From Spirochaetia bacterium (GTDB lineage Bacteria; Spirochaetota; Spirochaetia; CAKZLE01), in contig OY782041.1 of NCBI GenBank assembly GCA_963677595.1, forward strand, positions 608,001 to 672,000: DNA of 64,000 nucleotides, given 5' to 3'. The translations under genes and the position numbers were made by a program. Each line of letters opens with the position of its first letter. Position 1 is the stretch's first letter. The notes under the pieces were generated by a model that was not told the DNA's origin, did not search any database, and worked only from the letters and a program-made list of their open reading frames with translations. Positions 1 through 64,000 of the stretch are shown piece after piece.

Positions 1-1020
1 AACATCGAAGACCAGGAGTTCGTCGTACTCGTAGGTCCGTCAGGTTGTGGTAAATCTACTACATTGAGAATGGTTGCAGGGCTCGAGGATATCTCAAGCG
101 GTGAACTGACTATCGACGGGAAGGTCGTCAATGACGTACCGCCGAAAGACAGGGATATCGCGATGGTATTCCAGAACTATGCGCTCTATCCTCATATGAG
201 TGTGTACGACAACATGGCATTTGGACTCAAGATCCGGAAGTTCCCGAAAGAGGAGATCGAGCAGAGAGTAAAAGAAGCTGCAAGGATCCTCGACATCGAG
301 GAGCTTCTTGACAGGAAGCCGAAGGCACTTTCCGGTGGACAGAGACAGCGAGTCGCTGTAGGCCGGGCGATCGTCCGACAGCCGAAGGTGTTCCTGTTCG
401 ATGAGCCGCTCTCGAACCTGGATGCGAAGCTGCGAGTCCAGATGCGTGCAGAGATCTCATCTCTTCACAGCAGGCTGAAGGCTACCATGATCTACGTCAC
501 CCACGACCAGGTCGAAGCTATGACCATGGCGGACAAGATCGTAGTCATGAAGTTCGGCGTCATCCAGCAGATCGGAAGCCCGCTCGAGCTCTACAACGAA
601 CCGGCTAACAAGTTCGTGGCAGGGTTCATCGGGTCACCACCAATGAACTTCCTCAATGCGAAGATCGTCATGGAAGGCGATACCATGGTCGCAGACGAGG
701 GAGACTTCAGGATCAAACTCAACGATGCACAGAAGAAGCTTCTCAAGGACTATGTCGGTAAGGAAGTCGTCTTCGGTATCAGGCCAGAGGACATCTATGC
801 TGCTCCCAAGGCAGTAGAAGATGAGACGATCAACGCTGAAGTGACTGTCGTCGAGCCGCTCGGAGCTGAGACTCACGTATACATCAATACGAAGAGCCAC
901 CAGCTGATCGCACGACTCGAGCCGTCCGTTATGGTAACGGTCGGACAGCAGGTAAGCTTCAAGCCGGACCTGGAGAAGGTCACCTTCTTCGACGGGGAGA
1001 CTGAGATCGCGATCCGATAA
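1..1020 (+). CDS. Sugar ABC transporter ATP-binding protein (MsmX/UgpC/MalK family), 5' end outside the window
   Basis: The frame is open from base 1 and gives Walker A GPSGCGKS, signature [10 protein letters not shown], Walker B VFLFDEP, H-loop YVTHDQ and a C-terminal TOBE-like region. Confidence 0.95.
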
Positions 1021-1043
1021 CAGTCATTGATCCACTAGGAGAG

Positions 1044-1072
1044 ACCAGTCATCGCATGATGACTGGTTTTTT
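1044..1072 (+). terminator. Rho-independent terminator
   Basis: ACCAGTCATC-GCAT-GATGACTGGT followed by a T tract. Confidence 0.85.
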
Positions 1073-1098
1073 CATGCCCTCATGCAAAGCAGGAAACT

Positions 1099-1139
1099 AA
1101 AAAACGGGATCCTGATCATCCTCACGACCAGGGTCCCGT
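1099..1139 (-). terminator. Probable terminator of lysC
   Basis: CGGGATCCTG...CAGGGTCCCG stem with an A-tract on + (U-tract on -). Confidence 0.6.
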
Positions 1140-1164
1140 CTACTATACCTTGCTTGAATTCCCG

Positions 1165-2487
1165 TTACTTCTTCAGTGCGAACGCATCCTCGATCGCCTG
1201 GTACATGACCTTCAGGGCATGCAGGTACTCATGGTCATAGACACCGATGATACAGGTGATCATCGATCCGCCATAGCTCAAGTACCTGATCGCGATCCCT
1301 TTTGTCGCTAGAGCTGAGGAGACCACGCCAAGGACACCCCGAGCCTCGTAGAGGCCCTCCCCCACGAGTCCGATCATGGCCAGTTTCTCTTCCGTGCAGA
1401 TCTGGTCGGGTTCGAGCTCTCGCTTGATCCTCTCCACGAGGTCCGGTTCGTTCTGCAGCAGCTCCTGCCTGAAGTAGCAGGAGAGGGAGTCGAACCCGTC
1501 CGAGGAGAACTCAGGCACGATCCCGTAGACTTTCAGGATGGTCTCGAGCTTCAGCTTGTAGTCTGCCTCCTTGTTGAGGAAGTGCTTCGTGATGTGGAGC
1601 CTGCAGTAGCCACGTTTCCCGGAGATCCCGACGATCGGGAGGACATCGGTATTGGACCGTTCTGGCATCATCATGGTGCCTGAACCCTGCGGGTCATTGG
1701 TATTCTTCACGCAGATCGGGATGCGCACCGACCGTACCGGGGCGATAGCCTCCTCATGGAAGACGTTCGCTCCGATGGATGCGAGCTCCCTGATCTCCTG
1801 GTAGGTCAGTTCATGGACCACCTCGGGATCATCGACGATCCTCGGATCAGCCATCTTGATGCCTGATACATCAGTCCAGTTCTCATAGAGATCAGCCCCG
1901 ACGCTCCGTGCAGCGATCGCCCCCGTGATGTCCGAGCCCCCGCGGGAGAAGGTCTTCACCTTCCCGTCAGGGCCAGAGCCGTAGAATCCCGGGATGATAT
2001 AGCGCTTGGTCAGGTCGATAGCGCCTGAGAGGAGCGTATAGGTCTTATCATTGACCGTCCCGTCCTTGTTGAGCAGGATATATTCTTGAGTATCGAGGAA
2101 CTCCCATCCGATACCGGCAGCGATGACCTGAGCACTGAGGAACTCACCCCTCGATGCAGCATAATCGGGACCGGCACCCCCTGCGATATTCTTCTCGATG
2201 AGGTCTATCTGCCTCGCGAGACCCTCTGTGGGGATCCCCAGGTCCTTCGCTATATCGAGGTAGCGGGTACGGATCTGGTCGAACTCACAGCCCCATGGAC
2301 TGCCATCCGAAGCCAGCCTCTGGCAGGTATACAGCATATCAGTGATCTTTATATCATCACTGTTCCGCTTCCCCGGAGCGGAGACGATGACGATCCGACG
2401 TTCCGGGTCCATCTCCAGGATCCCAGCGACCTTTCTGATCTGGTTGGAATCAGCTACGGAAGAACCACCGAATTTACATACTATCAT
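1165..2487 (-). CDS. lysC: Aspartate kinase
   Basis: KFGGSSV, VSAPG, RGGSD, WTDVSG and DPRIV motifs, plus C-terminal ACT-like domains. Confidence 0.93.
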   Translation of the reverse strand: MIVCKFGGSSVADSNQIRKVAGILEMDPERRIVIVSAPGKRNSDDIKITDMLYTCQRLASDGSPWGCEFDQIRTRYLDIAKDLGIPTEGLARQIDLIEKNIAGGAGPDYAASRGEFLSAQVIAAGIGWEFLDTQEYILLNKDGTVNDKTYTLLSGAIDLTKRYIIPGFYGSGPDGKVKTFSRGGSDITGAIAARSVGADLYENWTDVSGIKMADPRIVDDPEVVHELTYQEIRELASIGANVFHEEAIAPVRSVRIPICVKNTNDPQGSGTMMMPERSNTDVLPIVGISGKRGYCRLHITKHFLNKEADYKLKLETILKVYGIVPEFSSDGFDSLSCYFRQELLQNEPDLVERIKRELEPDQICTEEKLAMIGLVGEGLYEARGVLGVVSSALATKGIAIRYLSYGGSMITCIIGVYDHEYLHALKVMYQAIEDAFALKK

Positions 2488-2556
2488 TACTCATCCCTCT
2501 TTCTGGTTTTATGGAGATTGTAATGAGAACTGTGATTTAATGCAATGAGGCAACGC

Positions 2557-3126
2557 TCAGATCAGGATATCCTTCAGCTGCCGTTTGGGGACATGGTGGA
2601 CCCCCTCAGCATCCCGGTAGTAGGTGACGCTGTCTCCCGGGTTCTTCAGCCTGTCGATGATGACCCGCTCTCCCCTGAGGCCGACTGCGATGACGAGGAG
2701 GATGGTATACCTATCAGGGATGGAGAAATCCCTCCTCAGCTTCTCCCGGTCGATCGATGCGAGGATGCAGCTGCCGTACCCGAGGGTGGTAGCGCCGTAG
2801 GTGATCGTCGCCGCTGCGATGCCCGGGTCGAAATAGACCCGCTTGGTCACCTCAGTATCCTGCAGCATGAGGATGTACCCGGAGGGTCGTTCAGACTCTT
2901 CCGGACCATTCCAGGGCATGGCAGACCCCCAGGTCAGGGATCCGAAGAGGTTGTCCCGATCTCCTGCTGCCGTTATGATCCGGTATCGGAGCGGCTGCTG
3001 GTTCGCGGCAGAGGCTGTGTACCGGGTAAGGTCGATGAGCGAGAGAAGCTCATTGGGCGTGACGGATCTCTCCTGGCTGAAACGCCTGCAGCTGCGGGTA
3101 GCATGTACGATATCAGGATAATTCAT
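2557..3126 (-). CDS. Nitroreductase family protein
   Basis: RSCRRF, ASAANQQP and DPGIAA...LGYGSC motifs, C-terminal VPKR. Confidence 0.88.
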   Translation of the reverse strand: MNYPDIVHATRSCRRFSQERSVTPNELLSLIDLTRYTASAANQQPLRYRIITAAGDRDNLFGSLTWGSAMPWNGPEESERPSGYILMLQDTEVTKRVYFDPGIAAATITYGATTLGYGSCILASIDREKLRRDFSIPDRYTILLVIAVGLRGERVIIDRLKNPGDSVTYYRDAEGVHHVPKRQLKDILI

Positions 3127-3258
3127 AATGTGCCCCTTTTCGATACTCAGAATCGTAGCAGATGTGGGAGACTAATGCAAGTTTTACCTCAGAAACAGGA
3201 TCACCGCACAGCGGTGTCGTCTCTTGCAAAGAGGGCGAACATCCTATAGGCTGTCCCC

Positions 3259-3951
3259 ATGAATGAGATGAGTTTAACTGCGGCACAGCTGCAGGAGCGG
3301 ATAGCATATTTCAGCAGGCTGATCACGGAAGAACGGCTCGCCCGGATCAATGAGGTCCTCGACAGGAGGACCCGCTATGTGTCGGTCGTGCTCGAGGATA
3401 TCTTCCAGCCGCACAATGCCAGTGCAGTCCTGCGAAGCTGCGACGGGTTCGGGGTCCAGGACGTCCATATCATAGAGAACCGGAACCATTTCAAGACGAA
3501 CAGCAGCATCGAGCTCGGCACCGCCCAATGGCTCTCGATCCACCGCCACCGGGACCGGCAGGCGAACAACACGATCGAGACGATCAAAGCCCTCAAGGCT
3601 GACGGCTACCGGGTCATCGCGACGAGTCCCCACCATGATGATGTGAACCTGGAGGCACTTGACGTTGCGAAGGGCCCGATGGCGATCATGTTTGGTACCG
3701 AGCTCACCGGCTTGAGCGAAGATGCACTCGTCCATGCAGATGAGTTCATGAAGATCCCCATGTACGGTTTCGTCGAGAGTTTCAACATCTCGGTCTCCTG
3801 TGCGATAACCCTGCACCATATAACCCATGTCCTGCGAGCTTCAGGGGTCGACATCTCCCTGGGCGAGGAGGAGCGGCTCGAGCTTCTCTACCGCTGGGTC
3901 AGGAACAGTATCAAGCACCCAGAGCTCCATGAGGGGAACTTCTCAACCTAA
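3259..3951 (+). CDS. trmH: SPOUT RNA methyltransferase, TrmH-like (tRNA Gm18)
   Basis: HNASAVLRSCDGFG, FGTELTGLS and IPMYGFVESFNISV SPOUT motifs. Confidence 0.85.
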   Translation: MNEMSLTAAQLQERIAYFSRLITEERLARINEVLDRRTRYVSVVLEDIFQPHNASAVLRSCDGFGVQDVHIIENRNHFKTNSSIELGTAQWLSIHRHRDRQANNTIETIKALKADGYRVIATSPHHDDVNLEALDVAKGPMAIMFGTELTGLSEDALVHADEFMKIPMYGFVESFNISVSCAITLHHITHVLRASGVDISLGEEERLELLYRWVRNSIKHPELHEGNFST

Positions 3952-4038
3952 GATTTACCTGCACTTTCACGGTTTTTACATGACTTCCTCTGCTTCATGG
4001 GCTAAAATGAGTACAAACGTCTCCATGGAGCATGATGT

Positions 4039-5319
4039 ATGAAAGATTCGAAACGATCCATCTGGTCTTGGGCTTTCTATGACTGGGCGAACAGTGCATT
4101 CGCGACGACCGTCATGGCAGGTTTCTTCCCTGTCTTCTTCAAGGCCTACTGGTCGACCGGCTCGTCGGTGCAGCAGAGCACCTTCTATCTGGGGCTCGCC
4201 AACTCGATCGCCTCGATCCTGGTCGCAGCCTTAGCCCCGATCCTCGGGGCGATCGCCGACAGGGGAAGCATGAAGAAACGACTCCTGATCTTCTTCGCCT
4301 ATCTCGGCTGCATCATGACCGGCGGCCTCTGGTTCGTGCAGGCAGGCTTATGGCCAATGGCCATCATCTTCTACATCACGGCAACCGTCGGGTTCTCCGG
4401 AGCGAACATCTTCTATGACTCCCTCCTCCCGGCAGTAGCATCACCGAAGAGGATCGACTACACCTCCTCCCTGGGGTTCGGCCTCGGGTATATCGGGGGC
4501 GGGTTGCTCTTCCTCATCAATGTGGTCATGTACCTGAAGCCGTCACTCTTCGGTATCGCCGATGACGTCACTGCCATCAGGATCTCCTTCCTGACCGTGG
4601 CTGTCTGGTGGGCTCTCTTCACGATCCCGATCATGCTCTTCGTCAAGGAGCCTGAGATCTATGAGAAGATCCCTGCATCTCAGGCTATCCGGGAAGGGTT
4701 CAGGCAGCTCGGCCATACGTTCAGAGAGATCCGGCACCTCAAGGTCGTCGGGGTCTTCCTCATAGCTTACTGGCTCTACATCGACGGTGTGGACACGATC
4801 GTGAGGATGGCAGTCGACTACGGGACCTCCATCGGCTTCCCGGCGGAATCACTCATCGTGGCGCTGCTGCTCGTCCAGTTCGTGGCCTTCCCTGCTACCC
4901 TGCTCTACAACCTCTTCGGGAAGCACATCGGGGTGAAGAAAGCCCTCCTCGTGGCCATAGCGGGCTACTCGATCATCGCAGTCTTCGGGTTCTTCATGGC
5001 AGAGACCTGGCACTTCTATGCCCTTGCAGTAGCCATCGGCCTCTTCCAGGGCGGTATCCAGGCATTGAGCAGGAGTTTCTACACGAGGCTGATCCCGGAA
5101 GAGCAGTCGGCCGAGTTCTTCGGGTTCTTCAACCTGCTCGGGAAGTTCGCCGCTGTCATCGGGCCGGTCCTCATGGGGACTGTCACGCTCATAACCGGGA
5201 GTAACCGGCTCGGGATCCTCTCCCTCGTCGTCCTCTTCATCGCCGGCGGCCTGATCCTGCTGAGAGTTGATGAGGCTGAAGGGGTGAGGAACCTGGCAGC
5301 CTATCGGGAGAACACATAA
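4039..5319 (+). CDS. MFS transporter (UMF1/Atg22-like)
   Basis: WAFYDWANSAF N-terminus, GAIADR motif and about 12 hydrophobic segments. Confidence 0.88.
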   Translation: MKDSKRSIWSWAFYDWANSAFATTVMAGFFPVFFKAYWSTGSSVQQSTFYLGLANSIASILVAALAPILGAIADRGSMKKRLLIFFAYLGCIMTGGLWFVQAGLWPMAIIFYITATVGFSGANIFYDSLLPAVASPKRIDYTSSLGFGLGYIGGGLLFLINVVMYLKPSLFGIADDVTAIRISFLTVAVWWALFTIPIMLFVKEPEIYEKIPASQAIREGFRQLGHTFREIRHLKVVGVFLIAYWLYIDGVDTIVRMAVDYGTSIGFPAESLIVALLLVQFVAFPATLLYNLFGKHIGVKKALLVAIAGYSIIAVFGFFMAETWHFYALAVAIGLFQGGIQALSRSFYTRLIPEEQSAEFFGFFNLLGKFAAVIGPVLMGTVTLITGSNRLGILSLVVLFIAGGLILLRVDEAEGVRNLAAYRENT

Positions 5320-6026
5320 TCCTCTGCTGCGGCAAGTACCTGCTCGAGGTTCCGGTAGTGGGACCCATTCCAGTAGATCTTGCCGCAGTCAGGACACCGA
5401 TAGAGTTCGTCGACCCAGTGGATCGTCTCCGCTTCGAGCTGGTCTGAGATCTCTTCCTTATCTGCCTCATCCAGGATGCCGTCACAGTTCGGGCATCGGT
5501 AGAGCAGTCGATGCCGGCCGGCTAGTCCAAACCGGTACATGACCTCACCGAGCTGGATCTCACTCTCCGTGCTCCGTATCAGCATCCCCTTCCGTATCTC
5601 CTTATGTTTCAGCAGTTCCCTGCTCCTGGTCAGGATCACCCCGGAACCAGTCTTCCCGGCAAGTTCCTCAGGGGTCAGGTCCGGGTCATAGACCGCATCG
5701 AACCCGAGCAGCCTCAGGTAGGTAGCGAGTTTTCCGAGATGGGTATCGAGGATGAAGGTCTGCTCCGCATAGGGCTCGGGAGATATCTGGTCCACTGCCG
5801 CAGTGACACCAGGTTCCAGGATATGCGATTCACCGACCGGCTCACCGTTCACGTAATACATACCGACTTCGGGATGGGGGATCCCGATCGACTCGAGGCA
5901 GTCCTTGATGCTCTGGTGCTCATGCCAGGGAAGGATCACAGACGAATCACGTACCGTCAGGTGGGAATAGATCATCCATGCGATCGCTTCCGGGACTTCT
6001 ATTGAGATCGTGCTGTGTGTGTTCAT
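5301..6026 (-). CDS. Mut7-C RNase domain protein with N-terminal ubiquitin-like domain
   Basis: SIKDCLESIGIPHPEV (Ub-Mut7C), DTHLGKLATYLRLLGFD, and CPNC...CPDCGKIYWNGSHY zinc ribbon. Confidence 0.88.
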   Translation of the reverse strand: MNTHSTISIEVPEAIAWMIYSHLTVRDSSVILPWHEHQSIKDCLESIGIPHPEVGMYYVNGEPVGESHILEPGVTAAVDQISPEPYAEQTFILDTHLGKLATYLRLLGFDAVYDPDLTPEELAGKTGSGVILTRSRELLKHKEIRKGMLIRSTESEIQLGEVMYRFGLAGRHRLLYRCPNCDGILDEADKEEISDQLEAETIHWVDELYRCPDCGKIYWNGSHYRNLEQVLAAAEDYVFSR

Positions 6027-6027
6027 G

Positions 6028-6276
6028 TCAGATGTACAGGTGCTTAGCCGTTACCTGCTCTATGGCATTCAGTTTCTCCACAAACTCCCTGACGACAAGT
6101 TCGTTCTCCGCGACCTCGAGGATGATCAGCCCGGAGGTGCTGCAGCCGTTCTCCGGCATGTCATGCAGTCCCAGACGCACCCTGATCATGCATCCATGCT
6201 CGGTAAGCAGTTTCTGGACCTCTGCCGCATGGGCAGTCCTGGAGTCAACTTTGATCACAACAAGTTTATAATGCAT
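6028..6276 (-). CDS. TM1266-like ACT-fold protein (iron-only hydrogenase system regulator family)
   Basis: 82 aa with VQKLLTEHGCMIRVRLGLH motif; GGAGAGG RBS. Confidence 0.75.
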   Translation of the reverse strand: MHYKLVVIKVDSRTAHAAEVQKLLTEHGCMIRVRLGLHDMPENGCSTSGLIILEVAENELVVREFVEKLNAIEQVTAKHLYI

Positions 6277-6388
6277 AGGCCTCTCCTTCAGGAAGAATTT
6301 CTATACCTTATTATACTACTCAGGTCACGAGAAATACAGCATCCGGGAATGAATTGATTAATTCATTCCGGCAGGCTACAATAGCTGT

Positions 6389-7324
6389 ATGACAGAACTG
6401 TTGAGTAAATTCATACCGATCTTCCTGCTGCTTGCAGCAGGGTATATCCTGAGGCAGAAAGGCCTCCTGACAAAGCACTTCGTCGATGACATCAAGAAGC
6501 TCATCGTGACGCTCACCCTGCCCTCCACGCTCTTCCTCTCCTTCCTCACGATGGAGCTGAAGAGCTCCTATATATCATTGTTCGCTGCCACGATCGTCTA
6601 CTGCTTCCTGCTCTTCTTCGCCGGCATCATGATGAAGAAAGCGAAGCTGTGCGTCCACCCCTACTCCGAGTTCTTCTATACGGGATTCGAGTTCGGCATG
6701 GTGGGAGTGGCCCTCTTCCTCAGCCTCTTCGGCGCTGAGAACCTCTATGCCATCCTCCTGCTCGGGCTCGGCCATGAGTTGTTCATCTGGTTCTTCTATG
6801 TACCGGCGCTGCAGTTCAGGAGTGAGGGGAACCTCAAGGTAGGGGCAGTACTGGCCTCCTTCTTCACCTCCCCGATCATCATAGCCATCATCTCGGCGAT
6901 CATCCTCAATGCCTCCGGTATCTATGAATCGGTGGATTCCTCGGAGATCACCGGGGGGATCATCTCAGCACTGCAGATGGTCGCGGCGATGACCTCCCCT
7001 CTTATCCTCCTGGTCATCGGGTTCCAGCTCAAGTTCGAGACCTCAGGGCTGAAGAAGGCCCTGAAGCTCATCGGCCTGAGACTGATCTTCGTATGGGCAC
7101 TGGGGATTGCCTTCATGCTCTTCACTGATGCCTTCATCATGGAGCTTACCGACCTGATGAAGTATGCCTTCATCACCTTCATCGTGCTGCCACCGCCCTT
7201 CGTGATCCCGGTCTTCCTGCCGAAGAGCGCAAAGGAGGAGAGCCTCTTCTACAACAACTCGCTGGTCATCTACACCGTGATCACCCTGATCCTCTATATG
7301 GTGATCATGCTGATCATCGTCTGA
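6389..7324 (+). CDS. AEC (auxin efflux carrier) family transporter
   Basis: 311 aa, about 10 TM segments, LTLPSTLF motif and PIIIAII second repeat. Confidence 0.8.
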   Translation: MTELLSKFIPIFLLLAAGYILRQKGLLTKHFVDDIKKLIVTLTLPSTLFLSFLTMELKSSYISLFAATIVYCFLLFFAGIMMKKAKLCVHPYSEFFYTGFEFGMVGVALFLSLFGAENLYAILLLGLGHELFIWFFYVPALQFRSEGNLKVGAVLASFFTSPIIIAIISAIILNASGIYESVDSSEITGGIISALQMVAAMTSPLILLVIGFQLKFETSGLKKALKLIGLRLIFVWALGIAFMLFTDAFIMELTDLMKYAFITFIVLPPPFVIPVFLPKSAKEESLFYNNSLVIYTVITLILYMVIMLIIV

Positions 7325-7396
7325 GAGAGCTATGCTTCGCGTTTTTTGAATCAAAACCTCCTTTTTCCTGTTTAGAATAGGCAGGAGGTATCAAAC

Positions 7397-8278
7397 ATGG
7401 CTTTATCATTCACGTATGAGGGAAGGACCGTCTACCCGCCCACCAATGACGTCGTCTTCAAGGCGATCTTCGCTAAAGAAGACAACAAGGACCTGCTCTG
7501 TTCCCTGCTCAACAGTTTTCTCGATCTCCAGACCGAGGGCCCGGAAGATATCGAGATCGTGGCTCCTGAAGTCAACCGGAAGTATTATGATGACAAACTC
7601 ATACAGCTTGACCTGAAAGTGAAGACAGCTAAAGGTGAGCATATTAACGTGGAGATCCAGGTCCGGGATGAACATAACATGGAACAAAGAAGTATGTACT
7701 ATGTCTCTACCCTGTTTACCGACCAACTGACTGATGGAATGGATTATTCTGAGCTCCAACGTGCTGTAGGACTGAACCTTCTGTGCTATAATACGAAGGG
7801 GAACACGAGGTTCATCAGACGATGGACCATGCATGACAGGGAGACCCAAGAGGAGGTCTCCGACAAAATCGAACTGGTATTCGTTGAGCTGCTGAATACT
7901 GAGTATGCAGACTTGAAAGGCCTGCGGGGGCAGTGGACGACTTTCTTGACTGCAGATACTGAAGAGCCGCTCAAAGAACTCTGTACGGCGAATGCCATGT
8001 TTCGGAAGGCGGTGGATACCTTGGTATATGTCAGTGAAGAAGAGGAAGTTCGCTACTACATGAATATGAAGAAGAAAGCTCGCCTGGATGCTGCAGCCCG
8101 AGAGACACGAGCGAAGAGAAAGGGTATAGCCATAGGGGAAACTTCGACAATACGAAGAACTATCATCAGGGCATTCCAACTTGGTTACGATCCTGCTGCC
8201 ATAGCTGACCTTACCGGTGCGTCTCTCGAGGAGATCGAGAGCATCAGGATAGAATTGGGAAAAGAATCTGAACAGTGA
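7397..8278 (+). CDS. Rpn family recombination-promoting nuclease / PD-(D/E)xK putative transposase (RpnL-like)
   Basis: PTNDVVFKAIF, D-L...NVEIQ catalytic motif, ERSMYY-like motif, IELVFVEL, C-terminal IADLTG.SLEEI helix-turn-helix; AGGAGG RBS. Confidence 0.9.
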   Translation: MALSFTYEGRTVYPPTNDVVFKAIFAKEDNKDLLCSLLNSFLDLQTEGPEDIEIVAPEVNRKYYDDKLIQLDLKVKTAKGEHINVEIQVRDEHNMEQRSMYYVSTLFTDQLTDGMDYSELQRAVGLNLLCYNTKGNTRFIRRWTMHDRETQEEVSDKIELVFVELLNTEYADLKGLRGQWTTFLTADTEEPLKELCTANAMFRKAVDTLVYVSEEEEVRYYMNMKKKARLDAAARETRAKRKGIAIGETSTIRRTIIRAFQLGYDPAAIADLTGASLEEIESIRIELGKESEQ

Positions 8279-8606
8279 TCCTTCTGCATCACGAAGCTCT
8301 GCGATGCAGTCAACCTGTTCGGGGAAGGCGGTGGATACCTTGGTATATGTCAGTGAAGAAGAGGAAGTTCGCTACTACATGGATATGAAGAAGAAAGCTC
8401 GCCTGGATGCTGCAGCCCGGGAGACACGAGCGGAGAGAAGGGGTGAAGCCCGAGGTGAAGCTCGAGGTATAACCAAAGGGGAAACCTCGACAATACGAAG
8501 GACTATCATCAGGGCATTCCAACTTGGGTGGGACCCTGCTGTCATCGCAGATATCACCGGTGCATCTCTCGAGGAGATCGAACGCATCAGGAAGGAGTTA
8601 GCGTAG
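8004..8606 (+). repeat. Direct duplication of the rpn 3' end (copy 1 about 8004-8260, copy 2 about 8323-8600)
   Basis: GGAAGGCGGTGGATACCTTGGTATATGTCAGTGAAGAAGAGGAAGTTCGCTACTACATG is identical in both copies, followed by high similarity. Copy 2 has an extra 24 bp made of two 12-bp units (RGEA x2). Confidence 0.95.
8379..8606 (+). CDS. Stand-alone Rpn C-terminal domain protein (RpnS-like, about 75 aa)
   Basis: In frame within ORF 8304..8606. The ATG at 8379 follows a purine-rich GAAGAGGAAG stretch and matches the internal ATG at 8060 of rpn. Confidence 0.6.
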   Translation: MDMKKKARLDAAARETRAERRGEARGEARGITKGETSTIRRTIIRAFQLGWDPAVIADITGASLEEIERIRKELA

Positions 8607-8633
8607 TCGGTCCTCGTTGTTTACCTGAAGCAG

Positions 8634-8660
8634 ACAAGGCAGCCTGAATGGCTGCCTTGT
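8634..8660. terminator. Bidirectional hairpin terminator between the rpn cassette and guaA
   Basis: ACAAGGCAGCC-TGAAT-GGCTGCCTTGT perfect 11-bp stem. Confidence 0.75.
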
Positions 8661-8675
8661 TAGTTAATGTTTGGT

Positions 8676-10226
8676 CTATTCCCACTCCACCGTTCCAGGC
8701 GGTTTGGACGTGATATCATAGAGGACCCGATTCACCCTGGCTACCTCATTGCAGATCCTGTTCGATGCGGTCTGCAGTACTTCCGGGGGGAAGCGGTACC
8801 AGTCTGCCGTCATGGCATCCTCACTGGTCACAGCCCTCAGGGAGCAGACTTCCTCATAGGTCCTCTCATCTCCCTGGACCCCGACGCTCTTGACCGGCAG
8901 CAGGCAAGCCAATGCCTGCCAGATCTCTCCGTAGAGCCCTGCTTTCCTGATCTCATCGATGAAGATCGCATCGACATCCCGGAGGGTGTCGAGGCGTTCT
9001 TTGGTGATCTCCCCGATGCACCTGATCCCAAGCCCGGGGCCGGGGAAGGGATGACGATAGACCACCTCATCAGGCAGTCCGAGTTCCTTACCGAGTTCTC
9101 GTACCTCATCCTTGAAGAGCTCACGCAATGGTTCGATGAGCTCGAAACGGAGGTCCTCGGGGAGTCCCCCGACATTATGGTGACTCTTGATGGTCGCAGA
9201 CGGCCCACCGGTAGCCGAGATGCTCTCGATCACGTCTGGGTAGAGGGTCCCCTGTGCCAGGAAGTCCACATGGCCGATACTCCGTGCTTCATGCTCGAAG
9301 ACCTCGATGAACTCCTTCCCGATGATCTTGCGTTTGGCTTCCGGCTCTGAGATACCCTTGAGCTTGTCGAGGAAGCGATCCTCGGCATCCGCATACTGCA
9401 GTCGTATATGGAAGTTGTCCCGGAAGACCTGGATCACCAGGTCAGCTTCCCCTTTCCTCAGGAGGCCGTTATTCACGAAGACACAGACGAGCTGGTCGCC
9501 GATCGCCTTGTGCAGCAGCGCGGCAACCACGGAGGAATCGACTCCCCCGGAGAGGCCGCAGAGCACGATCCTGTCCCCCACTCGCTTCCTTATATCGGCC
9601 ACTGCCGTGTCGACGAATGATTCCATGCTCCAAGACTCGGTACAGCCGCAGATCCCATGAACGAAGTTGCTGATCAGTCTCGTCCCATGCTCGGTGTGAA
9701 CCACCTCGGGATGGAACTGTACCCCGAACATCTTCGTCTCAGGATTCTCGATGGCCGTGAACTCACAGTTCTCGGTCGAGGCGGTAAGGCTGAATCCCGC
9801 AGGGAGCCGGCAGACCGAGTCCCCGTGACTCATCCAGAGCTGGGTGCCTGGACCGATACCCTCGAAGAGGGGGGAATCCTTCACGCTCCCGAGGGAGGCA
9901 AAGCCGTACTCGCGCTTGTCAGGCCGCTGGACATCCCCGCCGAGCATCAGCGACATGACCTGGAGGCCGTAGCAGATCCCGAGGATCGGGATTCCGAGCT
10001 TGAAGATCTCCGGGTCGGGTCTCGGCGACCCCTCGACCCTGACACTTGCCGGTCCCCCGCTGAAGATGATCCCCTTCGGGTTCAACGCCTTGATCTGGTC
10101 GATCGAGGCATTGAAGGGAAGGATCTGGCTGTAGACGTGGGTCTCACGTACCCGCCGTGCGATCAGCTGGCTGTACTGTGCCCCGAAGTCCAGTACGATG
10201 ATTATCTGGTCATGTTCGCTCATCAT
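8676..10226 (-). CDS. guaA: GMP synthase (glutamine-hydrolysing)
   Basis: LDFGAQY, GICYGLQ, QFHPEV, SGGVDS, IKSHHNVGGLP and C-terminal KPPGTVEWE. Confidence 0.98.
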   Translation of the reverse strand: MMSEHDQIIIVLDFGAQYSQLIARRVRETHVYSQILPFNASIDQIKALNPKGIIFSGGPASVRVEGSPRPDPEIFKLGIPILGICYGLQVMSLMLGGDVQRPDKREYGFASLGSVKDSPLFEGIGPGTQLWMSHGDSVCRLPAGFSLTASTENCEFTAIENPETKMFGVQFHPEVVHTEHGTRLISNFVHGICGCTESWSMESFVDTAVADIRKRVGDRIVLCGLSGGVDSSVVAALLHKAIGDQLVCVFVNNGLLRKGEADLVIQVFRDNFHIRLQYADAEDRFLDKLKGISEPEAKRKIIGKEFIEVFEHEARSIGHVDFLAQGTLYPDVIESISATGGPSATIKSHHNVGGLPEDLRFELIEPLRELFKDEVRELGKELGLPDEVVYRHPFPGPGLGIRCIGEITKERLDTLRDVDAIFIDEIRKAGLYGEIWQALACLLPVKSVGVQGDERTYEEVCSLRAVTSEDAMTADWYRFPPEVLQTASNRICNEVARVNRVLYDITSKPPGTVEWE

Positions 10227-11692
10227 TACCTCGTTATCTGGTAGTTCAGCGGTTCCTCAGTGATCGTGATGTCATGAGGATGACTCTCATTGATCCCTGA
10301 CTGGGTCACCTGGATGAATTCGGCATGCTCACGCATCTCGGCTATCGTGGCACACCCGCAATACCCCATACCTGCCCTTAAGCCACCTACGAGTTGGTGA
10401 ACATAGGCTGAGAGAGGCCCCCTGAAGGGAACACGTCCCTCGATTCCCTCGGGAACGAGTTTCTCCGCATCAGTCACTTCTGACTGCATGTACCTGGCCT
10501 TGGATCCTTTCTGCATGGCCTTGACCGATCCCATACCGCGGTGGACCTTGTAGTTCCTGCCCATATGGGTGATCACCTCTCCCGGTGACTCGGCAGTACC
10601 GGCAAAGAGGTTGCCGATCATGACCACATCCGCCCCGACACCGATCGCCTTCACGATGTCACCGGAGAACTTGATGCCCCCGTCAGCGATGACCGGAATC
10701 CCGTGCTTCTTCGCCACCTCGACGACATCCATGACCGCGGTGAACTGCGGCACACCGACTCCTGCCACGACACGCGTCGTACAGATGGACCCAGGGCCGA
10801 CCCCTACCTTGAGGGCATCGACACCGGCTGCGATCAGCTTCTCTGCCGCATCCTTCGTGACGATGTTCCCCGCGATGACGTCGATCTGGGGGAACTCCTT
10901 CTTGACCATCCGGACCGTATCGGCAACCATGACGTTGTGGCCATGGGCACTGTCTACGACAAGGAGGTCCACTTCAGCCTCGACGAGGGCACGTGCCCGT
11001 TCAATCTCGGCGGCCCCGGTGCTGATCGCTGCCCCGACTCTCAGCCTGCCGGAAGCATCCTTGCAGCTGTTCGGGTAATCCTTCGCCTTCATGATGTCCT
11101 TGAAGGTGATGAGGCCTTTCAGGATCCCCTTCTCATCCACGATCGGCAGCTTCTCGATCCTGTAGGTGTGAAGTAGTGCACTCGCCTCTTCCAGAGATGT
11201 CCCCGGGCCTGCAGTGATGAGGTTCTCCTTCGTCATGGCATCGGAGAGCTTCATGGAGAAGTCCTTATGGAATCGAAGGTCCCGGTTGGTGAGGATGCCC
11301 ACGAGTCTCCCTGCATCATCAGTCACGGGGATGCCTGAGATATGGTACCGTGCCATCAGGTCTGTGGCATCCTTGACGGTGTTATCAGGCTTGAGCGAGA
11401 TCGGGGTCGTGATGATCCCTGACTGGGAACGTTTGACCTTGTCTACCTCTGCAGCCTGCTCCTCGATGGAGAGGTTCTTGTGGATGATCCCGATCCCCCC
11501 TTCTCTCGCCAGCGCTATCGCGAGCCTTGACTCGGTCACGGTATCCATCGCCGCGCTCACGAGCGGGATCTGCAGCTCGATGTTCCGGCTGATACGGGTA
11601 GTCGTATCGACATCCCGGGGGACGATCCTGGACTCTGCCGGGATCAACAGCACATCATCGAATGATAGTCCTTTCCTGATCTCTTTCATCAC
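10226..11692 (-). CDS. guaB: IMP dehydrogenase
   Basis: SAAMDTVTE, CBS pair, GVGPGSICTT catalytic Cys, ADGGI and VPEGIEG. Confidence 0.98.
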   Translation of the reverse strand: MMKEIRKGLSFDDVLLIPAESRIVPRDVDTTTRISRNIELQIPLVSAAMDTVTESRLAIALAREGGIGIIHKNLSIEEQAAEVDKVKRSQSGIITTPISLKPDNTVKDATDLMARYHISGIPVTDDAGRLVGILTNRDLRFHKDFSMKLSDAMTKENLITAGPGTSLEEASALLHTYRIEKLPIVDEKGILKGLITFKDIMKAKDYPNSCKDASGRLRVGAAISTGAAEIERARALVEAEVDLLVVDSAHGHNVMVADTVRMVKKEFPQIDVIAGNIVTKDAAEKLIAAGVDALKVGVGPGSICTTRVVAGVGVPQFTAVMDVVEVAKKHGIPVIADGGIKFSGDIVKAIGVGADVVMIGNLFAGTAESPGEVITHMGRNYKVHRGMGSVKAMQKGSKARYMQSEVTDAEKLVPEGIEGRVPFRGPLSAYVHQLVGGLRAGMGYCGCATIAEMREHAEFIQVTQSGINESHPHDITITEEPLNYQITR

Positions 11693-11726
11693 CTGTTCCT
11701 TATCTGTATGTGTTCTCTATGCGATA

Positions 11727-11757
11727 AGGGCCGTTCTTCCTCGCGAAGAACGGCCCT
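11727..11757 (-). terminator. Hairpin after the ECF S-component gene
   Basis: AGGGCCGTTCTTC-CTCGC-GAAGAACGGCCCT 13-bp stem. Confidence 0.7.
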
Positions 11758-11765
11758 ATTGTACC

Positions 11766-12332
11766 TTACCAATAAAAATCCCTGACTGGCGGGTATGCCC
11801 GGTAGACGGCGCGTGTCAGCAGTAGTCCACCGACCACACCGACGACGTTCTGTATGATGTTCCCGGGTATCTCAGCGAGTGCTGGGCCGAAGCCCGACAT
11901 GGCAGCCCCTGCCAGGTAGTAGAGCGCTACCATGATGAGCGTACCGAGCAGGCCGGCGAAGATGACCCGTATCTTCGGGAACGCATCCTGCACGGACGAG
12001 CCGGATCTCACGGCGCCCCTCATGACGGCCCCTGCGGCGAATCCCTGGATGCCGTGGATGAAGAACGAGATGATAGCCCATTGCGGGTATCCGCCTATGA
12101 TATCAGCCAGACCTGTCCCGAGGCCTCCCGCGATCATTGCCGTCACCGGCCCGAGTGTGAATGCAGTGAAGTAGATAGCAACATCCCCGAGGTTAATATA
12201 GCCACGGGTAGGTGCGATCGGGATCCTGATGATCAGGGTGAAGACTGCAGTCACGGCTGTGAGTATCGCAATGGAGGAGACTCGGAAAGCTGGTGATATA
12301 TGTCGTTTTACATCTGGATTTGAATCTTCCAT
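11766..12332 (-). CDS. ECF transporter S component
   Basis: IRIPIAPTRGYINLGD and GLGTGLADIIGGY motifs; about 6 TM segments. Confidence 0.88.
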   Translation of the reverse strand: MEDSNPDVKRHISPAFRVSSIAILTAVTAVFTLIIRIPIAPTRGYINLGDVAIYFTAFTLGPVTAMIAGGLGTGLADIIGGYPQWAIISFFIHGIQGFAAGAVMRGAVRSGSSVQDAFPKIRVIFAGLLGTLIMVALYYLAGAAMSGFGPALAEIPGNIIQNVVGVVGGLLLTRAVYRAYPPVRDFYW

Positions 12333-12375
12333 ATGGTGTCCTTTATGTCTGTCAGCTTTAATAACTCTATCTCAC

Positions 12376-13113
12376 CTAGGCAAATATGCCGGGGAGAACC
12401 AAGAATATGACGGCTATCATAACGGAAATCACAAGATGGGTAAAGAGCTTTCGGTCATTATTCAGCGATTTGTATGCTCTTCTTTTCTTCCGAAGCCCTG
12501 AAGCCCCGAATCCCCGGTGCTCAAGGCTCATCGATAGTTCCGGGATCGTCCTGATAGAGTAGATCATAACAGATGTGAGGGATGGAATCAATGAAGCAAG
12601 CCGGTGTGAGAACCGATTCGTGGAGCTATCTGCCCCCATCCTGAGGCGATGGGCATCCTGGACCTGTCGGTATACCCCACCGAGATAGGGAATGAACCGC
12701 AGCGACATGGTGATCACCAGTGCCGCGTTGTACGGGAGCCGGAACCAGCGCAGGGTCAGGATGACGGTAGACATCTCCGTCGTCCTGAAGAAGAGCGAGA
12801 AGAGATAGCTGATCGAGGTGAACCGTAAGAGCAGCCTGCCTGTGATCAGGAAGGGGTCCTGGAGGTAGAAGGGAGGTGTCAGCACCGCGATGAGTACCAG
12901 GATCGGCCATACGGCGATGATCGGGGTAAAGACCATCCTCCCCCCGAGGGATGTTGCAGTGACCATGACCAACAGCAGGAGCAACCCGCCATGCAGGGTG
13001 ATAGGCACAGGCAGGAAGATGTATGTAAGAAAAAAGACCAGAAGGACCAGCTTGACCCTCGGGTCGAAGCGGTGGAGATAGCTGGTGCCGGGGAGGTAGA
13101 GGGTCATCTGCAT
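12376..13113 (-). CDS. ECF transporter T component (EcfT/CbiQ)
   Basis: LHRFDPRVKL, LRFIPY, and AHRLR / LEHRGF Arg motifs. Confidence 0.88.
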   Translation of the reverse strand: MQMTLYLPGTSYLHRFDPRVKLVLLVFFLTYIFLPVPITLHGGLLLLLVMVTATSLGGRMVFTPIIAVWPILVLIAVLTPPFYLQDPFLITGRLLLRFTSISYLFSLFFRTTEMSTVILTLRWFRLPYNAALVITMSLRFIPYLGGVYRQVQDAHRLRMGADSSTNRFSHRLASLIPSLTSVMIYSIRTIPELSMSLEHRGFGASGLRKKRRAYKSLNNDRKLFTHLVISVMIAVIFLVLPGIFA

Positions 13114-14582
13114 AGGTTCTTCTCCCCGGTGATCCTTCCTGCTTCCATCATCACGATCCGATGGGCGCAGTGTTCGGCGATCCTCATGTCATGGGTGATG
13201 AAGATCAGGGCATCGACCCGTTTGGCCAATAGCGAGATGATCATGGTGTAATCCTCGAGGGAGATCCCTGAGTCAGTCTCATCGAGGATGCAGACCTTCC
13301 TGTCCAGCAGATAGTAGACTGCTGCCTGAAGGCGCTTTCGCTTGCCGTAGCTCATGATGGCAGGCGGGGACTGGAGGGCCCCGAGCCTGAAGAGCCCTGC
13401 AGCCTCCGTGATGAGCGGTTCTGCCTCCTTCCTCCCGATCCCCTTCTGCTTGAGCCCGAACCCGAGCTCTTCATGGATGGTGGGCAGGAATATCTGGAAA
13501 TCGGGATTCTGGAAGAGGTATCCGGTGTGCTTGGTCAGGGAGGTCGCCGAGGCAACCCCTTCCCGCGTCAGGATCCTGCCTCCCTCAGGCTTCAGCAGCC
13601 CGCAGAGCAGCCTGCAGAGCGTACTCTTTCCCGACCCGTTCGGTCCGTACAATGCCAGGACCTCCCCTCGGTAGAGATCGAGCCTGTCTATTTGGAGCGA
13701 GAACTGGTGTTCCTGGTGTGCAAAGGTGAACGAGAGGTCTTCGACTGAGAAGATGCTCTCCTCGGTGGCTCTACTGACAGCAGGGAGCGCTACGCTCCCA
13801 AGCCGGTCATCCAGGGAGGAGAGGACCGTCTCTTCATCAGAGGTGAGGATCGTGTTCCCTGATTCCTGGGTCACGATACAGCTGAACCGGTTCCCGTAGC
13901 GGTGAAAGAGCTCAATGTCCTTCGAGGCCAGGATAAGGACACTCTTGCCCCGTTCTGCAAGTGAGTGGAGGATCTTCTCCCTCCAGCGGGTATCGAGCTC
14001 CTCGAAGGTCTCATCGAGGACCCACAGGTCCGGGTCTACCGCATCGAGGACAGCCATGAGCAGACGCTTCTTCTCCCCCCCGGAGAGGGAAGCCGGGTTG
14101 CTTACCCGGTAGGACCCAAGTTCATAGAAATCTATGACCCGCTCCAGCCGTTCTTCCATCTCCTCATGCGTGAGTCCCATATGTTCCAGGGGGAAGATGA
14201 TCTCATCCTCGCATACCGGCATGAAGAGCTGCTCCTCCGGGTTCTGGAAGACCAGCCCTATCGTCCTTAGGAGGTCATGGGCCGGGTTTCCGATCACGGC
14301 CTTTTCACCTATGGTGACAGAGCCTGAGAGTCTCCCGCCGTGATACATAGGGACCAACCCGGCCAGCAGCCTGCCAAACGTCGTCTTCCCGCTCTCTGGA
14401 CGACCATAGAGGATATGGACCTCACCTTTGAACAGGTCTAAAGAGACATCGGTGAAGAGCGGGCCTGAAGTGGTCCCGGGATATGAGGTATAGGTGAATG
14501 TAAGGTTCCTGATCTCTGCTACTGTGTTCATCTGCACATCAAACAGTACCGGGTTACGGGGGTTTTGTCTATCATTACCCAT
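13104..14582 (-). CDS. ECF transporter tandem (duplicated) ATPase
   Basis: Two ABC domains: GRPESGKT and GPNGSGKS, FQNP, LSGGEKKR. The true start may be slightly downstream. Confidence 0.88.
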   Translation of the reverse strand: MGNDRQNPRNPVLFDVQMNTVAEIRNLTFTYTSYPGTTSGPLFTDVSLDLFKGEVHILYGRPESGKTTFGRLLAGLVPMYHGGRLSGSVTIGEKAVIGNPAHDLLRTIGLVFQNPEEQLFMPVCEDEIIFPLEHMGLTHEEMEERLERVIDFYELGSYRVSNPASLSGGEKKRLLMAVLDAVDPDLWVLDETFEELDTRWREKILHSLAERGKSVLILASKDIELFHRYGNRFSCIVTQESGNTILTSDEETVLSSLDDRLGSVALPAVSRATEESIFSVEDLSFTFAHQEHQFSLQIDRLDLYRGEVLALYGPNGSGKSTLCRLLCGLLKPEGGRILTREGVASATSLTKHTGYLFQNPDFQIFLPTIHEELGFGLKQKGIGRKEAEPLITEAAGLFRLGALQSPPAIMSYGKRKRLQAAVYYLLDRKVCILDETDSGISLEDYTMIISLLAKRVDALIFITHDMRIAEHCAHRIVMMEAGRITGEKNLCR

Positions 14583-14642
14583 CGAGAACCCTATTTTTCA
14601 TATCCAGCCCTTTCCTTAGTACCAACTTCGTACAAGAGTGAT

Positions 14643-15551
14643 TCAATACGGGACTTTGCGAAACTCGTTCGGGGTGAGATCTACGATCTTCCTGAACGCC
14701 CTGATGAAATGAGAGGATGAGCTGAACCCACAGTGTTCCGCTATCGTCTCGATAGTCGCTCGGGAATTGGTAAGCAGGCGTTTTGCTTCGAGGATCCTCC
14801 TATTCTGCAGGTATTGGTGCGGGGCAAGGCCTAACTCTTCCCTGAACAACCGGCTGAAATGGAATTGACTATAATTGAAACGGGCTGCTATTTCATTGAC
14901 CTGCAGCGGTTCGGCATAATGCTCATCAATGAACTTGACTGCTCCTGCGATTTTCTCGTTACTGCAGCCATCTTCATGGTCTGCAACCAGATGTGTGAAG
15001 ATACTGTGTAGATGGAGTGACCGGATATGCCCATCACCATTCCCGCTCTTCAGCAGCTTCATCAGTTCCGCCATATGGGCACCAGCTGCCTTTGCAGCAT
15101 CACCGGTGAAATGGGATCCCCTGCTTCGATAGATATACTCGATATATTCGTCTGTGATATTCCCGGAGAAGTGTACGAACGCGAACGTAACCGGTCTTTG
15201 GGCATAATAACAGTTCGGATATGCCCCGCTGAGCAGCACCACATCCCCCACTCCTGCGACCCATACCCTGTCGCGATACTCGAAGCACAGCTCCCCTTCG
15301 AGCATATGGAACATGATGGAAGAATCAAAACATGGACGATCTATACGATAGGGATAGTCACAATGATACACTGCCCCGAAATGGACATTGAACAGGTACC
15401 GATTGACGAATTCGCTGACAGTCGGGAAGTATATGCCCTCTTTCCCGAGCACACCCCGTTCAGGGATTCCTGTCTCGCTGTCCAAAACCAGGGTCGTCGA
15501 CCTACCGATCACATCAGTCTTCATACAGTACCTCGTGAATTCAGGATACAC
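14643..15551 (-). CDS. AraC family transcriptional regulator
   Basis: C-terminal HFSRLFRE...IAEHCGFSSSSHFIRAFRK double HTH; N-terminal cupin-like domain. Confidence 0.9.
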   Translation of the reverse strand: MYPEFTRYCMKTDVIGRSTTLVLDSETGIPERGVLGKEGIYFPTVSEFVNRYLFNVHFGAVYHCDYPYRIDRPCFDSSIMFHMLEGELCFEYRDRVWVAGVGDVVLLSGAYPNCYYAQRPVTFAFVHFSGNITDEYIEYIYRSRGSHFTGDAAKAAGAHMAELMKLLKSGNGDGHIRSLHLHSIFTHLVADHEDGCSNEKIAGAVKFIDEHYAEPLQVNEIAARFNYSQFHFSRLFREELGLAPHQYLQNRRILEAKRLLTNSRATIETIAEHCGFSSSSHFIRAFRKIVDLTPNEFRKVPY

Positions 15552-15716
15552 GATAGAGCAAGATTTGTATATTATTAAGCAATTTTATATAGTGACTTCT
15601 CTAAACAGTAATATATCATACAATTAAAGAACCTCTTGAAGCATCACACTACAATATTGAAAGCAAGATAGTACAATCACTATAAATTCGACAGGTGAGA
15701 GCCAAGGAGAACGGAC

Positions 15717-16964
15717 ATGACAGGAAAAGAGCGGGTATTGGATGCGATCAACCATAAGTCCGGAAAAGTGCCGGTCGATTTCGGATCCAATGCGGTAACC
15801 GGGATGCATGTATCCATCGTTCAGGCCCTGCGGGACCATTATGGGTTAGAAGAACGTCCAGTTAAAGTGATAGAGCCCTATCAGATGCTCGGTGAAATCG
15901 ATGACGAGCTCAAACAGCAGATCGGGATCGATGTAGAAGGACTTTTCTCCCCCCTATCGAACTGGGGGTTTCCCCTCACAGACTGGAAGGAGTGGACCAC
16001 TCCCTGGGGACAGGAAGTCCTGGTACCGGGGAAGTTCTCAGTCTCGACTGAAGGCGGAGCCACATTCATATATCCTCAGGGTGACCGGGACTCAGCCCCC
16101 TCCGGACATATGCCGGAAGGCGGGTATTTCTTCGATACCATCATCAGGCAGAACCATTTCGATGAGAACACTATCAGGGTCGAGGATAATCTCGAGGAAT
16201 TCACGCTTTTCAATAATCAGGATCTGCAGTTCTACCGGGACCATAAGCAGTGGGCAGCCAATTCTGATCGGGCTGTACTTGGAAGCTTCCCTGGAGCCGG
16301 TCTTGGTGATATAGCCCTCGTACCCGGCCCCGGCCTGAAGGACCCAAGGGGGATCCGAGACGTGACCGAATGGTATATGTCCATGGCCCTGCGGCAGGAC
16401 CTCCTCCATGAGATCTTCGCTTCTCAGACAGATATAGCCCTGCAGAACCTGCAGACCTACAAAGATATTCTCGGGGACTCCATACAGATCGTGTTCACCT
16501 GCGGGACCGATTTCGGCACCCAGAATTCCCAGTTCTGCTCGACTGTCGCATTTGATGAGCTCTACCTTCCCTACTACCGAAAAGTGAACGACTGGATCCA
16601 CAGCAATACGAACTGGAAGGTCTTCAAGCACAGTTGCGGGGCAGTAGAGGGATTCCTGAGCCATTTCATCGAAGCCGGGTTCGACATCATCAATCCAGTC
16701 CAGTGTTCCGCTGCAGGGATGGACCCAATGACTCTCAAAGAACGTTATGGTAAGGATATCACCTTCTGGGGCGGAGGGGTGAACACACAGCACACGCTCC
16801 CCTTCGGAACACCGGAGGATGTTCGGAAAGAAGTCCTTGAGCGGCTAGAGATCTTCTCCCGTGATGGGGGCTACGTCTTTGATGCCATTCATAATGTCCA
16901 AGCCCAGACACCTATTGCCAATGTGGTTGCCATGCTCGAGGCTGTGCAGGAGTTCAATGCCTGA
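15717..16964 (+). CDS. Uroporphyrinogen decarboxylase / MtaA-CmuA superfamily protein
   Basis: MTGKERV...PVDFG, GTDFGTQ, KHSCG, FWGGGVNTQ and GGYVFDAIHNVQ motifs. Confidence 0.85.
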   Translation: MTGKERVLDAINHKSGKVPVDFGSNAVTGMHVSIVQALRDHYGLEERPVKVIEPYQMLGEIDDELKQQIGIDVEGLFSPLSNWGFPLTDWKEWTTPWGQEVLVPGKFSVSTEGGATFIYPQGDRDSAPSGHMPEGGYFFDTIIRQNHFDENTIRVEDNLEEFTLFNNQDLQFYRDHKQWAANSDRAVLGSFPGAGLGDIALVPGPGLKDPRGIRDVTEWYMSMALRQDLLHEIFASQTDIALQNLQTYKDILGDSIQIVFTCGTDFGTQNSQFCSTVAFDELYLPYYRKVNDWIHSNTNWKVFKHSCGAVEGFLSHFIEAGFDIINPVQCSAAGMDPMTLKERYGKDITFWGGGVNTQHTLPFGTPEDVRKEVLERLEIFSRDGGYVFDAIHNVQAQTPIANVVAMLEAVQEFNA

Positions 16965-16986
16965 GGAGAGAGACTGGTCGGAGAAA

Positions 16987-17022
16987 AGGGAGGGCACCAT
17001 GATCTGCCATGATGCCCTTCCT
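16987..17022. terminator. Hairpin between convergent UROD-like genes
   Basis: Imperfect inverted repeat AGGGAGGGCAC...TGCCCTTCCT. Confidence 0.55.
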
Positions 17023-17043
17023 ACAGCCGGATCTCTCTTACTA

Positions 17044-18282
17044 TCAGTAGCGAATCGAGTTCACTACCTCATACATCGCTACGATATTCTCCGGGGGGAT
17101 CCCCGGGAGCATGTTATGGATCGGGGTGAACACGAAACCACCGTCCTTCATGAAGATCTCACAATTCCTCTTCACCGCATCCCTGACCGACTGCTCATCC
17201 CCGAAGGCCAGCAGGTTCTGGGTATCAACTCCACCACCCCAGAACACCAGGTCTTTCCCGAACTCGTTCTTCAGTTCCTGGGGATCCATGTTAGTACATT
17301 GGGTCTGTACCGGGTTGAGGATATCAAGGCCCGCCTCGATGAGGGAGGGAATGAGGTCCTTGATCGCACCGCAGCTGTGGATGAACGTCTTGAGGCTGGA
17401 ATGCTCATGGACGAAATCGAAGACCGCTTTATGGTACGGGAAGATCAGTTCTTTGTATAAAGCCGGGGAAATCAGCGGGGCAGACTGCATCCCGAGGTCA
17501 TCCGAGAATATGATGACATCAGCATAGCCGTCTACGGCCTTGAGGTATTTCTCGAGATTGACGAAGTGCCTCTCCAGCATCGTATCAAAGAGCATCCTCA
17601 CCTCGTCAGGCTCTACCAGCATCTTCATGAAGAACTCATCATTCCTGTAGAGCCACTGGCCGGGCTCGAACACGATGTTGCTGTAATTGGCCGTGATGCA
17701 GTAGTCGGTCTCATCATACAGCTTCTTGGCAGCCCTGTTGATATTCTCATAGAAGTCCGGTTCACTGTCATGGAGGAACATCGGGTCCTTGATCGTCAGC
17801 CAGCTCACCTTCTTCATGGCTTGCTCCAGATCATCGAAGTTCTCGTTCGTCTTGCCGTAATATGGATAGATCTGCTGGTCAAAATAGAACGCACCCTCAA
17901 CCATGGAGGTGAGCACATCCCCGTCATCATCAACGACGACCCATTCAGATCCTCTCTTCTCCAGCTTAGCCCAGCCGGGGAACTTCGCCTTCGATCCATC
18001 GGGGAGTGTCCAATCCTTCCACTCAGAGTCGTTGAAACTGTAGACTCTGGCAAGGTCTACTACATCGATCTGGAACTTATCAAGGTACCATTGCTCAGGG
18101 AGCGCAAGCTGCTGGTTGACATCATAGATCCGGGTCGTACTGCCAGACACCCCGAGATACTCCTTCACATCGTTATACAGCATAGCGCTGATACCTGAGG
18201 AGTGCATACCGCCGCAATCAAGGGCTATCTTATCCGCTTCCTTGTGATTCAGGACAGCCCGTACTCGCTCTCTTCTTGTCAT
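17044..18282 (-). CDS. Uroporphyrinogen decarboxylase / MtaA-CmuA superfamily protein
   Basis: MTRRERV, SDDLGMQ, HSCG, FWGGGVDTQ and GGFVFTPIHN motifs. Confidence 0.85.
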   Translation of the reverse strand: MTRRERVRAVLNHKEADKIALDCGGMHSSGISAMLYNDVKEYLGVSGSTTRIYDVNQQLALPEQWYLDKFQIDVVDLARVYSFNDSEWKDWTLPDGSKAKFPGWAKLEKRGSEWVVVDDDGDVLTSMVEGAFYFDQQIYPYYGKTNENFDDLEQAMKKVSWLTIKDPMFLHDSEPDFYENINRAAKKLYDETDYCITANYSNIVFEPGQWLYRNDEFFMKMLVEPDEVRMLFDTMLERHFVNLEKYLKAVDGYADVIIFSDDLGMQSAPLISPALYKELIFPYHKAVFDFVHEHSSLKTFIHSCGAIKDLIPSLIEAGLDILNPVQTQCTNMDPQELKNEFGKDLVFWGGGVDTQNLLAFGDEQSVRDAVKRNCEIFMKDGGFVFTPIHNMLPGIPPENIVAMYEVVNSIRY

Positions 18283-18456
18283 GTTATCCTCCTCCTTTTC
18301 TTGAAAACCATCCAGAACAACTGCTGCGCGCTCACTGCAGGAACGCTTTATTCCTCAGAACCCCTGAGATGATGACAAGCTGTGGTGTATGGTAATGAAT
18401 CAGGGCGATCCTGAAAGCTCTTCTGCTCACAGGAAAGCCCTTATAAATCGTAGTAT

Positions 18457-19239
18457 CTAGAAGATACCCATGATCGCCTTGACGGCGGTCGCAGTATCTT
18501 TCTCCGGGAACAGTTCGGACCCGACGATCCCCTCGTACCCCAGCTTCTTGAGGTGCTTCATCACATTGGGGTAGTTGATCTCACCAGTCCCCGGCTCATG
18601 CCTGCCCGGGGCGTCTGCGATATGTATATGACCGATCGTATCCACGAACTCGGAGAGGGTATCACAGATTTTCCCTTCGTTGAGCTGCATGTGGTACACG
18701 TCATAGAGGATCTTCACCCTCGGTGACCCGATAAGCCGTATCATCTCTGCTGCCATCCTGGTGTTCTCCAGGAAATTCCCCACATGGTCTGTCGTGATGT
18801 TCAGCCCTTCCAGGTTACAGTTGATCCCAAACTCCTCAGCCATGACAGAGACATCCTTGAGCATATCATACATCGAACAGAGCTTGACCGTATGTGAGAG
18901 CTCGGTGTAGTGGTTCACCACCACTCCCCCGTCGCCCAAAGCATTGGAGTGGATCGTCACGCTCAATGATCCTAGTCGCTTGGCTACCTCCAGGGACTGC
19001 CGGAGAAAATCCAGATATTTCTCCTTATGGGTCGGGTCTACCAATGAATAGTCAGCATCACCATTATACCCGCAGATGCCAATCCCTGCCTCATCGGCGA
19101 GGCGTCTCACCTCGTCGATATCCTTATCTCTCCAATCCCAGAATTCCACAAAGTCGAACCCATCCTGCTTTGCTGCAGCGAAGCGTTCTTCCCATGGCAG
19201 TTCTGTATATAATGTCTCTATACAGGCTGCAGTCTTCAT
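18457..19239 (-). CDS. Hydroxypyruvate isomerase-like TIM-barrel isomerase/epimerase
   Basis: FVEFW, LEGLN, YDVYHMQ and HIHIADAPGRHEPGTGEINY motifs; overlaps the upstream iolG stop. Confidence 0.85.
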   Translation of the reverse strand: MKTAACIETLYTELPWEERFAAAKQDGFDFVEFWDWRDKDIDEVRRLADEAGIGICGYNGDADYSLVDPTHKEKYLDFLRQSLEVAKRLGSLSVTIHSNALGDGGVVVNHYTELSHTVKLCSMYDMLKDVSVMAEEFGINCNLEGLNITTDHVGNFLENTRMAAEMIRLIGSPRVKILYDVYHMQLNEGKICDTLSEFVDTIGHIHIADAPGRHEPGTGEINYPNVMKHLKKLGYEGIVGSELFPEKDTATAVKAIMGIF

Positions 19240-20255
19240 CCGTCGATCTCCGATAACTTGACTGGTCGATTCTCTTCAAGCGACTTCAGTGCGGCAAGAG
19301 CGATCACTACCGGCATCCTTCCATCATTACCTGTTACAGGTACCGGGGTATCCTCAGCGACTGCGGTAACGAATGCCTTGAACTCATTGACATATGCTGC
19401 CGTATATCGCTCAACGAAGAACAGCGGATGAAGGTCTTTCTGGATGGCTTTCCCACCGCTGAGTACAACGGTATTCGTATCCATGTTCTTTGCCTCGAGC
19501 ATACCTTCAGACCCGAACGCCTCGATCCTCTGGTCATATCCATAGACAGCCTTTCTGCTGTTGTCAATGATCCCGAGTGCCCCGTTCGCGAACTTCAGGT
19601 TGATCACACAGGTGTCGATATCACCAGCCTTCCCGATCTCGGGGTCAACCAGGACAGCGCCTGCAGCATACACCTCTTCGACTTCACAGCCGGCGATGAA
19701 CCTTACCATATCGAAGTCATGGATGGTCATATCCCTGAACAGGCCGCCTGACCGGCCGATGTACTCGATCGGTGGTGGTCCCGGATCCCGGCTTGCTATC
19801 CTGAGGAAATGCAGCTCGCCGATCTCGCCCCGGTCGATCCCGTCCCGCACTCGTGCGAAGTTCGGGTCGAATCGCCTGTTGAATCCTACCTGCAGCTTGA
19901 CACCGCACTCTTTTACCACAGCAAGGGTCTTGTCGATCTTCGCAAGATCCAGGTCTATCGGCTTCTCACAGAAGATATGCTTCCCGGCCTGCGCAGCAGC
20001 CTGGATATAGTCAGCATGGGTATCGGTACTCGAACAAATGACGACAGCATCAATCTCTGAATCTTCCAGGATATCCTCTATCCGTGATGTAGCCAGGGGA
20101 ACATCGAACTTCTTCGCTACTTCCTCAGCGACTGGAAGATATGCATCGCAGACAGCCTTCACACTCACACCATCGATTCTCTTGGTGAGTGTCTCAACAT
20201 GAAACGAACCAATCCGACCGGTTCCGATTACACCTATATTCAACGTTTGCGGCAT
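19236..20255 (-). CDS. iolG: Inositol 2-dehydrogenase (Gfo/Idh/MocA)
   Basis: GTGRIG, CEKP, GFNRRFDP, SRDPGPPP, SGGLFRDMTIHDFD and YGYDQR motifs. Confidence 0.88.
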   Translation of the reverse strand: MPQTLNIGVIGTGRIGSFHVETLTKRIDGVSVKAVCDAYLPVAEEVAKKFDVPLATSRIEDILEDSEIDAVVICSSTDTHADYIQAAAQAGKHIFCEKPIDLDLAKIDKTLAVVKECGVKLQVGFNRRFDPNFARVRDGIDRGEIGELHFLRIASRDPGPPPIEYIGRSGGLFRDMTIHDFDMVRFIAGCEVEEVYAAGAVLVDPEIGKAGDIDTCVINLKFANGALGIIDNSRKAVYGYDQRIEAFGSEGMLEAKNMDTNTVVLSGGKAIQKDLHPLFFVERYTAAYVNEFKAFVTAVAEDTPVPVTGNDGRMPVVIALAALKSLEENRPVKLSEIDG

Positions 20256-20437
20256 ACACGCCTCCTTGTTTTTTTATGATGTAACTCTAACACCAGCAAC
20301 AGGTACTGTCGATTTTTTTTTATTTCTTCCATAAATTGGTATAAGATATAGATAAGAACCATAATGCTATTAGCCTGATACAGGCTGTTAAGGTTTCCTG
20401 TTGGCTCAGGAAGTTAGGAAGAAGCGAGGTAGAACAG

Positions 20438-21403
20438 ATGGGAAAGCAGAGATTACGGATGAAAGACCTGGTAACGGAGGTGTTTCTCTATCTGTCAAAG
20501 AAGTTCGACCAGAGCAGCCTCGATTCGATCAACCAGCTGGTCGTCCCGATCGAGGAGATCCGCTCCTATCTCAATGAGAAGTACGCCATCTCCTACACGA
20601 GCAACCAGCATATACTCAATCAGTTGAAGAGTTATCAGGAGGAACTCGGGGAACCGCTCTTCAAGAAGATAAAACCGAAGAGAGACTCCGACGACCTCGC
20701 CATCACCCTTGAGAGCCAGCTGAAGAGCTACAAGCAGAAACAGCTGCTCTATATCACGCAGAAACTCAAGATCGCGAATGCTGTCTATGACAAGATCCTT
20801 CACGAGACGGAATTTCAGCCGGTTCGGCCATTGAATATCTTATTGGGAGCCGGTTCCGAGACGTTCTATGTCGCAAAGACCCTGGTTTCGGGGATCAAGG
20901 AACAGGGGATGCAGTTTCGGGTCTACACCCATAACCTGGGAGTCATCAACTACCTCATGGAGGAGCTTCCCCATCTGGGGGGACTGGAACTCTATACCCG
21001 AAATGAATGGATCGACCCGGTCAACAATCTCCTCATAGCTACTGGGGAGGATCATTACCTTACGGTGAAATACGACTACATCATACAGGCCGCGACCTTC
21101 ATCGCCGATAAGAAGCTCTATGTGGAATCCCCGAAGGAGAATATCCAGAAAGGCGATATCCTCAACCACGCACATGGGCAGAAGATCCTCATCCTCACGA
21201 AGCATGAGTTCATCTCCACCCATATCAACAGTATGGAATCGTATGGGACACTGGATCTCTATGATTATGTCATCATCCCGTATTCCAGGGAGACACAGAA
21301 CAGACAGAAGGAGTATTCAGAAATATTGAAAAAATACGTGGGCAGCGTCATCGAACCTGATATCACCCACTACAATTACATGGTGTACAAGATACTGAAA
21401 TAA
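20438..21403 (+). CDS. DeoR/GlpR-type sensor domain protein with an atypical N-terminus (probable regulator)
   Basis: KLKIA...ILLGAGSET...VYTHNL resembles the DeoR C-terminal domain; divergent from iolG. Confidence 0.55.
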   Translation: MGKQRLRMKDLVTEVFLYLSKKFDQSSLDSINQLVVPIEEIRSYLNEKYAISYTSNQHILNQLKSYQEELGEPLFKKIKPKRDSDDLAITLESQLKSYKQKQLLYITQKLKIANAVYDKILHETEFQPVRPLNILLGAGSETFYVAKTLVSGIKEQGMQFRVYTHNLGVINYLMEELPHLGGLELYTRNEWIDPVNNLLIATGEDHYLTVKYDYIIQAATFIADKKLYVESPKENIQKGDILNHAHGQKILILTKHEFISTHINSMESYGTLDLYDYVIIPYSRETQNRQKEYSEILKKYVGSVIEPDITHYNYMVYKILK

Positions 21404-21411
21404 TATGAACA

Positions 21412-21449
21412 AGGCTGCCGTATGACCAGCATTGATCTAACGGCAGCCT
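21412..21449. terminator. Hairpin between convergent genes
   Basis: AGGCTGCCGT...ACGGCAGCCT 10-bp stem. Confidence 0.65.
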
Positions 21450-21471
21450 CTATCTATCTGCATTCAGGACG

Positions 21472-22416
21472 CTATTTTTTCAGTGACTTCGCAGCTTCTA
21501 CGATCTTGGCTGCAGTAAGGCCGAATCGATCCTGCAGGTATCCCTGCTTGCCGACTTCACCGAACTCATCGTTCACTGCTACCCTTCTCATGAGGGTCGG
21601 CAGGTTCTCTGAGAGGTACTCACTTACCGCCCCGCCGAGTCCTCCGATCTTCTGGCCGTTCTCGCAGGTCACGATCGCACCAGTCTTCTTCGCATACTCT
21701 GCCACAAGGGCTTCGTCAAGCGGCTTGACCGTATGCATGTCGATGACAGCAGCACTGATTCCCTCTTCTGCGAGGATCTCCCGTGCCTTGAGGGCTTCGC
21801 TCACCATCACCAGACCTGTGGCGATGAGGGTCACGTCAGTCCCGTCCTCGATGACGATGCCCTTGCCCAGCTCGAAGTTCTGGTCCTCTTTGTAGATGGT
21901 CATGGCGCCTTTCCGGTGCAGCCTCATGTAGACTGGTCCCTGGTGCTCATAGACCTTCTTGGTAAGCTTGTACAGTGACACGGTATCGCAGGGCTCGACG
22001 ACCACCAGTCCGGGGATCACCCGAGTCAGGGTGATATCGCAGAACGGCATGTGGGTCCCACCGTTGAACTGGGCGGTCACTCCCGGGTCAGACCCGACGA
22101 GCTTCACATTCTGCTTCGCATAGTTCACGGATAGGAAGAACTGGTCGAACGCCCGTCGTGTGGCAAAACACCCGAAGGTAGAGGCGAAGGGGATGAACCC
22201 CTGGGAAGCGAGACCGGCAGCGACACCGACCATGTTCGCCTCAGCGACACCGGCATTGATCATCCTCTCAGGGAATTCGGTCTTGAACGCCTTGGTCCCG
22301 TTCGCTGACATCAGGTCAGCATCCATGACGACTACTTTATCATCTTCCTTTGCCAGGTCGATGAGCGTATCGGTATATACCGCTCTCATATCTGCATAGG
22401 TATCTAACTTCTTCAT
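21472..22416 (-). CDS. Transketolase C-terminal subunit (pair 2)
   Basis: DADL, GVAEANMVGVAAG, NGGTHMP and DMHTVKPLD motifs. Start placed at MKKLDTY after a GGGGGAG RBS. Confidence 0.92.
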   Translation of the reverse strand: MKKLDTYADMRAVYTDTLIDLAKEDDKVVVMDADLMSANGTKAFKTEFPERMINAGVAEANMVGVAAGLASQGFIPFASTFGCFATRRAFDQFFLSVNYAKQNVKLVGSDPGVTAQFNGGTHMPFCDITLTRVIPGLVVVEPCDTVSLYKLTKKVYEHQGPVYMRLHRKGAMTIYKEDQNFELGKGIVIEDGTDVTLIATGLVMVSEALKAREILAEEGISAAVIDMHTVKPLDEALVAEYAKKTGAIVTCENGQKIGGLGGAVSEYLSENLPTLMRRVAVNDEFGEVGKQGYLQDRFGLTAAKIVEAAKSLKK

Positions 22417-22417
22417 C

Positions 22418-23245
22418 TTACTTCTCCCCCTGCAGCACTGCGATAGCTTCTTTTGCTGTCTCATAGGTGAATGCCATGCTGTGTGAGCTAACCAACCCTT
22501 CAGCAGGTGCGAACCCCTTTGCCTTGATCGTATCGCAGACGATCATGGAAGGCCGGTCCGTGACCTTCTGGGCATTGTCGATCGCTTTCGCGATGGCTGC
22601 CACGTTATGGCCGTCGATCCTCTGGACATGCCAGCCGAACCCGTTCCACTTGGTGGTAATATCATCGATGCCCATGACATCGGCGGTCTCCCCGTCGATC
22701 TGCATCTTGTTGTAGTCGGTGAAGGCGATCATGTTCCCGAGCTTGTAGTGAGCACCGAACATGGCAGCTTCCCAAACCTGGCCTTCCTGGCTCTCACCGT
22801 CACCGATGATCAGGTAGGTATGTGCGTCGATGCCCTTCATCTTATCTGCAAGCGCGATACCCATCGCAGCTGAGGTTCCCTGTCCAAGAGACCCGGTGGT
22901 GAAATCGATCCCCGGGGTCTGGTTCATATCACAGTGGCTGGGAAGTCTGGTCCCGCCCTGGTTCAGGGTATGCAGCCATTCTTTCGGGAAGAATCCCTTG
23001 TCTGCCAGTACTGCGTAGAGAGCTGGTCCGGAGTGGCCCTTCGAGACGACCAGCTTGTCCCTGGTCTCCATCCTCGGGTTTGCAGGATCCACATTCATCT
23101 TGTCATAATAGAGCACTGTCAGGATGTCGACCACTGACATGGCTCCCCCGATGTGACCGACTCCGAGGTACCCAACCTCATCGATCGTGAGCACACGAAT
23201 ATCCTTCGCTTTCTGCTCTAGGAAGGTCCTTTGTTCTGCTTCCAT
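22418..23245 (-). CDS. Transketolase N-terminal subunit (pair 2)
   Basis: GHIGGAMS, SKGH, TGSLGQG and TPP motif GDGE...N. Confidence 0.93.
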   Translation of the reverse strand: MEAEQRTFLEQKAKDIRVLTIDEVGYLGVGHIGGAMSVVDILTVLYYDKMNVDPANPRMETRDKLVVSKGHSGPALYAVLADKGFFPKEWLHTLNQGGTRLPSHCDMNQTPGIDFTTGSLGQGTSAAMGIALADKMKGIDAHTYLIIGDGESQEGQVWEAAMFGAHYKLGNMIAFTDYNKMQIDGETADVMGIDDITTKWNGFGWHVQRIDGHNVAAIAKAIDNAQKVTDRPSMIVCDTIKAKGFAPAEGLVSSHSMAFTYETAKEAIAVLQGEK

Positions 23246-23498
23246 TTGCCTTGTTCCTCCTCATCGTGAAGCTGCGTAATAGTGTATCACATCTTACACG
23301 ACCGTATGTTGTTCATGGAGAGGTGCCCATACCACCGCCCCAGTTTCTCTATGCATCATCAGCCGATCTTCCAGGTTCATATCGTCCCGGCTTCAGGCAT
23401 CTGCCTGAGTCGCCCCTGGAAAAGCACCGACTGTCTCTGCATCTCCATAAAAGATACAATAATTCGACAGGAAGTTCTACACCTTCTCTGGATACAGC

Positions 23499-23525
23499 GA
23501 AGCCCCCGCAGGATACGGGGGCTTC
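23499..23525 (-). terminator. Hairpin between the two transketolase pairs
   Basis: GAAGCCCCCG-CAGGATA-CGGGGGCTTC 10-bp stem. Confidence 0.65.
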
Positions 23526-23561
23526 AGGAGTTATATATACTTCTTATTCAGAAACTGTCGG

Positions 23562-24509
23562 CTATTGCTTCAGTGACTTTACCGTCTCTACGATATCTTC
23601 AGCCATCAGCTTGTATCGCTTCTGCAGGTAGGCAAGGTCCCCGACCTCGCCGAACTCATCATCGATCCCCATCCGTCTCACCAGTGTGGGGTGGACTTCA
23701 GAAAGATAATCAGCCACAGAAGAGCCCAGGCCGTTGTATCGCTGGGCATTCTCGATCGTGACGACCTTCCCGGTCTTCTTCGCATACTCAAGCACCAACG
23801 CTTCATCCAGAGGCTTTATGGTGTGCATATCGATGACTGCGGCACTGATTCCTTCAGCCTCCAGCAGTTCTGCCGCCTTCACGGCAGCATCCACCATGAC
23901 CAGACCGGTCGCGATCAGGGTCACGTCGGTCCCGTCGGATAACACGATCCCCTTGCCAAGCTCGATCGGTGTCTCATCGGTATACCTGACGGTCGTCCCC
24001 TTCCGCTGGAGCCTCATGTAGGTGGATCCCACGTGGGCTGCTGACTGCTGCGTCAGCTTGTAGCAGGAGACAGAATCAGACGGCTCGAAGACCACGAGAC
24101 CCGGGACCATCTTCATCAGCCCGAAATCCTCGAACGGCATGTGCGTCCCCCCGTTCATCTGGGAGGTGATCCCCGGGTCAGTTCCTACCAGCTTCACGTT
24201 CTGCTTCGCATAGTTCGCCGAGAGGAAGAACTGGTCGAATGCCCTTCTCGAGGCAAAACAGGCAAAGGTATGGGCGAATGGGATCAGCCCCGTGGATGAC
24301 AGCCCTGCGGCGATCCCTACCATATCTGCCTCAGAGATCCCGACGTTGAAGAACCGGTCAGGATACGTCTTCTGGAACCCGCCGGAGTTCACGCAGCCTG
24401 ACAGGTCAGCATCCAGCATCACGATCCGTTCATCATCTGCTGCAAGGTCAGCCACAGCTGCTACGAACGCATCCCTCATATGATCGAATGTGGTAAAATC
24501 TTTTGCCAT
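23562..24509 (-). CDS. Transketolase C-terminal subunit (pair 1)
   Basis: DADL, GISEADMVGIAAG, NGGTHMP and DMHTIKPLD motifs; start at MAKDF. Confidence 0.92.
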   Translation of the reverse strand: MAKDFTTFDHMRDAFVAAVADLAADDERIVMLDADLSGCVNSGGFQKTYPDRFFNVGISEADMVGIAAGLSSTGLIPFAHTFACFASRRAFDQFFLSANYAKQNVKLVGTDPGITSQMNGGTHMPFEDFGLMKMVPGLVVFEPSDSVSCYKLTQQSAAHVGSTYMRLQRKGTTVRYTDETPIELGKGIVLSDGTDVTLIATGLVMVDAAVKAAELLEAEGISAAVIDMHTIKPLDEALVLEYAKKTGKVVTIENAQRYNGLGSSVADYLSEVHPTLVRRMGIDDEFGEVGDLAYLQKRYKLMAEDIVETVKSLKQ

Positions 24510-24513
24510 ATCC

Positions 24514-25344
24514 CTACACCTCACTCTCTAGTTTCTCGATGGCTGCAGCTGCCTGCTCCGCACTGATTCCCATACTGTGGTTGGCCTGGATGCCTTCACC
24601 GAAGCAGTAGCCCTTACTCTTGATCGTGTCAAGCACGATCATCGAAGGCTTGTCAGTCACCTGCTGAGCCGCCTCGATCGCGGCATCAAGCGCCTGGAAA
24701 TCATGTCCGTCGATCTTCTGCACATGCCAGCCGAAGCTCTTCCATTTATCATCAAGCGGGTCCATCCCGATGATGTTGTCGCAGTAGTCGTCAAGCTGCT
24801 GCTTGTTGTAGTCGGTGAAGGCGATCAGTTTCCCCAGCTTGAACTGCGCTGCAGTCATCGCGGCTTCCCAGACCTGCCCCTCCTGGCTCTCACCGTCGCC
24901 GAGGACAAGGTAGGTGAACCGGTCTATCTTCTGGTATCGGTTCCCCATTGCGATACCCACTGCCGCAGATGAACCCTGCCCAAGGGAACCGGTAGTGAAG
25001 TCCACTCCCGGGGTCTTGTTCATATCACAGTGGCTCGGCAGGTTCGTCCCGCCCCTGTTCAGCGTATCGAGCCATTCTACGGGAAAGAATCCCTTGTCTG
25101 CCAGGGTCGCATAGACAGCAGGCCCGGAATGGCCCTTGGAGACGACGAGCTTGTCCCGATCCCGCATCTTCGGGTCCTTCGGGTCGACCTTCATCCATTT
25201 GTGGTAGAGGATCGTCAACAGTTCAACTATCGACATCGCTCCCCCGATATGGCCTGCACCAAGATTCGCGATCTCATCTATCGTCAGCTTCCTGATATCC
25301 TTCGCTTTCTTCTTCAAAGCCGTCACTTCAGCTTCATTCAGCAT
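24514..25344 (-). CDS. Transketolase N-terminal subunit (pair 1)
   Basis: GHIGGAMS, SKGH, TGSLGQG and GDGESQEG...DYN motifs. Confidence 0.93.
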   Translation of the reverse strand: MLNEAEVTALKKKAKDIRKLTIDEIANLGAGHIGGAMSIVELLTILYHKWMKVDPKDPKMRDRDKLVVSKGHSGPAVYATLADKGFFPVEWLDTLNRGGTNLPSHCDMNKTPGVDFTTGSLGQGSSAAVGIAMGNRYQKIDRFTYLVLGDGESQEGQVWEAAMTAAQFKLGKLIAFTDYNKQQLDDYCDNIIGMDPLDDKWKSFGWHVQKIDGHDFQALDAAIEAAQQVTDKPSMIVLDTIKSKGYCFGEGIQANHSMGISAEQAAAAIEKLESEV

Positions 25345-25442
25345 CTATTCTCTCCTTACAACTTGTTCATTCTCTTCTGGTCTATTGAAAGAACAGGCTG
25401 CCCCCCGACGTATCAGGAGACAGCCCGTAGGCGGTTATGGTG

Positions 25443-26699
25443 TTATTTCAAACCTGCTGCTTTCTCCATCGCTGAGATAAGCGGCAGCTTCTTCCCTGAT
25501 ACATACCGGACCATGGCACCTCCTGCGGTGCAGACATAGCTCATCTTCTGTATATCCGTGAATCTGGCAGCAGCGTTCACGCTGTCCCCTCCACCGACCA
25601 CGGTAAATCCTGGGGCATCAGCGATTGCTTTCCAGATCTCTCTCGTCCCCACCTCGAAGGTGGGGTCCTCGAACACGCCCGCAGGCCCGTTCACGAAGAC
25701 TGTTCCGGCTCCATTGATGCTCTCCCGGTAGGAGGCGATCGTCTTCTCGCCGACATCGAGGTACATCAGTTCGGCAGGCATATCTGCTACTGCGATCTCT
25801 TTTCGTTCCCCGTCAGCTTCATAGGCCAGGTCTTCAGGCATCCTGATCTTCCCCGGAAATTTCTCCAGGTACTCCCGTGCAGGTGCTATGAATGTATCCA
25901 GGCCCTTCTTCGCCAGGAACTCATCGACCTTGCTGCCAAGGGACTGTCCCGAGGCGATGAGGAACACTTCCCCCGTCACCCCGCAGGTCAGGATCTCATC
26001 TGCTGTCCCGTTTGATAACACCTGCTCCATCATACCGAACGCATCCGAGATCTTCGCACCTCCAAGCACGAACACCGACGGGTGGGAAGGGGCAGTCATC
26101 ACCTGGTTCAGGGCCGATACCTCGTTAAAGAACAGCGGTCCCGCAGCACTCGGCAGCAGCTCCTGGAAGGCCACCATGCTCGGGCAGTTCCGGTGCGCAG
26201 CCGCGAACGCGTCATTGACGTAGAGGTCGAACAGCGGGGCCAATGATCTCACCAGCCAGGTGTCGAGCATCTCTTCCGGTTTCAGCTTCACCGCATCCTC
26301 GAAGGTCGAGATCTCCTCGCACAGATACCGCAGGTTCCCCAGCAGTACCGCTTCACCCTCATCGAGTGCCTCTACCGCGCTCTGCGCCATCGGCCCGCAT
26401 ACATCGTCGATGTACCTGACCTTCCGGCCGAGTTTCTGACTCAGCTTCTGCGCATGCTCTCTCAACGGGATCAGGTTCTGGTAATCGAGCGTATCCCCCT
26501 GGTGCGCGATCAACGCAAGCTTCGCCCCGTTATCGAGCAGCCACTTCACCGTCGGCACGCTCTTCTCCAGCCGGTTCTCGTTGACTATTGCCTTCGTCTT
26601 CGGGTCCACCGGGGAGTTGATGTCCACCCGCAGCAATACCCGCTTACCCGAGACATCAAATTCCTCCATCGGCTTGAACCCTAACGTATGCTCTTTCAT
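25443..26699 (-). CDS. pgk: Phosphoglycerate kinase-family protein (archaeal-like, altered substrate site)
   Basis: LRVDINSP, NDAFAAAHR, LGGAKISD, NGPAGVFE, GGGDS and CTAGGA motifs; HQGD in place of the usual H(L/Q)GR. Confidence 0.9.
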   Translation of the reverse strand: MKEHTLGFKPMEEFDVSGKRVLLRVDINSPVDPKTKAIVNENRLEKSVPTVKWLLDNGAKLALIAHQGDTLDYQNLIPLREHAQKLSQKLGRKVRYIDDVCGPMAQSAVEALDEGEAVLLGNLRYLCEEISTFEDAVKLKPEEMLDTWLVRSLAPLFDLYVNDAFAAAHRNCPSMVAFQELLPSAAGPLFFNEVSALNQVMTAPSHPSVFVLGGAKISDAFGMMEQVLSNGTADEILTCGVTGEVFLIASGQSLGSKVDEFLAKKGLDTFIAPAREYLEKFPGKIRMPEDLAYEADGERKEIAVADMPAELMYLDVGEKTIASYRESINGAGTVFVNGPAGVFEDPTFEVGTREIWKAIADAPGFTVVGGGDSVNAAARFTDIQKMSYVCTAGGAMVRYVSGKKLPLISAMEKAAGLK

Positions 26700-26709
26700 C
26701 GGTGCTCTC

Positions 26710-27726
26710 TTACTTCATGCCCAGGTACTGGTTCGTTGCTGCCGTCCCCTCTTCCCTGGTCGCCTGCATCCCCATCGCGGCCCTGATCCCGTCTATGTTC
26801 TCCGGGATGACCACGGACTCCTGCGGGATGTTGATCGCGAACATGATGTCATCCCCTGACTTCACGATCGACTCTTCCCACAGCCCGATCTCATACATGT
26901 CACCTCGTGCATTCCCGATATCGCGTGCCCAGCGGAACATCGATGCGTTCCCTAAGAACCCGTCTGCCAGCTTCACCGGCATGATCCGCGGATGGTTGGA
27001 TGCCATCTCCCACAGGTCCTCTTTCGAGATGCCCTTCTTCGGTGTTGCCGTCACCGTGATGATATGCCCGTGGGTCACCGGTGTGTGCACCAGGATACCC
27101 GTACACGGGATATGGGGCATGATCGTCATCAGGTCGAGTGCCTGGTGGCTCGGTGCCTTCTCCACCTGCAGGGCATTGGTCAGCCCTCTATGGTAGTCAC
27201 CCGGGTCTGCCACCCTACGGATGATCGTGATCGCTACTTTCTCGAGTCCGACACTACGGTCGAGCATGTCCACCGCACGGATGAGCCCGGTGGTGTTGCA
27301 GCTCGTGAGCTTCAGGTAGTCTGCACCGATGCCCTGCTCGTAGTTCGCATAGCCGTGGAAGAAGACGTCTGCGATATCATTCTTCTCGCCGCCCTGGAAC
27401 ACGGCCTTGGTGCCATGCTTCACATACAGCTCCTTGTTCCGTGCGCCGATGCCGCCAGGTGAGCTGTCGAGCATGATGTCGCACTCCTGCACGAGTTCCT
27501 CGAAACTCCCTGATACCGGGATCCCGGCATCTTCTAAAGAGGTGTTCTTCGGGTCCACGTTGAACATCTTATACGGCATGCCCCGGTATTTCAGTGCCCG
27601 CACCGAGATCGTCGGGGCTATGTCGGCAACACCTACGAGCTCCATGTCTCCCTGGGCCGCAACTCCGTCTGCCAGTCGCTGCCCGATCACGCCGTATCCT
27701 GCTACTCCTACTTTGATCTTGCTCAT
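26710..27726 (-). CDS. gap: Class II (archaeal-type) glyceraldehyde-3-phosphate dehydrogenase-family protein
   Basis: GYGVIGQRLADG, FQGGEK, SCNTTGL, RRVADP and QESVVIPENIDGIRA are class II GAPDH hallmarks. Start MSKIK follows GGAGGGAG. Confidence 0.9.
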   Translation of the reverse strand: MSKIKVGVAGYGVIGQRLADGVAAQGDMELVGVADIAPTISVRALKYRGMPYKMFNVDPKNTSLEDAGIPVSGSFEELVQECDIMLDSSPGGIGARNKELYVKHGTKAVFQGGEKNDIADVFFHGYANYEQGIGADYLKLTSCNTTGLIRAVDMLDRSVGLEKVAITIIRRVADPGDYHRGLTNALQVEKAPSHQALDLMTIMPHIPCTGILVHTPVTHGHIITVTATPKKGISKEDLWEMASNHPRIMPVKLADGFLGNASMFRWARDIGNARGDMYEIGLWEESIVKSGDDIMFAINIPQESVVIPENIDGIRAAMGMQATREEGTAATNQYLGMK

Positions 27727-27880
27727 CCGCTCTCCCTCCATATACTATGATTCCGTTATTGGTTACCTCATAAAAGCAATCATTTCACTCGTTGTATTCA
27801 GTATGGGGACTATGGGTACACCCAAATGGTTGGTCACATCAGACCATTTCAGAAGTGACCTTCTTCATAATCTCTGCATA

Positions 27881-27931
27881 CTGTACTAACATCAGACATT
27901 CTGACTATATCATAAAATGACGAAAAGTCAA
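27881..27931 (-). promoter_or_regulatory. sigma70-type promoter of the gap-pgk-tkt operon, with a downstream candidate iol operator
   Basis: On -: TTGACT-16-TATAGT with a TGn extension, then AATGTCTGATGTTAGTACAG (15/20 match to the iolD-promoter motif). Confidence 0.6.
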
Positions 27932-28022
27932 TGAAGAATTTTCATTCAATCTAAACTCTGCTCCAATCCACATTATGAGTATTTCAACACCTTGCTAATA
28001 AAGAGTCTGAATCAAATCTCTA

Positions 28023-28051
28023 TTGCAATGGTGCTAGTATCATCATATAAT
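28023..28051 (+). promoter_or_regulatory. sigma70 promoter of the oxidoreductase at 28088, overlapped by a partial iol motif
   Basis: TTGCAA-17-TATAAT; contains TATCATCATATAAT. Confidence 0.6.
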
Positions 28052-28087
28052 CTGAAGATACAGTTACACTTTGAGGAGTGAAAAAAA

Positions 28088-29251
28088 ATGAGGCCAATGA
28101 ATATTGGGATTATCGGACTCGGAGATATCAGTACAGCATATATCGAGAACCTGAAACAGTTTCCTCAGGTCCATCTGCTTGCCTGTGCCAGCAGGGGTAT
28201 AGAGAAGGCACGCGCTGCTGCAGGGAAGTTCGGGATCGAACGCCCGTATGCATCTGCAGACGAGCTCATTGCCGACAACGATGTGGATATCATCCTGAAC
28301 CTCACCATTCCGGCAGTACACGGCAAGTACAATATCGCAGCACTCAAGGCAGGGAAGCATCTGTATTCTGAAAAACCCCTTGCCGGCACCCTCGAGGAGG
28401 CAGACGAGATCATTACCCTGGCATCCTCCAAGGGGCTTACGGTAGGATGCGCCCCCGATACTTTTCTCGGCGGGCGGCTGCAGACTTGCAGAAAGATCAT
28501 CGATGACGGGACGATCGGGGAGATCATCGGAGCCGGGGGGTATTGCCTCTATCATGGAGTCGATACGTTCCATAATTCTCCCTTCTTCTATTTCAAGGAA
28601 GGGGCAGGTCCCCTCCTCGATATAGGCCCCTATTACATGAGTGCCCTGCTCTCCCTGATGGGGCCGGTACGGCGCTGCAGTGCCATGGCAAGGAAAGGTT
28701 CAGATACCCGTACCGTTCTCGGCGGTCCCCACAAAGGAGAGACGATCGATGTAGAGGTCGATACCCACATCATCGGGAATCTCGAGTTCACAAGCGGTGC
28801 ACTGGGGAATATCATCACCAGTTTTGATGTCTGGGATTCCGAGATGCCGCGTATCGAGATCTACGGCACGAAGGGAACGATCTGTATCCGTGATCCTGAT
28901 CCGCTTGACGGGCCGAACCTCTTCGGGGGAAACGTCCTGCTCAAGACAGAGAAGGAATACCGCTGGTATGGCTTCCCGAGAGATGACAACCCATCACCCT
29001 GGATCGATGTCCCCCTGACTCATCCCTTCGTTTCTACGAGTCATGCAAAGAACAGCCGGGGCATCGGGGTTGTCGAGATGGTCAAAGCAATCGGAGAAGG
29101 TCGTACACCCAGGGCAAGCGGTGAGCTGGCTTACCACTCGTTGGAAGTGATGCTCAAGATGCTGCGATCAGCCTCGGAGGGGAGGTTCTTCGAGATCGAC
29201 AGTACCTTCACCCTTCCTGAAGCACTGCCTGCAGACTACCTGACGCCCTAA
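28088..29251 (+). CDS. Gfo/Idh/MocA family oxidoreductase
   Basis: GLGDIS, HLYSEKP, GCAPDTFLGG and GPLLDIGPYY motifs. Confidence 0.9.
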   Translation: MRPMNIGIIGLGDISTAYIENLKQFPQVHLLACASRGIEKARAAAGKFGIERPYASADELIADNDVDIILNLTIPAVHGKYNIAALKAGKHLYSEKPLAGTLEEADEIITLASSKGLTVGCAPDTFLGGRLQTCRKIIDDGTIGEIIGAGGYCLYHGVDTFHNSPFFYFKEGAGPLLDIGPYYMSALLSLMGPVRRCSAMARKGSDTRTVLGGPHKGETIDVEVDTHIIGNLEFTSGALGNIITSFDVWDSEMPRIEIYGTKGTICIRDPDPLDGPNLFGGNVLLKTEKEYRWYGFPRDDNPSPWIDVPLTHPFVSTSHAKNSRGIGVVEMVKAIGEGRTPRASGELAYHSLEVMLKMLRSASEGRFFEIDSTFTLPEALPADYLTP

Positions 29252-29266
29252 ACAGCAGCGCTATGA

Positions 29267-30121
29267 TCATTTCCGGAACTGCGGGGGGACATCTCCCACG
29301 TTGAACCCGTGTTCATAGATATACTCAGGGGTGAACCCGATCCGGTAGTTATCATCAAGTGAGGAGATGACTGCAAGGTCATCCTCCGATAATGAGAATC
29401 CCAGGATATCATAGTTCTTACGGATTCTTTCAGCATGTGTGCTCTTTGGGAGGGCAAGGATGTCGTTCTGCAAGTGCCATCGCAGCGTGATCTGCTCAGG
29501 GCTCTTTCGGTGAGCTTCTGCCAGCTCGGCTATCTTCGGGATCTCTGAGACCCCGCCCCGCATGAGCGGCGACCATGCCTGTATGAGGATCCCCTGTTCC
29601 CTGCAGAACTCCCTGAGTTCCCTCTGCTGGAGCCTGGGGTGGAGTTCCACCTGGTTCACGGCCGGCTTGATCCTGCAGACTGACAGCAGTTCCTCCAGCT
29701 GTGCTATGCTGTAGTTACTGACTCCGATCGCTCTGACCTGCCCTTCACTGTGAAGCTGTTCGAGAGCACGCCAGGACTCGAGGGCCAGCGGTCGCGGCCA
29801 GTGGATGAGATAGAGGTCGATGTACCCGATATCGAGCTGCTCCATCGAGGAGGTGAAAGCTCTCATGGTAGCATCGTACCCAAGATCATCCATCCATACC
29901 TTAGTGGTAACGAAGACCTCCTCACGCGGGATACCGCTCTCCCGCACTGCCGCACCGACACCGGATTCGTTCTGGTAATATGATGCGGTATCGATCAACC
30001 GGTATCCAGTCTGCAGGGCTTCCCCCACGACTCGGCGAGCCTCTTCGGGGGGAACCTTGAAACTCCCGAATCCCAGTGAGGGGATCGGAATGGTGTTATA
30101 GAGAGAAAAATGAGTGTCCAA
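29267..30121 (-). CDS. Aldo/keto reductase (2,5-DKG reductase/YvgN-like)
   Basis: IDTASYYQNE, VTTKVW, LYLIHWP, IGVSNY, NQVELHP and LPKS motifs. Confidence 0.92.
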   Translation of the reverse strand: MDTHFSLYNTIPIPSLGFGSFKVPPEEARRVVGEALQTGYRLIDTASYYQNESGVGAAVRESGIPREEVFVTTKVWMDDLGYDATMRAFTSSMEQLDIGYIDLYLIHWPRPLALESWRALEQLHSEGQVRAIGVSNYSIAQLEELLSVCRIKPAVNQVELHPRLQQRELREFCREQGILIQAWSPLMRGGVSEIPKIAELAEAHRKSPEQITLRWHLQNDILALPKSTHAERIRKNYDILGFSLSEDDLAVISSLDDNYRIGFTPEYIYEHGFNVGDVPPQFRK

Positions 30122-30222
30122 TGATTTCTTCCTTTCTCGTGACCAGGATTTCGAGTTGGCACCTCAGGGTTCATGGGTGGTCCGGGAAAGGGGCTCTCCT
30201 CACGGAGAGTCCCTCTTTGATT

Positions 30223-31065
30223 CTATTTCTGTCCTTCAAGTACCTCATCAAGAGGGGCATCCGGCCAGATGGCAGCCTTAGGATCCATGACCCAGGCATG
30301 TTCATTGCGGAAATTCCGTGAATCAGGTCCGAATTTATCAGCAGGCAGGTGGGGAATGATCCAGATATAGTACATCGCATACCCAGGTGCTGCGCATTGG
30401 GAATGGGTGACCCCTGGCGGGATCGCATAGGTATCCCCATTCTTCACTTTGTATACGTCATCTTCAAGCTCGGCATGTCCCCAACCCTGTTCCGGGAAGA
30501 ACCGGTAGTGGTAGATCTCTCTCTGAGGATGGTCATGGGGCGGATAGCTGGACCACTTCCCCGGGAAATTTATGACCTCCCCAAGCACGAATGCTGAATC
30601 TTCCGCAGTTGCCGCATCGAAGAAAGTACGCACCAGCCGGGTACTCGTATCCTGCAGGGTCCCCTCCCCGAACCGGTCAGCACGGTACTGCCCTGGTTCC
30701 CAGAGACGCGGGTGAAACTGTTTCTCATTCACCACAGCGGTGACTGCCAGTTCGGAACGGTCGGAAAGTCCTTTCAGCTCCACTCGGGTACCAGCCGGGA
30801 CATGGAGCACTACAGGATCATCTTCCAGGACATTCACCCTTCCAGCTTCTATGGAAACCGGTCCGTCCTCCCCTGCCCAGCCCATCTGGATCGTCCCAGA
30901 CATGAGCAGGAACGCACGTTCCGTTCCCTCTTCATTCAGATAGGACTCTCCCTCACTCAGGACCAGTATCCCGAAATCTGTCATCCAATCAGCATATTCG
31001 CCGGTCATCTTCGTCACCGGTGTATACCCGGGTCCGAACTGTTTCTTCTCATTCCGTATGATCAT
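30223..31065 (-). CDS. iolB: 5-deoxy-glucuronate isomerase
   Basis: LGEVINFPGKWSSYPPHDH, EIYHYRF and AAPGYAMYYIW motifs. Start MIIRN follows GGGAGG. Confidence 0.9.
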   Translation of the reverse strand: MIIRNEKKQFGPGYTPVTKMTGEYADWMTDFGILVLSEGESYLNEEGTERAFLLMSGTIQMGWAGEDGPVSIEAGRVNVLEDDPVVLHVPAGTRVELKGLSDRSELAVTAVVNEKQFHPRLWEPGQYRADRFGEGTLQDTSTRLVRTFFDAATAEDSAFVLGEVINFPGKWSSYPPHDHPQREIYHYRFFPEQGWGHAELEDDVYKVKNGDTYAIPPGVTHSQCAAPGYAMYYIWIIPHLPADKFGPDSRNFRNEHAWVMDPKAAIWPDAPLDEVLEGQK

Positions 31066-31146
31066 GAACCATCCTCCCTGCATTCTCTCATCTGTATAGC
31101 TGGTTGTGGAATACCACATGTATAAGACCAACCATGTTTTGTGTTA

Positions 31147-31201
31147 TCATCCTATTGTCATACAATACAAACAGTATAGAGGCTGTCTGTCCTCTTGTCA
31201 A
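31147..31201 (-). promoter_or_regulatory. iolB promoter with downstream candidate operator
   Basis: On -: TTGACA-17-TATACT, then ATTGTATGACAATAGGATGA. Confidence 0.65.
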
Positions 31202-31310
31202 ACAGGAAGATGCACGAATTCATACTTTTTATAAGAAAGCCCGAATCTCTCTTTCTCAGGGAGCAAAGGGACACAGAAAGAGAAAATCTGCTGATATCAT
31301 AAGAAATTGG

Positions 31311-31348
31311 TTGACTTCTTGTAATCATATTGTATGATAATCATACGT
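31311..31348 (+). promoter_or_regulatory. Promoter and candidate operator of the isomerase-iolH operon
   Basis: TTGACT-16-TATGAT overlapped by ATTGTATGATAATCATACGT; also contains TCATA-N3-TATGA. Confidence 0.6.
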
Positions 31349-31381
31349 ATTAAAATAAAAATACGAAAAGCGAGGATAGCT

Positions 31382-32323
31382 ATGAAATTAGGACTATGCA
31401 CAGATGTGTTGGGAGATCTTTCTTTTCCAGACATGTTGGATAAGGTCAAGTCGTATGGGATCGAGTATGTCGAGATGACTGCAGGTGGCTGGGCAGGCTG
31501 CCCGCATGTCAAGACTGCTGAACTCCTGGCTGATCCTGAGAAGCTCAAGGCATTCCAGGCAGAACTTGATAAAAGGGGAATGAAGATCGGAGCCCTCAAC
31601 TGCTCTGGAAACCCGCTTGCTCCAGGAGAACTGGGAGAGCTCCATACGAAGACATCGTATGCGACTGTTGAGCTTGCAGGCAAACTCGGTGTTAAGAAGA
31701 TCGTCATGATGTCCGGTCTGCCTGGTGGGGCTCCCGGCGATATGACACCGAACTGGATCACCTCGACCATCTCCTGGCCGGACTACATGCCGGGAGTCGT
31801 TGAATACCAGTGGAATGAGGTAGCGATCCCTTGGTGGAAGAAGTTCGTCGCACATGCTAAGGCCCATGGTGTGGAGCAGATCGCCATAGAGGAGTTCCCG
31901 AGCCAGTTGGTCTATAATGTGGAGACCCTCATGAAACTCCGCAATGCAGTGGATGACATGATCGGGATGAACCTTGATCCTTCCCATATGATCATCCTTG
32001 GAGCTGACCCGATAGCCGCAGCACGGGCCCTCGGTAGTGCCATCTATCATGTCCACGGCAAGGATGCTCGCATAGAGCGCGGCCTTGCCGATATCAACGG
32101 GCTCCAGGAGTCCAAACATGTTACGGAATCGGCTTCCAGGACATGGAACTACGTTGCTGTGGGTTGTGGACAGAACATGCAGTGGTGGAAGGAATTCTTC
32201 TCTGTCGTCGGGATGATGGGCTACGATGGGGTCGTCTCTCTTGAGATGGAAGACCTCACGATGTCCGTTGAGGCAGGTCTGCAGACCAGCATCGACGCAC
32301 TGAACCAGTCGATCATCAAATAA
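31382..32323 (+). CDS. Sugar phosphate isomerase/epimerase (AP-endonuclease 2 TIM barrel)
   Basis: LNCSGNPL, MSGLPGG, MNLDPSH, YHVHGKD and VSLEMED metal ligands. Start MKLGL follows GAGGA. Confidence 0.88.
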   Translation: MKLGLCTDVLGDLSFPDMLDKVKSYGIEYVEMTAGGWAGCPHVKTAELLADPEKLKAFQAELDKRGMKIGALNCSGNPLAPGELGELHTKTSYATVELAGKLGVKKIVMMSGLPGGAPGDMTPNWITSTISWPDYMPGVVEYQWNEVAIPWWKKFVAHAKAHGVEQIAIEEFPSQLVYNVETLMKLRNAVDDMIGMNLDPSHMIILGADPIAAARALGSAIYHVHGKDARIERGLADINGLQESKHVTESASRTWNYVAVGCGQNMQWWKEFFSVVGMMGYDGVVSLEMEDLTMSVEAGLQTSIDALNQSIIK

Positions 32324-32387
32324 CAGGCTGCCCTGATGCATATCAGGGTACAGCTGTGCTCAGAAGCAGTTTCAAAAGGAGGAACGT

Positions 32388-33281
32388 ATGAAAATAGCAT
32401 TCGATGTGGACGTCCTGAGAAGGGACCATACCATCACCGAGATGGTGCACCAGGTCGCTGACTGGGGATTCAAGTATATCGAGCAGTCTCCGCACGACCA
32501 GATCAATCCGTTCTACAAACATCCCCTCTTCTCCAGGGAAGTGGAACAGGAATACCGTAAAGCACTCAAGGAGACCGGTGTCGAGATCTCTTCGTTCATC
32601 GTCGTGTATCGATGGAGCGGCCCGACGGAGGTACAGCGGCAGCATGCGGTCGCGAACTGGAAGAGGATCATTGAGATTGCCGACAGCATGGGAGTCAGGG
32701 TCATCAACACCGAGCTCTCAGGGGACCCGAACCAGCAGGAAATATGCAACGGCATGTTCTTCAGGTCAATGGAGGAACTGCTTCCCCTGTTCGAGAAATA
32801 TGACATCAGGATGGAGATCCAGGCGCATCCCTACGACTTCTGCGAACTCAATGACGAGACCTGCGACCTGGTGAAGTCATTCAGATCCGATAACGTGAAA
32901 TATGTCTATTCGGCATCCCATGGGTTCTACTACGATGAAGGAAAAGGCGATGTGCGGCATATGCTGAACTATGCCGGTGGTGACTTGTCCCATGTCTTGA
33001 TCGCCGATACCTGGAACCATACAGCTCTTGCCGGTGCAGGCCTCAGATATATAATCAATCCCCCAGGAGTCGATGCCGTCATACACCAGCACACTGCGAT
33101 GGGTGTAGGAGAAGTCGACTTCGAAGGAATCTTCGGCACCCTCAAGGAGATGGATTTCGCAAACAGGAATTTCAAGGTCGGCGGGGACGCGATCGTCTGC
33201 GTCTCCTATTTCGGCTTCCCAGAGACCGTCGGCAAAGACGCGATCGCAGCACGAGAGAGGATCGAGAAAGAACTGCTCTAG
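32388..33281 (+). CDS. iolH: IolH-like TIM-barrel protein
   Basis: PFYKHP, YRWSGP, QAHPYDF, ADTWNH, LRYIINPP and HQH match Bacillus IolH motifs as recalled. Confidence 0.85.
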   Translation: MKIAFDVDVLRRDHTITEMVHQVADWGFKYIEQSPHDQINPFYKHPLFSREVEQEYRKALKETGVEISSFIVVYRWSGPTEVQRQHAVANWKRIIEIADSMGVRVINTELSGDPNQQEICNGMFFRSMEELLPLFEKYDIRMEIQAHPYDFCELNDETCDLVKSFRSDNVKYVYSASHGFYYDEGKGDVRHMLNYAGGDLSHVLIADTWNHTALAGAGLRYIINPPGVDAVIHQHTAMGVGEVDFEGIFGTLKEMDFANRNFKVGGDAIVCVSYFGFPETVGKDAIAARERIEKELL

Positions 33282-33305
33282 CATGTATGGCACTATAAGA
33301 AGGTT

Positions 33306-33332
33306 ACGGGTTCCTGCTTGTCAGGAACCCGT
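33306..33332. terminator. Bidirectional hairpin terminator
   Basis: ACGGGTTCCTG-CTTGT-CAGGAACCCGT 11-bp stem between convergent operons. Confidence 0.75.
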
Positions 33333-33362
33333 TCTATTTGCTTTCGGGACCCATTAAACGGT

Positions 33363-33845
33363 TCAGCTCAGTCCATTGTATTCCCGTATGGAGTCAACAA
33401 CAACCATATGGTCATCGACATGGTTCGGCAGCCCGGAGACACATATGGATCCGATACAGCCAGTCCCCCTGATGTTGATTGGATACCCGCCTCCTCCTGC
33501 CGCATAGTCATCAGGGGCCAGCTTCCGATCCTCGAGGGTCGCACCATACGCTTCAAGCCAGTATTTGAAGCGAAGGCTTGACATCTCCATCAGCTCGACA
33601 CTGTTTCGTTTCCTGACCATCCACAGCTCACTGTCCTTCCTGCTGCCGTCAGGGAAGTACCTGAACACCACCAGCCCATTGACCGTGATCTCGATGGTAA
33701 GGGGATCACTGAACCGTTCTCCTGCCTTCTTGTTGATGATCAGGGCAAGTGCCAGCGCATCGCTCCTGCTGAAGGAGGAGAACATCAGCTGCTGTTCCTC
33801 CTGTTCAAGACTCGCATTATTCAATTCCATCTTTTCAGGGATCAT
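33363..33845 (-). CDS. UPF0303 / heme-degrading (GlcG/HbpS-like) domain protein
   Basis: QEEQQLMF..FS...A, W..RKRNSV, YAAGGGGYPI and CVSGLP..DDH motifs; AGGAGG RBS before 33845. Confidence 0.8.
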   Translation of the reverse strand: MIPEKMELNNASLEQEEQQLMFSSFSRSDALALALIINKKAGERFSDPLTIEITVNGLVVFRYFPDGSRKDSELWMVRKRNSVELMEMSSLRFKYWLEAYGATLEDRKLAPDDYAAGGGGYPINIRGTGCIGSICVSGLPNHVDDHMVVVDSIREYNGLS

Positions 33846-33957
33846 ACACAAACCTCCTAATTCTGCTACGATATGGTTTACAGCACAAAAAACCTCCCAC
33901 CGGACACACCAGCAGGAGGATATTTTCATAATTAGATGAGCAGTAACTTCGTTTTGA

Positions 33958-34926
33958 TTATTTCTTACCGCCCTTCATCGACTTCGTCGTGACATCCATG
34001 ATAACAGCAACAAGGATGATCACACCCTTAAGGATCTGCTGCCAGTAGGGTGACACGTTGGTCAGGTTCAGGATGTTCTTGAGGATCCCGACGATGAGCC
34101 CGCCGACGAGCGTGCCGGCGATCGACCCCACACCACCGGAGAGACTCGTACCACCGATGACTGCCATGGTGATCGCATCAAGCTCGTAAGTGAGACCTGC
34201 AGCAGGCTGCCCTGAGTTGATTCGCGACATCAGGATGACACCGGCAAGACCGACGAGACTCCCGTTCAGGACGAAGGTCAGGATCTTCACCTTGTTAACA
34301 TTGACACCGGATGCGATCGCCGCCTCCTCATTGCCGCCGATAGCGAAGATATACCGGCCGAACCTGGTCCGCTTCGACAGGATGATCATGAGTACGAACA
34401 CGATCAGCATGATGACGACGGGGATGGGGATCCCAAGGAAGAACCCTTTACCGAACGTGCTGAACTTATCGATATCGATGATCGGGTAGCCTCCCGTATA
34501 CAGGAGGGCAAGACCTCGTGCAGCTGTCATCATGGCAAGCGTCACGATGAAGGGAGGAAGGCGGAACTTGGTGATGACCACCCCGTTGAACAGTCCCGTC
34601 GCGGCACCAGTGAGGACACCGACGATAAGGCCGATCCAGGGGGACCCGGTTGCGACGAAGGCACTCGTTCCGATGACACCCGCCAGGGCAACTACCGACC
34701 CCGAGGAGAGATCGATCATTCCAGAGATAATGACGAGAGTGACACCATACGCGATGATGACGATGATGGACATCTGCCTCAAGACATTAAGGATATTGGT
34801 AACTGTTAGGAATACCGGTGACAGGATCGTCGATATGATGATCATGAAAGCCAAGATGAACAGATATCCGTAATTCGCGAATAACTGTCTGAAAACGATT
34901 TTTCTACCAAATGTCCCTTTGCTCAT
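33958..34926 (-). CDS. Monosaccharide/inositol ABC transporter permease
   Basis: IDLSSGS, PPFIVTLA, AIGGNEEAA...SGV and VIGGTSLSGG motifs. Confidence 0.93.
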   Translation of the reverse strand: MSKGTFGRKIVFRQLFANYGYLFILAFMIIISTILSPVFLTVTNILNVLRQMSIIVIIAYGVTLVIISGMIDLSSGSVVALAGVIGTSAFVATGSPWIGLIVGVLTGAATGLFNGVVITKFRLPPFIVTLAMMTAARGLALLYTGGYPIIDIDKFSTFGKGFFLGIPIPVVIMLIVFVLMIILSKRTRFGRYIFAIGGNEEAAIASGVNVNKVKILTFVLNGSLVGLAGVILMSRINSGQPAAGLTYELDAITMAVIGGTSLSGGVGSIAGTLVGGLIVGILKNILNLTNVSPYWQQILKGVIILVAVIMDVTTKSMKGGKK

Positions 34927-36431
34927 TTTTTTCCTCCCGTAGCAAGACGCATGATACTCTCCTGAGATGCATCTTTGCGGTCTATAATTCCTTTTAGTTT
35001 TCCTTCATGCATGACTGCAATCCTATCACTCATGCCCAGTATCTCCGGCAGCTCGGATGAGATCATGATGACCGCCATCCCGTTTCCAGCAAGCTCACTG
35101 AGCAGGCGGTGAATCTCTGATTTAGCTCCGACATCGATACCGCGGGTAGGTTCATCTACGATCAGCACATTGACAGGCCGCATCAACCATTTGCCGATAA
35201 CAACCTTCTGCTGGTTACCCCCGCTGAGGTTCTTCACAGCCACATCCAGGCTGTGTGTCTTGATCTGGTAGCGTTCCTTGGCAGCTTCAGCCTCTTCACG
35301 CTCATACTTCATATTGAGCAGACCATACTTGGTGAACATCTTCAGGCTTGCAAGTGAGAGGTTCTCGAGAATGGGCCGTTCAAGCACCAAACCGATGGCC
35401 TTCCTGTCCTCGGGAAGATATACCAGCCCTTTCTCGATCGCATGGTACGGCTTCGTTCCCTCGTACGGGAGTCCTTCGAGAAACATCTCCCCGGAATCCA
35501 GCGGATCAAGACCAAAGATAGCACGAGCTACTTCAGTACGGCCGGCTCCCATGAGGCCTGAGAACCCAATGATCTCACCATGTCGTACAGTGAAGCTGAC
35601 ATCCTCAAAGACGCCTTCCCTGTTCAAGCCCTTTGCCTCGAAAGCGATATCGCCGATCTCAGTCTCCATCTTTGGGAACAGGTTCGTTAACTCACGTCCG
35701 ACCATCATGGTGATCAGTTCATCCTCTGTCATATCGGTGATCGGACGGGTATCGACCCACGTTCCGTCACGCATGACCGTGATATCATCAGAGATCTCGA
35801 AGATCTCATTCAGCTTATGTGATATATAGACGAACGTGATACCTTTGGCCTTCAGATCGTTGATGAGCTGGAACAGCGTCGCGACTTCCGTCTCGGTGAT
35901 CGCTGATGTAGGCTCATCGAGTACGATCAGCGTCGACCCGCGGTTGATACCTTTCGAGATCTCGACCATCTGCTGCTGTGAGACACTCAATGTCCTCAGC
36001 GGAGCCTTCGGTGAGAAATCTCCCAGGCCGACTGATGCCAGGTAGCCTTTCGTCTCCTCGTTCATCGCCTTGATGTCAGTGAATATCTTCTTGGAATCAA
36101 GCATCTCGCGGCCAAGGAACATATTCTCGGCGATCGTCATATCAGGGACAAGGTTCAACTCCTGGTATACGGTCGAGATCCCTGCGAGGAGTGAATCCCT
36201 CGGGTTCTGGATATGGAGCAGATTCCCGTCGAAGTAGATCTCGCCGCTGTCAGGGATGTGCTCTCCGGCCAGGACCTTCATGAGGGTGGACTTCCCTGCA
36301 CCGTTCTCCCCGATGAGGGCGTGTACAGTTCCCGGTCGAACATTGAATGTAACGTTATCAACAGCTTTTACACCAGGAAATGTTTTCGTTATATTGCGCA
36401 TCTCCAATAAAAACTCTTCGTTGGCAGCCAA
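34923..36431 (-). CDS. Monosaccharide/inositol ABC transporter ATP-binding protein (RbsA/MglA type)
   Basis: GENGAGKST, DEPT, LSGGNQQK and DEPTRGIDVGAK motifs; TTG start. Confidence 0.93.
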   Translation of the reverse strand: MAANEEFLLEMRNITKTFPGVKAVDNVTFNVRPGTVHALIGENGAGKSTLMKVLAGEHIPDSGEIYFDGNLLHIQNPRDSLLAGISTVYQELNLVPDMTIAENMFLGREMLDSKKIFTDIKAMNEETKGYLASVGLGDFSPKAPLRTLSVSQQQMVEISKGINRGSTLIVLDEPTSAITETEVATLFQLINDLKAKGITFVYISHKLNEIFEISDDITVMRDGTWVDTRPITDMTEDELITMMVGRELTNLFPKMETEIGDIAFEAKGLNREGVFEDVSFTVRHGEIIGFSGLMGAGRTEVARAIFGLDPLDSGEMFLEGLPYEGTKPYHAIEKGLVYLPEDRKAIGLVLERPILENLSLASLKMFTKYGLLNMKYEREEAEAAKERYQIKTHSLDVAVKNLSGGNQQKVVIGKWLMRPVNVLIVDEPTRGIDVGAKSEIHRLLSELAGNGMAVIMISSELPEILGMSDRIAVMHEGKLKGIIDRKDASQESIMRLATGGKK

Positions 36432-36617
36432 TTGTAACCTCCTTTTGGCAATGCAGTCTCCCCTGCTGCAGAAACAAGGTTCACTGCATCACTTCGTAGT
36501 GAATTGAACCGAACAATCTCAGCTGGGCCATCAAGATATGCCCGAAAACTCCAGGTCATGCACCTGATAGTCTAGCCCAGACTATTCAATCCAGCAGATC
36601 GGCATAGGCATGAGGGA

Positions 36618-36651
36618 GGATATGCCGGAACAGTAGTATTCCGGCATATCC
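36618..36651 (-). other. Strong intercistronic hairpin after the SBP gene (mRNA stabiliser or partial terminator)
   Basis: GGATATGCCGGAA-CAGTAGTA-TTCCGGCATATCC 13-bp stem. Confidence 0.7.
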
Positions 36652-36680
36652 CATAACCATTTGCCTTTGGTGTTTACCTA

Positions 36681-37601
36681 TTAATCATCCGGGTTGGTCG
36701 AATCGATCGGGTAGAACGGAACGATATATCGCTGGCCGCCGCCTTCACCGTTTGCCATCATCTGGGCAACTTCAGCACCCTTGGCGCCCTGGCCCTTAGC
36801 ATCCTGGACTACAGACATGGTCATCTCACCAGCCTTGAGAGCTGAACGAGCACCATCGGTACCATCAATACCGGTGACCATCACGCCTTCAAGACGACCT
36901 GCGCCCTTCAGGGCTTCGATAGCACCAAGAGCCATCTGGTCATTTGCAGCCACGACGAGGTCGATCTCAGGGAATGCCTGGATCCAGTCTTCCATGACGT
37001 TCATACCAAGGTCTCTTCGGTAGTCACCGGTCTGGCTTGCAAGGAGCTCGATGTCAGGTCGCTTGTCGATCAGGTTATCCATGACAGCACCTTTTCGTGC
37101 GATCGAGTGCTCCATTCCTGGTGAACCTTCAAGGATCACGACCTTACCACCTTGTGGGACCTTGTCAATGAAGTAGTTTGCCTGGATAAGACCAGCATCA
37201 TAGTTCATACTACCGACATATGCGTACATAGGTCCTTCGTAGTTACACTCTGAATTGACACCGACAACGGGGATACCGGCTTCGATCGCTTCCTTCACTA
37301 CAGGCACAAGGGCTTCAGCATCGAGGAAACTGATTGCGATGACATCGACCTGCTGGGAGATGAATGTCTCAACGGCAGCGACCTGCTGGGCTGTATCCAG
37401 GTTAGGGTCGATCACATTGACCTTCATACCGAGAGCCTCTGCAGCTGCTACGAACTCATTCTTCAATCCATTCTGGAACACATCAGCAGCACCATGGAAC
37501 GTATACCCTACTGTGAGCGTACCATCGTCTTTCTGACCTTGAGCGAACACCCCACCCGTAACCAGTACGAGCACCACAAGAACAACTAAAAACTTTTTCA
37601 T
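36681..37601 (-). CDS. Sugar ABC transporter substrate-binding protein (RbsB-like, probably inositol)
   Basis: Signal peptide, AGIPVV, ANDQMALGA and GIDG motifs. Confidence 0.9.
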   Translation of the reverse strand: MKKFLVVLVVLVLVTGGVFAQGQKDDGTLTVGYTFHGAADVFQNGLKNEFVAAAEALGMKVNVIDPNLDTAQQVAAVETFISQQVDVIAISFLDAEALVPVVKEAIEAGIPVVGVNSECNYEGPMYAYVGSMNYDAGLIQANYFIDKVPQGGKVVILEGSPGMEHSIARKGAVMDNLIDKRPDIELLASQTGDYRRDLGMNVMEDWIQAFPEIDLVVAANDQMALGAIEALKGAGRLEGVMVTGIDGTDGARSALKAGEMTMSVVQDAKGQGAKGAEVAQMMANGEGGGQRYIVPFYPIDSTNPDD

Positions 37602-37809
37602 AGAACCTCCTAAAGTTTTTCGTATCGGCTTTTCCCCGATACATTGTTTTCTGTTAAATATTATTATTACATCAAATTAGTCAGTTGTCCAGTATTTTCT
37701 GATTGTCTGAACATCTGATTAATAGATATAAAAATATCTTCCCTATCTTTTTCTACCGAAAAAGAATACTTCTCAATCTTACCTGTATGTTAGGAAGGAA
37801 ACCTCAGCA

Positions 37810-38817
37810 TCATGCATAGAATTCCGGCATCTTCTCCACTGACATCTGAACGATTGCGCCGCTTTCCCTTGCCTGGGAACATAACTCTGCATTCTTGGAA
37901 GCGAGATACCCATCCCAGGAGTTGGGGCCGTCTACCCTGTCTGCCTTACTGGAATTGATCCAGGCCTGAAGCTCGGTATCATACGCATCAGTGAAGCGCA
38001 CCCTCCAGTCTTCAGGGATGGCTACTGATTCGTAGAAATCGAACTTGATCGTCGGGGTAGCAGGGGTCGGCAGGTTCACTGTACCGTTCTCACAGCAGAC
38101 CTCAGTCTTGATATCATATCCGAAGTTATTGGCAACGAAGATCTCAAGGTCGATCCTGATCCCGGATTCAGTCTCAAGCAGCAGGATCTGCGGGTCATGC
38201 AGTTTTGCATGGGCATTCCGGTTCTTCTTGGGCATGATCACCTGTGCAGAGACATACTCCTCACCAAGGAGCCATCTAAGCACATCAAGCTCATGTACTG
38301 CAGTATTCTCGATCTCCATCTCGGTAGTGTACATGTCAGGGACTGCAGCATTCCTGTGTGCACAGTGCAGCATCAGCGGTTCCCCGAGTCGACCTGAATC
38401 GAGGATCTCCTTCAGCTGGGTATATGATTTATCATATCTTCTCATGTAACCGACCTGGACAAGCTTCTTCCCGCCGGCGATCTCTGCATCGACGATACGA
38501 CGTGCCCCGTCTGCCTTGTCGGCGATCGGCTTCTCACAGAATACGTACTTCCCTGCTTTCAGGGAGGCCATGACATACTGTTCATGGGTCGGGTCCCAGG
38601 ATGTGATGATGACCGCATCGATACCATCATCCGCGATCATTGCTTCCCCGTCCTCGAACACCTTGAGGTCCCACTCGGATGCTATCTTCTTCGCATTCTC
38701 GATATTCACATCGCTGACTGCTACGACTGTACCACCCTGAAGTCGGGCATTGATCCGCTCGATATGTGATTGACCGATCATCCCGGCCCCTACGACGCCA
38801 ATTCTCAAATCACTCAT
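37810..38817 (-). CDS. iolG: Inositol 2-dehydrogenase (Bacillus IolG-like)
   Basis: GAGMIG, FCEKP, VQVGYMRRYD, HCAHRN, AVHELD and YDIKTEV motifs. Confidence 0.9.
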   Translation of the reverse strand: MSDLRIGVVGAGMIGQSHIERINARLQGGTVVAVSDVNIENAKKIASEWDLKVFEDGEAMIADDGIDAVIITSWDPTHEQYVMASLKAGKYVFCEKPIADKADGARRIVDAEIAGGKKLVQVGYMRRYDKSYTQLKEILDSGRLGEPLMLHCAHRNAAVPDMYTTEMEIENTAVHELDVLRWLLGEEYVSAQVIMPKKNRNAHAKLHDPQILLLETESGIRIDLEIFVANNFGYDIKTEVCCENGTVNLPTPATPTIKFDFYESVAIPEDWRVRFTDAYDTELQAWINSSKADRVDGPNSWDGYLASKNAELCSQARESGAIVQMSVEKMPEFYA

Positions 38818-38836
38818 AATAACCACCATCCTTTTA

Positions 38837-38875
38837 ATGTCTTATTATCATATAATGGAAAATACGAATTGTCCA
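38837..38875 (-). promoter_or_regulatory. iolG promoter with overlapping candidate operator
   Basis: On -: TGGACA-17-TATGAT inside ATTATATGATAATAAGACAT. Confidence 0.65.
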
Positions 38876-39009
38876 TCTTTATTTCTAAAAAGGAAATCTC
38901 GTAATCAATCTCACCTGTCAGGAACAAGCTTATGGGATAGTCTGGGATCCCCAGGGCGGCTGAGGACCCAGCTATCGTTAGATGATCATGAAAAACAGGC
39001 TCACAGAGA

Positions 39010-40944
39010 TCAATACTGACGTGCCTTGTCAATATTCTCTTTCATCTCCTTGAATGCCTTCTGGACTGATTCGGAACGTGATACCTCTGCAGTACCAACC
39101 CTCCACCAGCCCAGATATCCGTTCGACATGGTCTTGGGAAGGACTTTTACATCGATGAGCGTCGATACCGTCTGTGTCTTCGCATCACGAAGGGCCTCTA
39201 CCAACTCCTGCTCACTTTTCACGGTGTAGGTCTTACATCCGTAAGCCTCAGCACTCTTGGCGAAGTCTATGGCAACCAGGGAGCCATCGAGCTTGCCTGT
39301 CTTCGGGTTTCTATGCCGCATCTCTGTCCCGAAACTACCGGATCCATTCTCCATCTGCAGGTTGTTGATGCAGCCGAAACCGATGTTGTCGAACAGGACG
39401 ACATTGATCTTCTGCCCCTCCTGCACGGAGGTGATCAGCTCAGAATGCAGCATGATATACGATCCATCACCGACAAAGGCATACACCTCTTTATCCGGTC
39501 TAGCCAGCTTTGCGCCTAACGTTGCCGCGATCTCATATCCCATGCAGGAATACCCGTATTCCATATGGTAGGTGTCAGCCTGCTTTGGCCTCCACATTCG
39601 CTGCAGGTCACCCGGCAGGCTGCCTGCGGCACCAACTACGATCGCATCGTCATCGAGTTCGGCATCAAGGATTCCCAGGACCCTTGTCTGGGTCAGTTCG
39701 GACCCGAGGACCTCTGCATACTCTGCAAGTTCCTCATCAAGGTCGCCGGGGATCTCAGGGATGAAGTCCCCATCTCTCTTGATGCTGTAAAGTCTCTGGA
39801 GTTCATCAGCCCACTGCTTCCGGACCGTGTCGATATAACTTCGTTCGTAGGAGCTCTTCCAGCCTTCAGCCTTCAGTGCTTCCCTCAGGGCGATCAGGGA
39901 TTCTTTTGCATCCCCTACTACCTGGACAGCATCCAGTTTATATGCATCGAAACTGCAGATGTTCAGGTTCACATATTTGACGTCCGGATTCGAATAGATC
40001 CATTTCGAGGCAGTCGTGAAGTCAGTGTAGCGGGTCCCGACACCGATGACCAGGTCGACCTCGTGGGCGATGGTATTGGCAGCCAGGTTCCCGGTCGTCC
40101 CTACTCCTCCCAGATTCAGGTAATGATCGAAGGGGATAGCACTCTTCCCTGCCTGCGTCTCTGCGAACGGGATACCGAACTCTTCCGCGAAGGCCTGGAA
40201 CTCGGCAGCTGCCTCAGAGTAGCGGACTCCGCCTCCACAGATCAGCATGACCTTCTTCCCCTCTTGTATGCGTTTTGCAGCAGCTTCGATCGCAGCCGCT
40301 ACCGGCGGCCTCCGTTCGATCCGGTGCACCCGGCGCTGGAAGAAATGTTCAGGGTAATCATAAGCTTCTCCCTGCACGTCCTGCGGGAGGGCGATGGTGA
40401 CAGTCCCAGTCTCAGCAGGGTCTGTCAACACACGCATCGCACTGATCGCAGCAGACATGAGCTGCTCAGGCCTGGTGACTCTGTCCCAGTATTTACTGAT
40501 TGCCCTGAATGCATCATTCGTCGAGATGGACAGGTCAGACGGCTGCTCCATCTGCTGGAGGACAGGGTCAGGCTGGCGGGTAGCGAACACGTCTCCCGGC
40601 AGCAGGAGCAGCGGTATCCTGTTCGCTGTTGCGGTAGCGGCTGCCGTCACCATATTGGCTGATCCCGGACCGACCGAGGCTGAACAGGCAATGATCTGTC
40701 GTCGATGGTTCTGCTTGGCGAAACCAGTGGCGATATGGGCCATTCCCTGTTCATTACGTCCCTGGTACATGATCAGGTCGCCTGGGTTCTCTTCCAGGGC
40801 CTGGCCGATTCCTACGACGTTCCCGTGACCGAAGATCGTGAAGACCCCCTTCACGAATTTCTGCTGTTCTCCGTCAAACTCAACATACTGGTTGTCAAGG
40901 AATCGTATAAGTGCTTGAGCGACTGTTAATCTTACTGTTTTCAT
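39010..40944 (-). CDS. iolD: 3D-(3,5/4)-trihydroxycyclohexane-1,2-dione acylhydrolase
   Basis: [46 protein letters not shown] and GDGSY TPP motif. Confidence 0.97.
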
Positions 40945-40969
40945 AGAGCCTCTCCAGTGAATTATCTGT

Positions 40970-41008
40970 ATGTCCTATCATCATACAATCGGATAGTCGA
41001 TATGTCCA
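40970..41008 (-). promoter_or_regulatory. iolD promoter with overlapping candidate operator
   Basis: On -: TGGACA-17-TATGAT inside ATTGTATGATGATAGGACAT. Confidence 0.65.
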
Positions 41009-41030
41009 CCTTTATTTTCAGATATTCTGC

Positions 41031-41840
41031 TCAATGATCGTACTTAGCTGTCCTTGCGACTATTTTGGGGTGAACAGCCCTTACATCGCCTCCTTCCTCT
41101 GGAACAGCAATCCCAAGAAGATGCAGTATTCGGTCGAAATGGTCCCAATGGCGTTTCATCGCCATATCAGTCGGCTGGTTCTCCAGTGAGTCGATCATCT
41201 GCGCATGATCCTCAGCAACTGCACCGAGATCATTGATCTTCAGGTAGGTAAGCAGTATCTCGTTCGTCAGGAAAGCCTGCAGGGTATGATACATGCCTAC
41301 GAAGAGCCGGTTCTTCCCTGCCTCGATGATCGTCTCATGGAATGAGTAATCGGCTTGGACCATCTGGTCGACCTCACCGGTCTCTGCGATTTCCCGCATA
41401 TGGTCGATGATCTCCCGCAGCTTAGCAAGGCTCTCGAGAGCAGCTGGTTCCTTCTGCCCAAGATCCTGGATGAAATGGCGGAAGGAGATGAACTCAATAG
41501 CCTCGCGGAGTTCATAGACATCCCGCATATCGTCTTCACCGAGCACGAGGGCCCAAGTGATGGCTTCAAGGGAAATATTCGCCCGGTCCTGGATGAAGGT
41601 ACCTTTTGCTGCCTTGGATTCCACGACCCCGAGATGGTGGAAGACCTTCAGTGCTTCCCGGATAGAGGATCTGCCGACCTGGAACATCTCGGCAAGTTCC
41701 TGCTCGGTTGGCAGCCTGTCACCGGGTTTATATGTCCCTGAAGCGATAAGCTCCTTGACCCGGTCCATCACCTGTCCCACGACCGTATTCTTGTGAATCG
41801 GTTTTTGGATAATGTTCTTTCTGTCTGTTCTTGTGTTCAT
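41031..41840 (-). CDS. GntR/FadR family transcriptional regulator (probable iol regulator)
   Basis: PGDRLPTEQELAEMFQVGRSSIREAL wHTH; FCD domain ADYSFH...N...H. Confidence 0.92.
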   Translation of the reverse strand: MNTRTDRKNIIQKPIHKNTVVGQVMDRVKELIASGTYKPGDRLPTEQELAEMFQVGRSSIREALKVFHHLGVVESKAAKGTFIQDRANISLEAITWALVLGEDDMRDVYELREAIEFISFRHFIQDLGQKEPAALESLAKLREIIDHMREIAETGEVDQMVQADYSFHETIIEAGKNRLFVGMYHTLQAFLTNEILLTYLKINDLGAVAEDHAQMIDSLENQPTDMAMKRHWDHFDRILHLLGIAVPEEGGDVRAVHPKIVARTAKYDH

Positions 41841-42146
41841 GCTGCATGTTATCCTATTTGTGAAATATGGAGAAATTCTCCTAGTAAGATTTCACTACAT
41901 AATTCCCGAACTGTCAACTATTATTTGTCAGACAATAACACTAACACGCAAAAGATCGTGGATTCTACTACCTTTAATAGTGTTCACTCTCGTTTACCCA
42001 AGGTGAGCTTCGCCTTGTTCCGGCACGGTAATTTTAAAAAAAGATTGCATTTTTAAATGTATTGTCATACTATATGATAATACTTGCAAAGCGAGAGCTT
42101 CTTCGGTATCTCTTAGGATAACAATATGGAGAAAGGGAGATATACA

Positions 42147-43052
42147 ATGATTACACTTGACAGCAGTAAGGTTCACCTTGCCTGTGCGCCTATCGCATGG
42201 ACCAATGATGATATGCCCGAACTAGGCGGGAAGAACACCTTTGAACAGACGATCAGCGAGATGGCACTTGCCGGGTTTTCCGGCAGTGAAGTCGGTGGAA
42301 AGTACCCGACAGACAGTGCCATCCTGAACAAGGCTCTCAGTCTGAGGAACATGACCATCTGCAATGCATGGTTCTCGACGGAGTTCACCTCGAAGCCGGC
42401 TGAAGAGACCTACCAGGCATTCACCAAATGGGCTGAATTCCTCAAGTCAGTAGGTGCCCGGGTCATCGGGTGCTCTGAACAGGGAAACTCGATACAGGGG
42501 ACATCAAAACCGGTGTTCTTCGAGAAGCCGGTGTACACCGAGGAAGAATGGGATCGCGTAACCAGCGGTATGAATCGCCTTGGGGCGATCGCCAAGGACC
42601 TGGGAATGAAGTGCAGCTTCCACCATCACATGGGGACCGGGGTCCAGACGCCGAGTGAGATAGATCGGTTCATGGATATGACTAACGATGATGTGTACCT
42701 TCTCTTCGATTCAGGTCATCTGATGTACTCGGAGCAGGACCCAAATGCGGCATATAAGGTCCTGAACACCTATGTGGACAGGGTAGCCCATGTGCACCTG
42801 AAAGACTGCCGGATGGAATTGGTGAAACGGGTCTATGATGAGCGTCTCAGCTTTCTTGACGGCGTCAGGATGGGAACCTTCACGGTCCCTGGGGATGGGG
42901 ACCTTGATTTTGACCCGATCTTCAAGACGCTCCAGGAAGCTTCGTATGAAGGCTGGATGGTCGTTGAGGCTGAGCAGGACCCTGATATAGCGAATCCCTT
43001 CGAGTACGCACTCAAGGCCCGCACCTACATCAGGGAGCATGCCGGACTGTAG
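42147..43052 (+). CDS. iolE: Myo-inosose-2 dehydratase
   Basis: APIAWTNDDMP, HHHMGT, FDSGH, HVHLKD, FTVPGDG and VVEAEQDP motifs. Confidence 0.95.
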   Translation: MITLDSSKVHLACAPIAWTNDDMPELGGKNTFEQTISEMALAGFSGSEVGGKYPTDSAILNKALSLRNMTICNAWFSTEFTSKPAEETYQAFTKWAEFLKSVGARVIGCSEQGNSIQGTSKPVFFEKPVYTEEEWDRVTSGMNRLGAIAKDLGMKCSFHHHMGTGVQTPSEIDRFMDMTNDDVYLLFDSGHLMYSEQDPNAAYKVLNTYVDRVAHVHLKDCRMELVKRVYDERLSFLDGVRMGTFTVPGDGDLDFDPIFKTLQEASYEGWMVVEAEQDPDIANPFEYALKARTYIREHAGL

Positions 43053-43083
43053 CCCGGCCCAGAAAAAAAGGAAGGAGTAACGA

Positions 43084-43902
43084 ATGGGAACTGATATTAA
43101 ATTCGCATTGAATCATATGGTGTGTCCGAGCTTCAGCTATGAGCGGTTCACACAAGGAGCGAAAGCACTGGGCATGTCTGCGGTCGAGTTCCGCAACGAC
43201 ATTGGCGATATGAGTGTGAACAGCATGGAAAGTGCAAAAGCAGCAGGTCAGGCTGCACGTGCAGCAGGACTGAAGGTACTCACGATAAATGCACTCTATC
43301 CCTTCAATATCTGGAACGATGAACGGGCTGATCAGGCAAAAACGATCGGGGACTTTGCCCAAGAACTGGGCGCCCAGGGCCTTGTACTCTGTCCGCTTGT
43401 CGACGCAGACTATGACTTCAGTCAGGAAGATAGACAAGAGCAACTGAAGCAGGCTCTGATCGGTCTCAAGGGGATCCTCCAGGAAAGGAATCTGCAGGGC
43501 TTTGTAGAAGTCCTGGGATTCCCCATCTCCTCCATTCGATTCAAGAGAGATGCTGTCTCGGCGATCAGGGAACTTGGGTTCGAGGGCACATTCGCCCTGG
43601 TACACGACACATTCCACCATAAAGTTGCTGGTGAGGAAGAGTTCTTTGCAGGGAATACTGGCCTGGTTCATATCTCGGGGGTCGAAGACACAACTGTCGC
43701 CTACGACCAGATGCAGGATTCCCACCGTATCCTGATCGGGGATCAGGACCGCCTCGATAACGCCGGGCAGATCAAGACGCTCGCTGAAGGCGGGTATGAG
43801 GGGTATTTCTCATTCGAGCCGTTCAGCGAACCCGTTTGGAACCTGGAAGACCCGATCGGAGCGACACGGGAGAGCATGGACTTCATCCTCTCGAAGCTCT
43901 GA
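43084..43902 (+). CDS. IolI-like inosose isomerase (TIM barrel)
   Basis: FALNHM, VEFRND, TINALYPFN, VHDTFHH, VHISGV and SFEPF motifs; directly downstream of iolE. Confidence 0.8.
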   Translation: MGTDIKFALNHMVCPSFSYERFTQGAKALGMSAVEFRNDIGDMSVNSMESAKAAGQAARAAGLKVLTINALYPFNIWNDERADQAKTIGDFAQELGAQGLVLCPLVDADYDFSQEDRQEQLKQALIGLKGILQERNLQGFVEVLGFPISSIRFKRDAVSAIRELGFEGTFALVHDTFHHKVAGEEEFFAGNTGLVHISGVEDTTVAYDQMQDSHRILIGDQDRLDNAGQIKTLAEGGYEGYFSFEPFSEPVWNLEDPIGATRESMDFILSKL

Positions 43903-43983
43903 TACAGATGTTTTCACCTGAATGCTATGGACAATCCTGAAAAAGGAATCTAAGCTGACACAAAACAGTGTATTGGAGTACAT

Positions 43984-44736
43984 ATGATCCCACAGATCGT
44001 TCAGGACCACTGGCTCGTCTTAGCTGTAGCCGGATTCATCATCGGCCTTGACAAGGGAGGCATAAAGCCTCTAATCATCGTCGCGATCTATCTGATCACC
44101 AGCATCATGGAACCAAGCATGATGCTGGCTGCTCTTGCACCGGTGATGTTCATCGGTGATATCTTCCCAGCCATTCACTACAGGAAAGACACTAACATCG
44201 CTGTGGTCTTGAGATTCCTGCCATGGGTGACTGTCGGCCTGGCTGTAGGTGCCCTTATTGGGATGAGACTCTCGGAGCAGGTGTTCGGGGTCCTGGTCGC
44301 AGGGATCATCCTGGTCATGAGCCTCATCCTCACCCGTCTGGAATTCCGTCCTTCAAAAACGAGATCGGCATCTCCTGGCTGGATCAGTGCCGGGCTTGGC
44401 CCTGTTGCCGGGTTCAGTTCCATCATAGGCAATATCGCATCCGGGGTCACCAACATCTATTTCCTTTTGTTCGTACATGACAAGCGCTCATTCATCGGAT
44501 CGAATGCGATACTCTATCTCACACTAAACGGGATGAAACTCATCATCTATGCATTGTTCTGGAAGGTCATATCACCGGAGACTCTCGGGATCTCCATTAG
44601 CCTGGTGCTGCCTATCATCCTCGGCACTGTGCTCGCTACCTATATCGTGAAGCTCTTCCCTGAGAAGGTCTTCAGGATCATCATCCTGTGTTCTGCTTAT
44701 TATGCCGGGATCGCCATGCTGGTGAGGTACCTGTAG
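43984..44736 (+). CDS. Sulfite exporter TauE/SafE family protein
   Basis: GFIIGLDKGG, GFSSIIGNIASG and FIGS motifs; about 8 TM segments. Confidence 0.82.
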   Translation: MIPQIVQDHWLVLAVAGFIIGLDKGGIKPLIIVAIYLITSIMEPSMMLAALAPVMFIGDIFPAIHYRKDTNIAVVLRFLPWVTVGLAVGALIGMRLSEQVFGVLVAGIILVMSLILTRLEFRPSKTRSASPGWISAGLGPVAGFSSIIGNIASGVTNIYFLLFVHDKRSFIGSNAILYLTLNGMKLIIYALFWKVISPETLGISISLVLPIILGTVLATYIVKLFPEKVFRIIILCSAYYAGIAMLVRYL

Positions 44737-44738
44737 GA

Positions 44739-45098
44739 TCAGCTCCCCTGTATGATACCGAAGACCCTCTCCGGGATCCCCTTGAGCTCTTCGTCATCCA
44801 TCCCTGCCGTATTGATCGGCTCGTGGATGGTAAGGGTGACAGGTGTTATGAGCTTCATCCCCTTGCGCTGTTCCATGACCTTATAGGAGTCATGGATCGT
44901 GATCGGGATGATAGTTGCCTTCGCCCTGGTAGCCAGCTTCATGCTGCCTGCCTTGAACTCGCCGAAGTGGTCGCCTTTACTCCTCGTCCCCTCTGGGAAG
45001 ATCACGAGCGGGTGGCCGTTCAGGCAGCGGGATACGGTAGAGAAGCTCACGCTAGCTATCTCTGCGATATCCTTGATCGTTACGCGGTCATGGCTCAT
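44739..45098 (-). pseudogene. Chimeric remnant: LacI HTH N-terminus fused in frame to the C-terminal half of a PlsC-type acyltransferase
   Basis: TIKDIAEIASVSFSTVSRCLN (LacI HTH) joins directly to IFPEGTRS...FKAG...IIPITI (PlsC motifs III/IV). The NHxS-D motif and the LacI core domain are both missing. Confidence 0.85.
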
Positions 45099-46111
45099 CA
45101 GAACTTCTTCATTTCACCCGTCTCAAAGGCCTCCTTACAGGTATATGCTATCTCAGAGACTCTCGTCCCATCGTATACCGTGACCTCGGGCTTTCTGTTT
45201 TCAAGGATACAGTATACAAACTCCTGAAGCTCATTTACATAGGAACTCTCGAATCTCTCGAGAAAATTCTCGCTGCATTCTCGTCTCACACCGGAGGTGT
45301 CAAGGATCTCAACCAGATTCTTCTGCGGTATCGAAGCGATACGCAGGATCCCTTTCGTACCTATGATCTCTGTCTCAACGTTATAGCCGTGGGGGGCAGT
45401 CCGGCCAGCGAAGAGGAATACCATCTCATCATTCCCGAACTGCATGAGGCAGGAGACATTGTCCCCGTCGTTGTACTTTGCGAACTCCTCATGGGCATAA
45501 CACCCGCCGATGGCATAGACGCTCTTCGGCTCGGTCCCAAGGAACCAGCGTGCAAGGTCGATATCATGGACAGCCATGTCGAGGAACTCCCCGCCGCTAT
45601 GACCTGCGAACGCGATCGCTCCGTCAATGAACTTCTCCGGGTCCTGGCTGTAGGAACGGAACAGGACAGGTTTGCCTATCTCCCCATTGACGACCTTATC
45701 GTATGCATACCGGTAGGATTCATCGAACCGTCTCATAAACCCCAGCATGAATACCTGTTCAGGATAGGACTCGACAGCCTTCTCGGCTTTCTTACACTCC
45801 TCGACGGTAGTACCCAGCGGTTTCTCACTGAATACATGCTTGCCGCAGGAGAGTGCCTTCTCTATCTGTGTCGTATGGAGGAACGATGGGGAGACGATAC
45901 AGACCGCATCGATCTCCTCGCTCTCCACCATGGCATCGAAATCAGTGAACCGATGCACAACTCCTAGCCTGTCAGCGGTTGCTTGCATTTTAGCTTCATC
46001 CACATCACAGAGCGCCGTGAGCTCCGCATTCCTGACCCTGTTCGCGATATTCTCCGCATGCTGCAGCCCGAGCCGTCCCAAGCCGACAGAGCCTATACGT
46101 ACTTTCTTCAT
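45098..46111 (-). CDS. iolG: Inositol dehydrogenase-like Gfo/Idh/MocA protein
   Basis: GLGRLG, FSEKPLG, GFMRRFD, SGGEFLDMAVHDID and HGYNVETE motifs. Confidence 0.8.
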   Translation of the reverse strand: MKKVRIGSVGLGRLGLQHAENIANRVRNAELTALCDVDEAKMQATADRLGVVHRFTDFDAMVESEEIDAVCIVSPSFLHTTQIEKALSCGKHVFSEKPLGTTVEECKKAEKAVESYPEQVFMLGFMRRFDESYRYAYDKVVNGEIGKPVLFRSYSQDPEKFIDGAIAFAGHSGGEFLDMAVHDIDLARWFLGTEPKSVYAIGGCYAHEEFAKYNDGDNVSCLMQFGNDEMVFLFAGRTAPHGYNVETEIIGTKGILRIASIPQKNLVEILDTSGVRRECSENFLERFESSYVNELQEFVYCILENRKPEVTVYDGTRVSEIAYTCKEAFETGEMKKF

Positions 46112-46438
46112 ATCATTAATCCTTCCTCATCTTCAGACTGATAACTACTACCACCACTGCCACGATGATCTCGACAACCGCAAGACTAGAAATAAACCCG
46201 GTGTATGCATAACTCAGAACCATATGGGCTTACTTTTCTGCATATCGCATCCATCCGATTCATCTATTTTCAAACGTTTACATTATTATTGCTAAAGATC
46301 CAATTTGCATGGATATTGAATAATCTCTATAAATCAAGAAACAAGAACTACCCTGACAAATACATACAACATGTCTGTTTAAGCTAATAATTTCATTGTT
46401 GGAAACTACTGTATTATGAAGCATCGGTTGTTAGAGAA

Positions 46439-47938
46439 TCACTCAAGTCCGAGTCGTTCAAACTGTTCTTTGGGACTATCATGTTCAGTCAGAGCCTTTT
46501 TCATGAGGTTCTTCATATAGGCTTCGACAGCTGGATCTTCTATCTCGATGTTCTGCTCATAGTCTTTCTTCAAATCGAATAGATGATTTGAACTATGATA
46601 AGAAGTTCTCAGATCGAAACGCTGGGATACATTCCTGAAATTGAAATTCTCCCCAGCAATTGCATACACTGGGAAATCAGTCCAGGAGAGGAACTGACCC
46701 ATGCTGATGTTACTATAGTCACCGATGCTCTCACCGCCTATATACTGATTCAGGGTTGTCGGCATCGATGTGTACAGGTTCAGAGGGGTATTGTCAGCCT
46801 TATCGGGACATTTGAAATACGTATATCGACCATCGGTAATATTCATGCTCTGCCCGAACAAACCATACAATACATAATCCCGCAAAGAATCTTCACTTTC
46901 ATCTATCAGCGGGAACAGATTCTTTCCATGGATCTGATTCGAGAACTCATCTTCATGTATTCCATGATGTGAGGCAATTGTCGGGAATAGATCGATATTC
47001 TGTGTCAGCGCGTCAATGCGTTTTTCGGTCTTCTGTCCCGGCACATGGATGAATAACGGAATATGATAGACTTCATTATATGCAGACATATAGTTCTTCG
47101 CCATCAAGCCATGCTCTCCAAGCATATATCCATGGTCAGTGGTGAAGATGATCAACGTATCATCCCATCTGTTCTGCCTGTCTATGATATCCAGTACCTT
47201 TCCTATCCATGTATCAGACATAGACAAGGTCGCAGCGTATCTGTTCCTGATGTGTTTGAGATCTGCCTCGGTACCTGTGAATGGAGCATATTCCGGCCAG
47301 GTAAACAGTTCATCCTCGTACGCGTCATCGTACAGATCCAGAAACTCCTTCGGTGTATCAAACGGCTCATGAGGATCGAATCCCTCTATCCAGAGAAGGT
47401 AATCGTCCTCATCCCCATGCCGTTCGAGCCAGCTTGCTGCAGCCTGGAATGTTTTCGGCGTGGTGAAATCCGAATCCTTCTCAAAGGCTTTACTGTTCTC
47501 ATGATAGAACTCATCATACCGCCCTTTGTGAGCCGGTGTTGAGAAACCCGCAGGGGACCATTCAAGACTGTCATGCTCCTGCCCCCTGAAACATTCCCAC
47601 GTATCAAATGACTGGCAGTACCCCTCTCCGCCTGTTTCCAAATAGTGATAATGGTCGGTGACCATATGAGAACGAACAGATTTCTTTCTCAATAAACCAG
47701 GGAGCATACAGTCAAAAGCTTCTACGGGACCCCAGTTCCTTTCCAGGAAATTCAAGCGGCCGGTGAACATATCTCTACGAGCCGGCATGCATGGTGCTGA
47801 CCCAGTCCAGTGATTGTCGAATATGTATGAACAGCTCTGAATGCGTTCAAGATTAGGAGTGCTGGTGAAAGCATCGTCATTGTATGTTTTCAAAAACCGT
47901 CTATTCACGCTGTCATTGAGTATAACTATAGTTCTCAT
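46439..47938 (-). CDS. Sulfatase (Cys-type)
   Basis: CMPARR formylglycine motif, FDPHEPF and TTDHG. Confidence 0.9.
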   Translation of the reverse strand: MRTIVILNDSVNRRFLKTYNDDAFTSTPNLERIQSCSYIFDNHWTGSAPCMPARRDMFTGRLNFLERNWGPVEAFDCMLPGLLRKKSVRSHMVTDHYHYLETGGEGYCQSFDTWECFRGQEHDSLEWSPAGFSTPAHKGRYDEFYHENSKAFEKDSDFTTPKTFQAAASWLERHGDEDDYLLWIEGFDPHEPFDTPKEFLDLYDDAYEDELFTWPEYAPFTGTEADLKHIRNRYAATLSMSDTWIGKVLDIIDRQNRWDDTLIIFTTDHGYMLGEHGLMAKNYMSAYNEVYHIPLFIHVPGQKTEKRIDALTQNIDLFPTIASHHGIHEDEFSNQIHGKNLFPLIDESEDSLRDYVLYGLFGQSMNITDGRYTYFKCPDKADNTPLNLYTSMPTTLNQYIGGESIGDYSNISMGQFLSWTDFPVYAIAGENFNFRNVSQRFDLRTSYHSSNHLFDLKKDYEQNIEIEDPAVEAYMKNLMKKALTEHDSPKEQFERLGLE

Positions 47939-47955
47939 TGATATTTATCTCCGGT

Positions 47956-49167
47956 TCAAACGGTAAAATTCATATATTTATTGAACACGAGTGCCGCCCC
48001 GCCCTGGATCATCTTCTCTCCTCCCAGCGTTAACCAGGTAGTTGAAAGATCCATGTCCGGATAGTATCCGGAGTTCTGATCTATATGCTGAATGATATCT
48101 TCGAACATTTCCCTGAATTTGAATGCCATTCTCCCGCAAAAAATAAGCTCCTCGGGTCTCAGCAGATATATGTAATTTCCCAGAGCTGCGACATATGCTT
48201 CCTTGAACTCTTCCAGGATATAGGTGATTTGGGCTCCATTCTGTTCTGATTCCAGTGCTCTTGAGATCATCTCCAGATCAGAGGAGAACGTCCAGGGAGC
48301 TTCCCTGAACCTTGTTTCATCCTCGATTCTTGAGAACTCACCTGTGTCAATAAACGGTTCCAGATTTCTCCTGAGAGAAGATATGGTCCCATACGTATGA
48401 AGGCATCCACGACGCCCGCACACACAAGGAGCTGCCTTGAAGTTTATGACCTGATGAGCCAATAGGAAACTCTGGTCCCGATGTATCACATTCGACTTTC
48501 CCCTGTTGTAGAGCGATTGCCCAATACCTGAATCCAGCCATAATAACCCAATGTCCTTATTGAGATCATGATCCTGGAAAAGCAGTTCCCCCATCAGGAT
48601 CGTTTCCGCGAAATAATCTATGGTAACCGGCGATTTAATGGTATCCTCAAGCATGTCTGCGATCGGGATATTGCGCCACCCGGATAGTTGTTCCGGAACA
48701 AGAATCGTTCTGCAATCATTATCCAGGGGACCGACCACCCCTATCCCCGTTCCGAGAATCTTCTCTTTGTCGATGGTACTGCTCAGCTTCTTCCAGGCCT
48801 CTCCAATAAACCTGATAGCCTCTTCCGGCGTTCTATGATCGCTATACAACCCCTCAATGGACTCAAGGACCTGTCCCCCAATATTACACAGTCCAATACC
48901 TAACACATCACCGTTCAGATACACTCCCAATGCATATGCGGCTTCCGGGTTAATACTGTATTCACCAGCCTTCCTTCCGCTTCCCTTACTGCCTGTGATC
49001 AATCCCGCTTTCTCCAATTCTACAATGAAGCGATTGATATTCGTTAGGGATCCCCCAAGAGCCTTGACGATTGCACTTTTTGAGATTGGGCCCTTCTGGT
49101 GTATCAGCAGATATACTGATTTCTCCGTGACCCTGAATTCATTGATCTCACTGAACTTTCTAAACAT
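47956..49167 (-). CDS. ROK family transcriptional regulator
   Basis: N-terminal HTH (GPISKSAI), GIGVVGP and CVCGRRGCL Zn motif. Confidence 0.88.
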   Translation of the reverse strand: MFRKFSEINEFRVTEKSVYLLIHQKGPISKSAIVKALGGSLTNINRFIVELEKAGLITGSKGSGRKAGEYSINPEAAYALGVYLNGDVLGIGLCNIGGQVLESIEGLYSDHRTPEEAIRFIGEAWKKLSSTIDKEKILGTGIGVVGPLDNDCRTILVPEQLSGWRNIPIADMLEDTIKSPVTIDYFAETILMGELLFQDHDLNKDIGLLWLDSGIGQSLYNRGKSNVIHRDQSFLLAHQVINFKAAPCVCGRRGCLHTYGTISSLRRNLEPFIDTGEFSRIEDETRFREAPWTFSSDLEMISRALESEQNGAQITYILEEFKEAYVAALGNYIYLLRPEELIFCGRMAFKFREMFEDIIQHIDQNSGYYPDMDLSTTWLTLGGEKMIQGGAALVFNKYMNFTV

Positions 49168-49170
49168 GTA

Positions 49171-50694
49171 TTACCCTTCCATTGGTGAAACTCTTTTCGT
49201 CTCTTTTTTACTACCATCTGAATGCTTCAATGTAAACCATAATGACCCTGCAATCATAAGCACATTGATAATGATGAGAATCAACGATACAGGCCTCTGA
49301 AAAAATATCATGATCCCATCCTGCGAAAGAAGCAGGGACCGCCTGAAATTATTCTCAAGTAAAGGCCCCAGGATCATCCCGATGACAATCGGGGCAAGTG
49401 GGTATTCGGCAAGTCGAAAGAGTATCCCTACAAGACCGAAAGCAAGCATCACCCAGAGATCAAAGACAGAAGCCTGAAGGGCAAAAGTCCCTATGGCACA
49501 TAGTAACAAGACGATCGGAATGAGGAATGATTTCCTGATTCGCAGCACATAGATGAACAGGGGGGTTGCCAGGATACCGATGATCAATAAAAAGATATTT
49601 GAAGAGAGATATACGAGGAACACCCCTCCCACGATATCCTGGTGATGTTCAAACAGTGTCGGTCCCGGGAAGAATCCCAATATAAGTAAGGCTCCCATCA
49701 GAACAGCGGATGTTGCATCTCCAGGAATACCTAGTGCCAGCGTTGGTATGAGTGTCCCACCGACTGTGGCATTGTTGGCGCTCTCTGTGGTTACCACGCC
49801 ACCTGCCTCTCCTTCCCCATAGTGTTCATGGGGCTTAGCTAAAGCCTTCGAAAGAGCATACGCCGTGAAGGAGCTTATTACCCCTCCTGCACCGGGAAGC
49901 GACCCGAAAAAAGCCCCGATAATCGACGATCGTATGAGGTTTCCCCAGTGTTTCAGGACGAGGATTACTGACTTGAAACTAGCGGTGAATATCTGTATCT
50001 CAGGTTTCTTATTCAGGTCTTTACCCATTATCTGGAACACCATCTCCGAGATCGCGAACAGCCCCACGACTACAGCAACAATGTGAAACCCATTCAACAT
50101 CTGGTACGACCCGAATGTGAATCTATAGCCGGTAGAGAACTCATCCGTACCTATGGTTGCAAGCAGCAAGCCGAAACATCCTGCTAGAAGCCCTTTGATC
50201 AGCGACCCCTTGGAAATGACCGATATAGCAATCAGCCCGGTAACTGCAAGGGCTGTATATTCTGGCGGAGCAAACCGGCTGGCAAATTTCGCAAGGAGGG
50301 GAGCGAACAGTATCAGGATGACACCGCCTAGCAGACCTCCGATGGATGAAGCTGAGATCGCTATGCCAACGGCATCGGAGGCTCTGCCTTTCTGAGCCAT
50401 CGGATACCCGTCCAGCAGCGTCGCTGCAGCAAGGGGAGTACCGGGGATCCTCAATAAGATTGCAGAGATGGACCCTCCACACGAACCGCCGACGAATATG
50501 GCAATCAAAAAGCCCATTGCAGCTACAGGAGGTTGGGTAACTGCAACGGGGAGCATAAGTATTATACCCATCAGAGGACCAAGCCCAGGAAGTGCCCCAA
50601 CGATAAGACCGAAGATGACCCCTAACAAGGTAAGAGTAATTGAGAGGGGTGAGAAGAACAGGGATAATCCTGCACCAAGTGATGTTACTAACAT
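49171..50694 (-). CDS. tctA: Tripartite tricarboxylate transporter large subunit
   Basis: GALPGLG, IPGTP..AAT.LDGYPMA, ESANNA and LGIPGD motifs; start MLVTS. Confidence 0.92.
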   Translation of the reverse strand: MLVTSLGAGLSLFFSPLSITLTLLGVIFGLIVGALPGLGPLMGIILMLPVAVTQPPVAAMGFLIAIFVGGSCGGSISAILLRIPGTPLAAATLLDGYPMAQKGRASDAVGIAISASSIGGLLGGVILILFAPLLAKFASRFAPPEYTALAVTGLIAISVISKGSLIKGLLAGCFGLLLATIGTDEFSTGYRFTFGSYQMLNGFHIVAVVVGLFAISEMVFQIMGKDLNKKPEIQIFTASFKSVILVLKHWGNLIRSSIIGAFFGSLPGAGGVISSFTAYALSKALAKPHEHYGEGEAGGVVTTESANNATVGGTLIPTLALGIPGDATSAVLMGALLILGFFPGPTLFEHHQDIVGGVFLVYLSSNIFLLIIGILATPLFIYVLRIRKSFLIPIVLLLCAIGTFALQASVFDLWVMLAFGLVGILFRLAEYPLAPIVIGMILGPLLENNFRRSLLLSQDGIMIFFQRPVSLILIIINVLMIAGSLWFTLKHSDGSKKETKRVSPMEG

Positions 50695-50705
50695 ATCAGT
50701 CCTTC

Positions 50706-51218
50706 CTACCAGGGTATATTCAGCTTGAATATTCCGCCAGGCAGTACAATCTTTAAGAATGATTCGAATACAAAAGCCAGTAAAAAAGTGGTTATAATAC
50801 TTGTCAATACGATCTGAACAGGTTTTCTCAGACCGGATACACAAATGATTCCAGCCAGCATCAGAGGCGTTGCTATATAGTATCCTAAAAACCCAAGCGC
50901 CCATAAATATGCTGCGAAGATCGCGAGAAGCGATACCGGCCGAATCAGGTTTGAGAGAGTGTGTGTAGTGCTCACTTCACTGCTCTGACGGCTCTCCGCT
51001 CTGATGCTATGGGTAACAAACCGCAAGATAAGCAGAATGATCAAGAAGACGCTAATAATTATAGCAATGGCTCTTGGATATGCTGCGGCATTATTATACG
51101 GACCGCCAGAAGCAATACCACTCTCTGTCATATCTGTCATGATTTGTTGAAACACAATGATCACTACTACTGCAAAGAAGAGTACGACCAACCATTCTGC
51201 CAACTTGCGACTATTCAT
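50706..51218 (-). CDS. tctB: Tripartite tricarboxylate transporter small subunit
   Basis: 4-5 TM segments, AAAYPR and F...L.LP.G ending; lies between tctC and tctA. Confidence 0.85.
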   Translation of the reverse strand: MNSRKLAEWLVVLFFAVVVIIVFQQIMTDMTESGIASGGPYNNAAAYPRAIAIIISVFLIILLILRFVTHSIRAESRQSSEVSTTHTLSNLIRPVSLLAIFAAYLWALGFLGYYIATPLMLAGIICVSGLRKPVQIVLTSIITTFLLAFVFESFLKIVLPGGIFKLNIPW

Positions 51219-51236
51219 GTATCACCCTACCCTTAA

Positions 51237-52250
51237 TTAAAGTTTACTTAATTCAGCCTGCTCCCACTTGAGAGCATTCCCCATACTGACCAGTTGATCA
51301 TAGACAGAGCTTACGATCTCTTCGTATTGCTCATCACCCCACTCAAGCGGCACAAACCCCAGATTCTCAATCTTGGTCCGTACATCCTCTCTTGCCATGA
51401 CTTTGTCCATAGCAGTCCTCAATACCTCGGTCACGTCATCAGGAGTATCCTTTCTCACCAGCCACCAATTCCAACCCATAGGTCCTAAATTTGATAATCC
51501 AAGATCGATATCAAGGTCTGCGAAGCTTGGAGCCCCATCGAAAGTAGCTTTTGCCCCGGGAAGCTCAGACAAGACCAACAGCACTTTCAGGCTCTCTTTG
51601 TCTGTGAGATAGTTGCCAACATTAAGATACGCGAAATCGAGCACACCAGCTTTCAGGTCTTTGTCTGAATCACCTGCAACCGTATATGGGATCTGCTGTG
51701 CAACCACACCATAAGTCTGCAGTATTTTAGCAATGACCATATGCGGAAGATTATTACGTGAACCAGTCGAATACCTGAGTTCACCAGGATGGGCCTTCCC
51801 ATATTCCATCATCTCCTCAAAGGTATTCCACCTGGTCTCATTCACATTGCATGCAATTGAGAATGCATTGGATGCAGCAGAATGCAGCGGCTTGAAATCA
51901 TCATAACTCCAGTCTGCATTGCCAAGAATCGGTTGCAGAACGAGGGGAGCAACGTATCCATCGATAATGGCATACCCATCTGCAGGTTTGTTCATTGCAG
52001 TCTGAAACGCCTTTGTTCCTGAAGCACCAGGCGTGGAGATGACAGTCATAGAGACTCCCAGCTCTTCACCCATCGCAGCTGCAATGATCTGGCTGACAGA
52101 CATCGAGGACCCAGGCCCCCAGGGGAATATGTTCTCGATTGTCCTGACTGGGAAATCGATACCCTCCGACTCACTGGAACCATTTGCGAAAACTGATACA
52201 GCCGAAAGACATACCATCGCAACGACCAGAATCATTAATCCTTTTTTCAT
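51237..52250 (-). CDS. tctC: Tripartite tricarboxylate transporter substrate-binding protein
   Basis: Signal peptide, FPVRTI..IFPWGPG, PGASG, PADGY and KDTPDDV motifs. Confidence 0.87.
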   Translation of the reverse strand: MKKGLMILVVAMVCLSAVSVFANGSSESEGIDFPVRTIENIFPWGPGSSMSVSQIIAAAMGEELGVSMTVISTPGASGTKAFQTAMNKPADGYAIIDGYVAPLVLQPILGNADWSYDDFKPLHSAASNAFSIACNVNETRWNTFEEMMEYGKAHPGELRYSTGSRNNLPHMVIAKILQTYGVVAQQIPYTVAGDSDKDLKAGVLDFAYLNVGNYLTDKESLKVLLVLSELPGAKATFDGAPSFADLDIDLGLSNLGPMGWNWWLVRKDTPDDVTEVLRTAMDKVMAREDVRTKIENLGFVPLEWGDEQYEEIVSSVYDQLVSMGNALKWEQAELSKL

Positions 52251-52344
52251 CTTCTACTCCTTTGATAGTCAATGTTATTCATCAAACACTATTAGAAGAT
52301 CCCCATAGCTGATTATACACCGATTAATAGGTTTGTTGACTTTT

Positions 52345-52369
52345 TTTGTTAACCAATTTAGTTATCTAA
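52345..52369. promoter_or_regulatory. Candidate ROK operator (copy 1)
   Basis: TTTGTTAAC-N7-GTTATCTAA, with identical arms at 53470-53494. Confidence 0.55.
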
Positions 52370-52414
52370 ATAGCATTACAGCATTTCCTCTTACCTGCAA
52401 GAAGAACCCAGCCA

Positions 52415-53308
52415 TTACTCCGAACCTGCATAGAACTTCAGGTAATCCTCCAGATGCGCATTCCAATACTCCCTGCTATGGGTACCTTCGTTAAGATAAT
52501 ATTGCGACTCGACTTGTCTGTCCTGCAACAACGAATACAAGGCTGCCGTACCGTTGAAGAACCCCCAATCGTCCTCACTGCCACAATCCAGATATACAGA
52601 CAGGTTCGAGATATCCGTAACCTGGGCTATTCTCAGAGGATCCCGCAGGCTCCCAAGTTCTTCGTCAGGATATAATATCCCATTAAACGCCACACTCGTT
52701 TTGTCAGTGGCATCTTCAAGAAAGAGTGCCGGACTATGTCCACCTACCTTGCTGAATAGATCCGTATGCAGGAATGCGCTATGGAGTGCAGCCAAGCCAC
52801 CCAACGAGCAGCCTCCGATATACCGGCTTTCTCTGCGTGCATCTGTGGAATAAGACGCATCAATATGCCCTACAAGATCTGTGACAATATAGTCTTCATA
52901 TTGACCACGGGTCACACCCTTTTCATCATACGGTTCAACAGGAGTATCCGACGGAGCAAACCAATTGAAACCTGCACTGTTATCAACATCAGGTGTGACA
53001 ATAATCATTGGGGTCATAGTACCTGAGAGTACCAACTCTCTAGCCTTTTTGAAGAGATCATTTGTCGTCCAGGCATCTTCATCCCCTGTCCTGCCATGCA
53101 GCATATACAACACAGGGTATTCCTGTTGACTGCTGTAGCCTGGGGGAAAGAAGATATTATAGTTTTTATACACCCCTAAGCTCTCACTATAGAATGATGC
53201 TTTTTGCTCCAAAACTGTATAATACGGTTTTCTCTCGACAACTCCTTCCGCAAACAACCCGACAACCAGCTGCATCAACACCAGAAATACAATCACTCTT
53301 TTTCTCAT
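52415..53308 (-). CDS. Secreted putative esterase (alpha/beta hydrolase, Fes/XynZ-like)
   Basis: Signal peptide, YPVLYMLHG, GCSLGG nucleophile, DCGSED and GTHS..YW motifs. Confidence 0.87.
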   Translation of the reverse strand: MRKRVIVFLVLMQLVVGLFAEGVVERKPYYTVLEQKASFYSESLGVYKNYNIFFPPGYSSQQEYPVLYMLHGRTGDEDAWTTNDLFKKARELVLSGTMTPMIIVTPDVDNSAGFNWFAPSDTPVEPYDEKGVTRGQYEDYIVTDLVGHIDASYSTDARRESRYIGGCSLGGLAALHSAFLHTDLFSKVGGHSPALFLEDATDKTSVAFNGILYPDEELGSLRDPLRIAQVTDISNLSVYLDCGSEDDWGFFNGTAALYSLLQDRQVESQYYLNEGTHSREYWNAHLEDYLKFYAGSE

Positions 53309-53469
53309 TTCCCAATTCTCCTCCTTTTTGAAAAACGTGAATATTCAAACGCACCAATCCGGCACATTCTTCAAGAGTCTATGTGTTAATCTCGATTCGG
53401 CCGATGAAACACACTGTGACAGTGTTTATCTAATAATCCTTGAGGGCTTCATCAGTACCTCAATTGTTG

Positions 53470-53494
53470 TTTGTTAACTTTTTTGGTTATCTAA
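53470..53494. promoter_or_regulatory. Candidate ROK operator (copy 2)
   Basis: TTTGTTAAC-TTTTTTG-GTTATCTAA upstream of the esterase gene. Confidence 0.55.
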
Positions 53495-53949
53495 TACGAT
53501 ATTAAACCAACATATTTCTGCTGTCAAGAAATTTTTCCAACTTTATCAACCTTTTTTGTCAGCTAAAACATATCAGACTTGATTCCCCTACCAAACATTC
53601 ACATAACACGCGTCTATCGAGAATCCGGTATATCACTTTTGATCTTGTACTGCCATCCTCGAAAAGAGTTCCACGTACACATTGGGTCTTATGGGAATAC
53701 AGCCAGACTCTAACACCCCCGTGATTATTCGACCCATCCGATTGATAATCAGGACGATGCTCGGTACGAGTGGAATAGAGTGGATGCTTTTACAGATATG
53801 TATCAGAATACTCAATAAGCATGTGAACCCAACTATACTAGGCAATTAGAATTGCCACCAAGTTTCCAAATAGTTAATTCACCATGCATACAGAGAACAA
53901 GAAATATAGACCCGCATATGTCTACTGCATTGAGATCACAATCAATTGC

Positions 53950-54831
53950 TTAGTTATGATCCTCTAATTCAAATACTCGTTTAAGGAAATCAACAATCCG
54001 ATTCAATGTTATTGACCGATCAGGCTCCTTGTTAAACCAACCATGCGGCTTCCCTGAATATATTTCCAATTCCGTATACGTCCCGAGTTCAGAAAGCACC
54101 TCTGCATACTCTATCGACTGACTGCAGGGAGAGCACTCATCCCCTCCCCCATGAAGCAATAACGTAGGAGGTGTTCTTGAAGCCGCTTTATGGAAAGGAG
54201 ATATCTCTTTAAATTTCTCAGGTGATACTTCATACCGTTCTCCAACAAGTGCCTCAATAGCATCAGTGAGGCGATCCTCTTCAATCAGCTTGAGAATATT
54301 GTATTCTCCATTAAGGAATATTGCAGCATTCGGTCTTGCTGAAATCGTATCAGACATAGCTGTCCCGCTTAACATCGTCAAAGCTGCTAAGTGGGCACCA
54401 GATGATCCTCCGCAAATGGCTATCTTCTCAGGATCTATACCAAATCGCTCTTGATTTGTTCGTAGCCATCTAACGGCTGAGTGGACATCGTGAAGGGGTG
54501 CCGGGAAACAGGCTTCTTCGCTGAGACGATAATCAAGATTCAAGGAAATGATACCTAACTGCTCTGCTAGAGCTTTTGATTGGAAATAGAACTGGGAAGG
54601 AGATCCGAAACGCCAACTGCCTCCATGTAAAAAAACAATTGCCGGTTTCTTTGATTTCTCCTGATACATTTTTGGGAGAAACAGATCTCCATATACAGCT
54701 CGACCGAAATCACCTTTCTCACGTACAACCTGCCGAGGACAAAAGAGTACAGAAGCCCCTGCTTGGAAGAAGACGGCAGCTTCTATGTTTTCGACTTCAG
54801 AAGAAATCTTTGTAACTCTGTTTATCCTCAT
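53950..54831 (-). CDS. Alpha/beta hydrolase (HSL/BD-FAE-like esterase)
   Basis: HGGSW, DYRLS, GGSSGAH, HGGGD and KPHGW motifs. Confidence 0.88.
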   Translation of the reverse strand: MRINRVTKISSEVENIEAAVFFQAGASVLFCPRQVVREKGDFGRAVYGDLFLPKMYQEKSKKPAIVFLHGGSWRFGSPSQFYFQSKALAEQLGIISLNLDYRLSEEACFPAPLHDVHSAVRWLRTNQERFGIDPEKIAICGGSSGAHLAALTMLSGTAMSDTISARPNAAIFLNGEYNILKLIEEDRLTDAIEALVGERYEVSPEKFKEISPFHKAASRTPPTLLLHGGGDECSPCSQSIEYAEVLSELGTYTELEIYSGKPHGWFNKEPDRSITLNRIVDFLKRVFELEDHN

Positions 54832-54866
54832 GATCTATGCCTATTCTATATATGAAGTCCAATCTG

Positions 54867-55925
54867 CTAGAGAGAAGGGAATACTGTTCCCTTGACTCCC
54901 TCTTTAAGAAGAATATGATGATCAGTGAATATCGTCTTTCCGGCAGGTTCCTGCACATTTATCATGAATTCAAACAGAGTCATAACAGAGCGATACCCCA
55001 CTTCAATCGGGTTGTACCAGACTGCGCAATGAACTCTATTCTTCATCATAGCCTCATGAACTGACGGGGAATAGAACGTTGTGACAGTCTTTACCGTCTC
55101 AGCTTCTTTTGTCTCCTCCAAGGCGCGCAAGCCTCCAGAAAGGACCGCGGTTGTAAAGAACACAGCATCAATATCATGATGCTTTTCCAAGGTTTTCTTG
55201 ACTAGGCCATAGTTGGTAAACTCATCATTCTGAAGCTGAACGATTTCCCTGATTGAAATCCTCGGATACTCTTCTGATAAGCACTGGTCCAGACCTTCAA
55301 TAACCTTTTCATGACTCAATAGGTTCAAGGATGGTGTGAATACTATCAGATCACCTTTCCCATCCAAGAGAAGCCCAAATAGGTTAGCAGCAAGCCGCCC
55401 TTGAAGAACTCTATCATGTCCTACATGACAGAGGCAGTCCGGGTTTTCAGGATTACCACCTAGAAGAACAAGCGTGATCCCGTTATCGTACAGCTCCTTA
55501 AGTTTCTGATCCACAATGGGATCATTAATAGGCACAACTACCATGTCCGTGATATCATCCTCAAGCAGGGCATCGATCATACGAACCTGGTCGAGTGCGT
55601 TGAAGTCGGTTCCCTCTTTGATAACCACATCTACCCCGAAATCTTTGATCTCTTCTGCAGCTTTTTTTACTCCCTGGAGAATAAAATCATGATAATCATT
55701 ATGCTGGACATGAAGAACAAACCCAATTTTCCTGTTCTTATTGCGGGTAGCTAATGACTTCGCCACCATATTGGGAGTATAATTCAGAGCTTTCGCTATT
55801 TCGAGAATGCGTTTCTTAACCCCCGGATCAATACGTCCCCGGTTGTTCAGAGCCCTGTCCACTGTCCCCCTGGAGACGTTGGCTAGTTCAGAAATTTGCT
55901 TTATTGTAACGCCCATGTATTCCAC
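54867..55925 (-). CDS. LacI family transcriptional regulator
   Basis: TIKQISELANVSRGTVDRALNNR...YTPN HTH plus periplasmic-binding-like core. Confidence 0.92.
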   Translation of the reverse strand: MEYMGVTIKQISELANVSRGTVDRALNNRGRIDPGVKKRILEIAKALNYTPNMVAKSLATRNKNRKIGFVLHVQHNDYHDFILQGVKKAAEEIKDFGVDVVIKEGTDFNALDQVRMIDALLEDDITDMVVVPINDPIVDQKLKELYDNGITLVLLGGNPENPDCLCHVGHDRVLQGRLAANLFGLLLDGKGDLIVFTPSLNLLSHEKVIEGLDQCLSEEYPRISIREIVQLQNDEFTNYGLVKKTLEKHHDIDAVFFTTAVLSGGLRALEETKEAETVKTVTTFYSPSVHEAMMKNRVHCAVWYNPIEVGYRSVMTLFEFMINVQEPAGKTIFTDHHILLKEGVKGTVFPSL

Positions 55926-55980
55926 CTAACACATTTGAATCTATTGTAGAAAAAACTCTAATCTCACTCAACCCTGCAGT

Positions 55981-57018
55981 TCAGTTCTTTCTCGAACGAA
56001 ACAGCTGATTACGAAATCGCTTTGATAATACTTCTTGTCCGTTTGCGTCGGGATGCAATCCATCGGGAAGATACTGTAAATCTTCAGGCCCAAACAGATC
56101 CAACCCGTTAATATAATAAATAGATGAATCACCATGCTTCCTGAAAAGTTGGACAACCCCTTCAAGAACAGACCTCATTTCAACCAGAGACATTCCCTCT
56201 TCATTGTACCTCTTTTCCTCACGTTCAGGACAGAAGATCGGAGATATAATATACAATGGTGTGTATGGATGTCTTTGTCGGATAATCTCAATGAAGCCAA
56301 TGGTATTCGGCGAAAACATCCTTCTGCCAAGCCTGCCGGGGTATGTGTTTATCCCAAGTTCGCACGTGATGATGTCTGCCTGCAGATCCCTGAGAAGCAG
56401 TCCCACCATGGGCTCGATCAAGCAGTTAGCTCCAAAACCAAGATTCGTTAGATGAAGATCTTCCAATCGAGCCACCATAGCTGTCCAAGTCCTTGATGGT
56501 GAGGCAGCACTCCTTGATTGACTGATCGAACTCCCATAATGAATCCAGCGCTGTTGATGCTGTCGCGTCACCTCCACACTACTTTCGGACGTAATCCATA
56601 TCCCCTTTACCCGGCACTTAAAACGCGGATCCAACCAAATCTCTACGGCTTTTTGCTTAGAACCCAAATCTGCAAATAAGAATGAATTATTATCTTGCTG
56701 CAGGGTTTTCGTTCCCTGATTCACCCCATCACTGTATAAATCAACACGCATAGCTGAATCTGGATCATCAAGTTCAAGTTCCAGGATCTCCGAATCTGTT
56801 AGGAGACAGATCCTGACTCCTGAAGCCTGGGCAGGAGTCGGATCACTCCACCCCGGACAGATATCATCCTGCAGGAAGGGGAAAAAATCCCTTCTTCCAA
56901 AGTCTATTCTCCATGGAGCAACCCATTCTTCTGCAACCTCTACAGAAACGGCTCCCTCAAATGTGTACAATCCCTCACTGCAGCTTATGAACCGTTTTGA
57001 TGCCATTTTATCACTCAA
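55981..57018 (-). CDS. SGNH/GDSL hydrolase family protein
   Basis: YGSSISQ, NLGFG, GIN and DGLHP blocks. Confidence 0.87.
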   Translation of the reverse strand: MSDKMASKRFISCSEGLYTFEGAVSVEVAEEWVAPWRIDFGRRDFFPFLQDDICPGWSDPTPAQASGVRICLLTDSEILELELDDPDSAMRVDLYSDGVNQGTKTLQQDNNSFLFADLGSKQKAVEIWLDPRFKCRVKGIWITSESSVEVTRQHQQRWIHYGSSISQSRSAASPSRTWTAMVARLEDLHLTNLGFGANCLIEPMVGLLLRDLQADIITCELGINTYPGRLGRRMFSPNTIGFIEIIRQRHPYTPLYIISPIFCPEREEKRYNEEGMSLVEMRSVLEGVVQLFRKHGDSSIYYINGLDLFGPEDLQYLPDGLHPDANGQEVLSKRFRNQLFRSRKN

Positions 57019-58454
57019 CCAATCTCATCCCTATCGTACATTGCTATGATATAGGGATGATTCTCATCGTACTCTGCCAAGGGGTGTGCATCAGGGACCC
57101 ATCCGATCTTCCTTATGTTCTTTCCCATGGTCCCGGTAAAAGCATCTCCAAGATCTTCCCTGCACCGTTCTACTTCATTTTGTAAATCCGCTACAATTTC
57201 GGGATATTCAGCATATAGATTCTCTTTCTCGCTGATATCATTTCTCAGGTTATAGAGCTCCTTCACTACTTCATTTTTCATTGATTTCAGGATCTTTGCT
57301 GATTTCTCAGTTCCATCATGGTCTCCACTTGGCCGGCCAGCATGTTCTCGTCTTGATACATGAAGCTTCCAGTCACCTTTCCGAACAGCTTCCAAGTTGT
57401 CACACATATAATAGAAGAAGGTAGTACGTTTTGATTCCTCAGTTTTCCCAAGAAGCAGATCTGCCATTTCAATACCATCAATTATCCTATCAAGAGGAAT
57501 CTCTGCACCAGCTAATTTCGCCAATGTCGGGTATAGATCCATAGCATTAAATAGTTGATCATTGACTCCTGGAGTAATTGTTCCTTTCCAATGAGCTACG
57601 AGAGGGACTCTCAATCCACCTTCCCAGGTAGTTGCCTTAGTCCCCCGCAACGGACCATTACAGTCTCCAACATCATTTCGAGATCCATTATCTGAAGTGA
57701 ACAAGATCAAAGTATTCTCATAAACGCCGCATCGTCTCAATTCATCGACCAGAACTCCCACTGACCAATCTATAGCAGCCACACAGGCTCCGTAGTCACC
57801 ATTTCGTGACTTATCAACAAAGCACTGGGCAGCATAAAGTGGTCGATGAACATGCATATGCGCAAAATAGAGAAAGAATGGCGTTTCCGTATTCTTTCTA
57901 ATGAATTCCACACTCTTCTCTACATACCGTTCGGTCAGGCCCCTCTGGTCGGGCTGCAATTCAAGGATTTCCCTTCCATGCATAAGTGGTAGCGGTGTCA
58001 TTGTCGGGCGTGTCGGGAGAGGAGCCATATCATTACTGTAAGGGAGTCCATAATAATCATCGAACCCATGGTCCATCGGTTGAAATCCTGGTTGATCACC
58101 ACAGTGCCATTTCCCCACATGCAGAGTCTTATATCCCACAGATTTAAGCACCTTGGCAATGGATACTTCTTCAGGGTTGAGACCAATATCATACCCAGGA
58201 AAGAGAACCCACTCCCCATGGAAGGATCCAAATCCTATCCTCTGTGGATAGCAGCCAGTCATCATAGCACCACGAGAAGGAGAACAGACAGGTGAAGCCA
58301 TGTAAAAGTCGGTAAAACGTCGTCCATCTGCTGCAAGTGCATCTATATATGGGGTATCATTCTTTACTGACCCATAACAACCGAGATCCCCAAAACCTAA
58401 ATCATCACAATTTATCAATACAATATTAGGCTTCATCACTAACCCCTTGAACAT
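57015..58454 (-). CDS. Arylsulfatase A-like sulfatase (Cys-type)
   Basis: KPNIVLINCDDLG, CSPSRG, GKWH, SDNG and TWEGGLRVP motifs. Confidence 0.93.
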   Translation of the reverse strand: MFKGLVMKPNIVLINCDDLGFGDLGCYGSVKNDTPYIDALAADGRRFTDFYMASPVCSPSRGAMMTGCYPQRIGFGSFHGEWVLFPGYDIGLNPEEVSIAKVLKSVGYKTLHVGKWHCGDQPGFQPMDHGFDDYYGLPYSNDMAPLPTRPTMTPLPLMHGREILELQPDQRGLTERYVEKSVEFIRKNTETPFFLYFAHMHVHRPLYAAQCFVDKSRNGDYGACVAAIDWSVGVLVDELRRCGVYENTLILFTSDNGSRNDVGDCNGPLRGTKATTWEGGLRVPLVAHWKGTITPGVNDQLFNAMDLYPTLAKLAGAEIPLDRIIDGIEMADLLLGKTEESKRTTFFYYMCDNLEAVRKGDWKLHVSRREHAGRPSGDHDGTEKSAKILKSMKNEVVKELYNLRNDISEKENLYAEYPEIVADLQNEVERCREDLGDAFTGTMGKNIRKIGWVPDAHPLAEYDENHPYIIAMYDRDEIG

Positions 58455-58479
58455 ACTATTCTTTCATTTTAAGATGATT

Positions 58480-60039
58480 CTAATCATCATCTTCAGCATC
58501 CATTTCAATATCTATCTTATTTGCGGCAGCCTCAGCTATGGTTTTTGCTTTCACTGCTTTTGTCTTTTTCATTGAGTAAAAGGTAAGTATTATGGTTATC
58601 ACAATGATTACCACAGCAATCGGTCTCTCAAAAAAGATCATCCAGGAACCGTCTGACATGATCAGGGAATTCTTCAAATTCTCCTCTGCAAGTGGACCAA
58701 GTATGAATCCAAGAATAAATGGGGCTTGCGGGAAATTGAACTTCTTCAGGAAATACATAAAGAAGCCTGCTCCTGCCATGAGGTAGACATTGAACATAAC
58801 ATTGGCAGTTGAGTAAGCTCCAGCTAAACAGAATAGGGCAAGCAGTGTAATGAGGATCGGCTGAGGCACTTTCGCTATTTGAGCAAATATTCTGATGAGA
58901 AATTTTCCTGCAAGGAACATCACTATATTGCAAATAATAAACCCTACCATGATTGCATACATAAGAGGTCCCTGATGCCTGAATAGTGTAGGGCCTACTT
59001 CCAGACCATGAAGAGAAAAAGCTCCTATCATAGTTGCGGCAATCACACTTCCAGGAATACCAAGAGTAAATAGGGGGATGAGAGAAGTACCAGTCACTGC
59101 ATTATTGGCTGCTTCAGGTGCTGCAACACCCTCTATCACACCGGTACCAAAGAGGTGCGAATTCTTAGAGCTTCTACGCTCCTCGTTATAAGCAATCATT
59201 GCGGCAATGGCTGCACCTACTGCGGGAATAGCTCCGATAATAGATCCGATTGCAGTGGATTTGAGAATTGTTGGAGTCAGCTTCTTCTTCTCTTCCCATG
59301 ACAGCTTGTCATGCCGTGCAATTGTAGCTGTATAGTGGAACTCTTTTGCATACTCCTTCTTCAAGATCATATTCAGTATGTTGGGGAATGCGAACATCCC
59401 GATAAGAACAGGCAGGGTTTCAAGTCCCCGCATAAGATAGATGCTTCCGAATGAAAACCGAGTGATTCCGGAAGAAGAATCTATCCCTACTGTGGAAAAG
59501 AGGATCCCAAGACAACCGATGATAATTCCTCGAACGATACTTGTCCCGCTTATTCCAGCAATTACCGATATCCCGAGGACTGCCAAAGCAAAGTACTCTG
59601 GAGGACCGAATTTCATAATGTATTTGGATATGAATGGCGCCGTGAACAACAAAATGATAGAACTGATAATCCCACCGATAGTTGATGAGATCAAGGCCGT
59701 TTGCAATGCTTTCCCCGGATTGCCTTTTTTTGCCAGGGGATACCCGTCAAATACCGTTGCCATAGCAGATCCTGTACCTGGAGTACCTACAAGTATTGCA
59801 GATATAGATCCTCCATAAGTTCCTCCAACATATATACCAAGCAGCATCATGATACCGGATAGTACATTCAGTGCATATGTAACCGGCAGGAACAGTATTA
59901 CAGCCAAGTTGGTGGTCAGGCCGGGGATCGCCCCGAAAACGATCCCAATTATCACGCCAGTTATTATTAAAATTATATTCTGAAGGGTGGAAAGATCAAC
60001 AAACCCATTCAGGATCATTTGAAAGTAATTCATAGCCAA
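58480..60039 (-). CDS. tctA: Tripartite tricarboxylate transporter large subunit
   Basis: GAIPGL, PGTGSAMATVFDGYP, PEAANNA and LGIPGS motifs. Confidence 0.92.
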   Translation of the reverse strand: MAMNYFQMILNGFVDLSTLQNIILIITGVIIGIVFGAIPGLTTNLAVILFLPVTYALNVLSGIMMLLGIYVGGTYGGSISAILVGTPGTGSAMATVFDGYPLAKKGNPGKALQTALISSTIGGIISSIILLFTAPFISKYIMKFGPPEYFALAVLGISVIAGISGTSIVRGIIIGCLGILFSTVGIDSSSGITRFSFGSIYLMRGLETLPVLIGMFAFPNILNMILKKEYAKEFHYTATIARHDKLSWEEKKKLTPTILKSTAIGSIIGAIPAVGAAIAAMIAYNEERRSSKNSHLFGTGVIEGVAAPEAANNAVTGTSLIPLFTLGIPGSVIAATMIGAFSLHGLEVGPTLFRHQGPLMYAIMVGFIICNIVMFLAGKFLIRIFAQIAKVPQPILITLLALFCLAGAYSTANVMFNVYLMAGAGFFMYFLKKFNFPQAPFILGFILGPLAEENLKNSLIMSDGSWMIFFERPIAVVIIVITIILTFYSMKKTKAVKAKTIAEAAANKIDIEMDAEDDD

Positions 60040-60051
60040 TCTTCTCCTTGT

Positions 60052-60504
60052 TTATGGCAGCGGTACATTTAGCAGGTATTTGAATGAGAACCATAGAAAA
60101 GCTGTTATGCCGAGGGTGAAAGCATAGTAAGATTTTTTCCTGATCTTCATAAACAGCAAAGCTCCTGTACAGAAGAGCAGTGATGATGCCAAGAACCCGA
60201 GAATCGGCATAGCTATCACATACACTACAATGATCAGGAAATAGCGAAGGGCATGAAGCTCCCCGGGAATATCTACAGTGATATACGAATCTATTTTCAG
60301 TACAAGGCTCTTCATTACAAGCACGATACCTAAGCCAATCATGAGATAAACTATCAGTAGCGGTACATAGTCTGAAGGTATCGCATTTGACAGTTTCTCC
60401 GCTCTGATCTTGATTTGGTATGGAATAATGATCCTCACAATTAGTCCCATGACAATGGCAACTATTCCGGACCATAGATTTTCCCTGAATCTCAATGAAA
60501 CCAT
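60052..60504 (-). CDS. tctB: Tripartite tricarboxylate transporter small subunit
   Basis: Hydrophobic 150 aa protein ending F...LNVPLP; lies between tctC and tctA. Confidence 0.8.
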   Translation of the reverse strand: MVSLRFRENLWSGIVAIVMGLIVRIIIPYQIKIRAEKLSNAIPSDYVPLLIVYLMIGLGIVLVMKSLVLKIDSYITVDIPGELHALRYFLIIVVYVIAMPILGFLASSLLFCTGALLFMKIRKKSYYAFTLGITAFLWFSFKYLLNVPLP

Positions 60505-60624
60505 ACACTACTCTCCTTCTGAGATATTCCTCTATAATCTATTCAAGATTACTTAGCTGCTTCTAGCCATTAAATACGTACTCTTCTCTTACAATATCAC
60601 ATTCCTAAAGCATGTTTTAAAATC

Positions 60625-60657
60625 CTGCCAATCAGATAATTTGCCTCTGATTGGCAG
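60625..60657 (-). other. Intercistronic hairpin after tctC
   Basis: CTGCCAATCAGA...TCTGATTGGCAG 12-bp stem. Confidence 0.65.
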
Positions 60658-60676
60658 GTGGATACAAAAGGGTAGA

Positions 60677-61663
60677 TTACCGGAGACTATCAAGATACAT
60701 TTTAGCAGCTGCAATCTTTCGATCTATTTCAGCCTGGGTGGCTTCAACAGAGGGATCTGCTACTTGGACGTAACCTGCATCTGCAAATTCTTTCATGAAT
60801 GCAGGATCACTGAATACCTGATCCAAAGCATTCGCGAATATATCAACAACTGCCGGATCAGTACCAGCACGTAGAGCCAGGAATGCAAGGTTATCCCAAC
60901 TTATATCATATCCAAGGGTCCTAAGTGCCGGAACACTTGCATATCCAAGCTCACTGTATCCGGAAAAGTCCTTGTCATCATAGACACACAGGGGGACGAT
61001 AGATCCATCTTCAATATAGGCTGCTCCCATATTCAGGGCAACAAGACAGACATCAGCAGTTCCAGAGGCTACATTGACTAATGCGGTAGGGTATCCCTTA
61101 TCAGTGATGATATCAGAGTCGATCCCGAGCTGATTAAGCAGGTATTTCGTCATGATATAGGTAGCTGAGTTCACACCAGCAGCAGAGAATTTTATAATTT
61201 TCCCCTTTGCATATTCCTGGAGCTCTTCTAACGAATTAACCCCTAAAGAAGCGTTGATGAAGAGACCGATCTCAACTGTGTCTGTTCCAGCTACGATGAT
61301 GAAATCATCAGAAGTATACTGCAGAGTATCGAATAATGGGGCAATAGCTAGTGCTGCATCTCCATTGAATGCCACTGCATTACTATTGGGTTTCTCAGAA
61401 AGGAACTGGGTCAGTTCTACCGCACCTCCTCCGCCAGGAAGATTATTGATTGCAAAACTGGTATCAAGAATCGGCTCTAGATATTTTGCCATAATCCTCA
61501 TTTTTACATCCATATTGCCCCCAGGCTTGGCGTTAACATAAGCTGTAATTGGTCCTGTTGGCCAAGCGACTCCCTCATTGGAACTTTCGCTAGCCCCATT
61601 AGCCACGATAGGGAATGCCACAATTGCAATCAACAGTAATGTGAATACTAATTTCCTCTTCAT
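60677..61663 (-). CDS. tctC: Tripartite tricarboxylate transporter substrate-binding protein
   Basis: Signal peptide, WPTGPI...PGGNMD, NLPGGGG and AGTDPAV motifs. Confidence 0.87.
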   Translation of the reverse strand: MKRKLVFTLLLIAIVAFPIVANGASESSNEGVAWPTGPITAYVNAKPGGNMDVKMRIMAKYLEPILDTSFAINNLPGGGGAVELTQFLSEKPNSNAVAFNGDAALAIAPLFDTLQYTSDDFIIVAGTDTVEIGLFINASLGVNSLEELQEYAKGKIIKFSAAGVNSATYIMTKYLLNQLGIDSDIITDKGYPTALVNVASGTADVCLVALNMGAAYIEDGSIVPLCVYDDKDFSGYSELGYASVPALRTLGYDISWDNLAFLALRAGTDPAVVDIFANALDQVFSDPAFMKEFADAGYVQVADPSVEATQAEIDRKIAAAKMYLDSLR

Positions 61664-61710
61664 CGTTCTCTCCTTCTTTTTTTATCTAAAACGGGGAATT
61701 CCCGTCTTTC

Positions 61711-63255
61711 TTAGGTTTGATTTACTGCCTCCAAAGCCTTCTCTCTCATTTCTTTCCCAGCTATTCGATGCTGTAGAATTGAGAAATCATAGAGATCCAT
61801 TAGCTCTTTAACCGTATCCAAATGGTTTGAAGCTATATTTGACGTTTCATCAGGATCATTAGCCAGATTGTACAGCTCAATCTTTCCATCCTCATATTCA
61901 ACAAGTTTAAATTCTTTGGTAATAGTAGCCCACCAATTACGAGCTTGGGGCCTCTTTTCACGGGGTCTTTTTATAGAGGGATATCCATGATCCCTATTGA
62001 ATTCATCAATAAACTCACTATCAGACTTGGTTTTTACAAACTGCGCATACTCCTCATACCCTTCCTCCTGATGGCTGTTTTGTATACCATTACATAACAT
62101 AATGGCTTGATACTCTCTCACCCCAGCAGCATGCTCTTTCGTCGCAAGATCTTTCAGCGATACAGAATCCATCTCTTCAGGGATAGGGATATCAGCAAAG
62201 TCCAGTATGGTAGCAGCAAGATCATGCAGCTGCACCAGTTCATTGGATATGTTGCCTTTAAAAGTTCCTTCACCAGAAATAACCAAGGGTATAGATATTG
62301 ACCCAAATTGAGGTTTGCATTTGAAGAACATGTTATGATCTCCAAGCATCTCCCCATGGTCAGAGGCATAGATGATTATTGTATTCTCCAATTGACCAGT
62401 TGCTTTCAGAGCGGCAACAAGATGCCCAATCTGGGTATCTATATTCTCAAGCATCGCTCCATAATTCCTACGGACCTCATGTATGCTGTTAGAATTCCCA
62501 GCATACTGCACTGGTTCAGGAAAAATCGTGTCATTATGAAGCCTCTTCATTTCCCGTGTAATATCCCATGGATCATGAGGACCGGAAAAATTCACCATCA
62601 GGAACCACGGATTTTGCTTCTTTGTATAGGACAAAAGTAAATCTACCGCATTCTTTGTAACCCAATTATCAGCATAAGCATCATGGGGCAGCGGGGTCTC
62701 AGAGGTCTCATACACGTTGTAATAACGCTTAATATAATCGGCCCGGTGTATCCCAAGAAGTCCATGTTCATGTAAATAGTTACCGTAGGGGCCTCTTGGT
62801 TCCTTAAAAGATGAGAAAACAGCATCATATTTCCCTTCACTATCCACAGCATCAGTGAATCCAAGGATCTCTAACTGATTGATCCAACCACTCTTTCCCC
62901 AAAACAGGACTGGTTTGTGAAGATCAAACTTCCCCACTCCTCCAACAGAATACCCATTTTGTTTCAACAATGAATAAAAAGTAGGCTGGGTGAGCGGATA
63001 ATTAAACCCATTATTATACGCTTCAATATGGTTATAGTGCATACCGGATGCAAGGCAAGCTCTAGAAGGTGAACAAAGCGGTGAATTACATATCGCACGA
63101 GAGAAAGTTGTACCGTTCTTCATGAGATTAACAAGATTCGGCATACGTAATGGAATAGTCCCCTTCTTTTCATGCTGTTCATCAGTTACTGTAATTGACG
63201 GCAACCAATCACCTCTATGCTGATCAGGGAATACTAGTAAGATATTTTTCTTCAT
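61711..63255 (-). CDS. Sulfatase (choline-sulfatase-like, Cys-type)
   Basis: KNILLVFPDQHR, CSPSRA, GPHDPW, SDHGEMLGDH and ELYNL..DPDE motifs; start MKKN after GAGGA. Confidence 0.92.
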   Translation of the reverse strand: MKKNILLVFPDQHRGDWLPSITVTDEQHEKKGTIPLRMPNLVNLMKNGTTFSRAICNSPLCSPSRACLASGMHYNHIEAYNNGFNYPLTQPTFYSLLKQNGYSVGGVGKFDLHKPVLFWGKSGWINQLEILGFTDAVDSEGKYDAVFSSFKEPRGPYGNYLHEHGLLGIHRADYIKRYYNVYETSETPLPHDAYADNWVTKNAVDLLLSYTKKQNPWFLMVNFSGPHDPWDITREMKRLHNDTIFPEPVQYAGNSNSIHEVRRNYGAMLENIDTQIGHLVAALKATGQLENTIIIYASDHGEMLGDHNMFFKCKPQFGSISIPLVISGEGTFKGNISNELVQLHDLAATILDFADIPIPEEMDSVSLKDLATKEHAAGVREYQAIMLCNGIQNSHQEEGYEEYAQFVKTKSDSEFIDEFNRDHGYPSIKRPREKRPQARNWWATITKEFKLVEYEDGKIELYNLANDPDETSNIASNHLDTVKELMDLYDFSILQHRIAGKEMREKALEAVNQT

Positions 63256-63297
63256 CAGATTGTCTTCCTCAACAAAACACTCCATCATCCATCTAAT

Positions 63298-63353
63298 GCG
63301 TGCGCGTGCACGCTTTGTAGTATTAGATTACCATGATTATTTTGAGTTGTCAA
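63298..63353 (-). promoter_or_regulatory. Promoter of the sulfatase-TTT operon with a downstream LacI-type operator
   Basis: On -: TTGACA-17-TAATCT (63353-63325); palindrome GCGTGCGCGTGCACGC at 63298-63313. Confidence 0.65.
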
Positions 63354-63875
63354 TTCTTAAATTTTCTTTATAATTTAAGCTAATTTTGGAAGGATGTTAT
63401 ATTCTTCAAAGAACCAATATTTACTATATACTATTCTTGCGTGTGCGGTCACTCTTAAATTTCCAACTCCCCTAATCTATAGATATATCAAGCAAATCAG
63501 AAAGTACTTTTCATAAAAATCACCCCTAACTCAAAGAATGATCTCACCTTAAGGCGTGGATAGTCAGGACTCCTCCTAACAACCGAGCCATTGTTGGAAT
63601 CGGTTGAATTTATCATGACAACCTACTGACCCTTATGTGATTTCCGGTTTGGTTATGGCTCCACCTTGCTACAGATAGCCCAATTCCCCAGGATGTTGAT
63701 AAAGACGGGAGTAAAAGCTGTGTAATGGACAATAAAAGCTAAAAGTGGGTGGTTTCAACCTTAGCAATGTTTCAACTACCACTTCTTGGGATTCATTTCA
63801 TCCCGGTTTCTACCTATGGACATTCCGTCCCCAGCTATCTATGCTGAATCACATCAAGAGACCTAAGGAGCTCCC

Positions 63876-64000
63876 ATGATCCCACAGCTCATTCTCGACC
63901 ACTGGGCAATCATCGCCATTTCAGGCTTCATCATCGGCCTCGACAAGGGAGGCATCAAGCCGCTCATCATCTTTGCCATCTTTCTTGTCACCAGCATCAT
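63876..64000 (+). CDS. TauE/SafE family protein, second paralog (3' end outside the window)
   Basis: Translates as MIPQLILDHWAIIAISGFIIGLDKGGIKPLIIFAIFLVTSI, clearly homologous to the ORF at 43984; AAGGAG RBS. Confidence 0.85.
   Translation, partial: MIPQLILDHWAIIAISGFIIGLDKGGIKPLIIFAIFLVTSI

Follow-up and report, generated by a model that had tools for sequence, protein, structure and literature searches.

A candidate kinase-free ending of inositol catabolism involving transketolase, class II GAPDH and PGK homologues in a Spirochaetia bacterium

The inositol gene cluster

The window, the 64-kb stretch of DNA that was analysed, originates from a Spirochaetia bacterium whose genome (4.33 Mb, 1 contig) is 95.4% complete with 6.3% contamination. 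Gene families were assigned by comparing the 39 ORFs between 8676 and 52250 with Pfam and NCBIfam profiles and their cut-offs. The following features were detected (positions within the window).

18457..19239, minus strand: TIM-barrel sugar isomerase/epimerase (IolI/Hyi-like; PF01261, top NCBIfam matches below cut-off), overlapping the end of iolG
19236..20255, minus strand: iolG, inositol 2-dehydrogenase (TIGR04380, 465.6 vs. cut-off 355)
20438..21403, plus strand: putative DeoR-type regulator, divergent (no Pfam match; Atlas feature matches are DeoRC clusters, the first at 0.96)
21472..22464, minus strand: transketolase C-subunit 2, likely start ~22413 (acceptor site Asp and Asn vs. canonical His and Asp)
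22418..23245, minus strand: transketolase N-subunit 2 (GDG ThDP motif intact)
23562..24524, minus strand: transketolase C-subunit 1, likely start ~24509 (Asp/Asn change as in C-subunit 2)
24514..25344, minus strand: transketolase N-subunit 1 of a split transketolase, pairing with 23562-24524
25443..26699, minus strand: pgk, archaeal-like PGK homologue, predicted ATP-forming malate kinase (PF00162; best PDB match 2cun)
26710..27741, minus strand: gap2, class II GAPDH homologue, predicted phosphorylating 3-hydroxy-4-oxobutanoate dehydrogenase, likely start ~27726
27904..27931, minus strand: sigma70-like promoter match upstream of gap2 (10/12, extended -10; consensus match only)
28088..29251, plus strand: Gfo/IDH/MocA oxidoreductase, divergent from gap2 (profile match)
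29267..30121, minus strand: aldo/keto reductase, DkgA-like (below cut-off)
30223..31131, minus strand: IolB-type 5-deoxyglucuronate isomerase, likely start ~31065 (PF04962, KduI/IolB family; TIGR04378 below cut-off)
31334-32323 and 32388-33281, plus strand: two TIM-barrel isomerase/epimerase genes (PF01261)
33958..37601, minus strand: sugar ABC importer comprising permease, ATPase and binding protein (profile matches)
37810..38829, minus strand: second inositol dehydrogenase, Bacillus IolG-like (449.5 vs. cut-off 540)
39010..40944, minus strand: iolD, THcHDO hydrolase (TIGR04377, 955 vs. cut-off 715)
41031..41840, minus strand: GntR/FCD regulator (profile match)
42126..43052, plus strand: iolE, myo-inosose-2 dehydratase (TIGR04379, 388 vs. 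cut-off 290)
43084..43902, plus strand: TIM-barrel isomerase, IolI-like (PF01261)
45098..46111, minus strand: third inositol dehydrogenase, beyond the region covered by the first-pass annotation (TIGR04380, 364.9 vs. cut-off 355)

The first-pass annotation had described a full set of upper inositol genes together with an ABC importer and a GntR regulator. This was confirmed for iolG, iolD and iolE, which exceed their cut-offs, and for the importer and the regulator, whereas the IolB-type gene (30223-31131) remains below the TIGR04378 cut-off (85.8 vs. 205), yet shares 42-49% identity with IolB proteins encoded inside intact iol operons. The ORF at 20438-21403 probably encodes a DeoR-type regulator, an assignment we treat as a lead only; its single-sequence fold had a pLDDT of 42, too low for use.

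The block gap2-pgk-tktN-tktC-tktN-tktC was found inside the iol cluster as annotated, with gap2 exceeding both class II GAPDH cut-offs (NF003251, 389 vs. 185; TIGR01546, 298 vs. 233). Due to its own promoter-like site and the opposite-strand gene located between the block and iolB, the block is regarded as embedded in the cluster and not as co-operonic with the iol genes. In relatives, gap2-pgk-tkt and the iol genes form a single same-strand run (e.g. loci L020, L044, L111 and L117).

Lower pathway genes and the predicted route

In agreement with the first-pass annotation, none of the 39 window ORFs scanned encodes a PfkB kinase, a class II aldolase or an aldehyde dehydrogenase. The absence of iolC and iolA extends to the genome-wide searches, in which none of 13 PfkB matches reached the IolC cut-off (best 150 vs. 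300 bits) and nothing reached that of IolA/MMSDH (best 261 vs. 448.5). The genome's PfkB proteins share 25-29% identity with a true IolC. A DUF2090 aldolase was not found in the genome, and a transaldolase ending was rejected for it since the best genome-wide match to an inositol-type transaldolase showed just 30% identity. Judged by family alone, an IolJ may be present among the six class II aldolases of the genome, the best of which shares 34% identity with an iolC-linked aldolase. One locus elsewhere in the genome combines an IolB-like gene with a PfkB kinase and an aldolase, and housekeeping GAPDH-I, PGK and TPI are likewise encoded elsewhere.

It is quite likely that inositol degradation ends in a kinase-free manner, with a transketolase cleaving 2-deoxy-5-keto-D-gluconate (DKG) and Gap2 and Pgk yielding D-malate and ATP. 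IolG, IolE, IolD and IolB, the genes of which are present, convert myo-inositol to DKG (step 1). DKG may be suited as a transketolase donor since it shares the D-threo C3/C4 geometry with xylulose and fructose; TktN/TktC would shift its C5-C6 unit to glyceraldehyde-3-phosphate or ribose-5-phosphate, giving a ketose of the pentose phosphate pathway and (R)-3-hydroxy-4-oxobutanoate (step 2). Gap2 would convert the latter with NAD+ and Pi to D-malyl-1-phosphate (step 3), from which Pgk would form D-malate and ATP at the expense of ADP (step 4). In the majority of carriers, D-malate would presumably be converted to L-malate by a nickel-pincer racemase of the LarAH6 type and further to pyruvate by malic enzyme, the genes of both having been identified (step 5). 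The acyl phosphate formed from 3-hydroxy-4-oxobutanoate, the aldehyde given as malic semialdehyde in the first-pass annotation, would be located at malate C1, in which the engineered malyl-phosphate route differs. As for the energetic advantage anticipated in the first-pass annotation, the bookkeeping retains a gain, yet a small one (about 10 vs. 9 ATP per three inositols in the proposed and the canonical route, respectively), because the DHAP branch is lost.

The two split transketolase pairs of the window share 60-64% mutual identity, and C-subunit 1 is 87% identical to the TktC encoded in the iol operon of a related locus (L027). At the sites of the canonical His and Asp, presumably the acceptor-site residues H461/D469 in E. 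coli numbering, Asp and Asn are found in both window TktC and in 32 of 32 linked TktC, whereas His/Asp are retained in 6YAJ and in the host genome's transketolase at 941k. A third pair in the host genome (1.45-1.47 Mb) is located amid look-alikes of sulfo-TK genes, corresponding to the gene set of the sulfo-TK variant (PMC12890257). The window enzymes share 59-62% identity with the transketolase of this sulfo-TK-like locus, and 31 of the 32 linked TktC fall into one clade with it (95/95). Genes for a sulfoquinovosidase, an SQ isomerase or SqwI are absent beside the window transketolases among the ORFs scanned. The same transketolase subfamily was detected elsewhere in 15/15 iol+gap2 genomes lacking a transketolase in the first locus examined, and in 2/19 iolC- or transaldolase-type genomes.

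Gap2 has kept the catalytic Cys148 with the SCNTT motif as well as RRxAD, and carries Asp40 (NAD-type) and Gln200 (His in the archaeal enzymes), both of which are found in 79/79 relatives. A total of 4107 relatives were obtained at E <= 1e-60, a threshold that would let in archaeal enzymes as well. In Pgk the residues D26/N28/R43/H66/R124/R170 are kept. Its position 69 is occupied by Asp, and by D or S but never a basic residue in 73/73 relatives, whereas the genome's housekeeping PGK has Arg, presumably a part of the basic patch binding the 3-phosphate of 3-PG. With one phosphate-binding Arg missing, this patch is incomplete in the window Pgk.

The class II GAPDH of P. thermosuccinogenes (CDQ83_07070) displayed activity with neither NAD+ nor NADP+ in a crude-extract assay (PMC6543838, 2019), and that study states that functional evidence for class II GAPDH is lacking in bacteria. 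The two primers used to clone it coincide exactly with the ends of the gap2 in locus L117; this gap2 is 75.5% identical to that of the window and is the first gene of gap2-pgk-tktN-tktC-iolB-iolD-iolE-iolG.

Taking into account the 13 PfkB proteins and six class II aldolases of the genome, the scores of Gap2 over the class II GAPDH cut-offs and the generic aldolase proposed for the IolJ role in D. welbionis (PMC13311982), Gap2 and Pgk might also be glycolytic isozymes of the ordinary kind whose expression is induced along with the cluster; the transketolases would then serve the pentose phosphate pathway, and DKG would be cleaved via an unrecognised PfkB kinase and a class II aldolase encoded elsewhere. 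This scenario seems very unlikely, since separate housekeeping GAPDH-I and PGK exist, the Gap2 orthologue was inactive on glyceraldehyde-3-phosphate (PMC6543838), the basic residue 69 is lost throughout the PGK relatives and malonate semialdehyde would be left without IolA. It furthermore leaves unexplained the LarA and malic enzyme neighbours and the exclusion of iolC presented below.

Distribution of gap2 and fate of D-malate

The gap2 loci compared are the best 80 of 567 matches, some of which come from one genome and many of which are cut by contig ends. Among these 80, iolB, iolD or iolE is located within 10 kb of gap2 in 30 loci from Spirochaetota, Bacillota and Chloroflexota (with PGK in 28, a transketolase in 17 and LarA in 23 of them), and 50 have no iol gene nearby. 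An iolC over cut-off occurs in only one of the 30 genomes with iol-linked loci. Genome G059 holds both routes, and in genome G599 gap2 is unlinked to the genome's own iol genes.

The first-pass annotation had suggested examining whether gap2 accompanies the iol genes and avoids iolC, and both tendencies were observed. In 398 Clostridia iolD was present in 6/11 gap2 genomes vs. 14/387 others. In a sample of 26 iolD genomes chosen independently of gap2, 14 encoded iolC and eight gap2 with no overlap, i.e. gap2 was found in 0/14 iolC genomes vs. 8/12 without iolC (Fisher p 3e-4, overstated since kin are not independent). The gap2 and transaldolase genomes also contain IolC matches of 176-228 bits; lying below the cut-off, these were classed as other PfkB kinases. 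Judging from these gene contents, the route appears to recur in many anaerobes, Clostridium magnum being one of the carriers.

The presumed tie of gap2-pgk to inositol holds with regard to the iol linkage but not to exclusiveness: the pair is a movable module and not an inositol-only pair. It occurs four times in the host genome, three times outside iolD loci with Gap2 proteins that are 95-98% identical, and third-position changes dominate among the four gap2 copies (34-52 of 44-67 differences). The other copies are neighboured by genes for Zn-dehydrogenases, an IolN-like hydrolase and HpcH. An Asp/Glu-racemase-like gene by the third copy was considered as a malate racemase and rejected, as a conserved active-site-type Cys is present at just one of the two sites. 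Other carbon-carbon-cleaving enzymes probably supply the Gap2-Pgk(-LarA-malic enzyme) module as well, and due to the three copies without iolD and the 50/80 loci without iol genes the true substrate range of Gap2 and Pgk may be wider or different.

A malate-racemase-type LarA adjoins gap2 in 51 of the best 80 of 567 loci, and malic enzyme is encoded in 26 of these 80. D-malate, the product already predicted by the first-pass annotation for the case of retained configuration, fits these neighbours. The H-K signature of malate racemases (PMC11770544) is present in all 51 LarA neighbours, and the best PDB match is Mar2. Of 16 LarA neighbours examined, 10 pass the LarAH6 malate racemase model NF052593 and six score below. 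The spirochaete LarAs score below this cut-off, including that of the host (2739010-2740248, outside the window; 404 vs. 500 bits). The in vivo role of the malate racemase Mar2/LarAH6 was left open in PMC7583248, the supplement of which reports malic enzyme at 15% in one of its LarA groups, and PGK as well as GAPDH in others, in table rows that propose no pathway.

The same chemistry could also act on another main substrate, the transketolase cleaving a 2-hydroxylated 5-keto-hexonate, Gap2 and Pgk converting tartrate semialdehyde to tartrate and LarA serving as tartrate epimerase. A transketolase split of 5-keto-D-gluconate to tartrate semialdehyde has indeed been proposed (PMC7970118), and the neighbours of the other host gap2 copies would be compatible with it. 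Tartrate is also epimerised by malate racemases, but in LarAH62 this side activity is 57- to 180-fold weaker than that on malate (PMC11770544). Since furthermore the sole upstream genes in iol operons such as L117 and L020 are iolG/E/D/B, the product of which is the 2-deoxy acid, and malic enzyme is found near gap2 as described above, we assign this scenario a low probability and favour DKG as the substrate.

In the host, step 5 is uncertain because LarA and malic enzyme are located elsewhere in the genome, unlinked to the iol cluster, and cofactor genes are missing: none of the nickel-pincer cofactor genes larB, larC and larE was found in the host genome. The same-genus genome G001 has larB/C/E, with a different cluster at the syntenic place in the host genome, and larC occurs in 3/3 family relatives examined. 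LarC was detected in just 13/30 iol+gap2 genomes and LarB in 0/5 examined, which counts against the predicted route. The route might thus work in relatives and be incomplete in the host, or the block might serve another substrate there, the racemase cofactor genes having been lost. Such a scenario is hardly probable given that all genes of the block are intact, that the four gap2 copies differ mostly at third positions and that the operon is kept in many other iol+gap2 genomes without larC. Moreover, LeuB enzymes show a side activity on D-malate, and the LeuB encoded by the host might remove it in this way.

Implications and comparison with known systems

A transketolase/D-malate route for inositol was, as the first-pass annotation had supposed, not met in the literature searched, most subscription journals being outside its scope. 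If true, it would fill a gap in the textbook pathway for many anaerobes and reveal inositol users overlooked by surveys that demand iolC; four core iol genes are held essential in PMC9430895, and iolG/E/D/B are commoner than iolC/J according to PMC13617567. Likewise, bacterial class II GAPDH would gain a function, a new substrate-level phosphorylation would join those already known, and Mar2/LarAH6-type malate racemases would be provided with a physiological source of D-malate. On balance we favour a broader picture of three interchangeable inositol endings (kinase/aldolase, transaldolase and transketolase) that mirror sulfoglycolysis. Therein the bacterial class II GAPDH/PGK pairs would represent two undescribed enzymes, a phosphorylating 3-hydroxy-4-oxobutanoate dehydrogenase and an ATP-forming D-malate kinase, in a module reused behind other carbon-carbon lyases and supplying D-malate to nickel-pincer malate racemases.

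The cluster shares the four upper steps to DKG, the ABC import and a regulator with the canonical pathway of Bacillus subtilis (IolG-IolE-IolD-IolB-IolC-IolJ-IolA), but the host lacks IolC and IolA over cut-off. The canonical C3/C3 aldol split gives DHAP and malonate semialdehyde, whereas here a transketolase is predicted to split the unphosphorylated acid C4/C2, leading to D-malate. The "novel inositol pathway" of D. welbionis was considered as the same route and found to be different, with DKG-6-phosphate detected and a C3/C3 split (PMC13311982).

The tartrate proposal for 5-keto-D-gluconate, itself unconfirmed, resembles the predicted route in that an unphosphorylated 5-keto-hexonate is cleaved by a transketolase and the resulting C4 aldehyde-acid is oxidised to a dicarboxylate; it differs in its non-phosphorylating dehydrogenase, the lack of ATP formation and its place outside inositol catabolism (PMC7970118). 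Gap2 and Pgk resemble archaeal class II GAPDH (PDB 2czc, 1cf2, 1b7g) and PGK (2cun) in family scores and catalytic motifs, but are distinguished by Asp40 and Gln200 and by the non-basic residue 69, respectively, and are not the housekeeping pair. In relatives, gap2-pgk is usually accompanied by the malate racemase Mar2/LarAH6 (PDB 6d6z), whereas the host copy is located outside the window.

The sulfo-TK pathway (SqwGH; in a variant with SqwD and SqwKL) likewise employs a split transketolase that transfers C2 from an anionic non-phosphorylated ketose to glyceraldehyde-3-phosphate, and its variant also couples aldehyde oxidation to a gain of ATP (PMC12890257); the likeness to SqwGH was drawn via the host's own sulfo-TK-like locus. 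In contrast, the donor predicted here is a carboxylate instead of a sulfonate, a single cleavage without SqwI would suffice, and the acyl-CoA chemistry of the sulfo-TK variant would be replaced by acyl-phosphate chemistry of the GAPDH/PGK fold.

Inositol genes of the window and of the whole genome

For this locus the first-pass annotation had proposed a kinase-free end of inositol degradation, in which a split transketolase (TK; TktN, TktC) cleaves the IolB product 2-deoxy-5-keto-D-gluconate (DKG) and homologues of class II GAPDH (Gap2) and PGK (Pgk) lead to malate (the D-form if configuration is retained) and ATP, in place of IolC, IolJ and IolA. The window contains:

15717-16964 (+) and 17044-18282 (-): two convergent URO-D/methyltransferase-family genes; like an AraC regulator, they border the iol cluster
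18457-46111: iol region with three inositol-dehydrogenase-like genes, iolE, iolD, an IolB-family gene, ABC importer, GntR and several isomerases
20438-21403: 321-aa ORF without Pfam match; features from a language model suggest a DeoR-like spirochaete regulator
27741 to 21472, minus strand: gap2-pgk-tktN1-tktC1-tktN2-tktC2, with two TK pairs

IolG, IolD, IolE and the class II GAPDH passed their NCBIfam cut-offs; the IolB-family protein scored below its own (85.8 versus 205) and shares 42-49% identity with the IolBs of intact iol operons. Between about 46000 and 64000 the GC content drops from approximately 0.53 to 0.41-0.47; this stretch, which harbours a sulfatase, a ROK regulator and a tripartite tricarboxylate transporter region, was possibly acquired separately.

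The genome (G000) is a single contig of 4.33 Mb, in which the window spans 608001-672000. In its entire sequence, which is 95.4% complete, none of the 13 PfkB matches exceeded the IolC cut-off and neither IolA nor a DUF2090 aldolase was found; six class II aldolases are present. Since a GAPDH-I/PGK/TPI operon of the normal type is located at 3.787 Mb, gap2-pgk is additional to the housekeeping set.

Association of gap2 with inositol genes in other genomes

Out of 567 gap2 matches among GTDB genomes, the 80 best were inspected with up to 10 kb per side. Their neighbourhoods contained PGK (73), LarA (51), TktN (28) and malic enzyme (26), together with IolD (24), IolE (24) and IolB (21); 30 of these 80 loci carried an iol gene. 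Several show a complete same-strand run, among them the Clostridium magnum locus with the order mae-gap2-pgk-tktN-tktC-iolB-iolD-iolE-iolG-larA. IolC was over the cut-off in only one of the 30 genomes behind the iol-bearing loci, where iolB-aldolase-iolC forms a separate cluster.

A second sample started from iolD. Genomes were drawn from the phylum to which the window belongs (300) and from the Clostridia, which include C. magnum (400). With the centre genomes and two that went unscored set aside, iolD was carried by 6/300 and 20/398 genomes, respectively. Among these 26, IolC was detected in 14 and gap2 in eight without overlap (Fisher p 3e-4, a value overstated by kinship). In seven of the eight, gap2 lies within the iol region, as do TK and LarA, which in one genome stand beside a second gap2 copy instead; in another the cluster is divided between two contig ends. 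In the eighth gap2 genome (G599) and the four genomes without IolC and gap2, iolB/iolD are accompanied by genes for a transaldolase-like protein and an aldehyde dehydrogenase. In four of these five an HMM check gave a transaldolase score below the cut-off. Taken together, these counts assign each of the 26 iolD genomes one of three endings.

In the third, iolC-free ending (5/26; L097, L098, L099, L110 and L112 in G397, G429, G499, G599 and G267) the transaldolase-like gene next to iolB/iolD is joined by either an IolA/MMSDH or an acylating dehydrogenase resembling SauS.

Within the Clostridia iolD occurs in 6/11 gap2-positive genomes versus 14/387 others; this also shows that the module has another use in roughly half of its carriers.

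Predicted steps from DKG to malate

Redrawn as a ketose, DKG is 5-deoxy-D-fructuronate. On stereochemical grounds the loss of two carbons would leave an aldehyde with D-glyceraldehyde configuration, and its oxidation would result in (R)-malate, i.e. D-malate.

The closest titled relatives of the window transketolases are from spirochaetes. Two acceptor-site positions of TK, His and Asp, bind the phosphate and the hydroxyl of the acceptor. The respective residues of the solved split TK 6YAJ are replaced by Asp and Asn in both TktC of the window and in 32/32 linked TktC. The nearest paralogue in G000 (59-62% identity) has the same change and groups with the window TKs in the tree (clades of 8 rows, 100/99, and 34 rows, 95/95). 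Its locus is:

G000 1449000-1472050 (L156, L007): glucosidase, SftI-like isomerase, TK pair, RpiB, SauS-like acylating dehydrogenase, CoA ligase, DASS transporter

The glucosidase exceeds the NF007746 cut-off and is of the YihQ type. According to PMC12890257, this gene set is that of a sulfo-TK variant for sulfoquinovose. Judged from sequence, this points to the window TKs belonging to a clade for anionic, unphosphorylated ketoses. TK was not within 10 kb at 13 of the 30 iol-bearing gap2 loci. The window subfamily was found elsewhere in the genome in 15/15 cases (these 13 and two from the iolD-first set; best matches 49-67% identity), and the Asp/Asn motif is common to all 30 loci returned for it. 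By contrast, the subfamily occurs in only 2/19 genomes with an IolC or transaldolase ending. Due to the grouping with the sulfo-TK-variant locus, TKs encoded away from the iol region could serve sulfoquinovose.

Gap2 retains Cys148 and the RRVAD motif. Asp40, an NAD signature, and Gln200 are invariant in 79/79 relatives; position 200 is His in the two archaeal proteins aligned. Pgk retains D26, N28, R43, H66, R124 and R170; residue 69, Arg in housekeeping PGK, is Asp or Ser in 73/73, which would fit a carboxylate replacing the 3-phosphate of the substrate. In PMC6543838 the expressed class II GAPDH CDQ83_07070 of Pseudoclostridium thermosuccinogenes showed no activity in crude extract with NAD+ or NADP+, and both class I enzymes were active. 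The reverse primer for CDQ83_07070 matches nine metagenome stretches and the forward primer one of these (L117), where both delimit a 340-aa gap2 product 75.5% identical to Gap2 of the window. This L117 gap2 is the first gene of the operon gap2-pgk-tktN-tktC-iolB-iolD-iolE-iolG.

Malic enzyme would be the last step of the route, following LarA. One gap2-neighbour LarA searched against solved structures matched the malate racemase Mar2 best. According to PMC11770544, a His-Lys pair marks malate racemases within LarA; it is present in 51/51 gap2-neighbour LarAs. Ten of 16 passed the LarAH6 cut-off, and the other six, from spirochaetes, match LarAH6 best but below it. G000 encodes six LarA homologues; as a limit on the route in this genome, two candidate genes for these steps are unlinked to its iol cluster:

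G000 2739010: Mar-type LarA, 57% identity to L077
G000 1250263: malic enzyme, 80% identity to L019

Also weighing against the route, the cofactor genes larB, larC and larE were not found in G000, and their syntenic place relative to the same-genus genome G001 is occupied by a different cluster. LarC was found in only 13/30 iol- and gap2-bearing genomes. Five genomes with LarA-bearing gap2 operons (G043, G044, G048, G051, G069) yielded neither larC nor larB (0/5), which suggests cofactor scavenging or another activation of LarA. In organisms without these genes, possible exits for D-malate are cofactor scavenging, a LeuB side activity or export.

Other contexts of the module and comparison with the canonical pathway

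A further point against an inositol-specific role is that G000 has four gap2-pgk copies (Gap2 95-98%, Pgk 87-92% identity), of which those at 939 kb, 2.75 and 3.56 Mb neighbour other sugar-acid genes:

G000 928000-953000 (L001, L002): second copy; truncated tktN1 piece, canonical-motif transketolase, PfkB kinase, class II aldolase, second IolB-like gene (52% to C. magnum IolB), two identical-start binding-protein genes
G000 2739010-2756000 (L157, L003): third copy; TRAP transporter, Ldh_2 dehydrogenase, IolN-like hydrolase, FucI-like isomerase, HpcH/GarL aldolase, Mar-type LarA, Asp/Glu-racemase-like protein with one active-site-type Cys
G000 3544239-3558030 (L004): fourth copy; DeoR, PfkB, class II aldolase, Zn-dehydrogenase, TRAP, ABC, lactonase

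Because the DNA shared with the window block extends through the first part of tktN1, an iol-type locus is the likely source of the 939 kb copy. The third arrangement is conserved and recurs at L023, L069 and L074. G001 lacks the fourth copy at the corresponding syntenic position, and a comparable set of genes lies around gap2 of G599 (L109).

In C. magnum and Acetobacterium gap2-pgk-mae-larA (L018, L058, L059, L063, L065) is accompanied by xanthine-dehydrogenase-like, metallo-hydrolase, 3-hydroxyacyl-dehydrogenase-like and acetoin-dehydrogenase-like genes, only the last of which occur at L162. We would guess that at the former five loci a maltol-type 4-pyrone is hydroxylated, opened and reduced to 3,4-dihydroxy-5-oxohexanoate, which might be split into acetyl-CoA and 3-hydroxy-4-oxobutanoate, the C4 aldehyde of the inositol route.

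A literature search, with subscription journals mostly outside its coverage, retrieved no account of the route. On the genomic evidence the predicted route is quite probably a real and well supported new variant of inositol catabolism, in agreement with the initial proposal. Counted at the substrate level down to acetate and CO2, it would yield 10 ATP per three inositol, versus nine for the canonical IolC/IolJ/IolA ending.
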